This document shows, in pieces, positions 1-64,000 of a stretch of 64,000 bases of DNA. Below the pieces are notes generated by a model. It saw only the letters and a program-made list of their open reading frames with translations. It did not search any database and was not told the origin of the DNA. The translations under genes and the position numbers were made by a program. Positions within the stretch are counted from its first letter, which is position 1, and every line of letters starts with the position of its first letter. This DNA comes from a virus: the IMG/VR virus record IMGVR_UViG_3300042197_004429, positions 96,001-160,000 of that record, one strand, 5' to 3'.

Positions 1-47
1 CGAAATTAAAAAACCATCCTCTTACGTCAACAAGAAAGTTAAAGAGA

Positions 48-749
48 TCAAGGCAAACGCCAAGGTATTTTTTGAAAAAGTTTAGCCTTATCTTCTAAGA
101 GATTCACATCAGGAAAATCTTCTTGTCTTGCTTCCAGATGGCTACCGTGCCAATGGTGATAAATGACTGGTGTTCCTTCAATATTCCATTCTTCTCCATT
201 GATTGTGCTGTATCGATTTTCAGATGATTGTAAAAATCCAATATTGAAACCATCAGCCATGATTTTATAATATGCTTTTATTCCAACATCGTACCCACCA
301 GGAGTCACCCTGTTTCCTTTAAAGCCCTCTGAAGGTTCCCAATCATATTTTGAGAGTTCTCTTTTCATAAACATGCACGCCGGTCTTATTGGCTTTGATG
401 CAACTCCTTTGCCACCAAAAAGATCAAATTTTTTCATTTGTTCTATAAAAAGTTTTTCCCAACCATAATTTAGAATGTGACAATCTACATCCAAAAACAT
501 CATGTAGGGATACCTTTTGCAAATCTCATCGGCTTTTGCCACTCCAAGATTAAGCCCCTTACCGTGTCCCACATTCTCTGGTAAAACAAACTGATGGGTA
601 TTTGGATAATCAAACTTTAAACGACTTTGAGGATCGCTATTGTCTATAACAATTAATTTATACTCTAATGTAGAGTAGCGATCTAGCGACTCCATCAATA
701 GCCATAAAAAATCGTAAGAATTATAATTTACTGTAACAATTCCTATCAT
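48..749 (-). CDS. Glycosyltransferase family 2-like protein
   Basis: N-terminal IVTVNYNS, IVIDNS, NVGHGKGLN and FLDVD (DxD) motifs typical of GT-A/GT2. Confidence 0.8.
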   Translation of the reverse strand: MIGIVTVNYNSYDFLWLLMESLDRYSTLEYKLIVIDNSDPQSRLKFDYPNTHQFVLPENVGHGKGLNLGVAKADEICKRYPYMMFLDVDCHILNYGWEKLFIEQMKKFDLFGGKGVASKPIRPACMFMKRELSKYDWEPSEGFKGNRVTPGGYDVGIKAYYKIMADGFNIGFLQSSENRYSTINGEEWNIEGTPVIYHHWHGSHLEARQEDFPDVNLLEDKAKLFQKIPWRLP

Positions 750-769
750 GACTTAAAGGAGTAATTATC

Positions 770-1240
770 TTGCACTTTGAACCTTCGGATAATCGAATAG
801 TAATTTGGGGCATGAGTTGTGTTGGCAAAACTACATTTGCCAACACAATGAAAAGTCACACTTATTATTGTTTTGATGCCCTATTTCAGTGGCATTTAAT
901 TGAAACATTTGGCTTATCAAGTGCAGAAAACTTTAAATATATTCAAAAAACTTGCGATGCAAATAAGTTTGTTATAGACGGCTGGAATTTGGCTGATAAG
1001 AGAGGAGAATTTTTCCCAAAAGGCTGCGTTGTGTATTTGCTTTGGGCACCTTATGAAAAAATTATTTCACAATATAGAGTGCCGGTTTTGAATCATTTAG
1101 AACATAAAAATATGTATAAAAAATGGTATCATGAAATTGATGTTTCTTTTTTCCCAAAAGTCAAATTCTTTTTGAATAACGGAGTCTTCTCAGAAATATC
1201 TAAAAAAGATTATCTTACTTTTTTAGAACATAATCAATGA
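770..1240 (+). CDS. Small P-loop kinase-like protein
   Basis: Walker A-like GMSCVGKTT near the N-terminus; VIDG strand as in NMP-kinase-like folds. TTG start uncertain. Confidence 0.55.
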   Translation: MHFEPSDNRIVIWGMSCVGKTTFANTMKSHTYYCFDALFQWHLIETFGLSSAENFKYIQKTCDANKFVIDGWNLADKRGEFFPKGCVVYLLWAPYEKIISQYRVPVLNHLEHKNMYKKWYHEIDVSFFPKVKFFLNNGVFSEISKKDYLTFLEHNQ

Positions 1241-2180
1241 AGTCCATTCCAAGTTGAAATTCTGGAAATTGCTTGGTTTTAACGGTCGTCATTATCCTCT
1301 CTGCTATTTTTGGTATTTTAAAGAAAGGATCAACTTTTGATGTTATTTCTCTTCGGTGAACTTTTGTTAAACCGGCATTCTCAATAAATTTATCATAAGT
1401 TGCTAAAGGTGTGGTTACCCCTATGCTATCTTCTTCGTATTTTCTTTCGGGTATTAATTTGTTAAGCTCATCTGGGGTAAACACAAGGTGAATATAAGAT
1501 TTATTTAAATGGTGATAGAGATGAGTTGCGTGTTTTGATGTGAAGGGGTGACACCTCATGTAAATCTGCCCGTCTGGTGCCAAAGCATCTTTTGCTTTTT
1601 TCAAAAAATCTATTGGGTTTTCATTTTTTAAATGGTCCAAAACATCAAATATTACAATTACATTAAATGGGCCTTGTGACAAAACCTCATTAAAATTAGT
1701 TGTTAAAAGTAAACCTTCTCTTTTTAAAGATTCCCATTTACTATTCTCTTCGATGTCATACCCTACCGATATTAAAGGCTCATACTCTGCGGCAACATGG
1801 GCAACATGACCTTCTCCACAACCTAAATCTAAAACTTTTAATCCTTTTAAATCTGGTTCGATCATAAGTTCAACTATTCCACGCCCACGCTCCAATTTGT
1901 CATTCTCATTATCTGGGTCGCAAATTAGATTGGGATTAACAGCTTCAGGCCATTTTTCGCTATCAAGTGCTTTTTTAAGTGCTTCAAAACTCTCCAGGTC
2001 TTCACCAGCATATTCAGGAGGTATCTCTGGGCTTTTTTGAGGTGAAACATTATTGGCTTGAAAAGATTGATTTGTTGTTGTGGTTGGAGAGTCGCCATCT
2101 TCCAAAATGGCTTGTTTTAGATCTAATAATCCTTTCATTATCAAATCTATTGTCGCATTAACTTTTTGCATATTTGGCAT
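1215..2180 (-). CDS. Class I SAM-dependent methyltransferase
   Basis: VLDLGCGEG motif I, VGYDI, FNVIVIFDVLDHL, LAPDG. Confidence 0.85.
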   Translation of the reverse strand: MPNMQKVNATIDLIMKGLLDLKQAILEDGDSPTTTTNQSFQANNVSPQKSPEIPPEYAGEDLESFEALKKALDSEKWPEAVNPNLICDPDNENDKLERGRGIVELMIEPDLKGLKVLDLGCGEGHVAHVAAEYEPLISVGYDIEENSKWESLKREGLLLTTNFNEVLSQGPFNVIVIFDVLDHLKNENPIDFLKKAKDALAPDGQIYMRCHPFTSKHATHLYHHLNKSYIHLVFTPDELNKLIPERKYEEDSIGVTTPLATYDKFIENAGLTKVHRREITSKVDPFFKIPKIAERIMTTVKTKQFPEFQLGMDFIDYVLKK

Positions 2181-2235
2181 GTTTACCTCAAATTTTTTAA
2201 TTTGTTTCTATTATTATAGTGATTAATTTTAAAAA

Positions 2236-3054
2236 TTGGATTATTTAGTGATAAATTTAGCAGTTGTTTTAAATGTTCACAACAAACCAGATGTGGTAAG
2301 GGACACAATAGATTCTATACAAACTTTTGCAACTAAAAATATAGTTGTCTTAGTTGATGGTGCTTGTTGGTCCAAAATGAAAAAAGAACCAATGGAAGCG
2401 GCTAAAGTAGAAGGATTTTATCACAACACTCATAAGGCACCATATCGAAACGTCGCACTTTCGTTACAAACAATCACAGATGTTTACCCAGAATCAGATT
2501 GGTACTGTTACACAGAGTACGATGTGCTTTTTGCCTCGGAGAGATTCAAACACAATTTAAAAATGGCAGAGGAAAGGGGGGTATGGATGCTAGGCAATGA
2601 TGGTCGTGTAGACTATGAAAAAATGCCTTTGGTGCAAGCCATGTTTGACAAGCCTTTTAAAAGCATTTATTATTTGCTTGGTTGTTGTTTATTTTTTCAT
2701 AAAAACTTCATAAACAAATTAAAAGAAATTGATTTTTTTAATCGTTTTTTAAATTTGACTAACGGTTTTACTGGAGGGTTTTTTCCTTTTTATAGAGGTT
2801 ACGATCTAAGCGAACATTTATATCCAACAATTTGCAGACACCTTGGCGGCAACATAGGTGTTTTTGCACATTACGAACAATCAGGAAATTGGCACGGATC
2901 TCATAAATTTTTTCCTGTTCGTTGGATGCCGGAAATCGACCCTGTAAAAGAAAATTTTCCCGAAGCTAGCATAATACATCCATTAAAATCTTTTGATCAT
3001 CCAATTCGTGTTCATCATCGTGAAAAGAGGAAAAATGCAAAACTCTCAATTTGA
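2236..3054 (+). CDS. Putative glycosyltransferase (GT-A-like)
   Basis: VVLVDG and TEYDVLF (DxD-like) motifs; glycosyltransferase neighbourhood. Confidence 0.55.
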   Translation: MDYLVINLAVVLNVHNKPDVVRDTIDSIQTFATKNIVVLVDGACWSKMKKEPMEAAKVEGFYHNTHKAPYRNVALSLQTITDVYPESDWYCYTEYDVLFASERFKHNLKMAEERGVWMLGNDGRVDYEKMPLVQAMFDKPFKSIYYLLGCCLFFHKNFINKLKEIDFFNRFLNLTNGFTGGFFPFYRGYDLSEHLYPTICRHLGGNIGVFAHYEQSGNWHGSHKFFPVRWMPEIDPVKENFPEASIIHPLKSFDHPIRVHHREKRKNAKLSI

Positions 3055-3634
3055 AGCAAAAAGTTTAGGAGTCGTTTTTGATTTATCAGCAAGACTCGGA
3101 AAAGAAGGAAAACGAATTGTTGATGTTGTCAAAAAAAACATGATTGATATTGTTAGACAATGTTTAATCGATGGCGAAGACAGCATGTATCTTTACAACC
3201 CTGATTTGATAGATGTTTATTTTAAACATGGAGAGCAAGTTTGTGCTTTAGGAAATTACAATACAGATGGTTATTCGTTTGATCTTTCCATGGCTTTTAG
3301 ACAAACTCTGTATGTCTTAATGTCGGAAGATGACGATTTTCAAAAGTATTTGTTATTTATTACAGATAGGCTCTCGGATGAATTTCCTCTAGAAAAAGCT
3401 TTTAATATTAATAAAAAAGAAAAAATAGAATGCAAGTTCATATTAGTTGGAGTGGGCGATTACTATAATAAAAATATATTAGAAAATTATGCCCAAAAAG
3501 AGAATGCTTTTTATATTCATTTAAACAACCCCGCAGAATTAAAATTCCCCCAAATTAAGGAGTATTTGGATGGCAAAATCCAATCATGTTGCAAGACCGA
3601 TGAACGATGTGAGCTTATTCAACTCTCAAGTTGA
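3035..3634 (+). CDS. Hypothetical protein, possible degenerate vWA domain
   Basis: VVFDLS, LLFITD and FILVGVG strands resemble the vWA order; MIDAS not intact. Start refined to ATG 3035. Confidence 0.35.
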   Translation: MQNSQFEAKSLGVVFDLSARLGKEGKRIVDVVKKNMIDIVRQCLIDGEDSMYLYNPDLIDVYFKHGEQVCALGNYNTDGYSFDLSMAFRQTLYVLMSEDDDFQKYLLFITDRLSDEFPLEKAFNINKKEKIECKFILVGVGDYYNKNILENYAQKENAFYIHLNNPAELKFPQIKEYLDGKIQSCCKTDERCELIQLSS

Positions 3635-4379
3635 TATCATAGTGCCTTTTCATGGTCAATATGATAAAGTGATGAAGTTGATTGATAGTCTTTTTAGATT
3701 GACTAGAAGCAATTATTATCAACTTATTTTAGTAGACGATTGTTCTCCTAATCCAGATTTTATAAGAAATATAGATTTAAATTCTCAAAAAAATTCACAA
3801 AGATTGCGACAAAGAAATGTTGTCAAGGCAATAAGAACTGAGGAGCAAAAAGGTTTTGCTGGTGCTTGCAAAGTCGGTTTCGAATCTGGTGAAAGTCCAT
3901 ACGTTTGTTTTTTAAATTCTGACTGCATTATAGAGGATGCTGGTTGGTTAAAAAACATGGGCGAAAGTTTGCTAAAATTAAAGGCCGAAGGAGTTCGTGT
4001 TGTTTCGGCTGTGACTAATAACCCTGTTGGCGGAGACGCTTCTCAAAAAGGCGAAAGATTCGTTCGAGAAGAAAACGATGTAATTCTTAAAGACGATAGT
4101 TTTTTAAGTTTGTTTTGTTTTATGTGCCACAGAGAGTTGTTTTCTAGAATTGATGGTTTTATTAAAGAATATCCTTTTGGTTATTATGAAGATGAAGAAT
4201 TCGCAGCAAGATTAAAAAAATATAGTTTCAAACAAGCAGTCTGTAAAAGTGCTTATGTTTACCACGAGGGACAGGCGACAGTTCATCATATTTGGAGGTC
4301 GCATCCAACAGCAAGAAAAATTATGGAAGAAGATAACAGAAAACGGTGCATAGAAGACATGAAATTGCTCAAATCTTAG
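3570..4379 (+). CDS. Glycosyltransferase family 2
   Basis: IIVPFH, LILVDDCS, GFAGAC, FLNSD and YYEDEEF motifs. Confidence 0.85.
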   Translation: MAKSNHVARPMNDVSLFNSQVDIIVPFHGQYDKVMKLIDSLFRLTRSNYYQLILVDDCSPNPDFIRNIDLNSQKNSQRLRQRNVVKAIRTEEQKGFAGACKVGFESGESPYVCFLNSDCIIEDAGWLKNMGESLLKLKAEGVRVVSAVTNNPVGGDASQKGERFVREENDVILKDDSFLSLFCFMCHRELFSRIDGFIKEYPFGYYEDEEFAARLKKYSFKQAVCKSAYVYHEGQATVHHIWRSHPTARKIMEEDNRKRCIEDMKLLKS

Positions 4380-4455
4380 ACCTGTCCCTGTTTTGAAATG
4401 CAAATAATTAATCATAGATATTTGCGAAACCGGTATTCTAAACAGGAGGTATAAA

Positions 4456-4695
4456 ATGGCTGCTATTTTAGTTCCAGCTATCACTGGAAACAAATGTGTT
4501 GGTTCTTACACCGATGGCAGTGTGCTTCGCAAACATTTTTGCAAAAAAGGCACTGACGCCAATGGTGATGCGATTTACACTTGTGCCACATGGCGCAGAT
4601 TTAGAGTGAATTGCCCAAAAATTAATTTCCAATGCAGTTCTTTGTCGGAAGCTTGGGTGGCTGCTGCCGTGGTTTGTCGTCAAAGACTCTTCTAA
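4456..4695 (+). CDS. Small Cys-containing hypothetical protein
   Basis: 79 aa ORF preceded by a strong AGGAGGT Shine-Dalgarno. Confidence 0.6.
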   Translation: MAAILVPAITGNKCVGSYTDGSVLRKHFCKKGTDANGDAIYTCATWRRFRVNCPKINFQCSSLSEAWVAAAVVCRQRLF

Positions 4696-4929
4696 ATCAT
4701 CAAAATTTTGTTAAGATGGTTAAGAGACGCACTTTTTGTGCGTCTCTTTTTTTTGAAGTTGACAACCCGCATCCTTTACGTAGAATGTTCGCCAGTTCGG
4801 ATTTTTTGGTCCGAAAAAGCCAACTGGATGGCTTGAATATTCTCAGCCATACGCTGGTTTTTCGATTTGGATCTCAAAAATTTTACCAACATGCGTTGGT
4901 GTTTTTGGGCTTTTTGAAAGGATGCTACT

Positions 4930-6399
4930 ATGCAATCGAAAATTAATCGTAACGACTCAGCCTCAAACAAGTTCAGCCTTATTCCGCTTTCAGAAATAGA
5001 TATTGTGGAAAGACCAGCGGAAGGCGAGGAAAATGAAAAATTATTTTTCAATCCTCGTGGTCCAAGTTCCTTCACCCCAGATCGGATGATGCAACTTCAA
5101 TATTCAATCCGCACTGACGGCATTCAACAACCTCCAATTGTAAGATTAAATAGCGATTCTTATGAATTGATTGCTGGCGAACGAAGGATTCGATCCTGTC
5201 AGGCAATTGTGGAGAACGATCTGCCGTGTTTTGATGAAGATAATCCTCGTCGTGATTCTTACGACAAAGGAGACGTTGTTCTTTACAAGGGTCGTTTTGG
5301 CACAGTTGTTAAAGAACTGAGCGATGAGATCATCGTGGATTTTGATGATGATTGTGTTGGTTCACAAGAAAGAAAAAATTGTCCTATTGAAGATGTTTTC
5401 GCCACAGTTTCCGGTAGCGAACTGTACGAGAATGTGCCTTGCAAAATTGTTACCGATTGTTCTGATCAACGAGCATTAAGACTTGCCTTTACAGAAAATG
5501 ACCAATCGGAACCTCTAACGATTGCCGAAGAGGTTGCTTTGGTCGAACGACTTTCAAGATCTGGCTTGAAGCAAGAAGAAATCGCTGAGTTGCTTGGTTC
5601 AAACATTACCTGGGTTTGCCAAACAGGAAATTTCAGATCCCAATTGCCTAAGAAAGCATTTGACAAACTCATTAAAGGAGAAATGACTCGTCATGTTGCT
5701 GTGAATTTCTTGAGTTACTCACCTGACGATAGAGAAGAATTATTTCAAGCAACAATTGAGGCTGAAACCCAAGAGACTCAAGAAAAAATTGCTGAACTTA
5801 CTGAAGAAAAAGAGCGTTTTGAGGACGAAGAAGAAATAGCAATATCGGACGCAATCAAGGCCGACGATGATGGCGACGAAAAGACTGCTAGAAAACTTCG
5901 CAAGAAGGCCGCTGGTCTTGCTTCGAAGGCGACGAAGGCCGCTGGTCGCCTTGAGCGTGTAAAGCGTGACAAGGGCAATATTAAACAAGGTCACGTTAAG
6001 TCTGGTGCCAAAGCGAAAGGTTTGCAGCCCAAGAAAATCAAATCGTTAGATAAGAACGATATTGAAACCATCTTTGTAGATGGAATTCAAGAGTTTCTTG
6101 AAGGCGAAGGGGTTTGTGATATAACCGGAGAAACTGTCCCAGCAGAATATGCTGCAATTGTCTTGTCAACCGCCAAGGCAATTATTGCCGGAATCTCGGA
6201 TCCTATTCATCCAATTCGTGAATACATGTGCGAGATGGGTGTGTGGGAATTGCCCAAGCGCAAAAAGAAAAAGAAGGAAGAATCTTCTTTCGAAGACAGT
6301 ATCGAAGAGGATGAACCTATTAGCGAAGATGATGATTTTGAAAATCATTTGAAAAGTTACGATGATGATGAAGAAGACGAGCAGTTTGATGATGAGTGA
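4930..6399 (+). CDS. ParB/Srx-domain protein with HTH and acidic tail
   Basis: FFNPR, GIQQPPIVR, LIAGERR, ENDQSEPL and LKQEEIAELLG motifs; D/E-rich C-terminus. Confidence 0.8.
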   Translation: MQSKINRNDSASNKFSLIPLSEIDIVERPAEGEENEKLFFNPRGPSSFTPDRMMQLQYSIRTDGIQQPPIVRLNSDSYELIAGERRIRSCQAIVENDLPCFDEDNPRRDSYDKGDVVLYKGRFGTVVKELSDEIIVDFDDDCVGSQERKNCPIEDVFATVSGSELYENVPCKIVTDCSDQRALRLAFTENDQSEPLTIAEEVALVERLSRSGLKQEEIAELLGSNITWVCQTGNFRSQLPKKAFDKLIKGEMTRHVAVNFLSYSPDDREELFQATIEAETQETQEKIAELTEEKERFEDEEEIAISDAIKADDDGDEKTARKLRKKAAGLASKATKAAGRLERVKRDKGNIKQGHVKSGAKAKGLQPKKIKSLDKNDIETIFVDGIQEFLEGEGVCDITGETVPAEYAAIVLSTAKAIIAGISDPIHPIREYMCEMGVWELPKRKKKKKEESSFEDSIEEDEPISEDDDFENHLKSYDDDEEDEQFDDE

Positions 6400-6422
6400 T
6401 CGTCTTTTAAATTAATAATATG

Positions 6423-6459
6423 AACGGCTCCGATGTTTTCATCGGAGCCGTTTTTTTTT
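6423..6459 (+). terminator. Rho-independent terminator
   Basis: 13-bp stem aacggctccgatg/catcggagccgtt with a 4-nt loop, followed by a T-run, just after the ParB-like gene. Confidence 0.9.
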
Positions 6460-6464
6460 AAATT

Positions 6465-6764
6465 TTGATATATATTATGATGCTAATTATGTGTCCTTAT
6501 TGTGGCTACAACTTATCTAAACCATTAACAAATGGAATATGCTCTTGCGTTAATTGCAAAAGAGTATTTGATAGTTCTAGACTCAACTCTCTTCTTGCCG
6601 CTAGTTGGGTTGTAAAAAGAAAAAACATCACCAATTCATTAGACCTTGCTAATCGATGCAAGATTTCTGAGGATGATGCGAATCTCGTGATCAACTTAGT
6701 CAATGATCAATGTTATGATTTCCAAGAATTTTTAAAGATTCTCGAAAACATGGTTGAGCAATAA
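6465..6764 (+). CDS. Small zinc-finger protein
   Basis: CPYC...CVNC pairs. Confidence 0.55.
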   Translation: MIYIMMLIMCPYCGYNLSKPLTNGICSCVNCKRVFDSSRLNSLLAASWVVKRKNITNSLDLANRCKISEDDANLVINLVNDQCYDFQEFLKILENMVEQ

Positions 6765-6814
6765 TTTTTTTTGTGTTATGATTTTGTTTTGTCATTAATT
6801 CAAACCAAAATTTT

Positions 6815-7810
6815 ATGGAATACAAACTCTCCGAAAGATTTAGACTTTTTGCTTTAAATAATTGCTCTGATTATGGAAACGAGGTCGCAAGGTGCTTGGG
6901 CGTTTCGCTTTCCTCTCATATAGAAAAAAATTTCGAAGATGGCGAAACTTATGTACGCTCAAATGAAAATGTAAGAGGCGGGGATGTTTATATTATTAGT
7001 TCCCTATATGGAGATGATCACGAAACAGTCAATGAAAAATTAATTAAATTATTGTTTTTTATAGGATCTTTACGAGACGCCTCAGCCCAGAGAATAACTG
7101 CAATTATTTTATCTTTTGCTTATGCTCGACAAGATAGAAAAGTTGAAAGCCGAGCACCCATCAGTAGTAAATATGTCGCCGGTCTGTTGCAAGCAATGTC
7201 TTGTTCTCATGTTTTAACTTTGGATGTTCATAATTTAGCGGTTCTTCAAAATTCTTTTGGTTTAAGTTGTCCAGTTGATAATCTTGAGTGTAAGAATTTA
7301 CATGCTGATTGGTGTGCAAATAATCTTGCTGACAAAAAGTTAGTAGTGCTATCTCCAGATGCTGGTGGTTATCAAAGAGCCGAAAGATTCAGGGCCGCAT
7401 TGTATAAGCGTATTAAATCGAATGTTGGAATTGCTATTTTAGACAAGCTTAGAATCAACGGTGAGGTTCATGGTGGTCGTATAGTAGGTGATGTTGGCGG
7501 TGCCGATGTTATTATTTATGATGATATTATCTCCACAGGCAGTACAATTAGTAAAGCCTGCGAATCTGTAAAGAATCATGGCGGAGAAGTAGCTGCCGTG
7601 TGTGCCACTCACGGATTGTTTGTCGGTAATGCAAACAAATATTTGGAAAAAATAAATGGAAGTATAGTAGTTTCAGATTCAATAAAACCTTTTAGATTAA
7701 ATTCAATTAATACTAAAAAATTGTCTATAGTTAGCACAAGTTCAATGGTTGCTGAAGCTATCTGGAGAATACATTCTGGAATAGGATCTATTAGTGAGTT
7801 ATTGCTGTGA
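6815..7810 (+). CDS. prs: Ribose-phosphate pyrophosphokinase
   Basis: FEDGE, YARQDRK, LDVH, SPDAGG, DDIISTGST and ATHGLF motifs. Confidence 0.93.
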   Translation: MEYKLSERFRLFALNNCSDYGNEVARCLGVSLSSHIEKNFEDGETYVRSNENVRGGDVYIISSLYGDDHETVNEKLIKLLFFIGSLRDASAQRITAIILSFAYARQDRKVESRAPISSKYVAGLLQAMSCSHVLTLDVHNLAVLQNSFGLSCPVDNLECKNLHADWCANNLADKKLVVLSPDAGGYQRAERFRAALYKRIKSNVGIAILDKLRINGEVHGGRIVGDVGGADVIIYDDIISTGSTISKACESVKNHGGEVAAVCATHGLFVGNANKYLEKINGSIVVSDSIKPFRLNSINTKKLSIVSTSSMVAEAIWRIHSGIGSISELLL

Positions 7811-7837
7811 AATAATTTACTTTAATTTGAATTTAAA

Positions 7838-8779
7838 TTATGTACTCAAACCAAGAAAATCGGATATTTTTTTCTCAATACAATTATACTCTTTATAAGT
7901 AATTATTAAAAGTGGAATTTTGTTTTTTTCACACCATTCTTTTTTTATTTTATCTCTTTTCTTTATATTTTTAAATTCATTTCTTGTTTTTTTCCAACTA
8001 CCAGAGCATTCTTTAAAATGTTGTTGTCCTTGAAATTCTATAAGATATTTTTGTGATTTAAACTCAATCATAAAATCAAAAGGTAAAGGTTTTTTATTCC
8101 TACACTCTTTAATTCTATATTGTGGTTGGAAAATAATTTTTGTTAATTCAAGATATTTTTTTATTCTCATCTCTCCTTTTGATTTTTTACAAAGAGGACA
8201 CCCATTGTTGTCGAAAATATGATTGAGAGGAGTTTGATAAAAATCACCATGTTTGCTACAAGTTATTGTTACCTTTTTATGCATTGTTTCATATAGAGAT
8301 TTTTCATAAATATATTCACTACCGTGAATTTTTCTCGCTCTATCAACGAATTCTTTTGTTGTTAGCCTTCGCTGCTCTGCTGCTTTTAGAATTCCGCATT
8401 CTTTACACCCCTTTCCACTCAAGTGGTCTGTCGCTGTTTGGGAGAAATCGCCATGTGAAGGACAAATAATTGTTATTTTATTGTGAGAACCGGAGTAGCA
8501 AGAATTTGAATAATCGTATTTTTCCCCATGAATTTTTTTTGCTTTTTGAATAAATTCTTTTAAATTAGAAGTTTTTAACTCAGAAAGTGTTTTTTTCTTA
8601 CACTCCCTGCAACCCCTTCCTGACAAGTGGTCATTTGGCGTTTGTTTAAAAACACCATGAAAAGGGCAAACAATTTTAACTTTGATATCACTCCTTCTGT
8701 AAATTGCTAGATTATAGTCGTATTTATTTTTATGAATTTTTTTGGCTTTTTTTATGAATTCATTTGTTTTGTTTTTCAT
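7838..8779 (-). mobile_element. Putative free-standing homing endonuclease (repeated Zn-ribbon modules plus PD-(D/E)xK/Vsr-like nuclease)
   Basis: Three repeats EF..KA.KIHG.KY.Y...C..HG.F.Q...H..G.GC..C; C-terminal LPFDF..IEFQGQQHF; antisense inside a duplicated prs end. Confidence 0.7.
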
Positions 8780-8808
8780 TTTAGTTGTATTTTTTATTGA
8801 AATTTTAA

Positions 8809-9066
8809 TTAGAACTATCTATTCAGGAAAATGGTGGTAAAGTTTGGTCGATATGTGCTACACACGGATTATTCTGTGGTAAAGCCAATGAAGTGTTAAA
8901 AGATATAGATGCAAAAGTAGTTGTTACTGATACTGTGGAGCCTTTTAGACTAACAGATGAAAATAGAAATAAATTGTATATTGTAGACACTTCAAAAATG
9001 GTAGCCGATGCCGTCAAAAGAATTCATAACGGCACCGGCTCCATAAGCGAACTTCTTCGCACTTAG
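8809..9066 (+). pseudogene. prs: Stranded second copy of the prs 3' end (85 codons, no start codon)
   Basis: Translates to LELSIQENGGKVWSICATHGLFCGKANEVL...VVVTDTVEPFRL...SKMVADAVKRIHNGTGSISELLRT*, collinear with the Prs C-terminus; in-frame TAA at 8806-8808. Confidence 0.9.
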
Positions 9067-9269
9067 TTCGTTGTCAAATCGCTTAAAGCATTAAGGCTTG
9101 AGGTGTTTTTGTCAACTAACTCACTCCTAAGAATGGTAACAGAGTCTGAGGCTTGAATGCCTAATCTGACTTTGTTTGAATCAATTCTAACCACGGTCAG
9201 TTCGACTTGTTCTTTTTCGTTCAATTTCAAAAGGATTTTTTCATCCCTCTTTCTGGATAGGACTAGCAA
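9063..9269 (-). CDS. csrA: Carbon storage regulator CsrA/RsmA
   Basis: MLVLSRK..E.I...VV.I...KVRLGI.A...V.ILRSEL. Confidence 0.9.
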   Translation of the reverse strand: MLVLSRKRDEKILLKLNEKEQVELTVVRIDSNKVRLGIQASDSVTILRSELVDKNTSSLNALSDLTTN

Positions 9270-9344
9270 ATTGGGCCTCCCTTCTCTAGTGTCCTAATAA
9301 TAGAGTAGTTATCCAAGAAAATTTAAATTTTTTTTGCAAAGGTC

Positions 9345-9372
9345 TTGTCGTCGTGTTTTTCGAACGTATACT
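9345..9372 (+). promoter_or_regulatory. Putative sigma70-type promoter
   Basis: TTGTCG-N16-TATACT upstream of ORF 9459. Confidence 0.5.
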
Positions 9373-9458
9373 GTTAGTGTGATGCCGGAAAAAACAGATG
9401 TGGCCAGTTTTTCCAGGCATTTTAAAAAAAATTGGCCGCTTTGTTTAAGGGTTGATCA

Positions 9459-10058
9459 ATGAAGACGATGACTAAGGGTGGTTTTGGTGTTCAGTTTCAG
9501 CAAATTGAGCAGATTCAGCAAGAGGCTCGTGAAAAGTTTCAAGAGTACCAGCGATCTCTCAAGGAAGCTCAGGTTGCTTTGAGAAAGTTGGCCGAGGTTG
9601 CATCGGAAACTTGTGATCACGTTGGAGAGGGAGTTGATTTTGCCACCATGGCCCCGGTGAAGCGGCGGAAAGTCCGTCCAGCAAAGGCCAAGGCCACTGT
9701 GGTCAAGAATGGTCGCAGAAAGTCACGCAAAATTGGTGCTAAGACCAAGACCCGTGTACGTGCTGCTGCCGCCAATGGCGAGAACAAGATCAGCCTGAAG
9801 CGTTATACTTTTGAATTGCTTGGTCGTCCTGCGGCTAGCATCAAAAAGGCGATCTCAGGCTATCCTGAGAGTGGTAAGGGTCTAAAGGTCAGCGAGATCA
9901 AGGAGATCATCGAGAACGAAGGCAAGTGGAGTACCGATAGCGAGATCGGACCTCAAATCCACAACGCCTTGTTTGCTCTACGCAATGCCAAGAAGGTTGA
10001 GCGTAACGAAGAAGATCGTCGCTACCACCTTGTTGAAGGTGCCGAATACGACGCCTGA
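9459..10058 (+). CDS. Basic DNA-binding (nucleoid-like) protein, possible C-terminal winged helix
   Basis: N-terminal coiled coil, K/R/A-rich middle, C-terminal LKVSEIKE..IHNALFALR..KVER; has its own promoter and terminator. Confidence 0.55.
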   Translation: MKTMTKGGFGVQFQQIEQIQQEAREKFQEYQRSLKEAQVALRKLAEVASETCDHVGEGVDFATMAPVKRRKVRPAKAKATVVKNGRRKSRKIGAKTKTRVRAAAANGENKISLKRYTFELLGRPAASIKKAISGYPESGKGLKVSEIKEIIENEGKWSTDSEIGPQIHNALFALRNAKKVERNEEDRRYHLVEGAEYDA

Positions 10059-10090
10059 TAATTGTTCCAAAAAATACAATTATTCGAGGG

Positions 10091-10119
10091 AAAAGCCCAA
10101 CCTTGTGTTGGGCTTTTTT
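10091..10119 (+). terminator. Rho-independent terminator
   Basis: aaaagcccaac-cttgt-gttgggctttt followed by T-run. Confidence 0.85.
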
Positions 10120-10149
10120 CTTTTTGTACCCCAGTTACTAAAGTATTTT

Positions 10150-10974
10150 ATGATCAATGCTCAAGAATCACTTCCAAAAATTAGTTGCTTAATGGTCACA
10201 GCAAATAATCGTTTTGATTATTTTAAAAAAAGTGTGCAGTGTTATGCTGATCAGACTTATCCAAACCGTGAATTGGTTATAGTAACTGAAGCTCCAAAAG
10301 ATTATCAAAAAAAGATTAAAGATTACCTATCAGGGAGGGATGATGTTCATTTTATTTTTTTAAATGGATGGTATTCTTTAGGTGCATTGAGAAATATCTC
10401 TATGTCTTTGTGTTATGGAGATGTTTTTGTTCAATGGGACGATGACGATTTTAACTCCCCAGAAAGACTCGCTGTACAATACAGTTATTTATCTAGACAT
10501 CCAAAAGCACGTGTTTGTTTTTTGTCTGATCAATTACATTACTATTTTAATTCTGGTTATTTATTTTGGGAAGATTGGGCACAATATTGTTCAAATGGCA
10601 TTAAAAAATGTAGTTTAATTCCGGGAACGATCATGGCCTACAGGAGACATTTTCATAATAAATACCCATCTTCTGGAAGTTATTGTTCTGCTGGCGAAGA
10701 CTCTGTTTTAACCACAACTCTATGTGAAAATGATATTGATAATGACCAAGTGGTTTTGATGTCTAACTATGGATATATGCAAATGTATACATTTCATGGC
10801 AATAATGTTTGGGACGAAGAACATCATTTGAAAATATCAAAAAATAGATCCCTACCCGTGAGTTATATTAACAGGCATAGGCAAAGAATCTGCGAAACAA
10901 TAAATTATTTGGAACTTGAAGGAACAATAAAAGTCATGGGTCGAGAGGGCTTGGCTTTTACACATGAGGTTTAA
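10150..10974 (+). CDS. Glycosyltransferase family 2
   Basis: ISCLMVT, QTYPNRELVIV, LGALRN, QWDDDD. Start refined to ATG 10150. Confidence 0.88.
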   Translation: MINAQESLPKISCLMVTANNRFDYFKKSVQCYADQTYPNRELVIVTEAPKDYQKKIKDYLSGRDDVHFIFLNGWYSLGALRNISMSLCYGDVFVQWDDDDFNSPERLAVQYSYLSRHPKARVCFLSDQLHYYFNSGYLFWEDWAQYCSNGIKKCSLIPGTIMAYRRHFHNKYPSSGSYCSAGEDSVLTTTLCENDIDNDQVVLMSNYGYMQMYTFHGNNVWDEEHHLKISKNRSLPVSYINRHRQRICETINYLELEGTIKVMGREGLAFTHEV

Positions 10975-10976
10975 AA

Positions 10977-11795
10977 ATGATTTCGGGAAAATTGCCATTA
11001 ATTTCTTGTGTTTGTGTTACTAAAGATCGTTTTGAATTACTTAAAAAATCAATTTTTTGTTATTTAAATCAAAATTATCAAAATAAAAATTTAATTATAT
11101 TGAGTCAAAGCAATGATGAAACAAATAAAAAAATAGAAAAACATATCAAAGATTTATCAAGAGATGACATTCTTTTTCTACCCGCTCCCACCATGTTGAC
11201 ATTGGGGGCCATGAGAAACGCATCCATCGAGTTGGCCACAGGTGAAATAATTTGTCAGTGGGATGATGATGATTTATATCATCCTAATAGATTGACAAAT
11301 CAATACAAATGCTTAAAGAGCGACAATAGGAATGTTGCTTCTTTGTATTCAAATTTTTTAAAGTATTTTGCCAATTCAAAAGAAGTGTATTGGTGCGATT
11401 GGTTGAACGAATCAGAGTATTCTCATAGATTTCTGTGCGGCTCTGTGATGTTTTACAAATCTCTTTTTCATATGTGGGAAAATTTTTACCCAGAGCGTGG
11501 TGCTCAGAGTTGTTGCGAAGAAGATCTAAATGTTCTTGAGAAGTTGATGTTAAAAGGGTCCATAGCACCAGTTTTGGATGGAAATGAGTATGTTTATGTT
11601 TACCACGGTGTTAACACTTACGATTTAGATCACCACAAATTAACTTTGGATATTCGTTGGGGTAAAAAAGTCTACACTACCGAAGATTTATTGAAAAAGC
11701 AAAGTTTAATCGAAGAAACTTTTGATTTGATACAAATGGATGATATGGTTAAAATTAAAAGTTTAGGAGAGGTTGCTTTCACTTACACCATATGA
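10977..11795 (+). CDS. Glycosyltransferase family 2, tandem paralog of 10150-10974
   Basis: ISCVCVT, LGAMRN, CQWDDDD, YHG.NT.D..HH. Confidence 0.88.
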   Translation: MISGKLPLISCVCVTKDRFELLKKSIFCYLNQNYQNKNLIILSQSNDETNKKIEKHIKDLSRDDILFLPAPTMLTLGAMRNASIELATGEIICQWDDDDLYHPNRLTNQYKCLKSDNRNVASLYSNFLKYFANSKEVYWCDWLNESEYSHRFLCGSVMFYKSLFHMWENFYPERGAQSCCEEDLNVLEKLMLKGSIAPVLDGNEYVYVYHGVNTYDLDHHKLTLDIRWGKKVYTTEDLLKKQSLIEETFDLIQMDDMVKIKSLGEVAFTYTI

Positions 11796-12814
11796 AATTT
11801 GAACAAAAATATCAAAACTCTTCATCAAATGAGAGATTTGAATTTGAATATTCTTACGTGACCAAAAGTCCAAAACTAGGACAATGCCGTTGGTGTTCTT
11901 CTTTTACAAAGTGGATAGATGTCCTTTTTCAAGTTCATGTTTGTAGTGAAGAGTGCAACGCTGAGATGTGGCACCGCTATAGGAATGATCAAAAATTAAA
12001 TGGTACTTATGAAAATTTTGAAAATCATTTTGAACAAGTAAAAAAAGAATTGAAATTAGTAGAGGAAACCACAGATGATTGGAAAGATATATTGATCGTT
12101 GTTCGTGATCAACTTGATTACATTAAAGATTGTGTTGAATCGATACAAAAATACACAAAAAATTATCACTTATTTATTTGGGACAACGCATCTGGCAAAG
12201 AGACTCAAGAATATATACAAAATTTATTGTTAAAGTACGATTCAAATAAAGATAAACATTATAAATTAACAACAATAAGACGAGAGAAAAATGTTGGATT
12301 TGTGTTTCCAAATAATGAGATGATCGCTCTCGGAGAAAGTCCTTACATCATCCTGCTAAATTCGGATACTAAGGTTTTTGAAAATTGGGACAAAACCATG
12401 ATAGCATTTTTAAAAAACAACCCCGATTATGCCCAGGTTGGTTATTGGGGAGGACACCTTAACGCTGATGGTCGTGGGTTTGGCGGGGCTAATGGAGAGC
12501 GTGTTGACTATATCCCAGGTTGGTGTTTTTGCATATCACGTGAAACCTACGATCATTTTGGTTTGTTTGATGAACATCTTAAATTTGCTTATTGCGAAGA
12601 TTCTGATTTTTCTTTGAGACTCAAAGAAGGTGGAAAAAAGATTTATTCGCTTCATGCTCCACTTGTTCATCACTATCAAAACAAAACAGTAAAACAGGTT
12701 GAAAAAGAAGGCGAATTAGATCTTCAAGCAACTTTTGACCACAATCATTCCTACTTTAAAAATCGTTGGAAAGAATATTTGGCTAAAAATCGAGTTCTTT
12801 TGGATCAAAAATAA
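11792..12814 (+). CDS. Glycosyltransferase family 2 with N-terminal Cys motif
   Basis: CRWC/HVCSEEC N-terminus; IWDNAS, LLNSD, YCEDSDF. Confidence 0.85.
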   Translation: MKFEQKYQNSSSNERFEFEYSYVTKSPKLGQCRWCSSFTKWIDVLFQVHVCSEECNAEMWHRYRNDQKLNGTYENFENHFEQVKKELKLVEETTDDWKDILIVVRDQLDYIKDCVESIQKYTKNYHLFIWDNASGKETQEYIQNLLLKYDSNKDKHYKLTTIRREKNVGFVFPNNEMIALGESPYIILLNSDTKVFENWDKTMIAFLKNNPDYAQVGYWGGHLNADGRGFGGANGERVDYIPGWCFCISRETYDHFGLFDEHLKFAYCEDSDFSLRLKEGGKKIYSLHAPLVHHYQNKTVKQVEKEGELDLQATFDHNHSYFKNRWKEYLAKNRVLLDQK

Positions 12815-12832
12815 TTATTGTTTCGGCCAACC

Positions 12833-12860
12833 TTTACGTCGCTCTTTTTTTCCGTAAAAT
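12833..12860 (+). promoter_or_regulatory. Putative sigma70-type promoter
   Basis: TTTACG-N16-TAAAAT upstream of clpX. Confidence 0.45.
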
Positions 12861-12871
12861 AAAGGTATCCC

Positions 12872-14188
12872 ATGAGTGAAACTTTCAAGGAAAATAAAAT
12901 GAGTGCGTGCTGTTTTTGCGGACAAACCAAGAAGATGACCGGTCCTTTGGTTCAAGGAAACGGTCTTGGAGACGAACACCCTGTCTACATTTGTTATAGT
13001 TGTATTAAAAGTTGCGAAGAGGCACTTGCTGAAAAAATTTCAAGCATGCGATCAGAGGACTTAAAAAAATTAAATGTTCCAAGTCCTTTAGAATTGTATC
13101 AACACCTCAATCGTTATGTAATCGGTCAAGATGTTGCCAAAAAGAAACTATCAGTTGAGGTCAGTAACCACTATCAAAGACTAATAGATAGTTACGAATT
13201 AAAATCTTTTAAAAACTCTGGCGAGTGTTCTATAGAAGACCCAGAACTTAAAGATGTTGAGATTGAAAAAAACAACATCCTTCTTGTTGGACCAACGGGT
13301 AGTGGCAAAACTTTATTGGCAAAAAGTCTGGCTGAAAAACTTAATGTTCCTTTTGCAATTGGTGATGCTACAACACTCACCGAGGCTGGTTATGTTGGAG
13401 AAGATGTTGAGAATTTGCTTTTAAAACTTTTAGTCGCAGCAGACTATAACGTTGAGGAAGCACAAAGAGGCATTATTTATATCGATGAAATTGATAAAAT
13501 TCGATCTACTGGTGGAAATGTTTCTATCACAAGAGATGTGAGCGGACAAGGTGTTCAGCAAAGTCTTCTTAAAATGATAGAAGGAACAGTTTGTAATGTT
13601 CCGCCTCAAGGGGGTCGTAAACACCCAGAGCAGAATTACATTCAAATTGACACAACGCACATCTTGTTTATTGTTGGTGGCGCTTTCGTTGGTTTAGAAG
13701 ACATTATTCGTCGTCGTTTAAGAAAGACTGCTATTGGTTTTAATGTTGAAAATCAGGTTGTTGATGAAAGAAAAGAATACAACGATGTGATGAAGCAAGT
13801 TCGCCAAGATGATTTTATTGAGTTTGGCATGATACCTGAATTAATTGGTAGGCTTCCCGTGATTAGTTCTTTAGAAGAACTCTCTGTGGACGATTTGGTT
13901 CGTGTTTTAAAAGAGCCCAAAAACGCCCTGCTGAAACAGGAGCGGAAGAAGATGTCTTACAAGGGCGTTGATCTCCAATTCACCGATGAAGCCGTCACAA
14001 AAATTGCGGAGATCGCTATTGAAAAAGAAATTGGAGCACGGGCTTTAAGAAGTGTTCTTGGCGAATTCATGACAGACCTTTACTTTGATCTTTCAGATGA
14101 CTGTTCTGGAAAGTCCTATCTGGTCGATGTTGATGTTGTTTTGAATAAAAAGAAGCCCGAGTTGATGAGCAAAAACGAAGCCGCTTAG
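12872..14188 (+). CDS. clpX: ATP-dependent Clp protease ATP-binding subunit ClpX
   Basis: C4 zinc finger, NILLVGPTGSGKTL, DATTLTEAGYVGEDVE, DEIDKI, TRDVSG.GVQQ, IGF loop. Confidence 0.95.
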   Translation: MSETFKENKMSACCFCGQTKKMTGPLVQGNGLGDEHPVYICYSCIKSCEEALAEKISSMRSEDLKKLNVPSPLELYQHLNRYVIGQDVAKKKLSVEVSNHYQRLIDSYELKSFKNSGECSIEDPELKDVEIEKNNILLVGPTGSGKTLLAKSLAEKLNVPFAIGDATTLTEAGYVGEDVENLLLKLLVAADYNVEEAQRGIIYIDEIDKIRSTGGNVSITRDVSGQGVQQSLLKMIEGTVCNVPPQGGRKHPEQNYIQIDTTHILFIVGGAFVGLEDIIRRRLRKTAIGFNVENQVVDERKEYNDVMKQVRQDDFIEFGMIPELIGRLPVISSLEELSVDDLVRVLKEPKNALLKQERKKMSYKGVDLQFTDEAVTKIAEIAIEKEIGARALRSVLGEFMTDLYFDLSDDCSGKSYLVDVDVVLNKKKPELMSKNEAA

Positions 14189-14467
14189 TCATAGATTATT
14201 CAAATAATCAACCTCTTCTTGTGTTAAATCATCAATATTTATTTGATTTTTAATTTTAGATAAAATTTGATGTGCTATTGTTGTAGAGTGATCCGCTAAG
14301 TTTAACTCAATTTCGATGTTTTCAATTTTTTGAGTATAATTTTTATAGAAAGATATTATTTTTTCTTTTTTGTCTTTTGAATAATAACCAATAGCAACAA
14401 ATAATGATGCCACAATAGTTGTTGTGGTTAACAATTCGAGAAGAGAAGTTCCTTTGCGTCCTTGCAT
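14189..14467 (-). CDS. Prepilin-type (class III signal peptide) small protein
   Basis: MQGRKG|TSLLELL: basic leader, Gly at -1, Glu at +5, hydrophobic helix. Confidence 0.65.
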   Translation of the reverse strand: MQGRKGTSLLELLTTTTIVASLFVAIGYYSKDKKEKIISFYKNYTQKIENIEIELNLADHSTTIAHQILSKIKNQINIDDLTQEEVDYLNNL

Positions 14468-14542
14468 TTTTCTCCCATTTACAAAAACAATCTTTGTTTT
14501 TGAGTTTATTTACTACTATTAATTTGTGTTTGGAGAATTTTA

Positions 14543-14899
14543 ATGGCCGATTTTTTTTGTTATGGCACTTTGAAAAAGGGATTTAGCGCCCACAGAATAT
14601 TAAAAAATGCCCCAGCCGCTTTTTTAGGCGAAGTAACTACAAATGAAGATTATCATTTGTATGATGTTGGAAGTTTTCCCGGCATGGTTTTTGATTCAAC
14701 AACAAAAGGCGGCGTTAAGGGAGAGTTGTATAAAATTCCAGAGCGTGCTTTTAATGACTTGGATCGTTACGAATGTGTGAACACAGGTCTTTTTCGTCGT
14801 GAGGAAATAATTTTACAAGATGGCAACAAAGCCTATGCTTACATATTTAATTCTAATCTAGACAATGCAATTAAAATCGAAGATGGCTTGTGGAAATAA
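14543..14899 (+). CDS. Gamma-glutamylcyclotransferase (AIG2-like)
   Basis: FCYGTLKKG, FPGMV, VKGELY, LDRYE, YRR-like FRREEI. Confidence 0.85.
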   Translation: MADFFCYGTLKKGFSAHRILKNAPAAFLGEVTTNEDYHLYDVGSFPGMVFDSTTKGGVKGELYKIPERAFNDLDRYECVNTGLFRREEIILQDGNKAYAYIFNSNLDNAIKIEDGLWK

Positions 14900-14932
14900 T
14901 ACATATTATTAATTAATGTAGAAAGGTTTTTC

Positions 14933-15994
14933 ATGTGGGGCGATGCTTTTTGTGCTTTTCCATTTAATAGACTAAGAATAACATCCGAAGGTAACGCTTC
15001 TTTTTGTTGTTTTATGAGACCTGATCCTCTTAAAGAAGAGGCAGATGCTTATATTGGCAATGTTTTAGAAAACACTTTTGATGAGGTTTGGTTTGGAGAA
15101 ATTGCCGAAGAAATAAGACACGAAACCCTAAAGGGCAATTTGCACAAAAAGTGCCAATGCCCAGGTTGTCCTTATTTGCCTCTTAAAAAACCATACCCGA
15201 TCCAGAACTTTATCTACAACGAGTATCCTAATTTTCTAGAAATAGACCTACCGAATACTCATTGTAATGTTGGTGGGTTAAAACCTCACCCAGAAAACTC
15301 ACCAGCATGCGTGATGTGCGAGCGTTCAAGTCCAGTTTTTCGTCCAGAGAAAAATCATCTTTTTGAAGTTCTTGAAAAGATTAAACACATCGTTCCTAAT
15401 CTCTATCAGATACACATTCAGGGAATAGCAGAACCTTTCTATCAAACAAGACAAGATGGCTTTTTTTTGTTTGAGATTATGGATATTTTGGAATATGACA
15501 ACCACGCCGAACAAATTACTTTGAGCATCACCACTAATGGAACTTTGCTAAAACAAAATGTACGTGAGCAGTATCTTAGGCGTGCCCCAAACTCTATAAC
15601 AAATTTTTCAATAGATGCCGCTACACCAGAAACTTTTAAGGCTATAAGAATATTTGATTGTTTTGATAAAGTTTTGGAAAATATGTACGCTTTTGACCAA
15701 GAGCGTGTTCGTGAGAAGCAGTTTCTGCGTATCCACAATAATATTAACATAATGAACGTGCATGAGGTTGTTGAGATGTGTCGAATTGCACACAAGGCAA
15801 GGGCAGAACACGTTGAATTTAATCCAACAAATGGATTTAATCACAAAATTTTAGTTAATGAAAAAAATTGTGGTTTATTTGCTAAAGCCCAACAAGATAT
15901 TATCGAAGAGTGCAAGAAACTAGGACAGCCGGTTAACTTTTTGCGTCCTTTAGATTTGGGCTACACCGAACGACTAATACAGTTGACTATATAG
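14933..15994 (+). CDS. Radical SAM protein with N-terminal SPASM/twitch domain (paralog 1)
   Basis: CAFPF..CC..GN..W; C-x14-C-x2-C; GIAEPF, TTNGTLL, FSIDAAT.ETF..IR. Confidence 0.8.
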   Translation: MWGDAFCAFPFNRLRITSEGNASFCCFMRPDPLKEEADAYIGNVLENTFDEVWFGEIAEEIRHETLKGNLHKKCQCPGCPYLPLKKPYPIQNFIYNEYPNFLEIDLPNTHCNVGGLKPHPENSPACVMCERSSPVFRPEKNHLFEVLEKIKHIVPNLYQIHIQGIAEPFYQTRQDGFFLFEIMDILEYDNHAEQITLSITTNGTLLKQNVREQYLRRAPNSITNFSIDAATPETFKAIRIFDCFDKVLENMYAFDQERVREKQFLRIHNNINIMNVHEVVEMCRIAHKARAEHVEFNPTNGFNHKILVNEKNCGLFAKAQQDIIEECKKLGQPVNFLRPLDLGYTERLIQLTI

Positions 15995-17081
15995 TTAATT
16001 GTATCAAATCGCTACCGACTACTTGTTCAAATTCTCTCACCATTTTAATGGGCATGTTTATTTCTTTTGCTTTTGCTTTTTGAGAATTTTCTAAAAAAAT
16101 GGAAATGTTATCTTTAGTTACCATTATATCTTGTATGGTTTTTTCTGAAGTTAAAGATCCACAATCGTGGGTGGGATTAAATTGAATTTCATTAAAATTA
16201 TTATCTTTAGCAAAGACCACCATGTCTTCCATTTCTTTCACGTTTAAAGTATTTATGTTGTTATACATTATACTTCGGTGATTTTCTCCTTTTGTTTTGT
16301 TATATAAGTTCAGATTTTTTTGAATTATTTCAAAAAAATCTCTCCTCCTGATTGCTTTATAAGTTTCCTTTGTGGCAGCATCTATTGAAAAATAAATAAA
16401 TGATTTTTTTACTATTTCTAGATATTTTTTTTGTAAAAATTCATTAAAAATAGAACCGTTACTATATGTCCAAAAATTAATATTATTTTGATATTTTTTA
16501 AATTCTATTTCTTCAAAAATTTCAAAAATCAAGTCCTTATAAAAAGGCTCGGCCACACCCAAAACAGAAAACAAAATTAAATTTGGGACAATACATTTTA
16601 TTGATTCTATAATTTTTTTTGTATTATTCAATTTGAAATTTTCGCTTTTTCGAAAAACATCAAAATTTCTGGGGCACATTATGCAAGCTTGATTTTTATC
16701 ATTTGGATTTTCTCCGCCTATGTTGCAATGTGTTGGCGGCAAATCTATCTCTAAAGATATTGGATGATTTTCTAAAAAAACTACTTTTTGATTGTTTTCT
16801 TTTAAATTTTTATTTAGATAAGGACACCCTCCCCATTCTTGACAGTTACTGTGCAACTCTCCATTTAAAGTTTTTTTTCTTATTTCTTTTGAAATACTAT
16901 TGTTCCATATTTCTATGATGTTGTCTTTAAAAACATTGCCTAGAAATTTTTCTTGATAACAACACATTGTCACATCGCCTGTGACGTTTATTTTTACGTG
17001 TCTAAACGGCATTTCACAAAAACTGTAGATTATGTGTTTTTTATTTTTAAAGTTGGGGTTTTGATCTTGATGTTTAAGCAT
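15987..17081 (-). CDS. Radical SAM protein with N-terminal SPASM/twitch domain (paralog 2)
   Basis: CEMPF..CC; C-x13-C-x2-C; GVAEPF, SNGS, FSIDAAT. Start refined to ATG 17081. Confidence 0.8.
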   Translation of the reverse strand: MLKHQDQNPNFKNKKHIIYSFCEMPFRHVKINVTGDVTMCCYQEKFLGNVFKDNIIEIWNNSISKEIRKKTLNGELHSNCQEWGGCPYLNKNLKENNQKVVFLENHPISLEIDLPPTHCNIGGENPNDKNQACIMCPRNFDVFRKSENFKLNNTKKIIESIKCIVPNLILFSVLGVAEPFYKDLIFEIFEEIEFKKYQNNINFWTYSNGSIFNEFLQKKYLEIVKKSFIYFSIDAATKETYKAIRRRDFFEIIQKNLNLYNKTKGENHRSIMYNNINTLNVKEMEDMVVFAKDNNFNEIQFNPTHDCGSLTSEKTIQDIMVTKDNISIFLENSQKAKAKEINMPIKMVREFEQVVGSDLIQLTI

Positions 17082-17103
17082 TTTAATAATTCTAAATAAA
17101 TTT

Positions 17104-18042
17104 ATGTTAAATATTTGCAATGAAAACAATAAACATGTCATTTATCATTGGTGGAATGATAATATTAATATTAAACCATATGAAGATTTAAGAAATCCCG
17201 TGGTCTTATCTATTGCCACACTTAGATCTTTTCATAAAAAAATTCCGATTACGATTTTAGATGTTAGTGATTTTGAAAGACCAAAAGAAGATTGGGTTGA
17301 ATTTCAAAAAGCGTTAAATTTTCAAGTTGTAAAAACCAAAACAAGTATTGACACCTCGTCTCCAAGATATTGGAAAGTCTGTTCTAAGGTATCAGATATT
17401 TCTAAAAATATTCAATTTTTAAAAGAGGATAATATAATTTTTGTAGACTCCGATATTTTTTTTGTTAAACCTATTTTGCCTTTATCGTATGAAGATCACC
17501 TCGTTGATAAATTTTGTTGCTTACCTTACAACACCGGATTTTTTTATTTTAATCATAAATTAGAAAAAAATCAAAAAGTGCTTGAAATTTGGAACGAGAC
17601 AATAGTTGAAGCTTTAAAAAATGAAAACTTTTATGAAGAACTTCACAAAGTGATACCATATTATCCTTCTAAGAGTTTACATGATGAAATTTGTATGCAT
17701 TATTTGTTTAAACAAAAAAAGATAAATAATATAAAAAAATTAGATTTTGATGAAAGTTTTATATTTTCACAAGAACATATTTTTCTTGCAAACTACGGTA
17801 AATTTGATAATTTTGAGTTAATATTTAAAAAAATAAAATTTATACACGCTATTACCGCTTTTAATGGCAATAAAAGAGGAATTTTATGTTTATTGATTAA
17901 GGAGATAAATGATTTGATCAATAAATCTTTAAACAAGCGTTTGATCAAAAAAATATTTAGACACGAAATGCCCTTACCTTCTTATTGTATGTCGTCTATA
18001 ATGAGAATGACAAACAAGCAATTTAATTGTCTACTTAATTAA
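17104..18042 (+). CDS. Putative nucleotide-sugar transferase (GT-A-like)
   Basis: LSIATLR, FVDSDIFF (DxD), NTGFFYF, HDE. Confidence 0.55.
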   Translation: MLNICNENNKHVIYHWWNDNINIKPYEDLRNPVVLSIATLRSFHKKIPITILDVSDFERPKEDWVEFQKALNFQVVKTKTSIDTSSPRYWKVCSKVSDISKNIQFLKEDNIIFVDSDIFFVKPILPLSYEDHLVDKFCCLPYNTGFFYFNHKLEKNQKVLEIWNETIVEALKNENFYEELHKVIPYYPSKSLHDEICMHYLFKQKKINNIKKLDFDESFIFSQEHIFLANYGKFDNFELIFKKIKFIHAITAFNGNKRGILCLLIKEINDLINKSLNKRLIKKIFRHEMPLPSYCMSSIMRMTNKQFNCLLN

Positions 18043-19574
18043 TCATCTAAAGGAATTGAAATTAATTCTATTTCCTTATCCTTAAAATCCGACAGGGCAT
18101 CGTTATAGGTGTTACATATAGGTTTTCCCGGACCATTTAAACTTGTATTTATTAAGCACTCGCTCCCGGTCATTTTTCCATATTCGACAAGTAATTCATG
18201 TAACCAAGGATCTTTATTTTTATTCACAACCTGAGGTCTGCTGCTGTTGTCTTTGTGTACTATGGCCGGACACTCGGTTTGTGCTGCAAGGGTGCATTCA
18301 CACTTGAATTGCATGTATTCTCCCTTTGGTCCAATAAAGTATCGATCAAAACTCTCTTCTGTGACCATCGGAGCAAGTGGGCGATAATATTCTCTTCCTT
18401 TTAGATCTTGTGAAACACGTTTCAAATTTTGGTATTTACTAGCGTTTGCCAAAATGGATCTAAATCCTAAAGCCCTAGGCCCGCACTCAGCTTTTCCACG
18501 AAGTAAGCCGACCACTTTATCTTGCGCAATTAATTTTGCTATTTCTTTTGGCTCTTGAACCCCAGTTTTCGGCAAAGGCTCTTGAAGATACATAATTGAA
18601 GGAGTGTTCAAAGCTGGTGGCCATCTTCCTTTATCTAGAAAATAACCATAGCACGCTGCACCTAAAGCCAATCCGCTATCATTCACAGGCGGTCCAAAAA
18701 CAAAGTCTTTTGTAAGATTTGATATATTTGTATTTAATTCAAGTGCCAAACATGTTCCGCCACCAACTACTATGCCTAATTCTTTGTTGGGTGTAAAATT
18801 TTGTAAGTTTATTAGAATTTTTTCCCAAGTAAAATCCATCCATAATTTATATAATTTAGCCGATAATATCATGTCATTTTTACTAATATTTTTATTTTTA
18901 TTGAAATTAGGAACATCTAAGGGCCAAACTTTTTCAAAAATTGAGTAAATCAAACTTGAAACCTCACTGTTTTTAAATGAACCTAAATCTTCATTTAAAA
19001 ACCCAACGAGACCCATTGTTTTTCCAGCAGTGTCTCCTCCCAACAAATTTCCAACAATCCCGCTTGTTGGTATCTTTGGTTCTAGAACTTTTAAAGAAAA
19101 ACCATCTTCACCAATAAATCCCCCCAAACAAGAAGATGTCTCCCCATTTGCTGTTGATCCAGACCCATCATAGGCCATACAAAATCTTGTGTCATCATTT
19201 TCTCTAAATGACCAAGAACTCAAAATATGACATAAATGATGGTTTATGCAAAAATTTGGAAAATAATCACTCGGCAGATGGGAGCCTATACTCGTATCCG
19301 ACCACTTTGTTGCTATTATTGGATTAATCCAATAATTTATTGGGTTTGGGTTATTAAAAAAAGAAGGAAGACAAATGATGTCTTTTTTTTGAGGTTTTGG
19401 TAAAAATTTTAAAATGGGATTAATGTTATTGTAATACTTTTGTTTACTAAACCGAGATACTTCGGCATAGAACTCTAGTTCGCCATTTTCATTCAAAACA
19501 ACTGCCCCGAGGTCGTGGTTATAGGGATTTATACCAAAATATTTTTTTGTCATAATTAAAATCTCAATAAACAA
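18039..19574 (-). CDS. Carbamoyltransferase (NodU/CmcH/TobZ family), paralog 1
   Basis: HHLCH, YDGSG, GGGTCLALELN, PPVNDSG.ALG, GPRALG.RSILA, YRPLAP, RPQVV, INTSLN. Confidence 0.9.
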   Translation of the reverse strand: MFIEILIMTKKYFGINPYNHDLGAVVLNENGELEFYAEVSRFSKQKYYNNINPILKFLPKPQKKDIICLPSFFNNPNPINYWINPIIATKWSDTSIGSHLPSDYFPNFCINHHLCHILSSWSFRENDDTRFCMAYDGSGSTANGETSSCLGGFIGEDGFSLKVLEPKIPTSGIVGNLLGGDTAGKTMGLVGFLNEDLGSFKNSEVSSLIYSIFEKVWPLDVPNFNKNKNISKNDMILSAKLYKLWMDFTWEKILINLQNFTPNKELGIVVGGGTCLALELNTNISNLTKDFVFGPPVNDSGLALGAACYGYFLDKGRWPPALNTPSIMYLQEPLPKTGVQEPKEIAKLIAQDKVVGLLRGKAECGPRALGFRSILANASKYQNLKRVSQDLKGREYYRPLAPMVTEESFDRYFIGPKGEYMQFKCECTLAAQTECPAIVHKDNSSRPQVVNKNKDPWLHELLVEYGKMTGSECLINTSLNGPGKPICNTYNDALSDFKDKEIELISIPLDD

Positions 19575-19597
19575 ATTTATAAATTATATATAATCTT

Positions 19598-20662
19598 ATG
19601 GCTATAATTAAATCTTTTTGTAATCTTCCTTGGACCAGAATGAAGATTCACTACAATGGTGATGTTTCTATGTGTTGTCATCAATCTTATTTTAGATTGG
19701 GAAATATATTAGAAGAAGATTGGGATAAAATATGGTTTGGTTCAAAAGCAAAAGAAATTAGAGAAACAACTTTGAAAAATCAACTACATGATAATTGTAA
19801 AAAACCTGAGTGTCCTTTCTTCAACGCAGACTTAAACAAAACACGGTTATTCGACATAAACGATAACGAATACCCATCAGAAATAGAATTTGATCTTCAT
19901 GCTTCTCATTGTAATTTTGGAGGTAAAAAAGCTGATCCTGAAAATACATGTATTATGTGTCCCAGATCCTATCCGGAGGTCGCTCAATCTCTAGGCTTAA
20001 TAAAAGATAATGCAAATATTATAGTTGAAAAAATTAAACCCATTTTACCGCATATCAATAGTTTGGCTGTCATGGGATTGGCAGAAATTTTTTGGCAAAA
20101 CAAAATATTTGAAATTTTTGATTTGTTGTCTTTTAAAGATTATAATAATAAAATTTCTTTTTGGGCCAATACGAATGGATCAGTATTTGACCAAAAATCC
20201 GCAGAAAAATTTTCTGATTATGTTCGAAAAAGTGTTATTTGTTTTTCAATTGACGCCTCTAACAAAGAAACTTATCTTAAGATAAGAAAAAATAATGTTT
20301 TTGATAAAGTAATAAGTAATCTTAAAAACTGGAATAAAATTAGAAAAAATTTAAACAAACTAGGAGACGACCATCAACTTTCTATTTACAATAATATAAA
20401 TCTACTAAATGTAAATGAAGTCTCTGACATGGTGGTAATGGCCAAGGAACTTGAAGTCGATGCAATTTATTTAACTCTTACCCATAATGTTGGTAATTTG
20501 CAAAATTTGAATACTCTTGTAATCAATAGTAAGAATTGGCGAATTTTCAGTGAAGCCGAGGAACGGGCAAGAAAAATTGGCGAACAGTTGAATTTCAAAG
20601 TTCACATTTGCAGACCTTTCGATGCAGGTTTTTCACAAAAACTTTATAATATAAGTTTTTAA
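19598..20662 (+). CDS. Radical SAM protein with N-terminal SPASM/twitch domain (paralog 3)
   Basis: CNLPW..CC; C-x12-C-x2-C; NTNGS, FSIDASNKETY.KIR. Confidence 0.8.
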   Translation: MAIIKSFCNLPWTRMKIHYNGDVSMCCHQSYFRLGNILEEDWDKIWFGSKAKEIRETTLKNQLHDNCKKPECPFFNADLNKTRLFDINDNEYPSEIEFDLHASHCNFGGKKADPENTCIMCPRSYPEVAQSLGLIKDNANIIVEKIKPILPHINSLAVMGLAEIFWQNKIFEIFDLLSFKDYNNKISFWANTNGSVFDQKSAEKFSDYVRKSVICFSIDASNKETYLKIRKNNVFDKVISNLKNWNKIRKNLNKLGDDHQLSIYNNINLLNVNEVSDMVVMAKELEVDAIYLTLTHNVGNLQNLNTLVINSKNWRIFSEAEERARKIGEQLNFKVHICRPFDAGFSQKLYNISF

Positions 20663-22197
20663 TAGACTCTACTATTGAAATTTTTACAGAATTTACTGGC
20701 TTGTTCAGGTATTGAGATTAAATCTAATTCTTTTCCATCCATATCGCTCACAGCATGCTCATAAGTATTACAAATAGGTTTTCCTGCTCTATTTAATGAT
20801 GTGTTTATGAAACATTGATGACCTGTAATTTTCCCATACTCTGTGAGAATTTCATGTAACCAAGGATCTTTTTCTTTGTAAACAACTTGCGGCCTTGAAG
20901 ATAGATCACGATGCACAATTGCAGGCAAATGTTCTTGACATTCTTTTGTACATTCACACCGATACTGCATGTATTCTCCCTTCGGTCCAATAAAGTATTT
21001 GTTAAACTCTTCATTTGTTACTATGGGTGCAACGGGCCTATAGAACTCTCGTCCTTTTATCGTCTCAGAAACTATTTTTAAATTTTCGTATTTTGTTGCC
21101 GATGCAAAAATTGAACGAAAACCCAAAGCACGAGGCCCAGCCTCGCTTTTTCCACGAAGTAATCCCACCACTTTATCTTGCGCAATTAATTTTGCTATTT
21201 CTTTTGGCTCTTGTGGGCCTTTTTGAGGCAAAGATTTATGAATATCATTAATTGCTGGCGTGCTTATCTTATTGGGCCAACTTTTATTCGCATGAAAATA
21301 ACCAAAGACAGCCGCCCCCAAACACAACCCGGTATCATTTATTGGTGGGCAAAAAACCACATCATCTGTGTATTTGGTAACCCTGGTGTTTAATTCTAAA
21401 GCGAGTGCTGTTCCTCCGCTTAATACAATTCCACGATTTTGTTTGTATTTTTCAATATTTTGTTTTAATTTTTCCCAAATTTCTTCAATAATAAATTTAT
21501 AAAAACCTGATATGAATTCCAAATCTGATTGGGATGGGTTATTAAAATGAGGAAAACATGGATCAAAATTATAATAATTCATTGTAGAATTTATTAACTT
21601 TAAAAAGTTTTCTTTGTTAAATTCTAATTTGTTTGGAATAAAACCCGACAGTCCCATTGCTTTTCCAGGTGTGTTGACTCCAAGCAAGTGAGACACGGGT
21701 ATACTTGTTGGAATTGCTATTGATTCGTCAAATTTTTTGAATTCATTTTGATTTATTAATCCTACCAAAGAAGATTTTAAAGGTTTTGAAAAATCTGCCG
21801 TTGGCCCACAGCCGTCAAAAGATATAAATAGTCTTTCGTTATCATTGGGTCTATAAAGCCAAGATGCAAAAGTATGTGCTAAATGATGATCTAAAACAAA
21901 ATGCAAGCTATTTCTACCATGTCCACCAAAAGGATTAGATTTTAATTGTCTAACCAACGTTTCATCGTATCCATCCACAGTAAAAGATTCTTCAAGTGCA
22001 TAAGTCGATGTAAAAATATATTCTTCGTTAATATCCAGAAGATGCGGGAAAGAGGCTAAAATTGGTCCAATGTTATTTGCCATGCATTTAAATCTTGGTT
22101 CATATCTTTCACTTTGTGCATAAAATTCTAAATCTCCATTTTCATCAATTATTGCAATTGATGAATCGTGACCCATATGATAGCCTACATATTTCAT
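20659..22197 (-). CDS. Carbamoyltransferase (NodU/CmcH/TobZ family), paralog 2
   Basis: GHDSS, HHLAH, FDGCG, GPRALGFRSI, FYRPVAP, INTSLN. Confidence 0.9.
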   Translation of the reverse strand: MKYVGYHMGHDSSIAIIDENGDLEFYAQSERYEPRFKCMANNIGPILASFPHLLDINEEYIFTSTYALEESFTVDGYDETLVRQLKSNPFGGHGRNSLHFVLDHHLAHTFASWLYRPNDNERLFISFDGCGPTADFSKPLKSSLVGLINQNEFKKFDESIAIPTSIPVSHLLGVNTPGKAMGLSGFIPNKLEFNKENFLKLINSTMNYYNFDPCFPHFNNPSQSDLEFISGFYKFIIEEIWEKLKQNIEKYKQNRGIVLSGGTALALELNTRVTKYTDDVVFCPPINDTGLCLGAAVFGYFHANKSWPNKISTPAINDIHKSLPQKGPQEPKEIAKLIAQDKVVGLLRGKSEAGPRALGFRSIFASATKYENLKIVSETIKGREFYRPVAPIVTNEEFNKYFIGPKGEYMQYRCECTKECQEHLPAIVHRDLSSRPQVVYKEKDPWLHEILTEYGKITGHQCFINTSLNRAGKPICNTYEHAVSDMDGKELDLISIPEQASKFCKNFNSRVY

Positions 22198-22272
22198 TTT
22201 TGCCTCACAAATCTTATATTTTATAAATGATTTTGAGTTTATTTTTTAATTGCACGTTATAATAAATAAAAT

Positions 22273-23394
22273 ATGTTAAAAACGTCCCACACAATCGAGT
22301 CTTTTTGTTCTTATCCTTTCACCAGACTAAAGTTTACTCCAGAGGGCGATGTTACCATGTGTTGTTTTCAAACTAGAAAGTGTTTGGGCAATATATTAGA
22401 AAAATCTCTTGAGCAAATTTGGTTTAGCGATTTGGCTAAAAAAATCAGATCAGAGACCGAGAAAGGCCGTCTTCATCGATTATGTGCCAACAATGTTTGT
22501 CCATTTTTTTACGACACAGACAAAAAAAACTTTGAATTTAATGCTTGTTCGTATCCCATCGAGTTTGAAATTGATCTTCCTACACAACATTGCAATATTG
22601 GCGGTGAAAATCCTAGCGCTAAAAATCCTGCTTGTATAATGTGCGAAAGAAATATGCCTTCATTCAAGCATCAAAAAGATTATTTAAATGAAATATGTAA
22701 AAAATTAAAGCCATATACAAGATATTTAAAAGCATTACATATACAAGGAATTGCTGAGTCTTTTTGGAAAGATAGAATTTTTGAAATTATAAATATTCTC
22801 GGTGTTGAAACTTATAAAAGAAAAATTCGTATTTCAACAACAACAAATGGAACTCTTATGAGCGAAAAAAGATCAAAAAGGTTTTTAGACTTTCCTCTTT
22901 CAACTATAGTGTGGTCTTTAGATGCATCTACTCCAGAAACTTATAAAAAAATAAGACAAGTAGACATGTATAATAAAATAATTGAAAATCTCAAATTCTA
23001 CGCAAAAGAAAGAGATCCTTGCAATCAATTTTTGCATATTCACAATACTATAAACACCATTAATTTAGATGAAGTTGTTGGCATGGTAGAGATTGCTGCT
23101 GAAGTCGGAGTTAATTGCTTAGAATTTAATGCTACTTATGGTGGTCTTGATATTTGTGTAAACAAAAATAATTTTCTTTTATTTAAAGATGCTCAAAATA
23201 AAATTATAGAAATTTCTCAAAAACTTGGAGTTTATACAATTTTTATGCGTGATTTATACTTGGATTTTGATTCTAATATTGAAAATAATCTTATTCAACT
23301 ACAGGTTACAAAAAAAGATGATAATCAAAGCCTTCCAGATTATTTAAAACCAATAGATATTAATTTGTCACCAGACGGACAACTATTTGATTAA
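22273..23394 (+). CDS. Radical SAM protein with N-terminal SPASM/twitch domain (paralog 4)
   Basis: CSYPF..CC; C-x13-C-x2-C; TTNGTL, SLDAST.ETYKKIR. Confidence 0.8.
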   Translation: MLKTSHTIESFCSYPFTRLKFTPEGDVTMCCFQTRKCLGNILEKSLEQIWFSDLAKKIRSETEKGRLHRLCANNVCPFFYDTDKKNFEFNACSYPIEFEIDLPTQHCNIGGENPSAKNPACIMCERNMPSFKHQKDYLNEICKKLKPYTRYLKALHIQGIAESFWKDRIFEIINILGVETYKRKIRISTTTNGTLMSEKRSKRFLDFPLSTIVWSLDASTPETYKKIRQVDMYNKIIENLKFYAKERDPCNQFLHIHNTINTINLDEVVGMVEIAAEVGVNCLEFNATYGGLDICVNKNNFLLFKDAQNKIIEISQKLGVYTIFMRDLYLDFDSNIENNLIQLQVTKKDDNQSLPDYLKPIDINLSPDGQLFD

Positions 23395-23434
23395 CAATAG
23401 TAAATATAAGCAGGACATAATTAAAGGAGGATTT

Positions 23435-23683
23435 ATGTTTTATATACTTGGTTGGTTATTTTATGGTCTTTTAGTAGGCTTAATCGCAAAAGCATTTCAT
23501 CCCGGAGATGAAGCAAAAGGTTTTCTTCCAACAATTGGAATAGGTATAGCTGGCAGCTATGTTGGTGGATTAATCAATTATTTAATAGGCGCAGGTGGTA
23601 GCCCAATTTCGCCATCAGGTTTTTTGATGGGAATAGTTGGCGGCGTTTTGTTTTGTTGGATCTATAAAAAATATTTAGCCTAA
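23435..23683 (+). CDS. GlsB/YeaQ/YmgE family (transglycosylase-associated) membrane protein
   Basis: GLLVGLIAKAFHPG...TIGIGIAGSYVGG; SD AAGGAGG before ATG 23435. Confidence 0.85.
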   Translation: MFYILGWLFYGLLVGLIAKAFHPGDEAKGFLPTIGIGIAGSYVGGLINYLIGAGGSPISPSGFLMGIVGGVLFCWIYKKYLA

Positions 23684-23719
23684 ATTGTTTGGGGGCTTTT
23701 TGCCCCCAAACAATCTTTT
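23684..23719 (+). terminator. Rho-independent terminator-like hairpin
   Basis: attgtttgggggc-ttttt-gcccccaaacaat followed by ctttt. Confidence 0.75.
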
Positions 23720-24189
23720 GCAACGGAGGGAACCGTGCAAAAATTTTGCTTTTCAATCAAGCCATACACTCAAGGAAGTTTGTGGTTTTTTGACGATTTA
23801 AAAAATGGACTTGTCAAAGAACCCCTGACCGATGGTGTGCCACAGGTCATAACTAGGGCTTGCCAAAAAAAAATCATTAAATCAAAATATCCAAATACAT
23901 TTTTCAAATTTTGAATTTAGTGAATTTGTTCTTGATTTTCGAAAGCCACTTAGAAACGGAAATGTTTACCACTGGAAAAAAGAAGGTTTAACGTGTTGGT
24001 TTTGCCCAGCATTATTTAAATATTTTGTTGTTGCTCCTAAAAAATCTGGTTTTTTCTAAACCAAACAAAAAACTAAAATCAAAATCAGATTTGCTGATTA
24101 TATTATATTTTGGTATATTCCGGCCCGGTGGTGTGTACGATCTGGTTCAACTCCAGCCTCACATCATCGGGCTTTTTTTTGGAGATTTT

Positions 24190-25941
24190 ATGGAAAACCA
24201 ACAAGATGTACAGGCACACATTGAAAGAGAAGTTCAAAGAAAAACAAGTAGGCTTCTCATACAACACAATGAAGAAATTTCTGAACTAAAAAAAATTATT
24301 GAACAGTGCAAATCGGATTTGGTTCGTCAACATAACATAATATCCAAATTATCGTCCGAGCCTCTTGTTTATGGCTATTTACTTAAAGTCCACAAGTTAG
24401 TGGACCCTGCTTGTTTTAAAAATAATGATGAAATTATTGTCGTTGATGAAAATAGTCCTCATTTTCAAAAAGGTGGCAAAGTTATTCTTTCTTCAAGTTG
24501 GGATAGCGTTGTTGATCCGGACGGTAGTGTTTTAGTTAGATTATTGGACAACACAGAGGAAAGATTTTTTATAGGTTCAAAACAAGGCCAACCTGCACAA
24601 ATTCGTTTAACACAAAAAGCCGATGGAACATATGCCGTTGTGCAAATTGATGGCAAGCCGTGGGAGATACAAGGCTTGCCTTTTTTAGATCTTTGCGTAG
24701 GCGACTCAGTAAAAGTAAAACCTGACAACAAAGCCATAGTTGATAAAGCAGAGGATTTGCCCGCTGGTCCAATTTGCGTTGTGTCAACCGTTTTAGATCA
24801 AAATATAGAAGTTTTATACAAGGGCGATAAATTTTTAGTTTTCAATCCTAAAAACTTTACTTTAGAAGAGGGCGATAGAGTCCTAACCGACTATAATCTC
24901 TTTTCTGTTACAAAAAAACTCGAAAAAGAAAATCATTCTAAATATAAAATTTCAGAAGATTTGAATGTGAGTTGGGACGATGTTGGTGGGTTAGAAGTTG
25001 CAAAACAAGAATTAAAGAGTGCTTTAGAGTTTCCTTTTCTTTATCCTGATCTCTTTAAGCATTACAACATGGAAGGTTTGCGAGGAGTATTATTATACGG
25101 TCCTCCAGGTTGTGGTAAGACTCTTCTCGCAAGAGTTTGTGCTCATTCGATTGCAAAAACTCACGGAAAACAAGCAATAGACTCAGCGTACATTTATGTG
25201 AAATCACCAGAAATTTTAGATAAATGGGTCGGCAATACCGAAAGAGAAATTCGTGAATTGTTTGAACGTGGCAGAAGGCATTATCGTGAACATGGCTATA
25301 AGGCTATTCTTGCAATTGATGAAGCGGATGCAATTATGCCTCAGCGTGGCACACGCAGAAGTAGCGACATAGCCGATACTATAGTGCCAATGTTTTTAGG
25401 AGAAATGGACGGCATTGATAGCGTTCAAACAAAAGAGAATCCAATTGTCGTTTTGATGACTAATCGTGCCGATGTGTTGGACCCCGCTATTACTCGTCCG
25501 GGAAGAATTAGCCGTCATATCAAAATTGATAGACCAAACGAGATTACATCAATTGATATATTAAAAATTCACTCCGTTGAAGTTCCTTTTTCCAAAGAAG
25601 AAGAGAAAGAAGCGATCCTGACCATAACAACAGCCGACGTTTTTTCTAAAAATCATATCTTGTATAGAGTTAACAATGAACATGATTTTACACTTGGAAA
25701 TTGTGTTAACGGAGCCATGTTGTCGAATATTTTAGAAATCGCTAAAATGAATGCGTTGCATAGAGATATTGAAAACAACACAACTACCGGCGTGGATTTA
25801 GAAGACTTTCGCTTGGCGGTTAAAAAAGTTTATCGTCAACAAAGAGGATTAAATCACTCCTATGACTTACAAGACTTTGCTGAAAGTTTAGGAATTCAAC
25901 ATCAAAACATGCAAATTGAACGTTGCTTTGGATCTTTTTAA
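24190..25941 (+). CDS. ARC/Mpa (proteasome-ATPase)-like AAA+ protein
   Basis: N-terminal coiled coil, beta-rich (OB-like) middle, GVLLYGPPGCGKT, KWVG pore loop, IDEADA, TNRADVLDPAITRPGR. Start refined to 24190. Confidence 0.75.
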   Translation: MENQQDVQAHIEREVQRKTSRLLIQHNEEISELKKIIEQCKSDLVRQHNIISKLSSEPLVYGYLLKVHKLVDPACFKNNDEIIVVDENSPHFQKGGKVILSSSWDSVVDPDGSVLVRLLDNTEERFFIGSKQGQPAQIRLTQKADGTYAVVQIDGKPWEIQGLPFLDLCVGDSVKVKPDNKAIVDKAEDLPAGPICVVSTVLDQNIEVLYKGDKFLVFNPKNFTLEEGDRVLTDYNLFSVTKKLEKENHSKYKISEDLNVSWDDVGGLEVAKQELKSALEFPFLYPDLFKHYNMEGLRGVLLYGPPGCGKTLLARVCAHSIAKTHGKQAIDSAYIYVKSPEILDKWVGNTEREIRELFERGRRHYREHGYKAILAIDEADAIMPQRGTRRSSDIADTIVPMFLGEMDGIDSVQTKENPIVVLMTNRADVLDPAITRPGRISRHIKIDRPNEITSIDILKIHSVEVPFSKEEEKEAILTITTADVFSKNHILYRVNNEHDFTLGNCVNGAMLSNILEIAKMNALHRDIENNTTTGVDLEDFRLAVKKVYRQQRGLNHSYDLQDFAESLGIQHQNMQIERCFGSF

Positions 25942-25959
25942 CAAGGAAAAATAAAAATT

Positions 25960-26460
25960 ATGGACGCTTTAACATCTAAATTTAACATTTACGATATTGA
26001 AACTTTGATAGAGGCTATGGGCGACTGGGAAATGATGGGCAACCATGATTTTCATGTGTTACAAATGATAAAAAATGCACCCATGCCACCAGAAGACTCA
26101 GAGGCTTTTGATGTTATGAATCAAATAAAAGAAGTTTTTCGTTCAAGAGAAAAAGATATTTTAGCTGGAAGAGCTATGAGGCAAGAAAAGGCAATATTTC
26201 TTAAAGCCAAACTGCTAATGGTTCGCAGCAAACTTACGAGCGGTCAACTTTTTGACATGGGCGAAAATAGTGATGTTGCGAATCAAATAAACACGAAAGA
26301 ATCAGCAAAGGCAATTGTCAAAAAGAATTTAGAAAAATCAAACTTAGAAAAGAAACTTGAACTAGCCGAATATTTCATAAAAGATCTTGGGGTTTGGGAT
26401 CATTTTCAAAAGTTTCTATCGGATAGTGCGGGGGCTTTAGATAAAAACAAGACTAAATGA
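25960..26460 (+). CDS. Hypothetical protein
   Basis: 166 aa ORF, tightly packed in the operon. Confidence 0.7.
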   Translation: MDALTSKFNIYDIETLIEAMGDWEMMGNHDFHVLQMIKNAPMPPEDSEAFDVMNQIKEVFRSREKDILAGRAMRQEKAIFLKAKLLMVRSKLTSGQLFDMGENSDVANQINTKESAKAIVKKNLEKSNLEKKLELAEYFIKDLGVWDHFQKFLSDSAGALDKNKTK

Positions 26461-27419
26461 AAAATGTAAATATATTTCAAGGCGATTGTATTGATATTGA
26501 CAAGAGAATCGCAAGCGAATCCGTTGATTTGGGAATTTTTGATCCCCCCTTTGGTTTGGGTGAGTCTACGTTTGATAAGCATTATAAACGAGACGAAAAT
26601 AATGTAATCGACGGATATAGAGAGGCACCCGAAGATTATGAAAAATGGACCTTTGATTGGCTATCAGAGGCGTGTCGTGTTTTGAAATCAAATGGTTCCA
26701 TGTACGTTTTCATGGGACACACCAATCTTCGACATCTTCTAAACGCTGCTCATAAGTTGAATCTTTTTGAGATTAACCATTTAATATGGAAATATAATTT
26801 TGGGGTTTACACAAATAAAAAATTTGTGACATCTCATTATCATGTTCTTTATTATAAGAAGTCTAAAAAATCTCAAGTTAAATTTAACACCTTCTGTAGA
26901 TTTGGCTCTCAAGAGAAAGACGATAAGAACGGATCTTTATTATATCAAGATTTAGAGGATGTGTTTTTTGTAAATCGTGAATATGCTTTTGGAGAGAAAA
27001 AAAATCAAAATAAGTTACCTGAAGAGGTGATTAGAAAATTAATATTGTATTCTTCAAATGAAAATGATCTTGTTTGTGATTTCTTTATGGGCAACTTCAC
27101 CACGGCTTTTGTGGCAAAAAAACTTGGCAGAAAGGTGACTGGATATGAGATTAATAAAAACTCTTATGAACTCAATATGCCCAAGTTAGAAACGGTTGAA
27201 TACGGTTGTGATTTGAAGAAATTAAAAAAGGTTGAAAATTTAAAACCTTTAAATCAAGGGAAAAAAATATCAAAAGAAGAAATTGATTCTATAAAAAAAG
27301 ATTATCTTTCGATGTTAGAAGAAGGATATAAAAAAGGTAATATTCATTTAGAATTACAAAAAAAATATGGGCGAGGTCGTTTTTCAATAAAAAATATTAT
27401 TGATAAATGTTTGTTTTAA
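26457..27419 (+). CDS. DNA N6-adenine/N4-cytosine methyltransferase (beta class)
   Basis: DPPF catalytic motif precedes the SAM-binding DFFMGNFTT motif; NQNKLPE..IRKLI..SS.ENDLV. Confidence 0.9.
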   Translation: MKNVNIFQGDCIDIDKRIASESVDLGIFDPPFGLGESTFDKHYKRDENNVIDGYREAPEDYEKWTFDWLSEACRVLKSNGSMYVFMGHTNLRHLLNAAHKLNLFEINHLIWKYNFGVYTNKKFVTSHYHVLYYKKSKKSQVKFNTFCRFGSQEKDDKNGSLLYQDLEDVFFVNREYAFGEKKNQNKLPEEVIRKLILYSSNENDLVCDFFMGNFTTAFVAKKLGRKVTGYEINKNSYELNMPKLETVEYGCDLKKLKKVENLKPLNQGKKISKEEIDSIKKDYLSMLEEGYKKGNIHLELQKKYGRGRFSIKNIIDKCLF

Positions 27420-27457
27420 CCACCAAATACTAAATATATTGTTTAGTATTTGGTGGT
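27419..27457. repeat. Perfect 16-bp inverted repeat
   Basis: accaccaaatactaaa-tatattg-tttagtatttggtggt, ending 5 nt before the HNH start codon. Confidence 0.85.
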
Positions 27458-27462
27458 AATAG

Positions 27463-28125
27463 ATGCCTTGTTGGAAGCCAGTTATAACAATCTCATGGAA
27501 ATTTGATTCTCTTGAATCTTATCAAAATTGTTTAAAAAAAGTTAAATCTCAAATAGATGAGATCATAGACACTGACCCTCATGGTCAAGATTTTGAAGAT
27601 TTTTCTATACAAGTAGATCTTGTCAAAATGAAAGATCGCAAAAAGTTAATTCACGTACAAAAATATGACCCGGATGAAATTTTTTCTTTAGTCACACAAG
27701 AAGATGAGAAAAAAGAATTTATTGTTGGAGAAAAAAGTTATTTTGTTCGAATGAATTCAAGTCGTTATCACGTTTTCAAATCTAACAAAAGTTGTGTGTC
27801 TTGTGGTTTACAAGGCAAATATATGATATTAGACATTAATCCAGGCGATATGTGTCCTCACTTTAATTTTTACGCTGAAGAAAATGGGAGACTTGTCTTG
27901 ATGACAAAAGATCACATAATTGCCAAATCCAAAGGCGGAACCAACGACCTGTCTAACTTTCAAACTTGCTGTGCTATTTGTAATAATTTAAAGGCTGATT
28001 ACGATTTAAGTTATGAAAAAGTCAAGGAATTAAGAAAAATTTATAAAAATGACGATAAACTTTCCAAAAAAGAACTTCGTGATTTATTAAATAAAACAAG
28101 AGAAAATATGGTTCCAAAAAATTAA
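27463..28125 (+). CDS. HNH endonuclease
   Basis: CVSC...MTKDHIIAKSKGGTNDLSNFQTCCAICNNLK. Confidence 0.88.
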   Translation: MPCWKPVITISWKFDSLESYQNCLKKVKSQIDEIIDTDPHGQDFEDFSIQVDLVKMKDRKKLIHVQKYDPDEIFSLVTQEDEKKEFIVGEKSYFVRMNSSRYHVFKSNKSCVSCGLQGKYMILDINPGDMCPHFNFYAEENGRLVLMTKDHIIAKSKGGTNDLSNFQTCCAICNNLKADYDLSYEKVKELRKIYKNDDKLSKKELRDLLNKTRENMVPKN

Positions 28126-28128
28126 TTT

Positions 28129-28833
28129 TTACAAAAACTTAAATCTTGATTTTTGATCATCATAGTGGTTGTATTTTAAGTAATTTGATATCACAAAAGC
28201 CAGCACAGTACCCATGTTTGATGCTTCTTCCTTATTTTTTCTAAATTTATAAGGTATTTCTAGTTGCATTGATTGAACCATGGCATCATTGCTATGTTTT
28301 CTAAAATATTGATTTAAGTTGTTTGTATCTCTACCGGCATATTTGCCACCACCCTTTCCTTCAAATACACTTTTTTTAACAACATTTTCAAAACAATCAC
28401 AAAATAAATTTTTCCTCCATAATTGACAAGTGAGACTATCTTTTTTTATCCCCAATCCATAACCTACCACCATAGCAACTTCTTCACCGGCTCTTTTGTG
28501 AACTATGTCACCACACCCATGAATATAAAAAATATTTAATTCACTTATTTTGTGCCATTTATGAACAATTTTATTTTTTAATTTAATTATTGGCCTAAGA
28601 AACTCTTCGTAAACTACGTCTTGTTTGCAGTGATCAATTCTATTGCAGTTCGCTTTATCGTTGTTGACATCAACCAACTCTGATCTTTCAAAGCCCCTAT
28701 TTATAACGGCATAACAATTTAGTTCTTTTGCGGCTTGTTCAGCAATAATGTCTGTGTTGGTGTCATCTGCACCATGGGGTGCAACCAACATTACATTTTT
28801 TTTACCCAAGATTATAGACACACGTTCTTTCAT
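28129..28833 (-). CDS. N-formylglutamate amidohydrolase-like Zn hydrolase
   Basis: LVAPHG, IFYIHG and MQLEIP motifs. Confidence 0.5.
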   Translation of the reverse strand: MKERVSIILGKKNVMLVAPHGADDTNTDIIAEQAAKELNCYAVINRGFERSELVDVNNDKANCNRIDHCKQDVVYEEFLRPIIKLKNKIVHKWHKISELNIFYIHGCGDIVHKRAGEEVAMVVGYGLGIKKDSLTCQLWRKNLFCDCFENVVKKSVFEGKGGGKYAGRDTNNLNQYFRKHSNDAMVQSMQLEIPYKFRKNKEEASNMGTVLAFVISNYLKYNHYDDQKSRFKFL

Positions 28834-29543
28834 AAATGAATTTTTCTCTTTTTGTTTTTAAAAATGTTAAAAGCTTCATGATTCTTTGTTCTGTTTAAGC
28901 CTATGAAATGATAACCTTTTCCTTCGCACAATGTATATTCGCAATTTGTTATTGATTCTTTAGGTATTATAATATAATTCTTATTATCCAAAAGTGCAAG
29001 AGCGACTAATCCTTGTTCGTCAAAAGTTTCATTTTTGTCATGCTCATATAGCGCATTTTTTTCCCATTTTTCCCCAACGTAAAATTTTATGTATTTTTCG
29101 AAATCGAAATTTGGAGGCATACCATAAACCCCACTGTTTATACAAAATTTTGGAGGAACATGATTTTCAAATCTCCCGTAAGTTCTCCCTAAATCTTCTA
29201 ACAACAAAGTGAAATTATCTTTTTCAAGAAAATCATCTATTTGCTCTATCCTGTCAGTCAGAATTATGTCATTGTCTATTGATATTTCGTGTCTTTTTGA
29301 ATCTAATCTTGGTGGGTATAGTTTCCAAGCAACACCCGTTGCTTCTGGCATTCCATTGATTTTTTTTTGTTGTTCTACTAAATTAAATTTTTTCACTTGT
29401 TGTGGAAGTTGATCTAATTCACAATTATAGCAAATAAACACATCGGCTTGGTAATACTTTAAAAATGAATTGATTGATTCTATCAAACATTCATATCCGT
29501 CTTTGCTTGTTTTTCCAATTGTCCACTTTGCTAAAGGTCTCAT
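28830..29543 (-). CDS. Putative glycosyltransferase-like protein
   Basis: WKLYPPR..ISIDND (DxD), INSG.YG, DEQG. Confidence 0.5.
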   Translation of the reverse strand: MRPLAKWTIGKTSKDGYECLIESINSFLKYYQADVFICYNCELDQLPQQVKKFNLVEQQKKINGMPEATGVAWKLYPPRLDSKRHEISIDNDIILTDRIEQIDDFLEKDNFTLLLEDLGRTYGRFENHVPPKFCINSGVYGMPPNFDFEKYIKFYVGEKWEKNALYEHDKNETFDEQGLVALALLDNKNYIIIPKESITNCEYTLCEGKGYHFIGLNRTKNHEAFNIFKNKKRKIHL

Positions 29544-29870
29544 AAAAAAATTATTAATTATAGATAAATAATTCTAACAAAAAAGGTATTTTTGAAAAAC
29601 AAATCAAATATTATTGATTTAAGCGACTGCAATAAGATAGTTGTTTCCAAAATTATTCTATCTGTTGTGGGTTATTTTGAGTCTCAAGGAAAGAAAGTAA
29701 GTCTCAAAAAGAAACCACAAAAAACCCATAAAATCCTAACTGTACAAAAAACCACTTGACATAGTGCGTATAATGTATTGGTGGCCCAAAAATACACAGC
29801 CCCATAGCCCGCCCATAATTTTTTTGATACCAACTAGAGCGGCGTACCCCACCAACCGGAGAAACCGAAG

Positions 29871-31376
29871 ATGTCTGAGTGGTTTAGTGCCCATAAGGAT
29901 GGATTGCGTCAAATTGCGGAACGTTTAGTTGAACGCCGTGGATTCGGCATTGTAGGAGGAGAACTCTATCAGAACGTGATGGACACTAACGCAACCTCTT
30001 GCGTTATCACTCTGAATAAACTCGCTGGTCGTCCACTGGCTGAGTTGAGCGTTGAAGATAATGATCCTAATGGCTTTCCTGATTTGGCCCACGCCTGGAC
30101 TGTTTTTGCTCCTTCCTTGAAAAAGAGTGATCCTACTAAGGCTGGAAGATTTAATGTTGGCGAGAAAATGGTTCTTGCTTTTTGCAAAGAAGCCAAAATT
30201 CACACAACCAAAGGTCTTGTAGAGTTTAATCAAGAAGGTAGAAAAGAATATACTCGCAGGAAGAGAGAAGTCGGAACTGAATTTTGGGCTTTGATTGAGT
30301 GTAATCAAGAGCGTTATGATCAATTTATTGATTACATGAGAAAAATTATTGTTAGGCCAGGATTGACTTTGACGGTTAATGGAGAAATAATTCAATCTCG
30401 TGTCCCGCTCACTAAATTTGTTGAAAAACTACCCACAGAAATCGCTGGCGAGGATGGCATTCTTAGAAAATCAATACGCCAGACAGAACTTCAAATTTAT
30501 GAAGCATTGCCGGGAGAAGAGCCGTACTTGTATGAAATGGGAATTCCGGTGGTGGAAACCGGAGACAAGTGGCACTATAATGTTTTGCAAAAAGTTCCTT
30601 TGAATGTTGATAGGGATAACGTCACTCCTTCTTACCTAAGAAACTTGCGTGTTGTTGTTTTCAACAATATGCATGAAAAAATTGAAGAAAATGACGTTAC
30701 TTCTTCTTGGGTCAACGAAGCAGCAGATGATAAAAATTGCCTACCGGATGCTGTAGAAACTTTTCGTGTAAAGAGATACGGCGAGAAATCAGTTGCTTTT
30801 GATCCAACCAACCAAGAAGCAAATGCCGAGGCTGTGGCTCATGGCTATACTTTAATACCACCTAGGGGATTAAGTTCCGGTCAAAGAAAAAATCTTTACT
30901 CAGCAGGAACCCTGGTTTCTAGTAGTGATGCTTTTCCCTTGGCTGGCAAGGGTGCGTATAGCGATGATCCAAATGCAACGCCTGTTGAGGTCATCGAAAA
31001 AGATAAATGGACAGACGGAATGTGTTTGATCCACGAATATACAACAGAAGTTGCAAAAAGATTGCTGGGCAAGAAAGTAGATGTGAGATTCGTTAATTGT
31101 TCACGATACGCTTACAAGCCCTGGAGTGCGTGTTTTGCCAGAGGGCATTTGTTGTCAACTAGTTATTTTGATTACAACATTCACGCTCTAGGCAAAAAAT
31201 GGTTTTCAACAGGAGTTAATGAAAGCGTTGATGATTTAATTTTACACGAACTTGCTCATGAGTTTGAGTCTAATCACTTATCGGAAGATTATTATAAGGC
31301 TTGTACAAAACTAGGTGCCAGACTAAAGGCAGAGGTTTTGAGAGATTTTGATTGGTTTTTGAAGTTTGTTAAATAA
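29871..31376 (+). CDS. GHKL (Hsp90/MORC-like) ATPase fused to a C-terminal HExxH zincin-like domain
   Basis: ELYQNVMD, VEDND..GF, GRFNVGEK; LILHELAHE near the C-terminus. Confidence 0.75.
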   Translation: MSEWFSAHKDGLRQIAERLVERRGFGIVGGELYQNVMDTNATSCVITLNKLAGRPLAELSVEDNDPNGFPDLAHAWTVFAPSLKKSDPTKAGRFNVGEKMVLAFCKEAKIHTTKGLVEFNQEGRKEYTRRKREVGTEFWALIECNQERYDQFIDYMRKIIVRPGLTLTVNGEIIQSRVPLTKFVEKLPTEIAGEDGILRKSIRQTELQIYEALPGEEPYLYEMGIPVVETGDKWHYNVLQKVPLNVDRDNVTPSYLRNLRVVVFNNMHEKIEENDVTSSWVNEAADDKNCLPDAVETFRVKRYGEKSVAFDPTNQEANAEAVAHGYTLIPPRGLSSGQRKNLYSAGTLVSSSDAFPLAGKGAYSDDPNATPVEVIEKDKWTDGMCLIHEYTTEVAKRLLGKKVDVRFVNCSRYAYKPWSACFARGHLLSTSYFDYNIHALGKKWFSTGVNESVDDLILHELAHEFESNHLSEDYYKACTKLGARLKAEVLRDFDWFLKFVK

Positions 31377-31405
31377 TTCTTTTTCATTTTTCAAAGAAAG
31401 AAAAC

Positions 31406-32263
31406 ATGAATACTTTTGAGCATTATGCGCCCACAAAGTTATCTAAAGAAGAAAAAACTGAAATTGAAAACAAAATGAAAGAGGCTTTCTTTTGCTTCGA
31501 ATCTGTAGCGAAAGAAAAGTATGGGTTTCCGAATGTTAAAAAACTTAGAAATGATTACAAAAAAGGTTTGATCGATCTTTGTGGCGAAGCGAAAGAACTT
31601 ATGGAGTGGATGATTGCCAACGAACAAAGAATCATTGCTGGCTATATCAAAATGGTCAAGAAAATGGGTTTAACTCCAAGTTATCGAAGCAAAAGAAGAG
31701 GAGTTTCTTATAGCGACTATCTCCAAGAAGCCTGTTGTGCAATTTATGATGCGATGTATTTGTATAACGGAAAAAGTAAGTTCTCCACATATTGCTTTTG
31801 GTTAATCAAGAACAATATCATTAATTACAACAGATCCCAAGAAAGACAGGATGTTGTAGAGTATCATATTGATGAGATCAAACAACAGGTGTTCGATCTT
31901 CAAAGTCAAGGAATTACTGTTGAGAAGGCTGTTTCAAAATTATCCTCAACAGACGAATCTGTGTTTGGAACAATTCAGAAAGTTCAGTCCTCGCTTTTGG
32001 GCGAGTCAAGGTCTTTTCAAGATGGCGATGAAAGACTCTTGATGTGGAAGGCCATAGAAGAAACTCAACTTAGCGATCTTGAAAGAAATTTGGTGGACAA
32101 TTGCATCAATGGTAATCGTGGTCACATAGCCAGAATGGCGGAAACTGTTATAAATCCAAACACGGGAAAGTTATACACAAAACAAAGGCTCTCCCAAATT
32201 TTTATTCGTGCTTGTGAAAAAATTCGCAAAACCTATCGTAACAAGCAACGAGCCGCTGCCTAG
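31406..32263 (+). CDS. Sigma70-family-like RNA polymerase sigma factor
   Basis: Region 2-like SDYLQEA..AI..A...Y...KFSTYCFWLIK; region 4-like YTKQRLSQI..RA.EKIR. Confidence 0.75.
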   Translation: MNTFEHYAPTKLSKEEKTEIENKMKEAFFCFESVAKEKYGFPNVKKLRNDYKKGLIDLCGEAKELMEWMIANEQRIIAGYIKMVKKMGLTPSYRSKRRGVSYSDYLQEACCAIYDAMYLYNGKSKFSTYCFWLIKNNIINYNRSQERQDVVEYHIDEIKQQVFDLQSQGITVEKAVSKLSSTDESVFGTIQKVQSSLLGESRSFQDGDERLLMWKAIEETQLSDLERNLVDNCINGNRGHIARMAETVINPNTGKLYTKQRLSQIFIRACEKIRKTYRNKQRAAA

Positions 32264-32297
32264 TTTGATACCAACTAAAGAGACACAAGGAGTAAAA

Positions 32298-33500
32298 ATG
32301 AAGACGCAACAACAAAAAGCTTTTTTTGATTGGACGGAAGACCAGAGTTTGGCACAAAAAGGCATTCAGCCTCCCAAGCCAAATGCTGACCAGATTCGCA
32401 CAATGCTTGCTCAAAATAACTCTAAGTGTCCGTTAAACGACATAGTTGTAAGCCCAGCCAATGAAGGCAATATGAGGATTTTACGCAGATTTGCTTTCTC
32501 CTCATATTGTTATCACAACCACACCTGTAGGGGTTGTAATTTTGGAATCTATAGCCCCCCAGGTCAGGGTAAAACTTTTGTTGTGAAAAAGTTTGCTGAA
32601 ACAATTGGCATTCCTTTTGTTTTTGTGCAAAGCAGTTCGCTGGATAACAACTTTATGTTGTTTCAGCAAATCTCTGAAACTTTGGAAAAGTTCGGAACTC
32701 CTTTGGTTCAAGAACACCATAAGGATCGGGACTTTTATTTGCCACCATGCATTGTGTTTTTTGATGAAGCGCATGAACTAAAAGATTCTATGACAAAGGG
32801 ATCTTTATTGAATGCGATGGAGCCAAATGATGCGATGATGGTTGTGAGAACTCCTGGCAAAAATGGTTCAACTTTTCGTGTTGATTGCTGGGAGGTTTGT
32901 TGGATCGCAGCCACCACGGAGCGTGGCGATCTTTTTGATGCTTTTGAAAGCCGTCTCAGCACTGCTATCGAATGGCATCCTGCCGAGGGTGACGAATTGG
33001 TTCAAATTGTAAAGCACGGTTTGACCAACAAAGTTAAAACCGGAGAATTACCTTACGCTCCACCCGACGATATTTGTGCATTGATTGCAAAATATCAAAA
33101 GGTTCCTCGTTTGGCAATTCATGGCTTTGGTACAAAGGTTGTTCAACACAAGATGTATATGCCAAGTTGTTCTTGGCGTGAGTGTTGCGATGTTGTGGCG
33201 AACGATATTGGCATGAACAACTTTGGTTTGACCAAAAAGCAAATGGTTATTCTGTCTGCTCTTGGGCAGCGACCAATTGCCGAAAATCGTCTTGCTGACA
33301 TTGCTCGTTGCAGGTTGGCTCAAATTAAAAAGTACGAACTGCCAGCATTGATGCAATACTCGGCAGGCGGTCCTTTTGTAATCAGTGTTTCTGGTAAGGG
33401 TCTTTGTATCACCAATGCCGGAATATCGTTACTCGATAAAATGAATATAGAACACAAGGGTTCAAAAGTTACCGCAGAGTTTTTTGAATCTCGGCGTTGA
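32298..33500 (+). CDS. RuvB-like AAA+ ATPase
   Basis: SPPGQGKT, FFDEAH, IAATTERG..FESR, VPRLA, GLTKKQ..IL. Start refined to 32298. Confidence 0.7.
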   Translation: MKTQQQKAFFDWTEDQSLAQKGIQPPKPNADQIRTMLAQNNSKCPLNDIVVSPANEGNMRILRRFAFSSYCYHNHTCRGCNFGIYSPPGQGKTFVVKKFAETIGIPFVFVQSSSLDNNFMLFQQISETLEKFGTPLVQEHHKDRDFYLPPCIVFFDEAHELKDSMTKGSLLNAMEPNDAMMVVRTPGKNGSTFRVDCWEVCWIAATTERGDLFDAFESRLSTAIEWHPAEGDELVQIVKHGLTNKVKTGELPYAPPDDICALIAKYQKVPRLAIHGFGTKVVQHKMYMPSCSWRECCDVVANDIGMNNFGLTKKQMVILSALGQRPIAENRLADIARCRLAQIKKYELPALMQYSAGGPFVISVSGKGLCITNAGISLLDKMNIEHKGSKVTAEFFESRR

Positions 33501-33575
33501 AAACAATGTTGTTAAAGATTTTCAATTCGATTAGAATGATGACTTCACTCAAACCCCAACAAGTGGAGTTATCAC

Positions 33576-34202
33576 ATGGAATCTTTAAAAAGCGAAGTTA
33601 AGACGTATTACGAAGGTGGAAGAGGCAAAAAACAATGTTCAAAGTGCTACAAATATGTTGCCGCAGTAACAAAAATTTGTGCTTGCGGATCTGAATTTGC
33701 AGCAAAGACAAATTTTAAGGCCGAAATTTCCACCTTCTCAACCGGGGGAAGAGGCAAAAAAGAGTGTCCCGATTGTAGAAAGTTTGTTGGTGCAATAGTT
33801 CCAAAATGTGTTTGTGGTTTTGATTTTAAGCAAGCAAAAATTTCTAAAAAGGATGCGTTATCTCAATCAATTAGATCAGCACTACAAGCAGCAAACTTAC
33901 AATCTCAAGAAAAACTTACATTTAGCCCTGAGTTTGCTTCTTTAATGGTCGGCTGTAAATCAACAATAATTGCACCAGCAGGAAGTTGTCCTCATAAACT
34001 CGATAGCACAGAACCTGAGAAGATAGACGAATGGATTAGCAAGGTGCGATTGTCGTTTAAAAACAAGCAACAATTTCTAACAATCTCCGGAGTAATTTAT
34101 TTCATTCATCAATTTTTTAATATGTTTAGTCCAGAATACAAGACTGTCAGAGAGTACGTGGAAAAAAGTTTGGGTTCAGAAAGAAGTTTAGGTCTTAGTT
34201 AA
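33576..34202 (+). CDS. Protein with two tandem zinc-ribbon repeats
   Basis: GGRGKKQCSKC..V....KICACG and GGRGKKECPDC..V....KCVCG. Confidence 0.7.
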   Translation: MESLKSEVKTYYEGGRGKKQCSKCYKYVAAVTKICACGSEFAAKTNFKAEISTFSTGGRGKKECPDCRKFVGAIVPKCVCGFDFKQAKISKKDALSQSIRSALQAANLQSQEKLTFSPEFASLMVGCKSTIIAPAGSCPHKLDSTEPEKIDEWISKVRLSFKNKQQFLTISGVIYFIHQFFNMFSPEYKTVREYVEKSLGSERSLGLS

Positions 34203-34229
34203 TACCAACTAGTGCGTCGGAGAATAAAA

Positions 34230-34637
34230 ATGAACACACCAGAAAAACAGCCGATTGTTTTGTCGATGATTTCACAGGGGACACCGGAGTATCCTCGTTT
34301 CTACATAGCCGATCAATATCTTCGTTATTGGACGGGGGATGGTTGGACCGAGCAAAAAGATGATAAAAACGCATTGATGTATGCCGATTCAAACAAAGCA
34401 CTCGTTGATATGAATCGGTTGCTGGTGCTTCAACATGAAAACAAAGTTGTTAAAAGATATAAAGCGCCTATTTACATAGAAGTTTTTTCTGATCAGGAAA
34501 TTCCTTTGCGTGATTTAAAGATGTGGCTTTTTAAAGCAACAAAACTACTGATTGACTCACCAAAAAATGGGAATGGTCCAGTTGCCGGTTCTCTTGGTAC
34601 TTGTAGAATTGAATACTCCGAAATGGAAAGTTACTAA
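34230..34637 (+). CDS. Hypothetical protein
   Basis: SD GGAG before ATG 34230. Confidence 0.65.
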   Translation: MNTPEKQPIVLSMISQGTPEYPRFYIADQYLRYWTGDGWTEQKDDKNALMYADSNKALVDMNRLLVLQHENKVVKRYKAPIYIEVFSDQEIPLRDLKMWLFKATKLLIDSPKNGNGPVAGSLGTCRIEYSEMESY

Positions 34638-34639
34638 AA

Positions 34640-35329
34640 ATGTTTCTTGAATTAGTTACCAAAATCTGCATCGTTGTCTCTGCGGTTTCGATGGTCAAGG
34701 TTAAAGTATCAAGCCCTGAGTTTGCTACTAATTTTGCCATCGTTATGTTGGTTTTGAGTTTTTTAAGAGATTGGTACATTCGACGCAACGAAATTTTTCG
34801 TATGTTGCCTACTTTTGGTTTTTGGTGGGTTACTACATATTTGATATTGTTGCCTTTGATGCCAATTTCAAAAACTCTTACGGGGCAATATTTTTTTAAC
34901 GCTTGGGAAACAGTGTTTGCAACGTCGGTGTATGCTTTTGCATTTAGAGCATTTTTGATTGCTAACGAAGGTGCCTCCCGTGCAATTATGACGCTGCTTG
35001 GTTTTGATAACAAAAGATTAGACAGGGCTCAAAGAATCATGGAACAGAGGTTTTATGGCAATGCCATGAATAGGGGCAATAGTTGTGTAGTTAACGGTTC
35101 TTGTAGTGTTGATAATTTTACCCAACCAGAACAAGGCTATTACAAATATGAATCGTCTCAAAATCAAGGCGATTGTCCTAGGTGCGGTGCGGTGGAGGTA
35201 AATTCTTTTGAGCCATGTTGGAATTGCGGTCTTGCAAAGCAACAAGTTGCCACAAGAAGATTCAAGTGCAAATCTTGTAAGCCAAAGAATATAGATTTTA
35301 ATTACACAAATGTTCAACCAAAAAGATGA
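34640..35329 (+). CDS. Membrane protein with C-terminal zinc ribbons
   Basis: About four hydrophobic segments, then CPRC..CWNC..CKSC. Confidence 0.65.
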   Translation: MFLELVTKICIVVSAVSMVKVKVSSPEFATNFAIVMLVLSFLRDWYIRRNEIFRMLPTFGFWWVTTYLILLPLMPISKTLTGQYFFNAWETVFATSVYAFAFRAFLIANEGASRAIMTLLGFDNKRLDRAQRIMEQRFYGNAMNRGNSCVVNGSCSVDNFTQPEQGYYKYESSQNQGDCPRCGAVEVNSFEPCWNCGLAKQQVATRRFKCKSCKPKNIDFNYTNVQPKR

Positions 35330-36461
35330 CGCCCTGTGTGTTCAAAAGTATTTGCTGTCAGGCAAAACTTGCGATGATTTGAGTAATGAATTTTATATAA
35401 AAACTAATTTTCACTCAGATCTTCCGTTGGTTATTTTGAATTATGATCAAATTAATTCACCTAAAAAAAATCCTATTGTCCGAGAGTGTAGAGGTCTTGT
35501 TTTAAATTGTAGTGATTGGTCTTTGGTTGCTCGTTCTTTTCCCAGATTTTTTAATTGGGGAGAAGTTCCTGAAGAGATGGATTTCTTCGACTTTAATGAT
35601 TTTGTTGTTCAATCAAAAGAAGATGGATCTTTAGTAATCATTTATTTTTTTAACAATGAGTGGCACGTAAACACCAAAGGTTCTTTTGCGACAGATTTGA
35701 TGCAAAATCAATCTTTCACTTGGAGACAGGCTGTTTGCAAGGGCTTGGGAATAAATGATTTAAAAGATCTAAATTCTATATTAGATCCTAAATTAACCTA
35801 CATCTGTGAATTTGTTAGTCCTTGGAATAAAGTTGTAAGATATTACAAAAAACCACAAGTCTATCTTCTGACTGTTTTTGAAAAACATGAAGAACTAACA
35901 TTAGAAAATGTAGATGTTTCTAATGTTAAAATTTTTCAAAACCTTGATCTTTATCAATTTAAAAGCATTCAACAAATTCAAAAATTTTTAGAAGAAAAAT
36001 CTGTAGAAGACAAAACTTTTGAAGGTTTTGTGATTTGTGACAAAAACAAAAACAGATGGAAGATTAAAAATCCAAGTTATCTTTCTTTGCACAAAATCAA
36101 AGGTGAAGGAGATAATTTATTTCATCCCAAACATTTACTTCCATTTGTTCTTAAAAACGAAGCAGATGAATTGTTTACTTATTTCGAAGAAGTAAAAGAT
36201 CAATATTTTTCAATTAAAAATCAAGTAGACAATTTCTATGCCAAAACTTTAAAAGTTTGGCAAGAAAATAAGGATACAGAATCTCAAAAAGAATTTGCAT
36301 TATCAATTCAACAAGAAGATTTTAAATCAGTTCTATTTGATGTTCGAAAGAAACACGGACAGAATCAGACGGAAAAGAATTTAAGAGAAGAATTTTTAGC
36401 CAACCCGGATCTGATTCTAAAAAAATTGAAGCAAAAGCAGCCTGTTTTTCAAGATTCTTAA
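35310..36461 (+). CDS. T4 Rnl1-like RNA ligase
   Basis: ECRGLVL, RSFPRFFN, KEDGS (motif I), ICEFVSP.N, FEGFV, KIKNP.Y. Confidence 0.85.
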   Translation: MFNQKDDALCVQKYLLSGKTCDDLSNEFYIKTNFHSDLPLVILNYDQINSPKKNPIVRECRGLVLNCSDWSLVARSFPRFFNWGEVPEEMDFFDFNDFVVQSKEDGSLVIIYFFNNEWHVNTKGSFATDLMQNQSFTWRQAVCKGLGINDLKDLNSILDPKLTYICEFVSPWNKVVRYYKKPQVYLLTVFEKHEELTLENVDVSNVKIFQNLDLYQFKSIQQIQKFLEEKSVEDKTFEGFVICDKNKNRWKIKNPSYLSLHKIKGEGDNLFHPKHLLPFVLKNEADELFTYFEEVKDQYFSIKNQVDNFYAKTLKVWQENKDTESQKEFALSIQQEDFKSVLFDVRKKHGQNQTEKNLREEFLANPDLILKKLKQKQPVFQDS

Positions 36462-36676
36462 AATTTTTTGGTTTAAAAATTTTAGATTTTTTTGCTTAAA
36501 CCATTGATTTCAAGCCATTTAAAGCGTTTTGTTAACGATAAAAAAAAATTTCGGTATTGCTATTGACGGCTTCTTTAAAAATTTTCTTGACTTTTAGTTT
36601 TTCTCTGCAAAGATTGATTTGAGGGCGAGGTTGCCCCGAGTTTTTACTTTTTAAGAATGGAATCGAGGAATAACCG

Positions 36677-36886
36677 ATGCTTGTTTTAACCAGAAAAGAA
36701 GGCGAACAGATACGGATTGGCAACAGTGTCACCATCACTTTAGTGTGCATTAATGGCGACAGAGCAAGGATTGGAATCGACGCTCCAGAAAACATTCCAA
36801 TTGACAGGGCGGAAATTGCGATAGCAAAGATTAATGGCGTGGCTCCGAAAAAGTTTAAGAAACTTAATCAAAACCAAAGATGGTAA
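36677..36886 (+). CDS. csrA: Carbon storage regulator CsrA/RsmA (second copy)
   Basis: MLVLTRKEGEQIRIG...I.G.RARIGIDAPENIPIDRAE. Confidence 0.9.
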   Translation: MLVLTRKEGEQIRIGNSVTITLVCINGDRARIGIDAPENIPIDRAEIAIAKINGVAPKKFKKLNQNQRW

Positions 36887-36907
36887 TTCTGAACAGGAGA
36901 AGCAGCA

Positions 36908-37471
36908 ATGTCTCGTAAGGCAAGTGAATTCACTCAAGCAATTCGAAAGATTTGTGAAGAACATAACTTCAACATCACCTACGCTGATGCTCGTCCCATT
37001 TTATCTAAAATGGGATTCAAATTAGCAAAAGAACCAGAAGACAAGTCTGATAACTACAAATTGTTTGAAGATAAGAGAAAAGGTTCTTTTCCAAAAAAGG
37101 AAGAAGAAGTTGTTGAATACTACAAGAAGTTTGCAAAAACATTAGGATTATCAAACTTGGAGTTGGATTCATTGATGAAAGAAGATGCAGTTCATCGTGC
37201 CTTTTGTAATGAAAGAAATATCTTTGATGTTACAAAGCACAATTGGTATCGAACTGTGAACAAGACGAGCATTTCGAGTGTTGTTGTGAAAAAGAAACAT
37301 CAAACTTTAAAGAGCAAAGAAGCTTTAGAAATAATGAAACTTCTCTTAGAGTCTGGTGGGTCTGATGCGATCAAAGCCAAGATCAAGTCTTTGAATGTGG
37401 AAATAGATCGTTTATCAGCCATTTTGAAAAAAGCCGTAAAGGTTCGCAAGTTATTCCCTGACGCTGCTTGA
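36908..37471 (+). CDS. Hypothetical protein
   Basis: 187 aa ORF with a coiled-coil-like C-terminus. Confidence 0.65.
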   Translation: MSRKASEFTQAIRKICEEHNFNITYADARPILSKMGFKLAKEPEDKSDNYKLFEDKRKGSFPKKEEEVVEYYKKFAKTLGLSNLELDSLMKEDAVHRAFCNERNIFDVTKHNWYRTVNKTSISSVVVKKKHQTLKSKEALEIMKLLLESGGSDAIKAKIKSLNVEIDRLSAILKKAVKVRKLFPDAA

Positions 37472-37498
37472 TTTTCAAAATCTTCTTTGTAGAATAAC

Positions 37499-37537
37499 AT
37501 CTTGGGTGCGTGATCTTTATGGTCACGCACCCAAGAT
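37499..37537. terminator. Strong hairpin, probable terminator
   Basis: atcttgggtgcgtga...tcacgcacccaagat, a 15-bp perfect stem; no clear T-run. Confidence 0.6.
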
Positions 37538-37586
37538 TATAATTGATACTATCTAGCAGGACGCACCCCCATCTAAAAGGAAGTTT

Positions 37587-38777
37587 ATGAAATACCCAGT
37601 TAGTTTGTCACGCACAATTTCTAAGCGCATTCGACCAGAAAAGATTCAAGCCCAAGTGGATTTTTTGATCCAAAGAGCCATGAACGGCAGTCGTGGTAGG
37701 TGTTGGACTTTTGAGTGCGAAAATGTTAACGGCCCAGAGTCCACTCCCGCTGGTTGGAGATATTCTTGTGATGTGATTTTTGAAAAAACCAGCGGTAAAG
37801 GAATTGGTGGAGAAATCGAATTTAAGCAGTGGCAAGACATTAAAGCCATGTTGGCCCAAACAGGTAAAAATTCAAAATTCCAAGATAGCCCTTGGACGAT
37901 CACCGACAACAACGAAACAGATGCAGAACCAGACGTTGAAGAAAACAATGGTTCGGTTGAAGGTGTGAGTACTGTTGCTGCCTGTGTTTCGGACAAAGTT
38001 TTAGATTGGCAAGATCTGAAATTTCCCGAAGAGTTGCTGGAAGGAGACGAAGCACTGGCTGGTCATCCGGCTTTTTGTGACTTGTATGATCTTGGTCCTC
38101 AAATCAGAACTGTGCTTTCTGCTATCAAGCGTGCGGTTGATACAAATGGTGCCAGCAGATACCACTCTGTTTTGTATGGTGAGCCTGGGTGTGGAAAGAC
38201 TAGCACTCTTCGTGCCGTGGAAAAACTTTTTGGTCCCGGCTCGGTGTTGCATTTGGATGCAACAACTACAACCAAGGCTGGCATTGAAAAATTGTTTTTT
38301 AATGAGTTGAAGCAATACCCGAGACTTGTTTTTCTTGAAGAGGCAGAAAAGGCGCCTGAAGATGGTCTTAAAATTTGGTTGGGTGCTTTGGATGATCGTG
38401 GAGAACTTCGCAAGGTAAACTTTCGTCAAACACAGGTGCGTGAAATACAAATATTGTTTTTCTGCACCGCCAACAACAAGCGTGCTTTTGACAATATGAT
38501 GGGAACCGGTAGCGGCGAACCCGGCGCATTGTCTAGTCGCTGTGTAAATGAAATTCAATTTCCCCGACCTGCCGAAAGTACGCTTCGAAAGATTTTAGAA
38601 AAAGAAATTGATCTTAAAGGTGGAAATAAAAAGTGGGTAACTCCTTGTTTGGATATTGCTCGTGAATTGAAAGTTGCAGATCCAAGAAAAGTTAAAGCGT
38701 TCCTTACTGGTGGCGATAGACTTTTAGATGGATCTTTTCAAGAAGATCAAAGGTCGATTCGCAAAGTCAATGGTTGA
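37587..38777 (+). CDS. AAA+ ATPase, distantly RuvB-like
   Basis: YGEPGCGKT, VFLEEAEK, FFCTANN, ALSSRC. Confidence 0.75.
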   Translation: MKYPVSLSRTISKRIRPEKIQAQVDFLIQRAMNGSRGRCWTFECENVNGPESTPAGWRYSCDVIFEKTSGKGIGGEIEFKQWQDIKAMLAQTGKNSKFQDSPWTITDNNETDAEPDVEENNGSVEGVSTVAACVSDKVLDWQDLKFPEELLEGDEALAGHPAFCDLYDLGPQIRTVLSAIKRAVDTNGASRYHSVLYGEPGCGKTSTLRAVEKLFGPGSVLHLDATTTTKAGIEKLFFNELKQYPRLVFLEEAEKAPEDGLKIWLGALDDRGELRKVNFRQTQVREIQILFFCTANNKRAFDNMMGTGSGEPGALSSRCVNEIQFPRPAESTLRKILEKEIDLKGGNKKWVTPCLDIARELKVADPRKVKAFLTGGDRLLDGSFQEDQRSIRKVNG

Positions 38778-39273
38778 TATTAAAAAAATAATTTATTTGA
38801 AAAAAAATCTTGATCTAAAAGATTTGGACTCAAATAATATTGTTTTTATTCCAAATTTTTTGAGCGATAGTGGAATATTTGTTCCTACGTTTCAATCAGA
38901 AGAAGCAAAAAAACATTATTTAGATTGGTATAAAAAAGGTTTTTGGAAACAAGATAATGTTTGGTTTTGCAAAAATTTTGTTCTTGGTCAAACTCAATTT
39001 TTAAAATGTAATCATAATGGATTTGATTTTTTTGTTGCTAACATGCTTTGCAAGAAAGGATTGGGCGGAGTTAGATCTCTTAGGTATAATTCTTTTTCTC
39101 GCTGCATGGATTTGTTGGTTTCTTTTTGTGTTAAAAATAATTTCAATTTGTTAAAAGTAGAAGTTAAAATTAATAGTGGTAGTTTTGAACAAGAAGTTAA
39201 TTGGCAGTTTATCGAAAATCTATTGTTTGATTGTTTAATTGAAAAAGGTTTACAAGTAAAAGTTTATTTTTGA
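38770..39273 (+). CDS. Divergent macrodomain-like protein
   Basis: Order HYLDWY..LG.TQF..VANML..G..LRY...C..W..IE.L....L...V.VY resembles phage Poa1-like macrodomains; Gly loops degenerate. Confidence 0.45.
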   Translation: MVDIKKIIYLKKNLDLKDLDSNNIVFIPNFLSDSGIFVPTFQSEEAKKHYLDWYKKGFWKQDNVWFCKNFVLGQTQFLKCNHNGFDFFVANMLCKKGLGGVRSLRYNSFSRCMDLLVSFCVKNNFNLLKVEVKINSGSFEQEVNWQFIENLLFDCLIEKGLQVKVYF

Positions 39274-39280
39274 GGACAAA

Positions 39281-40438
39281 ATGGAATACTATCAATGGCA
39301 AACGATGATTGATGAACATCGTCGGATTCATCGGCAAGATAGAAAAAGAGTTCGCAATCTAACGGATGCTCAAATTAAAAATATTGAGATGGAGAACATT
39401 CTATCTACTCCATTCAACAAAGAGTCAAATCGCTGGCGGAGAATGATTCGCTTGATGGGGGAAAATGTTTGGATCAATGCTGGTAAGCCTTACTACAACA
39501 TTCACCCACAAATGGTTAGATCTCTTTGCAACACTAACTTGGATAAGATACCAGCAAACTTAATAGAAGTTCCAGCGGGCTTAGAAGCGGTGGTTTTCAG
39601 ATTTGCTGAGAACGTCCCTGATCGTTTTATAACAAACAATGGATTTCATGTGGTTTCAGCAGAAGAGGTTCGTCATTCGCCAATTTATTGTAGATCAGTT
39701 TTGTTTGGTAAAATAAAGAATGATAGATCAAAACACGTTGCTGAAAACATAAAGAAAACTACTACAGAGTTTCTTCGATCAATTAATATGCCATCCCTAA
39801 ATGATAATGTAAAAGCCATTATAGACTTGGCTTCCGATGGATATTATAAAGACGTTGATGATTTCATGATAATGTGTGTTGATGAAGGCTTTAGAGTTAA
39901 AGATCGTGGTGTTGATAGAAGTTTGTGTAACTTAATTTGCATAAATTGTAAACATGGTCAGAGTGTTTCAGAGGCAATACAATCTACTGTGGAGCAAGCC
40001 TCTGCTGGTGAACAGGCTGTTATGGTCACTATGGGTGATCGTTTGTCGAACTTGATTCGTGTGATTGTTTCTGCTGGTTTTTTGGCGAACTGTCCTGAAG
40101 ATGATTTGGTTGTTCCCGATATTTTGAGTGCTGATAAACAAAGTTTCAAAGATGCCTCGCAACGTGGAGATGCGGCGGCAATTCAAACTATTGTTGAGCG
40201 TGCAAAAAGACGAGGTAAAAATGGTTACAATATTGGAACATCAGAGATGTTCGTATCAGAGAATGAATCTGAACAGCACAAACAATACGACAGCAGCGGA
40301 AAACAATTAAGTTTTAGTCACTTACGTGGTGGTCATCCTCATGCTGTTCGTTATGGTGAAGGAAAAAACAAGGTAAAAATCAAATGGTTTAGACCAACTA
40401 GAGTCAGGCCAGATTTGCCTTTTAAAACATCCGAATAG
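39281..40438 (+). CDS. Hypothetical phage protein
   Basis: 385 aa ORF; C-terminal HLRGGHPHAVRYGEG..K.KW..P. Confidence 0.7.
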   Translation: MEYYQWQTMIDEHRRIHRQDRKRVRNLTDAQIKNIEMENILSTPFNKESNRWRRMIRLMGENVWINAGKPYYNIHPQMVRSLCNTNLDKIPANLIEVPAGLEAVVFRFAENVPDRFITNNGFHVVSAEEVRHSPIYCRSVLFGKIKNDRSKHVAENIKKTTTEFLRSINMPSLNDNVKAIIDLASDGYYKDVDDFMIMCVDEGFRVKDRGVDRSLCNLICINCKHGQSVSEAIQSTVEQASAGEQAVMVTMGDRLSNLIRVIVSAGFLANCPEDDLVVPDILSADKQSFKDASQRGDAAAIQTIVERAKRRGKNGYNIGTSEMFVSENESEQHKQYDSSGKQLSFSHLRGGHPHAVRYGEGKNKVKIKWFRPTRVRPDLPFKTSE

Positions 40439-40443
40439 TTGCT

Positions 40444-40869
40444 ATGGAAAAAAATCTTTTACCAAAAGAAGAACTAAATCGTTATAAGCAATTTGCTTTT
40501 AAAGACGATATGTTCAAATTGGCTATAGGTTTCATTCTAGGTAACTCTTTTAATAATGTTGTTGGTGGAATCAGCAGTTTTCTGATCATGCCGGTAGTTA
40601 ATTTTTTAACCATTCAAACAGGAGAAAATTGGAGAACAATTGTTTTTTCTCCTGTCAGTGGTTTAAATTTTGAATTAGGAAAACTTTTAGGAACCTTTGT
40701 AGATTTTTTATTAACATCTATTGTTCTTTATGTCATTTATGTAAAAATTTTGGGATCTATAAAAAAACAAGATGAAGGTTGTGATTTAAAACAATGCAAT
40801 CGGTGTTTGAGTCTGATACACATAAATGCCACAAGGTGCAAATTTTGTACTAGCCCAATTAAAAAATAA
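40444..40869 (+). CDS. mscL: Large-conductance mechanosensitive channel with C-terminal Zn ribbon
   Basis: FKQFAFK..M..LAIG.ILG..F..VV....S..IMP; FVDFL; CNRC..ATRC..CTS. Confidence 0.85.
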   Translation: MEKNLLPKEELNRYKQFAFKDDMFKLAIGFILGNSFNNVVGGISSFLIMPVVNFLTIQTGENWRTIVFSPVSGLNFELGKLLGTFVDFLLTSIVLYVIYVKILGSIKKQDEGCDLKQCNRCLSLIHINATRCKFCTSPIKK

Positions 40870-40953
40870 CGCCCGGCATAACCGAGTCCGAGCGGCTGAT
40901 TTTCCATTTCAAAAACAATTTATCGAGGACTTCGGTTAATGCCGTTGTTCTCT
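40864..40953 (-). mobile_element. Integron attC recombination site (90 bp)
   Basis: Minus strand: R'' AGAGAAC, 5 nt, L'' CATTAACC (8 nt), central region, L' GGTTATG (7 nt), 6 nt, R' GTTATTT. Two extrahelical bases lie on the R''-L'' arm. Confidence 0.85.
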
Positions 40954-41176
40954 GACTCGTGAGGGAAAGCCATGTGTGATGACAGCGTAATTGACGATGA
41001 TGGAGATCGGCAAGAGTGGGATTCCGGTCCGTTCTGCCGTCACTGGAGTGATCCGTCAGACTGCGAGGAACTGTGCAAGTGCGGGCACAAGTGCTGTAAG
41101 CACGCTTATGGCGAGGATTGCACTGTAGATGACTGCAAATGCGACGGATTTGAGGACGCAGAGTAGAGTCAGAGAA
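40870..41176 (-). mobile_element. Solitary integron gene cassette (307 bp)
   Basis: Cassette start GTTCTCTGACT (minus strand, 41177-41167) is the exact 11-bp complement of its R'' region (40947-40957). The element is bounded by AAC at 40868-40870 and 41175-41177. Confidence 0.8.
40972..41166 (+). CDS. Small acidic Cys-rich protein (cassette cargo)
   Basis: 64 aa with 10 Cys and 3 His; GAGGG SD; visibly more GC-rich than its flanks. Confidence 0.7.
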   Translation: MCDDSVIDDDGDRQEWDSGPFCRHWSDPSDCEELCKCGHKCCKHAYGEDCTVDDCKCDGFEDAE

Positions 41177-41177
41177 C

Positions 41178-42191
41178 ATGAGAAAATTAGCATCAATACA
41201 AACTATTAAATTTGTTAGACCCATACCAAACGCAGATGCAATTGAGTGTGTCGGTGTTCTTGGTTGGGAATGCGTGTGTAAAAAAGGTGAATTTCAAAAT
41301 GATGATAAATGTGTTTATTTTGAAATTGATAGTTTGTTGCCAGAGATGGAAGTATTTGAATTTTTAAGAAAAAGTTGCTATAGAAAAGATCTGAATAAAT
41401 TCAGGCTAAAAAGTATTAAGTTGCGTCAGCAATTAAGCCAAGGTCTTGCTTTACCTTTGAGTTTATTTCCTGAGTTATACCATCTAGAAGTCGGCACAGA
41501 CGTAACTGATTTGCTGAATGTTGAAAAGTACGAGCCACCAATCCCTGCTCAAATTCAAGGTGATGCCAAAAAGTTTGTTTGGCCTATTGCAAAAACAGAT
41601 GAGGTTAGAGTTCAAACTGACGAGGGGCTTGCTTTAATTTCTAATCTTGTTGGCCATCCTTATTATGTTAGTCTTAAATTAGATGGAACAAGTTGTTCTT
41701 TTGTTATTGATCCATCCGACAATGAATTTCATGTTTGTGGAAGAAACTATAGTTACAAGCACAAGCCAAATCATAGTTTTTGGATTATAAACGAACGATA
41801 CCAACTAGAAGAACGCTTGAGATCAATCGGTGGCAACTTGGCACTTCAAGGAGAGTGTGTGGGTCCAGGAATTCAACAAAATAAACTTGGATTACCCATT
41901 ATTGATTATTACGTTTTTAACGTGGTTGACACATCAAATCGAAAAAGATTATCGCTTGAAGATTCTTTAAATGTTACAAAAGAACTTAAATTAAATTTTG
42001 TTCCAATACTGGAAAAGGGCGATTCATTTAATTACAACATGGAACAGTTGCTTGAAAAAGCAAAAGGAAAGTATCGTGAACATTTTGAGAATGCGAAGCA
42101 GCATCAAGAACGTGAAGGAATAGTGATTCGAAGTTTGTGTGGATCAGTTAGTTTCAAAGCCATAAATAACGAATTTCTCCTACAGGAATAA
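41178..42191 (+). CDS. RNA ligase, DRB0094/Rnl2-like family
   Basis: MRKLASIQ..PIPNADAIE..LGW..VYFEIDSLLP; KLDGTS; QGECVGPGIQ; EGIVIR; FKAINNEFL. Confidence 0.92.
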   Translation: MRKLASIQTIKFVRPIPNADAIECVGVLGWECVCKKGEFQNDDKCVYFEIDSLLPEMEVFEFLRKSCYRKDLNKFRLKSIKLRQQLSQGLALPLSLFPELYHLEVGTDVTDLLNVEKYEPPIPAQIQGDAKKFVWPIAKTDEVRVQTDEGLALISNLVGHPYYVSLKLDGTSCSFVIDPSDNEFHVCGRNYSYKHKPNHSFWIINERYQLEERLRSIGGNLALQGECVGPGIQQNKLGLPIIDYYVFNVVDTSNRKRLSLEDSLNVTKELKLNFVPILEKGDSFNYNMEQLLEKAKGKYREHFENAKQHQEREGIVIRSLCGSVSFKAINNEFLLQE

Positions 42192-42192
42192 T

Positions 42193-42801
42193 ATGTCTAT
42201 CACAGTCATCGGTGACGTTCACGGTAATTACGCACCATATCACAAAATTGTGCGTCAAAAAGATCGTCACCCATACACCGTTCAAATTGGTGATTTTGGT
42301 TTTGAGTATGAAACATTAAAAAATGTTGATGCCAATAATCATAAAGTTATTGGTGGAAATCACGACAATTATAATAAAATTATTGATACTCCTCATTATT
42401 TGGGTGATTTTGGAAATGTTTCTTTAAACGGTGTGAACTTTTTCTTTTTGCGTGGCGCATATTCTATTGATCAACAATATAGAGTGATTGGTAGAAGTTG
42501 GTGGCCCGAAGAAGAGTTAAACAACGATAGTTTTAATGAAGCTATGAATTTGTATGTTGAAACAAAACCAAAAATCGTTTTAACACACACTTGTCCTTTG
42601 TCAATTGTTCCTCAACTTTTGCCAGCAGGCAGTCATTTGTTAAAAAGCAAAACAGAGATGATGCTTGAAAGTATGTTGAACTTGCATCAACCCGAACTAT
42701 GGATATTCGGACATTTTCATGTTTCCAAAACAATAACTCAAACTTTAAACGGAACACAGTTCGTTTGTTTGAATGAATTAGAAACTTACAAGTTAGGTTA
42801 A
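42193..42801 (+). CDS. Calcineurin-like metallophosphoesterase
   Basis: IGDVHG, IGDFG, GGNHD, THTCP, FGHFH. Confidence 0.92.
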   Translation: MSITVIGDVHGNYAPYHKIVRQKDRHPYTVQIGDFGFEYETLKNVDANNHKVIGGNHDNYNKIIDTPHYLGDFGNVSLNGVNFFFLRGAYSIDQQYRVIGRSWWPEEELNNDSFNEAMNLYVETKPKIVLTHTCPLSIVPQLLPAGSHLLKSKTEMMLESMLNLHQPELWIFGHFHVSKTITQTLNGTQFVCLNELETYKLG

Positions 42802-42803
42802 AA

Positions 42804-43313
42804 ATGTCACTTATAGTTGTTGATGTTGAAAGCGACGGGCCAGTTCCTTGCGACTATAGCATGATATGCTTTGGAGCAGTTATTTTTGACGAAAGTTTAA
42901 ATAAAACTTTTTACGGAAAAACAAAACCTATATCGAATAATTACCAGGAAGACACATTAAAAATTAGTGGTTTTACAAGAGAGCAGCACGAAACTTTTGA
43001 TGATCCATATAATGTGATGGTCCAATTTAGTTATTGGATAAAAACAAACAGTGTTGGAAAACCGGTTTTTATTAGTGATAACCCTTGCTATGATTGGCAG
43101 TGGGTAAACTATTACTTTCACCATTTTGTTGGAGAAAATCCTTTCGGATATTCTGGTCGCAGAATTGGCGATTTGTTTTGCGGAATGAAGGGTGACGCAA
43201 GAGCGTCTTGGAAACATTTGCGAAAAACTCTTCACGACCACAATCCTGTAAACGATGCGATAGGCAATGCCGAAGCATTGCTTGAAATGAAGAAAATGGG
43301 TCTAAAAATTTGA
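42804..43313 (+). CDS. DEDDh 3'-5' exonuclease (RNase AS-like)
   Basis: VDVESDG, YDWQW, HDHNPVNDA. Confidence 0.85.
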   Translation: MSLIVVDVESDGPVPCDYSMICFGAVIFDESLNKTFYGKTKPISNNYQEDTLKISGFTREQHETFDDPYNVMVQFSYWIKTNSVGKPVFISDNPCYDWQWVNYYFHHFVGENPFGYSGRRIGDLFCGMKGDARASWKHLRKTLHDHNPVNDAIGNAEALLEMKKMGLKI

Positions 43314-43504
43314 CTAGGAAAACCATGAAACGTAGAATTTTTTTAACTTCGATAATTTTTGTCTCTCTGTGTGGTTCTCTTGCTGTTGCCGCCAATAAGA
43401 CTTACCGCTATCGCTGCCCTAAGTGCAAATTGATTCAAGAATACGGCTCCATTGGCACAAAGAAGTGTCCGAATGATGGCAAAACTATGGTTCGCATAGA
43501 CTAA
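43310..43504 (+). CDS. Small secreted Zn-ribbon-like protein
   Basis: Signal-peptide-like N-terminus, then CPKC..CPND. Confidence 0.55.
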   Translation: MTRKTMKRRIFLTSIIFVSLCGSLAVAANKTYRYRCPKCKLIQEYGSIGTKKCPNDGKTMVRID

Positions 43505-43530
43505 AACCTCAAATTTTGCAAATTTTCACA

Positions 43531-43558
43531 TAGACTTTCTTGATTTTCAGCGTATACT
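43531..43558 (+). promoter_or_regulatory. Putative sigma70-type promoter
   Basis: TAGACT-N16-TATACT upstream of the NYN gene. Confidence 0.45.
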
Positions 43559-43593
43559 AAAATTAGGATGATTTAGTTTTAATTTCATTTTGA

Positions 43594-44301
43594 TTGTTCA
43601 AACGGATTCGAATATATCAAATTTTAAACAAGGGTTTAATAGTGATCTCTGGTTCTTCACAAAAAATGGGCGTTTCTGGTAGATCTGTAAAGGCAAATAG
43701 TTTTTCAACAACTTTAAAGAATGGCTTGTATTCAAAGGTGGAAAAATTGAATAATAAAGAGTTTTATTCCGAACCAAACAATGTTGGCGATCAAGAAAAT
43801 GATTCAAAAAGAAATAGAGTTGCAGTTTTTCTTGATGGATCAAACTTTTTTTACATGCAAAAAGATACATTGCATTGGTTTATTGATCCTAAAAAGTTAC
43901 TTAATTGGATAGGTCAATACGGGGAAGTCACCGACGCCAATTATTACACTACGGTAGACAACCAAAATGAAGGTCAGTTAAATTATATTAGAGCCCTTAA
44001 TCACATGGGATTCAGGGTTGATGCAAAGCCCATTGATTCCTACGATGAAGAAGATGGTTTCGACGGCAGTGTTGATTTGGATATGTTGATTGACATTTTG
44101 GTTCAAATGGAAAATTATGACATGGCCGTTATAATTAGCGGCGATGCTGACTTTGCCAGAATTGTTGAAGTTCTACGCCAGCGTGGAAAAAAGTACCTTG
44201 TTCTTAGCACCAAAGGCATGGTTGCAGGATCTGTGAAGAGTGCTGCTGGTCTGCATTACAAGGATATCGCTGAACTTCGAAGCAAGATTGAAAAGAATTA
44301 A
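43594..44301 (+). CDS. NYN domain (LabA/DUF88) protein
   Basis: VFLDGSN, VDLDM.ID, ISGDADF..IV..L...GK. Start uncertain. Confidence 0.88.
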   Translation: MFKRIRIYQILNKGLIVISGSSQKMGVSGRSVKANSFSTTLKNGLYSKVEKLNNKEFYSEPNNVGDQENDSKRNRVAVFLDGSNFFYMQKDTLHWFIDPKKLLNWIGQYGEVTDANYYTTVDNQNEGQLNYIRALNHMGFRVDAKPIDSYDEEDGFDGSVDLDMLIDILVQMENYDMAVIISGDADFARIVEVLRQRGKKYLVLSTKGMVAGSVKSAAGLHYKDIAELRSKIEKN

Positions 44302-44601
44302 GGACACACAAATGAATAAACACAAAATTGTGTCTTGTGACGCTGAAATTGTCTCCATCAGTATGGGGAGACTAAACGGTAAGCCTCGTTTGTTTTTAAC
44401 TTATAGAATTGAGGGCGATTTCACAGCTCATACTATAAGTCTAAAATCTAAACAAGCGGTGCGTTTGAAAAACGATATTAATGATTTGTCAAACAAAAGC
44501 CCGTTGTTCCAGAAAATTTTGGCTAAATCAAAGAGTTACTATAGGTCTTTTGAAAGAATATTTTTTGACCATCATCCTTCCGCATAAGGAAGAATTTTAT
44601 C

Positions 44602-45570
44602 ATGGAAGAAAATCCAATTGATTCGCATAAGCAAATTATTCAGGATAGCAATTTAGACATTGAAACTAAAACGTTTCTTCTAAGTTGTGAAGATGATAAA
44701 TTTGTTTCAGATTTTATTAAACAAGAGTTGTCTCCTCAAGAAATAAGGACAGAAGCGATGAAGGAAGAATCCTTGACGAAAAGCCAAACGGCGGTTAAAA
44801 ATCTACCCACAGCAGAGTTGTGTAGATTACGAGACCAAGGAATGAGTGTTAAGAAAATTGCCGAGAGATATCATTGTGCCGAACAATCTGTTAGATATCA
44901 CTTAAAGAAAGCCGAATTTATAAAGGAAATTACTATGGATAGTAGAAAAGACACGGAAATTGTTTACCTAAGTCAGACTTCTGAGCAGAAGCAGCGCATG
45001 TTCAATGATAAGATTTCACTTGAACAAAATGTGCAAGGGAAATATATTCGATTAAAGAATTCTTTAGATTCTCATTTTAGAAATAATTCGGAGTTGTATA
45101 TCAACAACCCTGTTTTTAGAGTTGAGTTTGTTATTGGAAACTGGAGAACACTGTACGGCTTAGATTTAACGGCTGCAAGACATCGCATTTTACACGCTTT
45201 GCAATATAGTAATTGCGTACAAAAGCAGATATCGGGACGCAGAATGAAGAACGGTGTGGAAACTAAGCAAAAATCTAAATGGTTTTACGAGTTGAAGGAA
45301 AACTTCACAAACAAATATTCCAAAGAAACATCGACCTCAATTAAAACAGAGTCAACCACCGAATCAGTTGCTGATGCTGCTGCGCAACTATCTGGTATTT
45401 TGCTTACAAGAAATATTGCTGAACAAATTGGCAACGAAGTAAGGGCAACAAGTAGAGTATCCACAACGCCCGACTCAAATAAAGTTTTAAATGAAATTAC
45501 TCAAATCATGTCAACCAGTATGGACTCTGATTTGAAAGAAAAACTTATCAAACAATTAATGAGGGATTAA
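44602..45570 (+). CDS. Hypothetical protein with HTH
   Basis: GMSVKKIAERYHCAEQSVRYHLKK HTH-like segment. Confidence 0.6.
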   Translation: MEENPIDSHKQIIQDSNLDIETKTFLLSCEDDKFVSDFIKQELSPQEIRTEAMKEESLTKSQTAVKNLPTAELCRLRDQGMSVKKIAERYHCAEQSVRYHLKKAEFIKEITMDSRKDTEIVYLSQTSEQKQRMFNDKISLEQNVQGKYIRLKNSLDSHFRNNSELYINNPVFRVEFVIGNWRTLYGLDLTAARHRILHALQYSNCVQKQISGRRMKNGVETKQKSKWFYELKENFTNKYSKETSTSIKTESTTESVADAAAQLSGILLTRNIAEQIGNEVRATSRVSTTPDSNKVLNEITQIMSTSMDSDLKEKLIKQLMRD

Positions 45571-45574
45571 TTAA

Positions 45575-45805
45575 ATGAGAAAAACAGTATCTAAACTAAC
45601 CAGCAAAGAGATTTCTTTCCTAATGAGATTGTACAATGAGCAATCTTTAGGTATTGATAAACTTCCTTACACCCCAGAGTTTGATAATATTGTTTTTCAA
45701 TTCCATCAAGTTTTTGGAGTTGAAAACGGACATCGAGAATTGTGGCACACACTCATCAACCTCAGAAAGCAAAAGAAACTTTTGAGGAAAACCCGCAGTC
45801 GATGA
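45575..45805 (+). CDS. Hypothetical protein
   Basis: 76 aa ORF. Confidence 0.6.
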   Translation: MRKTVSKLTSKEISFLMRLYNEQSLGIDKLPYTPEFDNIVFQFHQVFGVENGHRELWHTLINLRKQKKLLRKTRSR

Positions 45806-45880
45806 CTTTTAATACTAACTAGACTTTCGCAAAAAGGCGTGGTTTTCCTCGCCTTTTTGCTTTTCTTGAAAGGATTTCAT

Positions 45881-46315
45881 ATGATTTTTGCTACGATAAC
45901 GATGCAGTATGATGTTGTCAAAAAAGACATACAAGATTTGCTCACAGGTTTGTTTGAAAACAATTATTCGCCTTGGTTAAGGGAAATCAAATCCAAACAG
46001 TTTGCGAATGAATTAAATCTCACGGATTTTAGGCAAGGTGGGAAAATGCAAGATGTGAAAGATTATTACCATTGGTCGCAACTAATACCTGTGACGGAAG
46101 GTTGTTCGTTAACTCTTTGTGTGGATGATCCAAATAGCGACAAAGGGGAAGAAAAAGATGTTGTTTTAGATTGTGAATCCATCCGTCGTGGCTTACAAGT
46201 TATGGCTACGAAATACCGAGAACATTGGGAAGATTTCATTTACAAAAATGACGATGCAACCACCGCTGATGTTTTTGGGCAATGTTGTGTTTATGGAGAA
46301 GTTTTTTACTCTTAG
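45881..46315 (+). CDS. Hypothetical phage protein
   Basis: SD AAGGA before ATG 45881; C-terminal DATTADVFGQ..VYGEV.Y. Confidence 0.65.
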   Translation: MIFATITMQYDVVKKDIQDLLTGLFENNYSPWLREIKSKQFANELNLTDFRQGGKMQDVKDYYHWSQLIPVTEGCSLTLCVDDPNSDKGEEKDVVLDCESIRRGLQVMATKYREHWEDFIYKNDDATTADVFGQCCVYGEVFYS

Positions 46316-46348
46316 AATACCAACTAAGGATGGTGGAAAGGAACCAAA

Positions 46349-48457
46349 ATGACCACCACTATAATCGACAATCCTGTTTTTCGAACAATCCGAAATCGTT
46401 TCACTAAAAAGTGTGCTGTTTGTGATGTTGCGGTAGAAGCCAATCAAGGCTATGCCTGTGAACACAAAACGGGTTGGGCAACTTATTGCGAGGCCCATGT
46501 TCCTGTTAAAATTAAGCCGGAACGTGCTGAGATTACTAAGGAAGGTCACATTTATTTTCCTTATCATCCGGACGCTGTATCGCTCGTTAAAAGTCTTTAT
46601 TATTCTTCATGGCAGAGTGAAGGTAAGTTTTGGCGAGTCTCTATTGAACCCGAACACGTTAATCGTGTGATTCAAGTTGGTCGCCAGTTAGGGCTTAAAA
46701 TTGCTGATGAACTTCTTGAAATTGCCAGTGATGTTCAAGAAGAAGCCGAAGAAAAAGTAGAAATTAATTTTGATACTGCTGGCTTGTTTCCGTTTCAAGT
46801 TACTGGAGCAGCGTTTTTGGCAAACAAATCTCGCTGTCTGCTTGGCGATGAAATGGGTACGGGTAAAACCGTGCAGACTTTGGCTTCGCTACCCAAAGAT
46901 GTTGGCACCCTTGTTGTTTGTCCTGCTAGTTTAAAGTTTAATTGGCGTGATGAAACTAATAAGTGGCGACCGGATCTAAATCCCGTTGTTTTAAATGGTC
47001 GCAAGAGTTTCCGCCTGCCTGAGTCTGGTGAGGTTGTGATTGTAAATTATGATATTCTTCCTCAAGATTTGAATGATATTCAAAAGAAAGATTTTGTTCT
47101 TGTTTGTGATGAGGTTCACCTTTGCAAGAACTATAAGGCCAAGCGTTCACGGGCCGTAAAGATTCTGTCTAATATTGCCAAAAAGACAATTGGACTCACC
47201 GGTACGCCGCTAATGAATCGTCCTTTTGATCTTTATGGTGTTCTATCATCGCTTCATCTTGAAAATGAAGTGTTTGGCAGTTGGGTAGGGTTTCTCAGGG
47301 CTTTTAATGGTTACAAAAACGAATGGGGAGGCTACACATTCGGAACTGTTTCTCCAATAGTTCCTGAGTTGCTCCGCAGAGTCATGTTGCGCCGCCGCCG
47401 TGAAGAAGTTCTGCCAGATCTTCCTAAAAAGTCATACACAACCATTACTGTAGACAGTGTATCTAAAAGTCTTCAGAAGAAGTTGGATGAAGTTTACGAT
47501 GAGGTTGAGTTACTTCTTGATATGAAGGAATTGCCTCCTTTTGAAATGTTTGCCGAAATCCGTGCTTCACTTGCTGAAAGCCGAATTGAAGCGATGTTAG
47601 AAATTGTTGAAAACCACGAAGAAGAAGAAATTCCACTTGTTGTTTTTTCTGCACACAGGTTGCCTATTGACACTCTTGCCGAGCGTGAAGGTTGGGCGAC
47701 CATTACAGGTTCTACCAAACCTGAAGATCGTCAAAATATTGTTAGAAGGTTTCAGTCTGGTGAATTGAAGGGCGTGGGTCTTACCATTGCAGCCGGTGGC
47801 GTTGGATTGACGTTGACCCGAGCGTGGAAGGCATTGTTCGTAGATTTAGATTGGACACCGGCACTTAACGCTCAAGCCGAAGATCGTATTTGCAGAATTG
47901 GTCAAACCAAACCGTGTGAAATTGTTCGCATGGTTTCTGATCATGTTTTGGATCGTCATATTCACGAATTGATTGCCGAGAAGATCGAATTGTTTAATAA
48001 CGCTATTGATGGAAACATTGGCAATGTTAAACTATCTGTAACCGAAGGCGAAACTGACGAGCAGTATGCTGTTCGTATGACTGCTTTACAAGCAGAGTTT
48101 GATGCCAAGCAGGCTGAATCCGAGGCTTTAAATGCAAAGGCTCGTAAAGATGCCGCCAAGAAAAAAGTCACTATGATTATCGAACGAGAAATGAACAAGG
48201 TAACTAACGGTGGAAAAAAGAAATTTAAATTTCCTGAGTTTACTCCGACACTTGTTCAATCAATCAAAGATAACCTGTCGAAGATGCTGGGTGTTTGTGA
48301 TGGTGCCAGAGAGCGAGATAACGTGGGATTTAACAAGCCCGATGCTATGCTGTCTCGGTGGCTTTACGCTGCTGGTCTTGACGAGCCTGAGACGCTTCAG
48401 GCAGCATACCTGATGCTGCTGCGGTATCCCCGTCAGGTGCGGCTCAAGTTGAAGTGA
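46349..48457 (+). CDS. SNF2/SWI2-family (HARP-like) helicase
   Basis: LLGDEMGTGKT, VCPASL..NW, DEVH, LTGTP..NRP, GVGLTLT, QAEDRICRIGQ. Confidence 0.93.
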   Translation: MTTTIIDNPVFRTIRNRFTKKCAVCDVAVEANQGYACEHKTGWATYCEAHVPVKIKPERAEITKEGHIYFPYHPDAVSLVKSLYYSSWQSEGKFWRVSIEPEHVNRVIQVGRQLGLKIADELLEIASDVQEEAEEKVEINFDTAGLFPFQVTGAAFLANKSRCLLGDEMGTGKTVQTLASLPKDVGTLVVCPASLKFNWRDETNKWRPDLNPVVLNGRKSFRLPESGEVVIVNYDILPQDLNDIQKKDFVLVCDEVHLCKNYKAKRSRAVKILSNIAKKTIGLTGTPLMNRPFDLYGVLSSLHLENEVFGSWVGFLRAFNGYKNEWGGYTFGTVSPIVPELLRRVMLRRRREEVLPDLPKKSYTTITVDSVSKSLQKKLDEVYDEVELLLDMKELPPFEMFAEIRASLAESRIEAMLEIVENHEEEEIPLVVFSAHRLPIDTLAEREGWATITGSTKPEDRQNIVRRFQSGELKGVGLTIAAGGVGLTLTRAWKALFVDLDWTPALNAQAEDRICRIGQTKPCEIVRMVSDHVLDRHIHELIAEKIELFNNAIDGNIGNVKLSVTEGETDEQYAVRMTALQAEFDAKQAESEALNAKARKDAAKKKVTMIIEREMNKVTNGGKKKFKFPEFTPTLVQSIKDNLSKMLGVCDGARERDNVGFNKPDAMLSRWLYAAGLDEPETLQAAYLMLLRYPRQVRLKLK

Positions 48458-48754
48458 GCGATACCAACTAGTAACGAGAAACCGAGAACAGATTGATTTT
48501 CACAAAAAGGATAAACAAAAATGAAAATTGCTGATGAAGATGTTAGAGACAACGCTGATGAATTCGATTGGTTTTGTTCAATAAACGGCTATAGTCCAAG
48601 GTGGTTGAAGCTGATGATTCCTGTCTTGATAGAAGCATGGAAAAACAATGATAACAACACAGTTGATAAAATTAAAAAAGAACTATTTATTGATGGCAGA
48701 ATGAAGTAATATTTAAATTTATTTACGGCGAAAACAGACATAAACGGAGTAGTT

Positions 48755-49699
48755 GTGGGCAAACTAGGGCTTTGCTGCATTAGTCTGAATCTCCAAGAGC
48801 GTGATCCGCCTTTGAAGTTTCAAAAAATGACCAAGACACGTTTTCTTGCTTTGCCAAAAGATGAAGCAAGGACAATTCTTGGCGAACGAATTCTAAACAA
48901 TATTGTGGTCACTGACGAGGCCATTAAATATTGTGCTGAGAACGACTATTGCTATAGAGTTAGCAGCGATTTGTTTCCGCTAATTACTTGTGATGAAGTT
49001 TCAACATCACTATCAGATTTGCCAAATTACGAACAGATTGAGCAATCGTTTGATCGGCTAAAAAATACAGTGTTGACAAGCGGAGTAAGAATATCTGCGC
49101 ATCCCAGCGAGTATAATGTATTGGCTTCAACCAACACTGCTGCCGTAGACAAGACGATTCAAGAACTTAATTTTTATAGTCGTTTCTTTGATCGCATTGG
49201 TTGTGAAGCAAGTCACGTTAACCCCATGAACCTTCATATCAACAACAGAGCCGGTTCAAATGATGAAGTGATTGATCGTTTTTTGTCTAACTTCGAAAAA
49301 CTTGATGACAATTGCAAGTCTCGTTTAGTAGTCGAAAATGATGACAAACTTAATTGTTGGAGCGTTCGACTATTGATGGAGTTTCATGAAAAAACTCGTT
49401 TGCCGATCACTTTCGATTATCTTCACCATGCTTGTCATCCCGAAAATATGACTGAAGAAGAAGCGATCAAGGCGTGTTTCGATACATGGGACACCAAGCC
49501 ATTGTTCCATTACAGCGAAAGCAAAGAGGGCAATAACCCTCGTGCTCACGCTGATTATGCGATTAACAAATTTGACACTTATGGCTTGGACTTCGATTGT
49601 GATTTTGAGTTAAAAGCAAAAGATAAAGCGATTCAAAAATACACAGAACAATTCGTTGAATCTTTGTTGCTTGAGGAAAAAACCTATGTATGTTCTTGA
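48755..49699 (+). CDS. uvsE: UV DNA damage endonuclease
   Basis: LG.CC, YRVSSDLFP, SAHP.EY.VL.S, LVVENDD, FDYLHH, FHYSES, HADY, FELKAKD.A. Confidence 0.93.
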   Translation: MGKLGLCCISLNLQERDPPLKFQKMTKTRFLALPKDEARTILGERILNNIVVTDEAIKYCAENDYCYRVSSDLFPLITCDEVSTSLSDLPNYEQIEQSFDRLKNTVLTSGVRISAHPSEYNVLASTNTAAVDKTIQELNFYSRFFDRIGCEASHVNPMNLHINNRAGSNDEVIDRFLSNFEKLDDNCKSRLVVENDDKLNCWSVRLLMEFHEKTRLPITFDYLHHACHPENMTEEEAIKACFDTWDTKPLFHYSESKEGNNPRAHADYAINKFDTYGLDFDCDFELKAKDKAIQKYTEQFVESLLLEEKTYVCS

Positions 49700-50289
49700 T
49701 GGTGTTTACATTTTAATTCAAAATAGCAAACCAGTTTTTTGGAAACAAAAAGGACCAGACGGCAACGAAGTGACTGGTTTAGTAATTGCTCTAAATCACA
49801 AAGATGCCAAACTTTGGAGTGATTGGTTTTACGGGAGATTTAAAACAAAAATTAGCCCTTATCTCGTAGGATCACAACACGAATCTGATAATTTAAATTT
49901 GGCCGTGTGGAATGCTCATGACTTGGGTTCTCAGTTTGATGTTGTTTTTGTTTTTGTTTTAGATTTTAAATCTGGAAAGCCTAAGTTTTGGTTTGTTCCT
50001 CCGGAGCAACTTCAAGATATTTTGCAAAACAATTAAATTAGAGATTGAAAACAAACACATGAACACAAAGCCTAAATTTGTTTTAATTTGTGAACACGAT
50101 AATGCTAAAGTTAGATACTTTGGTCCATATGAATCCACAAATGATGCCGAAGTGGTTGCTAATCATTTTTCTTACGAAAACACTCCATACCACTTATGCA
50201 TAGTTGAACTAAGTTTGCCAACACAACAGACGATTGTTGACATTAAAAAACAAGATAACAATATTTAAATTTAACAAAGGAGAAACAAC

Positions 50290-51111
50290 ATGGGAATGTT
50301 TTCTTGGTGCTGCAAGGGTTGCGGTCACGAAATTAAGACAGATGAGTTTGTTCGAATGAATGGTTGCGTCGGAGTTTATGATGGTTACGGAAGAGTTCCA
50401 GGCTCAGGTTTTGACGGATCGTTGTGTTCAAAAGACCCATCATGTTGGCACGAAGTTTGTTATCAAAAAGCAACAGTAGAACAAAAACTTGATGAAGCCC
50501 CTAGCGACCAAGCTACCAACCAAGGCTTTGGATACTCTGCTCTTGAATTCATGGAAGGATATGATCCTAGAGTAGAAACAACATTTGAGGCAGTTATTTT
50601 TGTAGATCATTATGATCAAGAAACAAAAAATATTTCCAAGTGGGAATATTACATCAACAAGATTGATGACAACTTTGTCTTACGTGATGTTTGCGATTAT
50701 CGTAATAAACGTGATGAATTTGATAGCGATGTATTAGATGCTATTCCCGAGTTTTGTTTACACAACAAGACCGGAGAAGAAATGTACCTTATCAGCCAGC
50801 AGCGGATTGATTTCATTGAAAAGTCAGTTGGCCCCAATCCCAAAAAACTGTCGGTGGTTTTTGATGGACTTGAAAAAGCAAAGTTGATTGTTGATAATTG
50901 TTTGGAACAATTACCACACCCAGAATATGGATTTCATTTGATTATTTTGGGAAAACAAGGTAAAATATGCGGTCAATGTTACGAAAGAAATCGCACCCCT
51001 GAATTTAAAAAAGTTTTCCATCAGGACGGGGATGATTTTGATTTTGTAAACACGGGCAAATTCACAGATGAAGTTGTGTATGTTCAAGGCATCAAGCGTG
51101 CAAGACATTAA
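50290..51111 (+). CDS. Hypothetical protein with N-terminal CxxC
   Basis: SD AAGGAG; MGMFSWCCKGC. Confidence 0.65.
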   Translation: MGMFSWCCKGCGHEIKTDEFVRMNGCVGVYDGYGRVPGSGFDGSLCSKDPSCWHEVCYQKATVEQKLDEAPSDQATNQGFGYSALEFMEGYDPRVETTFEAVIFVDHYDQETKNISKWEYYINKIDDNFVLRDVCDYRNKRDEFDSDVLDAIPEFCLHNKTGEEMYLISQQRIDFIEKSVGPNPKKLSVVFDGLEKAKLIVDNCLEQLPHPEYGFHLIILGKQGKICGQCYERNRTPEFKKVFHQDGDDFDFVNTGKFTDEVVYVQGIKRARH

Positions 51112-51361
51112 TCAACCTAAAGAATTAAGAAAAATGTTAGATGTTGCTCCAATTGAAGATTGGGCAAACACAGATATCCTTGGCGTAGTAGGTTCTGCTT
51201 TTGAAAACGTGAATGGAAAAACAACAAACCAGACAAGAAGTTGTGATTTGTTTGGTTGTGGTGGCACAAGAATAATGGTCACTTGGCCCGATGGAAGTGT
51301 TACTTGGCCTTGTTGTAATGGAATTGTTGTCGAAAAAAATCATTTGCGAATAATTTAACTA

Positions 51362-51402
51362 TATTTTTGTCAAAAATTACTCTTTTATTTTTGACAAAAA
51401 TA
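51362..51402 (+). terminator. Perfect 16-bp inverted repeat, probable terminator
   Basis: tatttttgtcaaaaat-N9-atttttgacaaaaata, then gcaggttttt. Confidence 0.6.
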
Positions 51403-51672
51403 GCAGGTTTTTATGCGAATTACATATCGAACACTATCTCAATTAATTGATAAACTATCTGAGGAACAAAAAGATAAAGAAGTCACTGTAGACGTTTGGG
51501 ATGGAGTGACTTTAGAAACTTATGGTGCTGAATTTAGAATAGTTAATGAAAAACATGAGTCACTCGATTCCGACCACCCAGTTATTTGTGTGAACCAAGT
51601 TGATGATTTAGGAAAAGTAGTAAATGACGTTGATTGGATTTCTAAATCAATAGGAATCATAAAGGACTAAAT

Positions 51673-52086
51673 ATGAACATTAGCGATTTAGATATTGAAA
51701 ATTTATATTATCATTTAGCACATAATTTTAATTATCGTTGTGATCATAAGTTGGTTCAAGAGTTTGATTGGATTGTTTCCAATCTGGAACCTCATGGCAC
51801 GCCAATTTATTTTGATACGTTACTAAATAAAGTACAATTGACTCAGGGCGTTGACAATTTAGATTTTGAAAAACCTTCAAAAAAACATTTAATTGCTGGT
51901 TTGAAAAAATTGTTAAAGCATGATCTTGTTGAAATTAATGGTGAAATTAAACACATACAACACGTTCCAAAAAAATTACCCAAAAGAACTGCTCAAAAAA
52001 TTAATGAGATTAGTTTAATTGCCAAAAAAACAAAAAGAGTAAAGAAAATAAAAAATGCTAAAAGAGGTGGGGAGAAAAGTGCATGA
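51673..52086 (+). CDS. Winged-helix-like protein, paralog of 52083-52340
   Basis: WIV...P.YFD.L..KVQ...KPSK..L.AGLK.LL...L pattern shared with the next ORF. Confidence 0.55.
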   Translation: MNISDLDIENLYYHLAHNFNYRCDHKLVQEFDWIVSNLEPHGTPIYFDTLLNKVQLTQGVDNLDFEKPSKKHLIAGLKKLLKHDLVEINGEIKHIQHVPKKLPKRTAQKINEISLIAKKTKRVKKIKNAKRGGEKSA

Positions 52087-52340
52087 TTGATTTAGAAAAA
52101 AATTGTTATTCGTTACACCCTCAATTCAACCCTGCCCACAGATCGGTTAAGATCTACAACTGGATAGTGAATCAAATCAAAGAAGAATCACACCCGGTTT
52201 GTTTTGATGTTATATTTTCAAAAATTCAACATGATTTTGAAAATAGCATTAATAAAGAAGAGCCTCCATCAAAGGAACAAACCGTGGAGGGTATTAAAAA
52301 TTTGCTATCCGAGAATTTGATAATTGTTGATACCAACTAG
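52083..52340 (+). CDS. Winged-helix-like protein, paralog of 51673-52086
   Basis: YNWIV...PVCFD.I..KIQ...PSK...EGIK.LL..NLI; stop codon supplied by the 12-bp motif. Confidence 0.55.
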   Translation: MIDLEKNCYSLHPQFNPAHRSVKIYNWIVNQIKEESHPVCFDVIFSKIQHDFENSINKEEPPSKEQTVEGIKNLLSENLIIVDTN

Positions 52341-52503
52341 GGTCCGAAACAGGAAACCTTCATGTCTTTTACTTGGGGCGAAGTGAGCAAGTGGTCTAAA
52401 AACCACGGTTACAAAATTAGTCGTAAAGAAGAAAAGTTTTATGCGACCAATACGGACACAAGCGAAATTCAAGAATGTTGTTCGTTGGAAGAGTTAGTTA
52501 AGT

Positions 52504-53088
52504 TTGTGTTTAACCAAATATCCAAAAATCAGTGGGTTGAGCATCAAAAAAACTATGAGAAGCAAAAAAAGTAGTCTTGGACCAATTTTAAGTTTTGTTG
52601 AGGTTGCTCAAAATCGAGGTTGGAAATACGTTCCATGTATGATTGTTCAAAACGGTCGCAGAGTTTGTAATCCAGAAGCGATTCGTTTGAACGACGGAAT
52701 ATATGCTACCATTGTTAGTCCAGATGGTGTCACTAAGGTTGCCTTGGATCACACTTTGATATATTATCACAATGGTAATGTTTGGCGAGGAGACCCAACC
52801 GATGTTAGGCAAAATTTAATTATATTTGCTGCTTTGGTTGTTGAACAAAGTCACCGCAAAAGCGGTCATGCGACTCACGCAATGAAAAAATTGTTAGAAA
52901 TTGCCAATGATCTCAATATGGTTGTTATGTTAGAAGCGTCCCCGATTCAAAAATTTTCTTCAAAAACTAAAAACATCACACAAAAAAAGTTGATACGTTG
53001 GTACAAAAAATTAGGATTCGTAGCAGCGTATCCCAATCAAGGCGAACAAATACTTTGCCACCCCGCTCCTCCAGTGGATACTAACTAG
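52504..53088 (+). CDS. GNAT-family acetyltransferase
   Basis: LVVEQSHRKSGHA (R..G.A) and LIRWYKKLGF. True start probably downstream of 52504. Confidence 0.75.
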   Translation: MCLTKYPKISGLSIKKTMRSKKSSLGPILSFVEVAQNRGWKYVPCMIVQNGRRVCNPEAIRLNDGIYATIVSPDGVTKVALDHTLIYYHNGNVWRGDPTDVRQNLIIFAALVVEQSHRKSGHATHAMKKLLEIANDLNMVVMLEASPIQKFSSKTKNITQKKLIRWYKKLGFVAAYPNQGEQILCHPAPPVDTN

Positions 53089-54617
53089 ATTTTTGTTCTT
53101 ACCAAGAAAACACAAACATGAATTATGACATTCTTTACGTTGCTGATGGAGAAATTTTTAAAGTCGGCCCCTTTCTGTCTGAGGTGGAGGCAATAGAATA
53201 TATTCGCAACAACAACGGTGAATCAGGTGAGTTTGATATAAACAATCAACATATTTATATCATTGATTCGCAACTTGGATTAAATGAAATTTATCTAGAA
53301 GATTTGGGTGAGGTCGATGATTAAAAAGACAATTAAAAAATTACATCAAGTTCAGCCAGGGGAGGTTTTTGAATACGTTCATCCTCTTGTTCCGGGTATA
53401 GGCGGAAAGTGCATTCGTGTTTTTGGCACGAAATACAATGTGTTATGCTTGAACAGTTTTCAAGTTGGCATGAGTGATTTAGGCGAAGAAGTCAGGATCA
53501 TAGGTAAAATGAATTATAGTCTTTTTGAAGAAAGTGTTAATTCAAGATTCGATGAATTATTTGCTGCCGCTGTTGAGGGTTTGGTAGAGTATTATGAAGA
53601 ACTTGAGGATGCGAGTCTTGTTTTAGAGATTAAAGAAAGAATCGAAGACATAGACACAGGTAATGATCAGAATGATTATGTGTCTATTAAAAATTTAGTT
53701 GAGAACCAAGTTCAAAATTGGATTGTTGACAAACGATTTATCTAATTATTCAATAGAAAACTAATATGAGAAAGTATCAAGTAACTTTAGTTAGACGAGT
53801 TGGAAAAGTAGTAAGCACTTTTACTATGGATGTCTCTGCAAGTAATCGCAGAAGTGCCGCTATGGGAGCCGAAAGTTCAGCAAATAAATTTGATCCCAAT
53901 GATGATCAAAAAAAGTTGACAGGCAGAGGTTGGAAAACTCAGAAGGTGGTTTCTTCAAGCGATACCAACTATGAAGCACAAGGAGAAAAGAATGACGATT
54001 AACATGGTAGTAGCCGCTAACGGATTCGACGGTCCAGATTTTTACTTTTGTAAAGTAGAGTGCAGCCAAGAGCAATATAATGACGGAGAACATTATGATG
54101 CCGCAAAGCGTGCAGCACGTGGTAACGGATACGATGATCCAATGGTTGCTTTTGATGAAAATGATTCACCATCTAAAAGTTTTTTCAAATTGTTTGAGTG
54201 GAAAACAGCAAGCACCCACAAGGTCTGAATGTTTTCCAGACGTTGCACCGTGGTTGGACAACCCATCTGATTTGTATGATGAATTACCCACAGAAGACGT
54301 TGCGTATGATGAATAGGAGATTATCGTGATACGTGCAGAAGTTCATAGTGATGATTTTGTTTTCAAGACTAACTTTGATGCAACTCGATGGTTTGAAAGT
54401 GCGTCAAATGAAGAGTTGATTAATTTAATAAATTGTGGATTTGGAGGAGATTATCCAGCCGATGATGTTGCTCGTTATTTTGCAGAAACAAACGAAGATG
54501 TTGCCGATGTTTTTGATTATTTGAACATTAAACCTGTTGGTTTTGAGTGTCACGTTAATGTGAACGATGCAGAAGATTGGATTAGGATTAACCGCCCAAA
54601 TTTGAAAGATCATATAG

Positions 54618-55925
54618 ATGACTAAAACACATCACTTTGATTATGTTGACAAGATGGTACTTGATCTTCGTGCCACAAGTGGCACGATAGAGAAAGAAAA
54701 TATTATCAACGATTATTGCAACCGTAACACAGCAGCGGCTGTTTTTGCTAAGAATATTTTGCTTTATGTTTATCATCCAATGTGGCAATATAACGTCACA
54801 AGTGATAATCTCAAAAAGAAAAATAAACTCAGAGGCAGAGACTTTGGCGATATTTTCTTTTTGTTGAATGCTTTAAAAGATCGACAAGTCACGGGGCATG
54901 ATGCTATCGGTGCTGTTAATACTTTTGTAGACAATCATTCCGAGTATGAAGACCTGATTCATTGTATTATTGACAAAGATCTTAAAACTCGTGCTGGTGA
55001 TAAGATAATCAACAAGGCGATCCCTGATTGGATTCCTGAGTTTAGCGTGGCTCTTGCCGAGAAGTACGAGCCTGAAATTGTTGATTGGCAGGATGGTTGG
55101 TATGTTAGCAGGAAACTTGACGGTTGCCGATGTATTGCTGTTGTTGACGATAATAGCAATACTGTTTTTTATTCCCGTGCGGGAAAAACATTTGATACTC
55201 TTAATCGTGTTGCCAATGGCATCAGGACTCTTGGTGTTAAGAATGTAGTTTTTGATGGTGAGTTGTGTCTTATTGACAAGCATGGAAATGAGGATTTTCA
55301 AGGAGTTATGAAGGAACTCCGAAAGAAAAATCATGTTATCGAAAATCCTTCTTATAAGATTTTCGACATGATTAGTCACGATGAATTTTACTCCAAGAAG
55401 GGCGATTCACAGAAACGATATTCACATCGTTATAATAATCTTTTGAATATTGTTCAAAAAATCTCCCACCTGAGTGTTTTGGAGCAGGAAAAAATTAATA
55501 ATGACGATCACTTTTTAGAGTGGACAACAAAATCAAGTCAAAATCAATGGGAAGGTTTGATACTTCGTGCTGACACTCCATACAAGGGCAAAAGAAGCAA
55601 AGAACTTTTAAAGTATAAAAGTTTTTGTGATGATGAATATGTTGTTTTGGATGTTGAAAATGGTCCATTCCGTTATGTGAAAAACGGAAAAGAGGTTGAA
55701 GAAAAAATGTTAAGTTGTGTTGTTATTGAACACAAGGGGCATAAAGTTCGGGTTGGAAGTGGCTTTACCATAGAGCAACGTCAAGAATTTTTTAAACACC
55801 CCGACAGGTTGATAAACAATCAAATCACTGTACAATACTTTTCAGAGAGCGAGAATCAGCAAGGTGGATTGAGTCTTCGCTTTCCGACTTTCAAGTGTTT
55901 GCACGGCAAAAAAAGGGAAATGTGA
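54618..55925 (+). CDS. ATP-dependent DNA ligase
   Basis: SRKLDGCRC, FDGEL, IFD, WEGLILR, LLKYK, VRVGSGF, SLRFPTF. Confidence 0.95.
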   Translation: MTKTHHFDYVDKMVLDLRATSGTIEKENIINDYCNRNTAAAVFAKNILLYVYHPMWQYNVTSDNLKKKNKLRGRDFGDIFFLLNALKDRQVTGHDAIGAVNTFVDNHSEYEDLIHCIIDKDLKTRAGDKIINKAIPDWIPEFSVALAEKYEPEIVDWQDGWYVSRKLDGCRCIAVVDDNSNTVFYSRAGKTFDTLNRVANGIRTLGVKNVVFDGELCLIDKHGNEDFQGVMKELRKKNHVIENPSYKIFDMISHDEFYSKKGDSQKRYSHRYNNLLNIVQKISHLSVLEQEKINNDDHFLEWTTKSSQNQWEGLILRADTPYKGKRSKELLKYKSFCDDEYVVLDVENGPFRYVKNGKEVEEKMLSCVVIEHKGHKVRVGSGFTIEQRQEFFKHPDRLINNQITVQYFSESENQQGGLSLRFPTFKCLHGKKREM

Positions 55926-56536
55926 ATGCAGGATTACTGGACTGATCTTGAATCAAGAGCGGCAATAAATTTGATTTGTGCTTTGGACGCAGAGATAGTA
56001 GCCAAACAACAAACTATTTTGCTGTGCTGCGATAAAGATTTTCCAGAAATTTTTAGGCAAAAAATTTGGGATTCAATAAACAATCTGTCTCTTGAAACAG
56101 GGTCAGGTCGCATACAAGATAATGTCGATTTTTACAAACAATCAAAAAGAAGTTTGTTGCTTGGTTCTCTTAAAAACATTTGGCAAGAAATTGAAAGCAA
56201 AAACTATCCAACACGCTTTGGTATGCTCCTAGGTGATCCTGCAAGCAATCTTGCTGCTAGAGATTCGTATAACAAAGAAATGGAAGAATTTGACATTAAA
56301 CAAAGTGGCGAAACCAAATAAACAATACCAACTAGTAGCAGACAGTTTATGATTTTCTTGTTTTTATTTTTCTTGGTGATTGTTGCATTTGCAAATCAGA
56401 TTGCTCAATACTATCGGTACAATCTATTTCTTTATAAAAAAGAAATAGAGCAACGAGAATACGCAGAGTTTCAACTACAGATGCAGCGTGAACGTGCTAT
56501 TCAACAATTGAACAGAATTAGAAAATACTACGAAAA

Positions 56537-57184
56537 TTGACCATGATCAAAGTTATCAAACCACTACTGTGTACTAAACAGCATTATTTTGTTGCTGTTA
56601 GCATGGGCGTTGATAGTGTTGCTGCTTTGTTTTGGTTAAGATCTAAAGGATATTCTATTACTCCTTTGCATTTTAATCATAATTTACGTGCTCAAAATGG
56701 AACAATGCACGAACGATTTCTGAGTCTTTGCAAAGACTTGAATCTTAAGTGTGAAAGCGATATTGGCGTTGCACTCAAAACCGAAAATGATTGCCGACAA
56801 GCAAGATTAAATTTTTATTCAAGAGTTGCTAAGGGTGGAACAGTCATCACAGCCCACCATTTGAATGATTGGGTTGAAAGTTATCTGCTTAATTGTTTGC
56901 GTGGTCATCCTCGTCATAGCCCAATTAAATTTAAAAGTAAGTTTGAAGAATTTGATGTTGTTCATCCTTTTCTTTTAACTAGAAAAAAAGACTTTGAGCA
57001 ATATCTTGTTCGAAATAAATGGGATCACTATGTTGTAAAAGATGAATCGAATTTAGTTTCAAAAGGAAGCAGAAGAAACTGGATTAGAAACACTATTCTT
57101 CCACAAATGCAATCCCAAAAATTATCACTCGAAAAATTTGCCAGAAAAAAGATTCAAACAATGCTGGTAAAGATCGAACATTGA
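56537..57184 (+). CDS. tilS: tRNA(Ile)-lysidine synthetase, minimal catalytic domain
   Basis: VAVSMGVDS (PP-loop variant), HFNHNLR, R..R..F, TAHHLND..E, HPFL, DESN, RRNWIRN; lacks the C-terminal domains. Confidence 0.85.
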   Translation: MTMIKVIKPLLCTKQHYFVAVSMGVDSVAALFWLRSKGYSITPLHFNHNLRAQNGTMHERFLSLCKDLNLKCESDIGVALKTENDCRQARLNFYSRVAKGGTVITAHHLNDWVESYLLNCLRGHPRHSPIKFKSKFEEFDVVHPFLLTRKKDFEQYLVRNKWDHYVVKDESNLVSKGSRRNWIRNTILPQMQSQKLSLEKFARKKIQTMLVKIEH

Positions 57185-57202
57185 TTTTTAAGATTTTTTT
57201 TC

Positions 57203-57230
57203 TTGACATCTTTTTTTTAGCCGGTAAAAT
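57203..57230 (+). promoter_or_regulatory. Putative sigma70-type promoter
   Basis: TTGACA-N16-TAAAAT upstream of the small membrane genes and the tRNA. Confidence 0.6.
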
Positions 57231-57253
57231 GCTCTCAGTGTTCGATTCCTTTT

Positions 57254-57445
57254 TTGAAAGAAATTAAGATGGACGAAAAAATGGTTGGCAAGGTTTGCTT
57301 TTACCTTGGCTTTGTTTCGATTGCAGCAAGCATTGCAATCTGGTTTTTGAGCAAAGATCCCGACGCTGCTCATGGCGAACGATTTGGTATTTTTGTTGGG
57401 CTTTGGGCTCCTACATTTTTTGCCTTGGCAAATAGATGGAAGTGA
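57254..57445 (+). CDS. Small two-helix membrane protein (paralog A1)
   Basis: SIAIWFLS...FGIFVGLWAP. Confidence 0.7.
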   Translation: MKEIKMDEKMVGKVCFYLGFVSIAASIAIWFLSKDPDAAHGERFGIFVGLWAPTFFALANRWK

Positions 57446-57509
57446 GATAGAATAAGTTTGATAAAATCAATTCACAACACCTTTTTTAGTTTAAATTAGA
57501 AAGTACAAA

Positions 57510-57665
57510 ATGATGAGTCGATATTTTTTTATTGTTGGAGCGTTCCTAAGTTTTCTTCTTAGTGTGGGAATTTGGTTCCTTTCCGGAAACGAAAGCCAAG
57601 CAATTTTTGTAGGAATATGGGTGCCAAGTATTCTTTGTTTGGGAAGGTATTTCGACAATGCCTAA
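57510..57665 (+). CDS. Small two-helix membrane protein (paralog A2; not in the ORF track)
   Basis: MMSRYFFIVGAFLSFLLSVGIWFLSGNESQAIFVGIWVPSILCLGRYFDNA*. Confidence 0.7.
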   Translation: MMSRYFFIVGAFLSFLLSVGIWFLSGNESQAIFVGIWVPSILCLGRYFDNA

Positions 57666-57864
57666 CCCTGTGTTATTTGTTTGTGGCTTGATCGTAACTC
57701 TTGTAAGCGGAATGGGAGTTTTGATTTACATAACAAGTCTAGGATACAAAGAAAAAAAGAAATATCCGGTTGAACCGGACATTGATTTGGGGGCACACGA
57801 TATTGATGCTAAAAAATTGAAATCATCCCTAGACAGTTTCATTGAAATACCATCAGTATCCTAA
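57658..57864 (+). CDS. Small single-pass membrane protein (paralog B1)
   Basis: LFVCGLIVTLVSGMGVLIY..LGYK. Confidence 0.65.
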   Translation: MPNPVLFVCGLIVTLVSGMGVLIYITSLGYKEKKKYPVEPDIDLGAHDIDAKKLKSSLDSFIEIPSVS

Positions 57865-57881
57865 GAAGAAGTGAGAAAATT

Positions 57882-58145
57882 CCGAAGGTAGCAAAACGGT
57901 TAATGCAACAGACTCATTTGAAAAAGTGCCATACGAGTGGAAACTTCGTATGGGATGGCATCAAATTCGGTGAAACCTAAATGCGAAAGCACATGGCAAT
58001 GCCGAGCGAAGCCCGCAAGGGAACGTGTAGAGACTTGACGGTGCCCACCTAAGTTGAAAAATAAGGTGAAGGCAAAGTCCAAGGAGTGATGAAAATCACA
58101 CAAACTTGAATCTGTAGACTGTGGGTTCGAATCCCACCCTTCGGA
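57882..58145 (+). tRNA. tRNA with CAU anticodon (probably Ile2, otherwise elongator Met), interrupted by a group I intron
   Basis: Exons 57882-57917 and 58109-58145. Acceptor ccgaagg/ccttcgg, D stem gca/tgc, anticodon stem acaga/tctgt with loop CT-CAT-AA, T arm gtggg-TTCGAAT-cccac, discriminator A; CCA not encoded. Confidence 0.92.
57918..58108 (+). ncRNA. Group I self-splicing intron (IC3, Azoarcus-like), 191 nt, no ORF
   Basis: P1 cat-tt-GAAA-aa-gtg with U.G at the splice site; P2 ccatacgag/ttcgtatgg; P4 ttcgg/ccgag; P7 region gagact/aagtcc; P8 cacct/aggtg; P9 gtgat-GAAA-atcac; terminal G. Confidence 0.92.
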
Positions 58146-58326
58146 CTTGTGTTTGATAAAGCATAAAAACTTTTTTAGTTCCTAAATTTTTGACACTAAC
58201 TAAAGGATTGGTAAAAAATATTTAGCAAGCACTACTTTATCATCATTTATTCCCCTGGTTTTGTTTTGGGTGTTGGTCTTGTCGCAATTTTTGTGTCCAG
58301 CACTCTGTGCTAAAGGAGGTGCTTTG

Positions 58327-58431
58327 ATGGATAATTTTTTGTTGTTTATATGCGGAACGGTGATATCATTAATTTCAGGGATGGGTGTGTTAGTTTATAT
58401 GGTTTTTTTGGGCTATAAAGACAAGGATTAA
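58327..58431 (+). CDS. Small membrane peptide (paralog B2; not in the ORF track)
   Basis: MDNFLLFICGTVISLISGMGVLVYMVFLGYKDKD*, SD AAGGAGGT. Confidence 0.65.
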   Translation: MDNFLLFICGTVISLISGMGVLVYMVFLGYKDKD

Positions 58432-58632
58432 ATTATATGGCAAAATTTAAGGTTGAAATTTGTCGAATTGGTTATGGATTCAATGAAATAACAGTGGATG
58501 CTGCTAATCTTGAAGAAGCCAAATATAAGGCTTTAGAACAGGCTGGCGATTTGAGTTTTAGCGAAAAAAGTAGTGAATATGAAGTGAACTTTGCTGTTCA
58601 GTTAGAAAGAACCCCCAGTAAAGGAAGATAAG

Positions 58633-58923
58633 ATGTTCGATCAAAAAATTGGTTTTGAAGGTGAGTACGCAGTTATTCCTCAAAAAATGCAAGATAGTAT
58701 TCTTGCTTATGTTTTTGATCATGTTCCAGTCGGTTCGTTTTTAGAAGCAGTAATATGTAATGATTTGCGTGGTGCGGTTGGTCGTGCCGACGCTGAGAAT
58801 TTGCCTTTGCTTAAATTGTATGTGCAATGGTTTTTTAATGTTTGCCCACAACTTTGTGTGGGTGCAGAGAACTATAAGATTCACTTGAAAAACAAGAAAG
58901 AAACGGTTCTTAAAGTTGTTTGA
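58633..58923 (+). CDS. Hypothetical phage protein
   Basis: PVGSFLEAVICNDL..AV.RAD..N pattern recalled from other phage hypotheticals. Confidence 0.6.
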   Translation: MFDQKIGFEGEYAVIPQKMQDSILAYVFDHVPVGSFLEAVICNDLRGAVGRADAENLPLLKLYVQWFFNVCPQLCVGAENYKIHLKNKKETVLKVV

Positions 58924-59898
58924 ATTTGATGAAGATTATAGTTGGGAAGATAGCATAAGACATTTTTTTGTTTGGTATTATCAACAAAATGAGCAATCAA
59001 ATGGTGTTTGAGAGCGTAGACAAAGCAATTGAATATAGTTTTACAATACCTTGGAAGATTGATGTTTGCCATGTTGGGGAAGAGTGTTGGTGTCGATTGA
59101 TCTTGCCAATTGAGCCGATCAAATACACCCACACCTACTCAACAGGAGAAAAAACTGAAGTTGATTATGAATCTATCATTCCAGACGGTAGTGTAGACAA
59201 AGACACAGCAGAATATATTGTAAAAATTCACAATGAGAGAATAGAAAAAAATGTTTCAGATAATTAGTGTTGCTTTGACAATCGTGTGCTGCTTCGCAAC
59301 TGGTTGTTATGTTGGTGAGTGTATTAAAAATTACTAATGATTAAAGTGTGGTCCATACCACAATAAAAATGTGACCCAAACCGCCAAAAGAACGTATATC
59401 CAAAAATTTGGAGGCGACCTTAGCATATATTATAATATGAAAGTCTCTAACAATTTTCTAACAATTTTCTAACTAAATCTTAATAATTAACATGAATAAT
59501 CAAGAATGTGTGGACCCACAAGCCACTATTGAAACTTGTTTTGCCTGCGGAGAAAAAGTACACACTTGCGAAAGAGTAGTTGCTGTTAATGGTGACTATA
59601 GATGTCCTGTTCACCCAAATGGTTTAGAAAGCAACGATGGTTTGTGGTTTTGCAGCGTGGATTGCTATGATAACCACTTTAACAAAAACATTAAAATGAA
59701 TGACAAAAATCAGGACTATTGAACTTGAATACGATTTAATCGAAATTCACCATAACAAAAATTTGAAGAAGAAACCGTACCTCGTTAGGATTTACAATTA
59801 CAACGACCCTGATCCCAATGAACTTCGATTAGAAGAAGAAGATTTAAAAAATCTGTACGTTATTCTTAAAGATCACAACCTTTTGTGAGTTATAGGTG

Positions 59899-59927
59899 TT
59901 GGCGATAAACAACAATCGTGTTATACT
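59899..59927 (+). promoter_or_regulatory. Putative sigma70 promoter overlapping a copy of the 12-bp motif
   Basis: TTGGCG-N17-TATACT with extended TG; continues into AACTAG. Confidence 0.55.
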
Positions 59928-59955
59928 AACTAGGTGGCACAAAGGACTGCCCACC

Positions 59956-60363
59956 ATGAATCTTGATAGAATTATAGAAATTACTTTCGCTTTGTCTGGT
60001 AAAAGAGACACAACGCAGCGTTGTCGTCATTTTTCTTTTATATGCGACCGAAACAGGATACTATCTATAGGCATGAATAGTCCTAAGACGCATCCTTTTA
60101 ATCTAAAATATAATTACATAAACAAACAAAAACACAACATTAGAAACATTGTTGGAACTCACTCCGAATTAAGTGCGGTTTTAAAACTCGGTTCTGATGA
60201 GTGTCGTGGTCTTACAATAATCAACACAAGAGTAAATCGCAAAAACGAAATAGATTTTAGTCATCCTTGCATCGGCTGCATGGATATGATAAACAAGATA
60301 GGCTTTAAGAGATTGGGCTATACTACAAGGGATAAAAAGTTTGAATTTGTAAACTTGATTTGA
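59956..60363 (+). CDS. Cytidine/dCMP deaminase-like Zn protein
   Basis: THSE...SHPCIGC. Start refined to ATG 59956. Confidence 0.8.
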   Translation: MNLDRIIEITFALSGKRDTTQRCRHFSFICDRNRILSIGMNSPKTHPFNLKYNYINKQKHNIRNIVGTHSELSAVLKLGSDECRGLTIINTRVNRKNEIDFSHPCIGCMDMINKIGFKRLGYTTRDKKFEFVNLI

Positions 60364-60454
60364 ACGGAGTCTAATGTGAGAAGTTTATATTGTTTTTTGG
60401 TGTTCTTTTTTCAAGGTGGTTCTCATTTTCCTTTCAAGAAAGGTTTAAAAAACA

Positions 60455-63400
60455 ATGAATGATTCAATTCAAAGATTGGTGGATTACGCAGTTGAAAAAA
60501 ACTTGAGCGTAAAAAAAATCCGTGAGCGATGCCATAATGCCCTCAACCCTGTGCGAAGTTTTTGCAAAGACATTGAACAACTCAGGTCTGGAAGACCCCC
60601 AACAGACATTCCGTTGCTTGAATTAATATCTTATTCTAATTTGGGAGACGCTGTTTCTTTTGTTGAATTTGATAGTGATGCTGAGTCGGATGCTGGTGTT
60701 TTTCGATTTGTTTCTATTTTTGATCAAAATGATGTTAAAATCCGTCTTGAAAGATACGATGTTGAAGACCAAAAATTCCATCCAGATAACAAATACATTG
60801 CACCATCTGATGCTGTTGTGATGGTTATGGATTGGGCTTTGGCAAATAACGTGGTGTTGCCATAATGAACAATAAAGTTAGAAACCCACAACAATTGATG
60901 GTGTTGATGAGACAATATTGTGAAAAAAATGATATTATTTCTTTTGTTGATCAATTGAGTTTTGAAGAAATAACTTTATGCACTATGGTTTCTGAGTTGT
61001 TGTTGAGCGATCCTTATCTTTCTCATTTGGAAAGAACTGAACGAGAGTGTCAATTTGATTTTTTCAACAATTTGAGAAAAAGCAGACTGGAAGCAAATTA
61101 GATTTTTTAAGGATTGTTTATGAGCGACCGTATAACCCGTGACGAAGTTGAATATGTTGAAATGCTGTGTGTTCAAACAAACACACCAGTTCCGCAAGAT
61201 TTAAAAAGTTATACCGTAAAACAGTTGTTTGATTTCATGAATGAACTGAGAAAACGAACAGCAAACGACAATCGAACCAATGTGGCACTTGATAATCGCT
61301 TGCCGAATGCTGCTAACATTAATTTTGATGGTGCTGGTGAATAATGAGAACTGTGGCAAAAACGCCCTCTGGTTGGTACGAACGCAATTGTGCGAAGTTA
61401 ACCGAGAATGAGCAATACCAACTAATGCACGGCACAGAGGAAGAGTGTGCAGAGGTTTGGAGTCGATTCAAAAACGATTCGATCACCAAATTGTGCGAAA
61501 CGGCTGAATTGGATAATATTTTTGAAAATTTCAACCTAAAAGGTGAATTGGTGATTGCCAATTTGATGTTGCACAGCAAACGTGCCACAGTTACAATGAA
61601 ACACAACGGTAACTTCTACAGAACTGAACACACATGGTAAAGTTAAATGAACAAGACGTTACTGATTTGCTAGAGGTTGTAAAAGAACAAGATGCCGTTA
61701 TTTTAGCATTATTGGAATCGTCAAATGAACAAACACGACCAATGGTGGAAGAACTACAAGACATTAACAAAGTGATTGTAGAACTTCTTACACAACCCGT
61801 TCACAAGATTGAGAGGATGTTTTGATGAAACACAAATTTGACTGCGACGTTGATGGCGGCATTTTGGTGATGAGTGCATTACGATATGCGTTAAATAGAC
61901 ACACCTATGTGCCTGCTAGTGTTCAAGATTGGATACGCAAATATTGGAATGACCTCGACAGAAATACTAAAGCCCACGTTGTGTGGGATACTTTTGAACA
62001 CCTATACACTGTGCGAGTTGTTTTTAATCAAACCGAACATCAGTGTGATTACGATAGTTGGAAGCGATTTGGTATCGAAATGTATCATCAACTAGATTAC
62101 GACAACAGGAAGTGGGTCGATGACAAATGCCGTGATGATTGGTACAAAGACAACATCGACGTTTGGCAAAAGCAGACGGTTTAGAAATCACCAGACTGAA
62201 ACGCTGATGCGATACCTACTAGCGTGCAAGCGGTCACTCGCTGTGTTTAAATCAGAACGGATTGCTGAAATAGAGTTAGAACTTAAACACGAACTAGAAA
62301 CAAGACACAATGCGGCTGTTTGCGATATTCAAGAATGACGAGTTTCTTGGAACCGTGAAGAACTTCAATGGTTCTAGTCTTAAGCGTTGGGCTAGCGAAT
62401 TTTATAAAGTTAATTTGAGTGATGTGCTTGTGTACGAGTTAGTGGAAGTAAAGGACTAATTATGAATTGTGAGAAAGAGTTAAATCTGACTGATCTAAAG
62501 CACGAAGATCAACACTTAACTAGAACTTTCCGTGCTTGGTTGGATAAAGTTCGTGCAGGTGTTGAGGAAGAGTTAGACGAACACAACAAAATTGTTGTGC
62601 GTTGGCACGAATGTAACTTTATGGGTCTTTGCAGTATTGATTTTTGCTACGGCAGCGTTGATGCAAAACACAGCGATTTGATTCGTACAATTTTGAATCG
62701 TTGGGACAATATTGTTGGTGATGCAATACGATACAGTGATAATTTAGCACTTCGTTTAGGTGTTGATAAAACTTTGGTGTGGCGTAGTTTTTTCGACGAT
62801 GAAACAAACGATGAGTGACGAATGGTTAATTGAAAATGGTATCGAACCAGCAGACGTTACCGACAATCTGCGGAATTTATTAAGTTTGTGTGACGATACC
62901 AAATACGCTGATATGCTTCGTGTTTTAATAATTATGGAGGAAGAGTGGACACACAAGAATTGATTCGACAAGCCTATGCTTTAGGTTTTGAACGTGGTCG
63001 ATTTGAAGCGGTTTGCGAGTATTGTAACACAGAAGGTTTGGGCGAAGAGTTTTTGAGTCTTGTTGGTAAAACTATTGAAAAAGACCACTGTGATTTTGAG
63101 ATATTGAGTGGTTGTAAGTTAGGTGAACAATAATGAACACTGTAATTTATGTTGTCAAAATCTTAAATAATCGCACTGAGAGTTTTGATATTATTGGCGG
63201 TGTGTTTGATTGTTTGGAAAAAGTAAATCAGTTTATTGAAAGCAATAATCTTGATAGAGTTTCTGAAGTTAATAAAGTTATTTTAAACCATCATCATGTA
63301 GTGACAGTTGGAAATGCTGAATCTTGATTCTGCTGTTGTTCGTGGATTAAGCGAGTTGCGAAATCGTGACTTTCAAATAATTGAAGTTTCAGAGCAAGAG

Positions 63401-63922
63401 TTTATTCAATCTATGAAATGTCTAGGAAAGAATGAATCTAAGATTTGCATTCATTTAATTGCTTTAAAAAACAACACTCAAATGATTGTGAACGATGGGT
63501 TTCGAATTGTTTTAAAAAATACCAACTAGGAACATCATGGAAAAGCAAAAGTTTTACGAACTTGGCGAGAAGATTGCTAAACTCATGGAAAGTTACAAAC
63601 TGAACGTGTACGATCTTGAGTTTATTAACGAACTGATTGAAAAGACAATCGAACGCAACGAAAAAGAGTGTAGTTATTAACAATCAAGGAGGTCATTGAC
63701 ATGAAACCTATTCAAATCTCCAAAGAAGAATTAGTTGCCGCTACGAGATGCGCCGAATACATCTATGATAGTGAATGGTTGCAAGAGGGATACCAAGATT
63801 TTATTGAAAATGGCAACGATCCACGTGATCATATCATTTATCAAGCAGCAGTATTTTTGGGTAAAGAAGAACCGCTTCAAGTTGATATAAACGAATATCT
63901 AAAAGAACACGTTGGCAATTAA
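60455..63922 (+). other. Run of about 12 small, tightly packed hypothetical ORFs
   Basis: Overlapping start/stop codons and SD motifs; no recognisable domains. Confidence 0.6.
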
Positions 63923-64000
63923 ATTTAGAGGAAAATAATGACAACAAAACAAATCGCCCAGTTACTTAATGCTATCAAAGAAGAAGATGTGATGGATTTT

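What the first reader, a model, noticed from the sequence alone, without database searches (positions are those of the whole stretch)
29826..63529. Strand- and region-restricted 12-bp motif RATACYAACTAR punctuating the right-hand gene array
Seen: 12 exact and about 6 near copies, all on the + strand between 29.8 and 63.5 kb. I saw none by eye in the first 29.8 kb or on the minus strand. A rough base-composition estimate gives well under one chance copy per window. Most copies sit at gene junctions 7-58 nt before a start codon, usually with an SD in between; the exact copies at 41797 and 61414 are inside ORFs. No conserved upstream -35 box is visible. Inference: a single-box phage-specific promoter, by analogy to T4 late TATAAATA, possibly read by the sigma-like protein at 31406-32263. 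Alternatives are an RNA-processing site, a protein-binding site, or a recombination scar used to assemble the gene array.
Basis: partly seen in the sequence, partly recalled or inferred. Interest (0 to 1): 0.8.

Follow-up and report, generated by a model that had tools for sequence, protein, structure and literature searches.

The report
Private promoter box of huge phage
A 13-base signal repeated in front of genes on one strand of a huge uncultured T4-like phage is most likely the phage's own promoter class, probably read by a phage sigma factor encoded at the head of the same gene array, and it also supplies the stop codon of the preceding gene.

Summary
The window has 12 exact copies against 0.1 expected. 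The whole 177-kb contig has 25, all on the + strand and all in its last 51 kb. A 459-kb relative has 96 forward and none reverse.

The signal is T-R-ATAC-Y-AACTA-R with no -35 box. A pyrimidine-purine step lies exactly 6-7 nt downstream (79% vs 23% background), as expected for a start site of bacterial RNA polymerase. That places the box at about -19 to -7.

Boxes are kept at orthologous sites and upstream of the same genes in relatives whose sigma proteins share only 37-46% identity. Three lineages use different boxes. In each lineage where the sigma gene's own upstream region could be read, a box precedes the sigma gene. The phages encode no RNA polymerase of their own, and host-type promoters in the array are at chance level.

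In 69 of 96 copies the box supplies the upstream gene's stop codon. In 35 of 96 a hairpin follows it directly.

Best reading: a phage-specific, probably middle-class, promoter read by the array's own sigma factor. No transcript data exist.

This scan has already found similar private promoter arrays in other huge phages.

The parts
29755..29774 (+). Conserved CTTGACA-N7-TATAAT element about 50 nt upstream of the first box. It is a candidate host-type 'bootstrapping' promoter for the GHKL-sigma operon, but the 7-bp spacer is unexplained.
   Evidence: It is the only block conserved upstream of the first box in own, G001, L128, L130 and L136. L135 has TGGACT-N16-TACAAT instead.
29826..29837 (+). 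Box 1 (TGATACCAACTAG), 33 nt before the first gene of the array. No + strand gene lies upstream.
   Evidence: 12/12 conserved in G001.
29871..31376 (+). 501-aa GHKL/HATPase_c_3-like ATP-binding protein, the first gene of the array.
   Evidence: No Pfam hit. Weak sacsin-type ATPase hit. The nearest Atlas clusters carry HATPase_c_3 in 16-33% of members. Present before the sigma gene in most relatives but absent in L137.
30854..30865 (+). Near copy (AATACCACCTAG) inside the 501-aa gene, 540 nt before the sigma gene. Possible internal promoter.
   Evidence: 19.8 bits. Kept in G001 as GATACCACCTAG.
31406..32263 (+). Sigma-70-family protein (285 aa), the candidate reader of the box.
   Evidence: Pfam Sigma70_r2, E 3e-8. 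PHROG sigma factor. Model pLDDT 82. Foldseek matches full-length primary sigma factors at probability 1.0. Family of 96 clusters at E<=1e-30.
32267..32278 (+). Box 2, 19 nt before the AAA+ gene.
   Evidence: A box is in the same place in L128, L129, L130, L135, L136 and L137.
32298..33500 (+). AAA+ ATPase (400 aa), weakly clamp-loader-like, always next to the sigma gene.
   Evidence: Pfam AAA. phrog_168 clamp loader, E 6e-7. Synteny.
34201..34212 (+). Box 3. The TAA at its 5' edge is the stop codon of ORF 33576-34202. The next ATG is 17 nt downstream.
   Evidence: 12/12 conserved in G001.
37545..37556 (+). Near copy (GATACTATCTAG), 30 nt before AAA gene 37587-38777.
   Evidence: 12/12 conserved in G001.
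41797..41808 (+). Exact copy inside RNA-ligase-like ORF 41178-42191, probably not functional.
   Evidence: G001 has a change at an invariant position.
45811..45822 (+). Box followed at 45831-45858 by a terminator-like hairpin plus T-run. The next ATG is 58 nt downstream. Possible short RNA or attenuator.
   Evidence: Box and hairpin are both kept in G001.
46316..46327 (+). Box 21 nt before SNF2 helicase gene 46349-48457.
48460..48471 (+). Box whose 3' end is the exact breakpoint of a gene replacement between this phage and G001.
52329..52340 (+). Box whose TAG is the stop of ORF 52083-52340. The next ATG is 21 nt downstream.
53077..53088 (+). Box whose TAG is the stop of ORF 52504-53088. The next ATG is 29 nt downstream.
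53961..53972 (+). Near copy (GATACCAACTAT) before a small ORF.
   Evidence: 12/12 conserved in G001.
56324..56335 (+). Box 13 nt before ORF 56349-56540.
58192..58203 (+). Near copy (GACACTAACTAA).
   Evidence: 13.6 bits.
59922..59933 (+). Near copy (TATACTAACTAG).
   Evidence: 12.1 bits.
61414..61425 (+). Exact copy inside ORF 61344-61640, or abutting an in-frame ATG at 61425. Status unclear.
   Evidence: No orthologous alignment in G001.
62211..62222 (+). Near copy (GATACCTACTAG).
   Evidence: G001 has GATACCATCTAG.
63518..63529 (+). Box whose TAG is the stop of ORF 63308-63529. The next ATG is 7 nt downstream.

Best explanation
The box T-R-ATAC-Y-AACTA-R is the single recognition element of a phage-specific promoter class. 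It lies at about -19 to -7, and transcription starts at the purine 7 nt after it. Host core RNA polymerase is directed to it by a phage sigma-70-family protein, most likely the 285-aa sigma encoded as the second gene of the same array (31406-32263). That sigma gene lies behind a box, so it would reinforce its own synthesis. The first sigma molecules would come from a host-type promoter-like element just upstream of the first box. The regulon is the whole one-strand array of non-structural genes: about 51 kb on this contig fragment and about 93 kb with 96 boxes in the near-complete relative. The rest of the genome uses AT-rich T4-late-like boxes and a few canonical host-type promoters. Because the promoter needs no upstream element, it is packed against the preceding gene and supplies that gene's stop codon. 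In the densest part of the relative's array its last four bases form the foot of the preceding gene's terminator hairpin. The predicted start lies inside that hairpin's 5' arm, so box-initiated RNAs would escape termination. Shown here: motif statistics, anatomy, conservation and co-occurrence.
For: (1) Strong strand and region restriction: 25/0 in this contig and 96/0 in G001, with the backwards control at 0/1. (2) The box has sharp edges, no -35 box, and a Y-R step at offsets 17/18 in 73/96 copies. In the 72 copies without a G-run it is 57/72 against a 23% background (p 3e-23). It is 15/25 in this contig and 9/11 in L130 when aligned flush at the 3' end. (3) Purifying selection: orthologous boxes are 91.7% identical against 78.4% for their flanks. 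(4) Deep conservation: ATAC[CT]NACTA lies upstream of the same syntenic genes in L128, L129, L135 and L137, whose sigmas are 39-46% identical. (5) Lineage-specific variants sit in the same places: TGA[CT]GCCAACTAT in L136, CTGACGGACACCCGATAG in L130 (10-11 forward, 0 reverse), and TT[GA]NAGCTGTAC in LR756511.1 (6 forward, 0 reverse). The host-type promoter of the CsrA gene stays canonical in all of them. (6) A box precedes the sigma gene or its operon in every lineage where that region could be read. The same dual-promoter logic is described for phages 7-11 and phiEco32 (PMC4331800). (7) L137 lacks the ~500-aa gene but keeps the sigma and the boxes. (8) Neither phage has a T7-type RNAP domain, a beta-prime domain or a DFDGD motif. 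(9) Sigma-70-type promoter matches in the array are at chance, 50 against 49.2. (10) The L130 sigma, whose box differs at -12 to -10, is the one that departs in the region-2.4-like segment (VECMRHR where the others have [YF]W.[IV][KR]NR). (11) In L130, 3 of 11 boxes are followed at once by full intrinsic terminators. In G001, 35/96 boxes are followed by strong hairpins, 27 of which start at the first base after the box. Sequence downstream of the predicted start is no more structured than random (p 0.92), whereas sequence from the box end is (p 0.006).
Against: There are no transcript 5' ends and no biochemistry, and the phage is uncultured. The sigma has a highly conserved sigma-4-like C-terminus, yet no -35 element exists, and this is unexplained. 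The candidate bootstrapping element has a 7-bp spacer, which ordinary sigma-70 holoenzyme should not use. The last two boxes of G001's array are followed by structured non-coding sequence rather than by genes. The box at 45811 is followed by a complete terminator downstream of the predicted start. Both fit a 'gene-end' or processing role at least as well. The co-variation rests on four box types only.
Confidence: 0.57

Rival explanations
1. The box is a promoter but is read by something other than the array sigma. Candidates are the phage's 296-aa canonical sigma, which has its own host-type promoter and should be made first, or host holoenzyme redirected by a phage co-factor such as the conserved neighbouring AAA+ or GHKL protein.
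For: The 296-aa sigma gene is preceded by TTTACC-N17-TAGAAT, so it avoids the bootstrapping problem. The array sigma lies behind a box. The sigma-AAA+ pair is conserved and recalls the clamp-loader dependence of T4 late transcription (my knowledge).
Against: The 296-aa sigma matches RpoD/RpoS/SigG-type models over both region 2 and region 4, which predicts a two-box promoter. The boxes change between lineages together with the array sigma, which is always adjacent. L137 lacks the GHKL gene but keeps the boxes.
Confidence: 0.2
2. The box is an RNA-level or gene-end signal: a punctuation site where a long transcript from the conserved upstream promoter-like element is cut by a sequence-specific nuclease, or part of a stop-codon/box/hairpin termination module.
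For: Boxes overlap the upstream gene's stop codon in 69/96 copies. 35/96 are joined to a hairpin flanked by CTAG...CTAG, and 16 of those have a T-rich tail. Boxes bracket the array at both ends, with the last ones followed by no ORF. A conserved promoter-like element sits just before the first box.
Against: The first box has no gene upstream of it. Where full terminators follow the box (L130: the sigma gene and genes 6690 and 17549), a processed long transcript could not reach the next gene, and the box is the only conserved element that could restart transcription. The fixed Y-R step with unconstrained bases in between is typical of start-site choice. Most copies in this window have no hairpin at all. 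A 93-kb transcription unit would be needed.
Confidence: 0.12
3. The box exists mainly as a short recombination site that shuffles gene cassettes, as proposed for PeSLs, and any transcriptional role is secondary.
For: One gene replacement between this phage and G001 breaks exactly at the 3' end of box 48460. One transposed 9.4-kb block has a breakpoint 5-8 nt upstream of a box.
Against: HSP ends within 70 nt of a box number 5 of 40 against about 2.7 expected, which is not significant (my count). 13 bp is short for homologous exchange. The Y-R step, the sigma linkage and the conservation before core genes are not explained by this reading.
Confidence: 0.04

Closest known systems
Single-element promoters of phage-encoded sigma factors: phiEco32 gp36 / phage 7-11 (consensus TAATGTATA; PMC4331800) and T4 late promoters (TATAAATA, gp55; my knowledge)
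   Same: One conserved box in the -10 region with no -35 element. It is read by host core RNAP carrying a phage sigma. The sigma gene is preceded by both a host-type and a phage-type promoter (described for 7-11/phiEco32).
   Different: The box is longer (13 bp, about -19 to -7) and unrelated in sequence. The sigma belongs to a different, uncharacterised family with sigma-4-like and N-terminal domains. There are about 100 copies, against about 6 in phiEco32. The target genes are non-structural array genes rather than late genes. The box doubles as a stop codon and as the foot of a terminator stem.
PeSL / PmSL composite promoter-terminator cassettes of T4-type phages (PMC2839356, PMC4122927)
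   Same: They occur in T4-related phages. A repeated compact regulatory module lies in front of many small, variable ORFs. Promoter and stem-loop are combined. At least one ORF replacement is bounded by the module.
   Different: PeSL promoters are host sigma-70 two-box promoters (TTGACA-N17-TATAAT and variants), with the stem-loop upstream of the promoter. Here there is one phage-specific box, and the stem-loop, where present, starts at the box's 3' end and spans the predicted start site.
Autoregulated alternative (ECF-type) sigma regulons (my knowledge; TIGR02937 hit just under cut-off)
   Same: The sigma gene sits behind its own cognate promoter. Specificity diverges between paralogous or orthologous lineages, giving 'private' promoter-sigma pairs.
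   Different: ECF promoters have two boxes (-35 and -10), and ECF sigmas have only sigma-2 and sigma-4. This protein aligns structurally along full-length primary sigmas, and its promoters lack a -35 box.
Single-subunit phage RNAP promoters (T7/T3/SP6 type; my knowledge)
   Same: A compact, highly conserved single box followed by a purine or G-rich stretch, present in many copies on one strand.
   Different: No such polymerase is encoded. A start immediately after the box would put a complete terminator hairpin at the 5' end of many transcripts. The Y-R step lies 7 nt downstream, as for multisubunit RNAP.

Membership tests
Phage-sigma-dependent single-box promoter class (phiEco32 gp36 / T4 late type) | One conserved element in the -10 region and no conserved -35 element | tested here: met
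   Logos of 25 and 96 copies show information only at -1..+11, weak purines at +12-15, and Y-R at +17/18. Nothing exceeds 0.25 bit upstream.
Phage-sigma-dependent single-box promoter class (phiEco32 gp36 / T4 late type) | Transcription starts about 6-8 nt downstream of the element | tested here: inconclusive
   Only the sequence signature could be tested: Y-R at offset 17/18 in 76-79% of copies against a 23% background. No RNA data exist.
Phage-sigma-dependent single-box promoter class (phiEco32 gp36 / T4 late type) | The phage encodes a sigma-family protein and no RNA polymerase of its own | tested here: met
   G000 has two and G001 three Sigma70_r2 proteins. No PF00940, PF00623 or DFDGD.
Phage-sigma-dependent single-box promoter class (phiEco32 gp36 / T4 late type) | That sigma directs core RNAP to the element | not testable with these tools
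   Needs in vitro transcription or a reporter assay. Only co-occurrence and co-variation are shown.
T4 late promoter system specifically (gp55/gp33/gp45) | A small sigma-2-only factor (gp55-like), the consensus TATAAATA, and late structural genes as targets | tested here: not met
   The array sigma is 285 aa and matches full-length sigma A folds. The box is unrelated to TATAAATA, and the targets are non-structural genes. A separate 178-aa sigma-2-only protein and TATA-type boxes exist elsewhere in the genome.
PeSL cassettes of T4-type phages | A sigma-70-like -35/-10 early promoter | tested here: not met
   There is no -35 box. Sigma-70-type matches in the array are at chance. Definition taken from PMC4122927.
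PeSL cassettes of T4-type phages | A stem-loop just upstream of the promoter | tested here: not met
   In G001 the hairpins start at the 3' end of the box (27 of 35 at offset 0). In this contig 1 of 25 boxes has a terminator-like hairpin upstream and none downstream.
PeSL cassettes of T4-type phages | Association with indel or replacement junctions between close relatives | tested here: inconclusive
   One replacement lies exactly at a box and one breakpoint lies 5-8 nt from a box. The overall excess is not significant.
T7-type single-subunit RNAP promoters | A phage-encoded single-subunit RNAP | tested here: not met
   PF00940 is absent from G000 and from the 91%-complete G001. The control genomes lack this family too, so sensitivity was not verified.
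ECF sigma regulons | A two-box promoter (-35 AAC-type plus -10 CGT-type) and a sigma-2 + sigma-4-only protein | tested here: not met
   The promoter has a single box. The protein aligns over about 340 columns with full-length primary sigmas. TIGR02937 scores 41.5 bits, below its cut-off of 42.9.
ECF sigma regulons | The sigma gene is preceded by its own cognate promoter | tested here: met
   A box lies upstream of the sigma gene or its operon in own, G001, L128, L129, L130, L135, L136, L137 and LR756511.1.

The most novel reading that the evidence does not exclude
The box is the hub of a fully insulated one-gene cassette design. The same 13 bases would serve as the stop codon of gene n, as the foot of gene n's terminator stem, and as the promoter of gene n+1. 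Transcription would start inside the terminator's 5' arm, so new transcripts cannot form the terminator. The sigma family (96 or more clusters) would be a natural library of mutually orthogonal single-box sigma/promoter pairs that huge phages use to run about 100-promoter regulons independently of host sigma factors.
Probability: 0.3. Interest if true: 0.7.

Novelty: new variant of a known kind. Interest (0 to 1): 0.5.

Why it matters
If confirmed, this would define the promoter and candidate reader for roughly a fifth of a huge phage's genome, about 100 transcription units, where no transcription signals have been described. It would add an uncharacterised sigma family with at least four distinct single-box specificities. 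It would also show an unusually compact way of packing stop codon, terminator and promoter into about 40 bp. Such short, self-contained sigma/promoter pairs are what synthetic biology looks for as orthogonal expression parts. They would also let gene-expression classes of uncultured huge phages be predicted from sequence alone. The general phenomenon, a private promoter array in a huge phage, has already turned up several times in this scan, so this case is an additional and well-resolved example rather than a first.

Tried and rejected
1. Isolated-phage DNA and protein searches with the array and the sigma found nothing.
2. A 14-mer scan of IMG/VR gave only single chance hits, apart from the true relative.
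3. T7-like or multisubunit phage RNAP was rejected: no PF00940, no PF00623, no DFDGD.
4. Host housekeeping promoter was rejected. Sigma-70-type matches are at chance in the array. Canonical TTGAC-N15-17-TAnAAT promoters exist elsewhere (the CsrA and 296-aa sigma genes), and they stay canonical in relatives whose boxes differ.
5. A G-rich 'discriminator' as a general feature was rejected. The G-run belongs to a hairpin subfamily (24/96 copies), and the Y-R step holds without it.
6. Terminators directly upstream or downstream of boxes in this contig: 0-1 of 25.
7. Breakpoint enrichment at boxes is not significant.
8. ARAGORN and Rfam found no tRNA or known RNA family in the window.
The IMG/VR and metagenome locus scans returned only the known relative and a duplicate of L135.

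Full report
**Observation**

The pattern RATACYAACTAR occurs 12 times in the window, all on the + strand between 29826 and 63529. Dinucleotide-preserving shuffles give 0.10 copies on average. With one mismatch allowed there are 19 copies against 1.97 expected. Eighteen are on + in the same region and one is on - at 19063.

The window is bases 96001-160000 of a single 177,312-bp viral contig. Over that contig there are 25 exact copies, all on +, all between 125,826 and 176,116. There are none on - and none in the first 125 kb. A weight matrix trained on a relative's copies finds 34 sites of 10 bits or more on +, all inside the array, and 3 on -.

**What the genome is**

The contig has no close match among isolated phages. 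Its sigma-like protein is 95% identical to one on IMGVR_UViG_3300023179_000009 (G001), a 458,813-bp record estimated to be 91% complete. G001 encodes a T4 gp23-type major capsid protein (E 9e-87). My contig is thus a fragment of a huge T4-related phage.

DNA identity between the two arrays is 64-88%. In G001 the pattern occurs 96 times forward and never in reverse, all between 265,394 and 358,804. The last 22 kb has about one copy per 300 bp.

**Anatomy**

The 96-copy logo is T(-1), R, ATAC, C>T, AACTA, G>A, followed by weak purine preference for four bases. After that comes a pyrimidine at offset 17 and a purine at offset 18. Nothing upstream is conserved.

- The Y-R step is present in 73/96 copies, against 4-38% at neighbouring offsets.
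- It holds in the 72 copies that lack a G-run: 57/72 against a 23% background, p 3e-23.
- It holds in 15/25 copies of my contig.

A Y(-1)R(+1) step at a fixed distance, with unconstrained bases in between, is the usual signature of start-site choice by multisubunit RNA polymerase (established knowledge). It puts the box at about -19 to -7.

The distance from box to the next start codon has a median of 30-36 nt. Its 10th-90th percentile is about 10-56 nt in my contig and 17-70 nt in G001. A Shine-Dalgarno sequence usually lies in between.

**The box as a gene boundary**

- In G001, the T-R-A at the 5' edge is the stop codon of the upstream ORF in 51 copies.
- The TAG/TAA at the 3' edge is the stop codon in 18 copies.
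- Only 1 upstream ORF arrives in the third frame, which has no stop in the box.
- T(-1) is still present in 73% of copies where it is not used as a stop, so it belongs to the signal.

The upstream half of each putative promoter is therefore coding sequence. This explains why a self-contained single box is used.

**Hairpins**

In G001, 35/96 boxes are followed by a hairpin of -14 kcal/mol or stronger. Twenty-seven of these start at the first base after the box. They are typically GGGGG...CCCCC, flanked by CTAG on both sides, and 16 have a T-rich tail. Sequence from the box end is more structured than random (p 0.006). Sequence from the predicted start onward is not (p 0.92).

In the 61%-GC relative L130, 3 of 11 boxes, including the one before the sigma gene, are followed at once by full intrinsic terminators whose 5' arm contains the predicted start. 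Transcripts arriving from upstream would terminate there, while transcripts starting at the box could not form the stem. This is an inference.

My own contig shows almost no such hairpins. It ends before the region that corresponds to G001's dense part. The box at 45811 is an exception that does not fit: a complete terminator-like hairpin lies downstream of the predicted start, and it is conserved in G001.

**Conservation**

At 18 orthologous sites, boxes are 91.7% identical between the two phages against 78.4% for the 30-nt flanks. Most box differences fall at the degenerate R/Y positions. The in-ORF copy at 41797 is not conserved.

The sigma has relatives down to 37% identity. Their contigs share this synteny:

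- two minus-strand genes
- a ~500-aa protein
- the sigma
- an AAA+ protein
- further genes, then an RNA ligase and CsrA

L128, L129, L135 and L137 (sigma 39-46% identical) keep ATAC[CT]NACTA upstream of the same genes. Three lineages have different boxes in the same places:

| Lineage | Box | Copies forward / reverse |
|---|---|---|
| L136 | TGA[CT]GCCAACTAT | not tallied by strand |
| L130/L131 | CTGACGGACACCCGATAG | 10-11 / 0 |
| LR756511.1 (595-kb uncultured phage; sigma homologue E 4e-19) | TT[GA]NAGCTGTAC | 6 / 0 |

The L130 box aligns flush at the 3' end with ours (GAYACC...TAG) and keeps Y-R at the same offset in 9 of 11 copies. The LR756511.1 box also lies before that phage's sigma gene.

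In each lineage where the region upstream of the sigma gene or its operon could be read, a box sits there. By contrast, the CsrA gene has a canonical TTGAC-N15-17-TAnAAT promoter in every lineage. The hosts therefore use ordinary promoters, and the box tracks the phage lineage.

**Who reads it**

Neither phage has a T7-type polymerase domain, a beta-prime domain or a DFDGD motif. Sigma-70-type promoter matches in the array are at chance, 50 against 49.2. The phage encodes three sigma-family proteins:

- **296-aa sigma.** It has clear region 2 and region 4 matches to RpoD/RpoS/SigG models. Its gene is preceded by TTTACC-N17-TAGAAT.
- **178-aa sigma.** It has region 2 only and is seen only in G001.
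- **285-aa array sigma.** Its predicted structure (pLDDT 82) matches full-length primary sigma factors.

Genes outside the array are enriched for AT-rich TATAATA/TATATAAT boxes, which plausibly go with the small sigma. The array sigma is left for the box by elimination, by its constant adjacency, and by the box in front of its own gene.

The sigma of L130, whose box differs at -12 to -10, is the one that departs in the segment corresponding to region 2.4. This is suggestive but is a single case. L137 lacks the ~500-aa gene yet keeps the boxes, so that protein, a GHKL-type ATPase by the Atlas, is not required. The sigma family is large: 96 clusters at E<=1e-30.

**Bootstrapping**

Because the sigma gene lies behind a box, something else must make the first sigma. 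About 50 nt upstream of the first box, a block CTTGAC(A/G) or CTTGCCA, then N7, then TA(T/C)AAT, is the only sequence conserved among five lineages. L135 has TGGACT-N16-TACAAT in that place.

This looks like a host-type promoter, but the 7-bp spacer is wrong for ordinary sigma-70 holoenzyme. I leave this unexplained. The dual arrangement, a host-type plus a phage-type promoter before the phage sigma gene, is what was inferred for phages 7-11 and phiEco32 (PMC4331800).

**Rivals**

A punctuation or processing signal, or a gene-end module, fits several findings:

- the stop-codon overlap
- the hairpins
- the boxes at both ends of the array
- the last two boxes of G001, which are followed by structured non-coding sequence

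It is disfavoured by four findings:

- the first box has no gene upstream of it
- full terminators follow some boxes
- the Y-R step fits start-site choice
- most copies in this window have no hairpin

The recombination-site idea has one exact example, a replacement at the 3' end of box 48460, and one near miss. There is no significant overall excess of breakpoints at boxes.

**Comparison with known systems**

The closest functional analogues are the single-element promoters of phage sigma factors (phiEco32 gp36, T4 gp55). The closest architectural analogue is the PeSL composite promoter-terminator cassette of T4-type phages (PMC2839356, PMC4122927). The case differs from the first group in the box, the sigma family, the copy number and the target genes. 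It differs from PeSLs in using a phage-specific single box, with the stem-loop downstream of and overlapping the start rather than upstream.

I found no paper describing promoters of huge T4-like phages of this kind. This scan's own notes list similar private promoter arrays in other huge phages, so the phenomenon is recurrent.

**Limits**

The survey of more distant sigma-family members could therefore not be extended, and the two locus scans added no new lineage.

Noticed in passing
window 29755-29774: CTTGACA-N7-TATAAT: near-perfect -35 and -10 hexamers only 7 bp apart. The block is conserved about 50 nt upstream of the first box in five lineages, including a 61%-GC one. A second N7 copy lies at contig position 71866.
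   Followed up: partly
window 29871-33500: A conserved trio heads the array: a ~500-aa GHKL/HATPase_c_3-like protein, the sigma, and an AAA+ protein with weak clamp-loader similarity. The sigma-AAA+ pairing recalls clamp-loader-dependent T4 late transcription but was not tested.
   Followed up: partly
window 36588-36886: A phage CsrA homologue (36677-36886) lies behind TTGACT-N17-AAGATT. The same gene keeps a canonical host-type promoter in L128, L129, L130 and L136.
   Followed up: partly
window 45811-45870: A box is followed by a complete terminator-like hairpin (45831-45858) plus T-run before the next ORF. Both are conserved in G001. This could be a short RNA or an attenuator, and it does not fit the terminator-escape model.
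   Followed up: no
L126-L127 (G001 337,000-358,804): A dense run of about 300-bp one-gene cassettes. Each is built as box, then a GGGGG...CCCCC hairpin flanked by CTAG on both sides, then a T-rich tail, an SD and a small ORF that ends in the next box's TGA.
   Followed up: partly
L127 3677-3900 (G001 358,677-358,900): The last two boxes of the array are followed by strongly structured non-coding sequence instead of ORFs. An AT-rich gap and a differently controlled 492-aa gene come next.
   Followed up: no
G000 contig 157,060-157,105 and 166,497-166,550 (window 61060-61105; the second lies outside the window): About 50 bp of the 3' end of a gene is duplicated at the two borders of a 9.4-kb block that sits elsewhere in G001. 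One copy abuts a box.
   Followed up: partly
G000 contig 1-125,600 (window 1-29,600 and upstream): Genes outside the array are enriched for TATAATA / TATATAAT / ATATATAA within 80 nt upstream (for example 14 against 2.3 expected). This is probably a T4-late-like promoter class.
   Followed up: partly
L132 580-643 (G000 20,580-20,643): The 296-aa canonical phage sigma gene is preceded by TTTACC-N17-TAGAAT, a host-type promoter, so it is probably an early gene.
   Followed up: no
L141 (LR756511.1 108,001-158,000, minus strand): A published 595-kb uncultured phage has a distant homologue of the array sigma and its own strand-specific box, TT[GA]NAGCTGTAC (6 forward, 0 reverse at up to 1 mismatch).
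   Followed up: partly

Follow-up and report, generated by a model that had tools for sequence, protein, structure and literature searches.

How did a GC-rich segment of 307 bp, holding one small gene and one hairpin, come to lie between two genes of a phage operon? The segment occupies positions 40870-41176 of the window, by which we mean the whole 64-kb stretch of DNA that was analyzed, and it separates an mscL-like gene from a gene for RNA ligase. The phage record that holds the window is a 177-kb IMG/VR virus record (G000), 74% complete and with a GC content of about 35%; the recipient is a large freshwater phage, probably with a virulent life style. An earlier note, made from the letters of the DNA alone, had described the segment as a solitary integron gene cassette with a complete attC site, and all of the sequence features that it named were located where it had placed them. 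The evidence reported here favors the reading that the segment represents one integron gene cassette, acquired by the phage genome in circular form; to this reading we assign a probability of about 0.74.

A segment of foreign base composition between mscL and rnl

The features of the locus are as follows.

40444-40869, plus strand: mscL-like phage gene, left flank (PF01741, 9e-16); stop codon at 40867-40869
40870-41176, strand not applicable: insert, probable cassette, C...A; AA|C at both sides on the plus strand (G|TT on the minus strand)
40972-41166, plus strand: cargo ORF, 64 aa, preceded by GAGGG; same direction as the phage operon, antisense to the attC-type site
41178-42191, plus strand: phage RNA ligase gene (rnl), right flank (PF21189, PF09414, phrog_968)

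The 307 bp contain one 64-aa ORF and one attC-type hairpin, and the unit is present in a single copy in the 177-kb record. Its GC content is 54-57%, against 22-40% for the flanks, where about 35% is typical. When positions 39281-43313 were compared with GenBank phages by blastn, the only matches were to two huge-phage records, at 65% and covering 10% of the query, and a search of viral contigs for related loci by the RNA ligase alone found none. An Rfam scan of 40000-42000 returned only chance-level matches to snoRNAs and sRNAs, none near the gathering threshold and none to an attC-type family.

The operon also exists without the insert

An exact 26-mer across the joined sequence mscL-TAA-C-ATG-rnl was searched for in IMG/VR and had one match, in IMGVR_UViG_3300023179_000009 (L122), a diverged phage of 459 kb in which the two genes are joined without the insert. 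By blastn of the window against this record, mscL was 88% identical at the nucleotide level (L122 4719-5145) and rnl was 82% identical (L122 5143-6165). The two aligned segments share the triplet AAC, found in the window at both 40868-40870 and 41175-41177. The cargo protein was absent from this 459-kb relative (G154).

A second empty allele was found in a near-identical strain. A contig of run X4, a freshwater metagenome from a different study, joins position 40867 to position 41175 and skips exactly 307 bp, with 0 mismatches in the 288 and 109 bases of flanking sequence and a joint that is ambiguous over 3 nt. In both empty alleles, the ambiguity of the joint comprises AAC only, which is the integron crossover point. 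The earlier note had proposed that removal of the 307 bp restores the junction mscL TAA-C-ATG rnl and that empty-site alleles should be sought in related phages; that junction exists in L122 and in the X4 contig, and the search for empty alleles succeeded both in the diverged relative and in the near-identical strain, with the joint inside the AAC triplet. Contigs of two further runs, X3 and X5, did not cover the insert. Those of X3 end at 40867 and resume at 41180. A polymorphic site might have broken the assembly there, but a gap of this kind proves nothing.

The filled allele was recovered from what is probably the source sample, in a Logan contig of 36.8 kb with a depth of 16, and the insert is therefore not an artifact of a single assembler. 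Because the empty state is found in both a diverged relative and a near-identical strain, and because the GC content of the insert is foreign to its surroundings, gain of the segment in the lineage of the window is the parsimonious direction of change. By these sequence comparisons, the insertion is precise and recent.

The hairpin has the layout and strand of an attC site

An imperfect hairpin (40874-40944) lies upstream of the cargo ORF and is flanked by AAATAAC (40864-40870) and GTTCTCT (40947-40953). Its parts are the following.

40953-40864, minus strand (top strand): attC-type site, 90 nt; exact ends from arm alignment and from covariance models R1 and R2
40953-40947, minus strand: R'' box AGAGAAC, followed by an L'' arm with two bulged bases
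40927-40944, plus strand: L'' side of the stem; extrahelical bases at approximately T40932 and A40939, 6 bp apart
40890-40926, strand not applicable: AT-rich variable terminal loop, unpaired or weakly paired in the fold and treated as an insertion by the model
40874-40889, plus strand (recombining strand): L' side of the stem (CGGCA, TAACCG, AGTCC), paired with 40927-40944
40870-40864, minus strand: hybrid R' box GTTATTT; G 40870 belongs to the cassette, and TTATTT (40869-40864) is target sequence of the phage, overlapping the stop codon of mscL

Read along the minus strand, the site at 40953-40864 consists of AGAGAAC, AACGGCA, a bulged T, TAACCG, a bulged A, AGTCC, the loop, GGACTCGGTTATGCCG, GGC, and GTTATTT. 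The two bulges are thus 6 bp apart, and the first follows R'' after 8 nt; either base of each TT or AA doublet may be the one that bulges (T40932, A40939). attC sites carry 2-3 extrahelical bases of this kind on the R''-L'' arm of an imperfect stem, and these bases set the recombining strand (Bouvier et al., PMC2727003). At this locus the bulge pair belongs to the arm that comes first, 5' to 3', along the minus strand, which makes the minus strand the top strand of the attC. The cut box is then the R' box, as is canonical for integrons, and the bottom strand, which recombines, is the plus strand (5'-AGAGAA|C).

The reference for this assignment was a set of 16 cassette arrays located beside integron-integrase genes, each oriented from intI; they were obtained from TIGR02249 matches above the cut-off in genomes of the order to which a Nitrosomonadales MAG belongs. 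For 23 attCs selected from these integrase-linked arrays, an arm aligner placed the bulge pair (x, 6 bp, a) on the R''-L'' arm 23 times and on the other arm 0 times. Two covariance models were built from attCs of such arrays, R1 from 23 and R2 from 133, and the R2 training matches fell on the expected strand in 116 cases and on the opposite strand in 4. By both measures, the proposal that the attC lies on the minus strand, with the cargo ORF antisense to it, was upheld.

The inverted triplets AAC...GTT are present in the boxes of the site, and the native partner GTTCTCT lies at the start of the cassette. Outside the triplets, the boxes depart from the extended consensus RYYYAAC/GTTRRRY, as AGAGAAC reads RRRRAAC and GTTCTCT reads GTTYYYY. 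Only the triplet is required in these boxes (PMC10127599; PMC2811028). The first bulged base is a T on the top strand (A/T) where C/G is usual, and the identity of this base is not essential (PMC2727003). The folding stability of the hairpin alone as DNA was not unusual when compared with shuffled sequences (z = -1.1 and -1.8). The earlier note had described this R' box as apparently derived from the target, and the same AAAATAAC is indeed found at the empty site of L122.

A search of the window with an attC covariance model had been suggested as a check by the earlier note. The sequence 40864-40953 on the minus strand was the only full-length match to R1 or R2 in the 64 kb, with exact ends and on the right strand, but its scores were weak, at 10.4 bits with R1 (E 4.1 per 64 kb) and 13.4 bits with R2 (E 0.7 per 64 kb), compared with 20-77 bits for array attCs. 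In the R2 alignment, R'', the 8 nt, the first bulge, the 6 bp, and the second bulge fell on consensus columns. When the model is used as a genome-wide detector, this match is not significant; when it is used as a test of the prespecified 307-bp insert, the match is suggestive of an attC. The R' end given by the model coincides with the boundary that was set independently by the empty alleles, for which the probability by chance is about 5e-5, a hand estimate based on three matches of at least 13.4 bits in 128,000 strand positions and two admissible configurations. Over the whole records G000 and G154, R1 gave no match at E<=10. A CALIN comprises at least two attCs within about 4 kb, whereas one full-length match was found here.

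The top matches to R1 and R2 in the window, at 10095-10113 and 52793-52810, were rejected as attCs. They are palindromes of 18-19 nt that were matched with the interior of the model deleted, and 10095-10113 is an ordinary terminator followed by a run of T.

The start of the insert is complementary to its own R'' box

A perfect 13-bp inverted repeat (40946-40958 and 41166-41178) spans the gene-bearing part of the insert, and 12 of its bases lie inside the cassette. The pairing of the 13th base, to the initial A in the start codon of rnl, is probably fortuitous. An exact reverse complement of 11 bp had been reported at the far end by the earlier note; it is present, but the repeat is longer than was claimed. 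The two cassette-internal arms are given below.

40947-40958, plus strand: left arm of the 12-bp repeat; R'' box GTTCTCT plus the 5-bp extension GACTC
41166-41177, plus strand: right arm of the 12-bp repeat, GAGTCAGAGAAC; on the minus strand it is the cassette start G|TTCTCTGACTC, complementary to its own R''

The same complementarity between the start of a cassette and its own R'', over 10-12 bp, is found in the cassettes of L005, a true array. In the phage, the boundaries of the cassette lie at the G|TT of the R' box, are set independently by two empty alleles, and are accompanied by the 12-bp complement between start and R''.

Homologous cassettes occur in genuine attC arrays

The cargo protein has an acidic N terminus followed by a region rich in Cys and His (GPFCRHW...CxCGHxC...CxC). 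Homologues were found in a large protein collection (5), IMG/VR (13), metagenome contigs (63), and MAGs (3). Among 56 distinct homologues, 12 columns are invariant, including 7 Cys and 1 His, with the pattern GPFCRHW...C...CxCGHxC..H...C...CxC. Our best guess from sequence is a small zinc-binding, zinc-finger-like protein. Searches of Pfam, PHROG, and PDB sequences gave no match, the ESM Atlas returned only sub-threshold clusters of viral hypothetical proteins, and an AlphaFold2 prediction from 51 sequences had low confidence (mean pLDDT of 64.5). No promoter-like site was found in the cassette; gene cassettes typically combine one attC with one ORF, usually devoid of a promoter, in a few hundred bp. 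As the cargo gene is codirectional with mscL and rnl, its expression by read-through from the phage operon is likely.

About 75 of the 82 loci with a cargo homologue are ordinary phage genes without an attC. Their phage neighborhoods include portal and capsid genes; DNA polymerase A, UDG, and PDDEXK genes; and Thy1 and ParB genes. By R1, the homologue lies in a genuine attC array at five loci.

L036: 4 attCs, minus strand, E 3e-9 to 6e-7; cargo antisense; cassette of ~319 bp
L028: 3 attCs, minus strand; cargo antisense; cassette of ~292 bp
L083, in a Nitrosomonadales MAG: 6 attCs, minus strand; cargo antisense; cassette of ~280 bp
L005: 3 attCs, plus strand; cargo sense; cassette of 308 bp
L024: 1 attC, plus strand; cargo sense

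When read in the sense of the ORF, the cassettes of L036, L028, and L083 run C, attC, GTTxxxx, ORF, xxxxAA, which is the layout of the 307-bp unit in the window. The attCs of the arrays with cargo homologues are of the textbook GCCTAAC/GTTAGGC type. A search for the cargo ORF in cassette arrays had been proposed, and homologues of it have now been found in real attC arrays with a matching layout. The accompanying suggestion of Planctomycetota as a source gained no support: the sampled metagenomes came from freshwater, and among the arrays one belongs to a Nitrosomonadales MAG. Antisense cassettes made up 7 of the 71 assignable cassettes in the 16 integrase-linked arrays (64 were sense, and 22 others were ambiguous), and the cassettes adjoining the cargo in L083 are mostly sense.

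Related attC sites in phage contigs and the acting recombinase

Viral contigs were searched with a pattern for the attC type of the window, which consists of GAAC, 6-7 nt, and CATAACC ... GGTNNATGCCRTT. One further viral contig was found, L123, with three attCs on one strand and ORFs antisense to them; a sibling attC in L123 scored 25.1 bits with R2 (E 6.5e-4). The exact hairpin pattern of the window had no match in viral contigs. The closest cargo homologue, with 81% identity, is on phage contig L002, where the ORF is followed by the same AGTCAGAGAAC box and a CATAACC-type hairpin, another ORF, and a second, paralogous attC of the CATAACC...ATGCCRTT type, which scored 19.6 bits with R2 (E 0.011). 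L002 thus carries a small array of its own on phage DNA, from which the attC that belonged to the cargo is missing through loss.

Neither PF00589 nor TIGR02249 had a match in the 177-kb record, which is 74% complete, and the locus is not a complete integron, in which intI and attI adjoin the cassettes. The absence of an integrase that had been observed in the window thus extends to the whole record. No tyrosine recombinase was found in G000, in the 459-kb relative (G154), or in the record of L123 (G155), and the enzyme would therefore have acted in trans. A bacterial IntI, that of the host, is the simplest candidate. In the three MAGs with cargo homologues, there was no match above the integron-integrase cut-off.

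The main rival to this reading retains the hairpin-bounded cassette and assigns its movement not to a classical bacterial IntI but to an integron-like system carried by phages, whose tyrosine recombinase would be small and Xer-like. We consider it unlikely, and it remains the leading alternative because the model scores of the window's attC type are low: the attCs of the window, L123, and L002 lie at the low end of the IntI-trained model (13-25 bits), and their boxes are off consensus. The sibling attCs were seen in viral contigs only, and at one locus, L004, a cargo homologue directly follows a 294-aa Xer-like recombinase. However, a search for an attC-like site in L004 found none, and no tyrosine recombinase is present in G000, G154, or G155. 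Cargo homologues are also carried in the arrays with GCCTAAC/GTTAGGC attCs, including that of the Nitrosomonadales MAG, and the geometry of the window site is exactly that of IntI substrates.

Less likely still is the possibility that illegitimate recombination at microhomology (AAC) during a coinfection copied an array fragment from another phage, in which case the attC would be real but would not have mediated the event. Phage contigs L002 and L123 hold related attC arrays; in L002, the flanks of the 81%-identical cargo are permuted differently and the ends are not at G|TT. Qi et al. (PMC9892861) also raise illegitimate recombination for the boundaries of phage CALINs. Both ends of the insert in the window, however, match one complete cassette, at the AA|C of the R' box and at the AA|C after the R''-complementary box. 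The fragment is exactly one circle equivalent with the 12-bp complement between start and R''. These two properties would seldom coincide in a fragment taken at random.

A nonintegron hairpin element (such as a MITE or a palindrome-associated element of the IS200/IS605 type) or an assembly artifact is very improbable. Single-strand transposons likewise have subterminal hairpins, leave the target unduplicated, and insert adjacent to a short motif that is fixed. However, the ends GCCCGG... and ...CAGAGAA are unrelated and form no terminal inverted repeats, the insert has a single hairpin, and the genome has a single copy of it; units homologous to it are found in attC arrays, and the independent Logan assembly reproduced it.

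Proposed mechanism of insertion

Under the preferred reading of a single cassette that entered as a circle, the attC of the cassette would fold as a single strand, using the plus strand (the attC bottom strand). An integron-type tyrosine recombinase acting in trans, most likely the IntI of the infected host, would cut AGAGAA|C and exchange strands with AAATAA|C where mscL meets rnl in the phage, using a secondary G|TT site in place of an attI. The consensus of secondary sites was reportedly given as GWTMW by Recchia et al. in 1994. Replication would then fix the 307-bp insertion. Strand exchange of this kind would make the left box a hybrid (GTTATTT on the minus strand) and would displace the original GTTCTCT box of the cassette to the far end, which would account for the 12-bp inverted repeat. 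The 64-aa gene would point in the direction of the phage operon and could be read through. With no second full site and no integrase nearby, the cassette would be stranded.

Relation to known integron systems

In principle, such an event is not new: insertion at secondary sites was described in 1995, and the presence of integron parts in phages in 2023 (PMC9892861). What is added here is a solitary cassette in a large phage, for which the target and both alleles exist in nature, and a cargo family that is common to phages and arrays.

The closest precedent is the aadB cassette in pIE723, an RSF1010 derivative, which is a secondary-site insertion (Recchia & Hall 1995; Segal & Elisha 1997; via PMC10127599 and PMC4889954). 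Insertion at secondary sites needs only GNT/GTT (PMC10127599). As in the aadB/pIE723 insertions, a single complete cassette has been inserted precisely at a site of the G|TT type other than an attI, the R' box is a hybrid, and the surroundings hold no integrase; expression of the cassette in these insertions depends on transcription of the recipient, as is predicted for the phage cassette. The phage cassette differs in that its recipient is a large phage and not a plasmid, its cargo is a small Cys/His-rich protein encoded antisense to the attC and not a resistance gene, and the insertion is seen as a natural polymorphism of filled and empty alleles.

Integrons, CALINs, and attCs have been described in both temperate and virulent phages by Qi, Rajabal, Ghaly, Tetu, and Gillings (2023; PMC9892861), who also showed that IntI1 recombines 5 of 6 phage attCs. 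Like the phage CALINs described there, the locus in the window has an integron site and cassette in a phage without an integrase. In contrast, the elements of Qi et al. required at least two attCs and, in the accessible part of that paper, are reported with no empty-site allele or junction, whereas the window offers one cassette with its target and exact crossover. In IntegronFinder practice, single attCs are discarded as possible false positives (PMC4889954).

The orientation of the cargo also has a counterpart in the antisense cassettes of sedentary chromosomal integrons, as the ORF in the window is likewise antisense to the attC top strand. Unlike those cassettes, the one in the window has no detected promoter of its own, and its expression would rest on read-through from the phage.

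Implications for gene exchange between phages and integrons

Published phage cases were arrays that came without a known insertion history. The two alleles described here show one phage, in nature, before and after the gain of a single cassette, with a difference of exactly 307 bp at AAC. Evidence of this kind is the clearest for integron-type recombination acting on environmental phage DNA, one cassette at a time and into an operon. The finding also links an uncharacterized but widespread family of phage proteins to the cassette pool and points to gene traffic between phages and integrons in both directions. More tentatively, large virulent phages may routinely gain single genes from the cassette pool, and feed phage genes into it, by means of host integrases that act at bare GTT sites; the Cys/His-rich family might then be a set of shuttling phage genes, perhaps with a role in antidefense. 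If this is true, antisense Cys/His-rich cassettes would shuttle among phage genomes, phage-borne attC arrays, and bacterial integrons.

attC-like sites in the window and in related contigs

The first-ranked match to the attC model in the window was examined as a candidate attC site:

10095-10113, terminator: GCCCAAC, 5 nt, GTTGGGC, then a T run

The attC reading of this match was rejected, as the segment resembles a pair of R boxes but is a standard intrinsic terminator. Its first rank among the model matches was reached because the model interior was deleted.

Comparison of the window with L122, the 459-kb phage relative carrying an empty mscL-rnl site, revealed about 3.8 kb of L122 (938-4718) that is absent from the window, between the homologues of window positions 40427 and 40444. 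An exact 37-nt copy of the mscL start was found at L122 2067-2103. This difference is a second indel of the mscL neighbourhood, bordered by a direct repeat.

Three attC-like sites were detected on one strand of the 25.6-kb viral contig L123 (1687-2777), with small ORFs on the opposite strand. These sites scored 25.1, 17.2 and 11.1 bits with R2, the covariance model trained on 133 attCs from integrase-linked arrays. A 9-bp complement between start and R'' was present (GTTCGTCGG / CCGACGAAC), and no tyrosine recombinase was found in the L123 record.

Homologues of the cassette cargo

The phage contig L002, which has portal and capsid genes, contains an array of two attCs (826-1296) with ORFs antisense to them; one box of the first attC has TTT where GTT is expected. 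Its 81%-identical cargo gene lies immediately behind a phage gene, without an attC of its own, and this arrangement is a fused cassette.

A six-attC array was identified in L083 (954-4255), a contig of a Nitrosomonadales MAG, with a cargo family member antisense in one cassette. No integron-integrase match exceeded the cut-off anywhere in this MAG, and the array is a CALIN, an attC cluster lacking an integrase.

In the phage-like contig L004 (1982-3035), the end of a gene for a 294-aa Xer-like tyrosine recombinase shares 8 nt with a cargo homologue; no attC-like site was found near this pair.

Alignment of the cargo ORF (window 40972-41166) with its homologues (alignment A4) placed it in an unnamed protein family whose members, at least 56 of them distinct, are small, acidic and Cys/His-rich; G-x-F-C-x-H-W and six further Cys are invariant. 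Neither a Pfam nor a PHROG model was found for this family, which is common among the phage contigs of freshwater, soil and groundwater metagenomes.

Follow-up and report, generated by a model that had tools for sequence, protein, structure and literature searches.

The 191-nt insert that splits a phage tRNA(CAU) gene between tRNA positions 36 and 37 is, with high probability, a self-splicing group I intron of subgroup IC3, lying in a gene that would most likely encode tRNA-Ile2 with a lysidine at C34. The gene occupies positions 57882-58145 (+) of the 64,000-nt stretch of DNA analysed here (the window), which has a GC content of 34% and spans bases 96001-160000 of a virus record in IMG/VR, 177 kb long and estimated to be 74% complete. 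IMG/VR classes the contig as viral, and our own support for that call comes from PHROG matches to gene families of phage type (helicase, clamp-loader-like, ParB-like and PhoH-type). A weak match considered as a terminase candidate proved to be PhoH, and terminase searches were otherwise uninformative.

The first-pass annotation of this DNA had described a tRNA(CAU) gene split right after its anticodon by a 191-nt insert without an ORF, and both the sequence and splicing in silico confirmed this layout:

57882-57917 (+): 5' exon, 36 nt, tRNA positions 1-36, with the 3' end CUCAU and U57917 as U-1; from sequence and ARAGORN on the spliced form
57918-58108 (+): group I intron, IC3 (Azoarcus type), 191 nt, last base G, without an ORF; from Rfam RF00028, structure mapping and covariation
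58109-58145 (+): 3' exon, 37 nt, tRNA positions 37-73, with the 5' end AAUCUGU and A58145 as the discriminator; CCA is not encoded

Removal of the 191 nt produced a regular 74-nt cloverleaf with anticodon CAU, a 7-bp acceptor stem and a paired C1-G72 (ARAGORN). When run without intron mode, ARAGORN reported zero tRNAs anywhere in the window. The intron begins with UUGAAAAAGUG and ends with ACAAACUUG. It contains ORFs of 33 aa (+) and 67 aa (-) only, with no credible ORF of 30 aa or more, and neither the ORF list nor a Pfam scan of flanking ORFs within ~1.5 kb revealed an endonuclease ORF inside or directly beside it. Apart from the TilS-like gene described below (56537-57184), the flanking ORFs within this ~1.5 kb had no Pfam family match.

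The insert is a genuine Azoarcus-type (IC3) group I intron. The group I covariance model Intron_gpI (Rfam RF00028), proposed earlier as a check on its identity, matched 57906-58101 along the entire model (positions 1-253) with 56.1 bits against a gathering score of 50 (E = 1.4e-13), and in a whole-genome search this was the sole group I match in the whole contig. RF00028 gave no match when the whole window was searched under default filters, such that laxer filters or the whole-genome search were needed; automated annotation with default Rfam filters would overlook the intron too. We mapped the helices by homology and could draw all of the core pairings claimed for the insert with standard pairs, including the P1 U.G pair with the IGS GUG:

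57915-57928 (+): P1, exon CAU paired with guide GUG (57926-57928), U.G wobble at the 5' splice site, two further U-A pairs and a GAAA loop
57929-57953 (+): P2, a GAAA-tetraloop hairpin with compensatory changes in 9 of 10 pairs
57957-57962 (+): P3 5' strand, partner 58040-58045, 100% of cells paired, four pairs compensatory
57967-58005 (+): P4-P5-P5a domain, with the J4/5 adenines, a CCUAAA/CAUGG variant of the 11-nt GAAA receptor and a GAAA loop on P5a
58007-58025 (+): P6 and P6a, the truncated P6a having 3 bp and a GCAA loop; a P6 pair covaries CG/GC, 16:13
58030-58035 (+): P7 5' strand, with bulged A58031 and partner 58076-58080; the guanosine-binding helix, in a pseudoknot with P3
58040-58045 (+): P3 3' strand, from the covariation alignment
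58048-58066 (+): P8, with a CCUAAG/UAAGG receptor-like internal loop and a GAAA loop
58076-58080 (+): P7 3' strand, directly preceded by the conserved J8/7 segment GUGAAGGCAA
58082-58107 (+): P9.0 and P9, with A58082-U58106 and G58083-C58105 enclosing the P9 hairpin (58086-58099, GAAA loop), then one unpaired U before omega-G 58108

The model comprises 60 pairs, all of which are standard in the window sequence except for an A.C that replaces the G.U of the P5 receptor motif. GAAA tetraloops were found on P1, P5a and P9, where they had been reported, and also on P2 and P8, with a GCAA loop on P6a, none of which had been named before. The minimum free-energy fold scored z = -4.97 against shuffles and recovered the anticodon stem, P2, P4-P5a, P6a, P8 and P9. 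Compared to the canonical 11-nt receptor, P5 carries A.C for G.U and P8 carries UAAGG for UAUGG, and both variants recur in several relatives in the alignment. The L2 loop of the Azoarcus intron docks on J8 (PMC4705646); by homology, the P2 loop of the window intron would dock on J8 as well, with the receptor-like loop of P8 predicted to receive L2 and the receptor variant of P5 predicted to receive L9.

We then examined how well this fold is preserved among relatives. Core-motif searches with AAATTCGGNGAAACCTAA returned 37 viral contigs and at least 120 bacterial contigs, and from the CAU class we took 30 non-redundant introns for the covariation analysis, of which 9 were viral and 21 came from bacteria, mostly Betaproteobacteria. 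These were aligned by MAFFT with no structural input, and the window structure was projected onto the alignment. Standard pairs made up 93.0% of 1780 cells compared to 29-41% in slid controls, changes on both sides were present in 34 of the 60 pairs, and not one of 500 shuffles attained any of five covariation measures. P3, P6, P9 and P9.0 were 100% paired with compensatory changes and P4 was 97% paired; all five P7 pairs were invariant in the 30 sequences, as expected for the guanosine site. The AAA runs at 57963-57965 and 57973-57975 (the J3/4 and J4/5 adenines) occupied invariant columns, and the splice-site wobble U57917.G57926 was U.G in 29 of 30 aligned relatives. The Rfam E-value, the folding z-score and this covariation together exclude chance as the origin of the fold, and the intron would be expected to self-splice.

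It is highly improbable that the intron is a decayed relic that has lost splicing and left a dead tRNA gene. Such decay would be in keeping with the lack of a homing endonuclease to maintain mobility, and with receptors that are non-canonical, a P4 that ends in two neighbouring wobble pairs and a truncated P6a. However, the 93 positions that make up the invariant columns of the family are all kept in the window intron, its receptor variants are the same as in several relatives, and the 177-kb contig yielded no second CAU tRNA that could replace it. The nearest relative, on viral contig L020, is 87-90% identical (~90% over all 264 nt) and differs from the window at ten pairs, of which six are double compensatory changes, three are wobble-compatible single changes and one is broken. 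These compensatory changes since the split from L020 indicate that the fold is still under selection within the phage lineage. Covariation across the intron extends to the anticodon stem, where the window has a G-C pair and L020 an A-U pair. A maximum-likelihood tree of the 30 introns grouped the window with L020 and L012 in one clade (100/100) beside L018 (89/87), with the bacterial backbone unresolved. With this clade placed beside L018, whose tRNA is TilS-linked, the intron looks vertically inherited in a phage lineage along with a TilS-tRNA module. An exact search of viral contigs for the 5' exon found L012, L020 and L028 only, all of them intron-bearing, and thus no copy of this tRNA sequence without the intron; intronless alleles came to light solely in TilS-linked modules that are more distant.

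The 3' splice site is fixed by P9.0. One of its pairs is GC in 26 and AU in 4 of the 30 sequences and the other is GC in 23, AU in 4 and CG in 3, the two pairs switching in step, and omega-G sits two nucleotides past P9.0 in all aligned sequences, which places the site at G58108. The Azoarcus-type assignment, the shared insertion point and the predicted junction of CTCAT with AATCTGT all hold. The class to which the Azoarcus intron belongs in bacteria, termed Ile2.5Ug, is inserted between nucleotides 36 and 37 of tRNA-Ile2 CAU (Williams 2020), and the window intron has the same placement (CUCAU, intron, AA), after the fifth anticodon-loop nucleotide, with U-1 and omega-G present.

ARAGORN in intron mode read the gene differently, as a tRNA-Gln(UUG) with both splice sites 3 nt upstream and the junction ACU joined to UUGAAUCUGU. 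The 3-nt shift is possible because the intron starts and ends with UUG, TTG in the DNA, so that both readings yield a 7-nt loop. Under the Gln reading, however, the intron would end in C and its 5' boundary would lack the U.G pairing with the guide, omega-G would no longer be at the position fixed by the P9.0 covariation, the homologues in L020, L028 and L012 are compatible with CAU only, and the intronless TilS-linked homologues carry CAU. We therefore rejected the call on the basis of omega-G, P1, P9.0 and the homologues, and consider this reading almost certainly wrong. With the gene read as tRNA(CAU), it is one that standard finders either overlook or misname as Gln, so that the apparent tRNA set of this phage and its capacity to decode AUA are underestimated.

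A CAU anticodon can belong to tRNA-Ile2 or to tRNA-Met, and the gene upstream points to the former:

56537-57184 (+): TilS-like gene, encoding a 215-aa PP-loop protein with the TilS N-terminal catalytic domain, ~700 bp upstream of the tRNA

This protein scored 87.9 bits with Pfam PF01171 and 92.7 bits with TIGR02432, just under the NCBIfam cut-off of 93.6. Its sole PDB matches were three solved TilS structures, aligned to their N-terminal catalytic domains, and it is without the C-terminal domains that these enzymes have beyond the aligned region. The product is likely to modify C34 of the window tRNA, and its gene may be co-transcribed with that of the tRNA. Phage-encoded TilS has been reported for Pseudomonas phage MIJ3 (PMC6892783).

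A TilS homologue adjoins tRNA(CAU) in eight viral contigs including the window, with identities to the window protein of 26%-78%. In L020 and L028 (60% identity) and in L018 (26%), the homologue precedes an intron-bearing tRNA(CAU) by up to ~100 bp. In L278 (78%), L280 (66%) and L281/L282 (55%), it is followed after 25-300 bp by a tRNA(CAU) without an intron, the uninterrupted CTCATAA loop of which is the junction predicted for the window. The L279 homologue (64%) is found ~1 kb upstream of a tRNA(CAU) bearing a different 208-nt group I intron after U33 (CU/CAUAA; L279:4127-4409 (+)), and TilS-linked tRNA(CAU) genes thus carry introns at two loop positions. ARAGORN named the L279 gene 'tRNA-Stop(tta)', a call we rejected, as the anticodon is CAU and the intron follows U33. 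The catalytic-domain-only TilS family (window, L020, L028, L018, L278-L283) recurs in large phage contigs, the longest of 459 kb, and in most cases its gene immediately precedes tRNA(CAU). The L020 and L028 proteins end 25-100 bp before the tRNA and therefore have no C-terminal tRNA-binding domains. A TilS with the catalytic domain only raises the question of how tRNA-Ile2 is told from tRNA-Met.

The TilS linkage, the 35% share of ATA among the isoleucine codons of long ORFs in the contig and the absence of any other CAU anticodon among the tRNAs of the 177-kb contig (ARAGORN intron mode, whole contig) make it probable that the window tRNA is tRNA-Ile2, the identity of the Azoarcus host tRNA. 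An initiator tRNA was ruled out, as C1-G72 is paired and the anticodon stem does not have three G-C pairs. An elongator tRNA-Met, with the intron as described and the TilS-like gene acting on something else, is unlikely. ARAGORN, going by the anticodon only, does label the spliced gene tRNA-Met(cat), the TilS-like protein has the catalytic domain only and falls just below the NCBIfam cut-off, and L012, a close intron relative, had no TilS homologue within the 7.8 kb examined. Against this stand the recurrence of TilS homologues beside tRNA(CAU) in eight contigs across so wide a range of identity, the bacterial relatives of the intron, which belong to the Ile2.5Ug class of the Azoarcus tRNA-Ile intron (Williams 2020), and the heavy use of ATA by the phage.

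For a gene most likely encoding tRNA-Ile2, and by homology with the Azoarcus intron, splicing would proceed along the following path. On folding of the transcript, exon CAU would pair with guide GUG to form P1, with the U.G wobble at the splice site, and the GAAA loops of L2 and L9 would dock on the receptor motifs of P8 and P5. A free guanosine nucleotide bound in P7 would then attack after U57917. Omega-G (G58108), placed by P9.0, would subsequently occupy the same P7 site, and the 3'-OH of U36 would attack after G58108, joining CAU to AA and producing the anticodon loop CUCAUAA, with the exons held together throughout by the anticodon stem ACAGA/UCUGU. The ligated product is predicted to read CTCATAATCTGT across the junction. 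The spliced tRNA would gain its non-encoded CCA, the neighbouring TilS-like enzyme presumably turns C34 into lysidine, and the host IleRS would charge the tRNA, which would then read AUA.

The intron had also been described as a natural minimal ribozyme, 14 nt shorter than an Azoarcus intron of about 205 nt. The size difference is correct (191 nt versus the published 205 nt; PMC13168695), and among the matches listed the window intron is shorter than every bacterial member sampled, with same-class bacterial introns in those matches measuring 201-255 nt and most often 204-205 nt. MAFFT alignment attributed the 14-nt deficit relative to the 205-nt type to the P6a hairpin (~12 nt) and P5a (2 nt), with P1, P2 and P8 of usual length; the tertiary contacts listed for Azoarcus are L2/J8 and L9/J5, and P6a is not included (PMC4705646). 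Introns of similar or smaller size were present in other viral tRNA genes. Within the same class, the introns of L020 and L028 are also 191 nt long and that of L032 measures 190 nt (Rfam 55.9 bits), and four more, with boundaries checked by hand and a normal spliced cloverleaf in each case, were shorter still:

L240: tRNA-Lys(UUU), 184 nt, Rfam 38.3 bits, below cut-off, E = 2e-6
L231: tRNA-Lys(UUU), 185 nt, Rfam 44.1 bits, below cut-off
L258: CAU, 188 nt, Rfam 45.3 bits, ending in A instead of G
L213: tRNA-Leu(UAA), 189 nt, no Rfam score given

"Compact" is thus an apt description, and "minimal" overstates the case, because the missing nucleotides reflect trimming of P6a and P5a and because phage introns of 184-190 nt exist. 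The literature searched, with incomplete coverage that does not amount to proof, held no claim of a natural group I intron below 205 nt. As compact, naturally occurring versions of a well-studied model ribozyme, phage introns of 184-191 nt could be of use in work on folding or in engineering. The 188-nt CAU-class intron of L258 (L258:193-456 (+)) lies in a phage tRNA cluster and has an A where omega-G is expected, ending ...CAAAUCUA before AAUCCC. ARAGORN lengths of 129 nt (L063), 180 nt (L102), 190 nt (L042) and 162 nt (L231) were ghost-exon or truncated-locus artefacts that we corrected by inspection.

In the most plausible reading, the intron is an inherited passenger of the phage TilS-tRNA-Ile2 module, close to neutral in its phenotypic effect and with no function of its own. 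We saw no evidence of a function beyond self-removal, and a protective or timing role is improbable. The first-pass annotation had suggested that the intron might shield the anticodon loop from anticodon nucleases. This idea does not follow from the data, because the working tRNA is the spliced one, with a normal loop, because close TilS-tRNA modules function without an intron, and because the interrupted phage anticodons (UAA, UUU, UCU, UUC, GUU and CAU) all supply the U needed before the splice site, by a simple tally. The same three points weigh against a wider form of the proposal, in which the intron is kept as protection either of the RNA from anticodon nucleases or of the gene from endonucleases that cut the intact DNA of a tRNA anticodon loop. 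Introns do recur in many phage tRNA genes, which is nothing direct, and the TilS-linked tRNA family is interrupted at two different sites, but we regard retention for protection as very unlikely. There is also little probability to a scenario in which phage tRNA genes hold a pared-down series of IC3 ribozymes (~184-191 nt) and the TilS-tRNA-Ile2 intron is selectively retained, timing or protecting maturation or guarding the gene from nucleases of anticodon-loop DNA. If selective retention were true, the ribozymes of this series would be shorter than the 205-nt Azoarcus model, the intron would time or protect the maturation of a tRNA that, in its unmodified CAU form, would be misread as methionine, and the two intron sites in TilS-linked tRNA(CAU) genes would reflect recurrent selection instead of mere invasion.

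The window intron is a new, slightly trimmed phage member of the Azoarcus-type (IC3, Ile2.5Ug) class. It shares with the Azoarcus intron the type of tRNA gene, the site after U36 of CAU, the GUG guide and its pairing with exon CAU, the helices P1-P9 with P9.0, the lack of an ORF, and GAAA loops on L2 and L9 that face receptor motifs in P8 and P5. The core segments J3/4, J4/5, J6/7, P7 and J8/7 are near-identical to the Azoarcus type, as judged via betaproteobacterial relatives of 204-205 nt. It differs in its host genome, which is that of a large uncultured phage instead of a betaproteobacterium, and, again judged via the bacterial relatives, in its length (191 versus 205 nt), a P6a of 3 bp with GCAA, a P5a shorter by 2 nt, variants at both receptors and extra GNRA loops on P1, P5a, P6a and P8.

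Group I introns are plentiful in IMG/VR phage tRNA genes. Scans of viral contigs with two fixed core motifs gave at least 84 intron-split tRNA calls across 156 contigs, with the second motif alone contributing at least 60 further calls. These other phage introns (L020, L028, L012, L032, L018 and others; LR756501) resemble that of the window in being ORF-less, of subgroup IC3 and located in the anticodon loop. L020 and L028 are 90% identical to the window locus, with the same length and the same TilS neighbour, whereas most of the others interrupt Leu-UAA, Arg-UCU, Lys-UUU or Asn-GUU tRNAs or sit at other loop positions, with lengths from 184 to more than 260 nt. The introns of T4 td, nrdB and sunY and those of the SPO1, Twort and Bastille type are likewise self-splicing group I ribozymes of tailed phages, but they lie in protein-coding genes, often with homing endonuclease genes. 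No close relative was found in cultured phages, where the sole match to the intron core was an intron of this classical kind in the ribonucleotide reductase gene of Rhizobium phage RHph_N3_13. According to Hausner et al. 2014, all phage introns then known were in protein-coding genes, despite the many tRNA genes of phages (PMC3984707), and Devoto et al. 2019 described introns in phage tRNAs as previously unreported and left their own unclassified. In the literature we searched, no group I intron was described from a tRNA gene of a phage, though with incomplete coverage this is not proof.

Several other loci stood out. The public GenBank record of a 735-kb uncultured phage, L285 (LR756501.1), contains, at 1123-1413, an unannotated tRNA-Leu(UAA) with a 205-nt group I intron. 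Viral contigs L008, L017 and L026 have introns of ~193-200 nt in an exon context that fits tRNA-Asn(GUU); ARAGORN names these Pro or Tyr because it misplaces their splice sites. About 2 kb from the intron-split tRNA-Lys of L240, a permuted tmRNA match was present at L240:3451-3721 (-) (RF04321, 70.4 bits).

Within the window, promoter-like sites were no more frequent than in shuffled sequence, and terminator-like sites were somewhat enriched compared to shuffled sequence, with none framing the tRNA. Paralogous small hydrophobic peptides are encoded on either side of the tRNA gene, at 57658-57864 (+) and 58327-58431 (+). They are 58% identical over 33 aa, with ...SGMGVL.Y...LGYK common to both, and a 19-nt repeat lies upstream of each ORF (57473-57491 and 58162-58180), such that the arrangement resembles a small-ORF cassette that has been duplicated, one copy on each side of the tRNA. 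With up to one mismatch allowed, the window has 19 copies of the motif RATACYAACTAR on the + strand, compared to 2 expected. Copies are found at 56324-56335, just 5' of the ORF ahead of the TilS-like gene, and at 58192-58203, just 3' of the tRNA, suggesting that the TilS-like gene and the tRNA may form one motif-bounded unit. Elsewhere in the window, paralogues of a Nol-like carbamoyltransferase are encoded at 18039-19574 (-) and 20659-22197 (-) (phrog_1601, E = 2e-68 and 2e-74).
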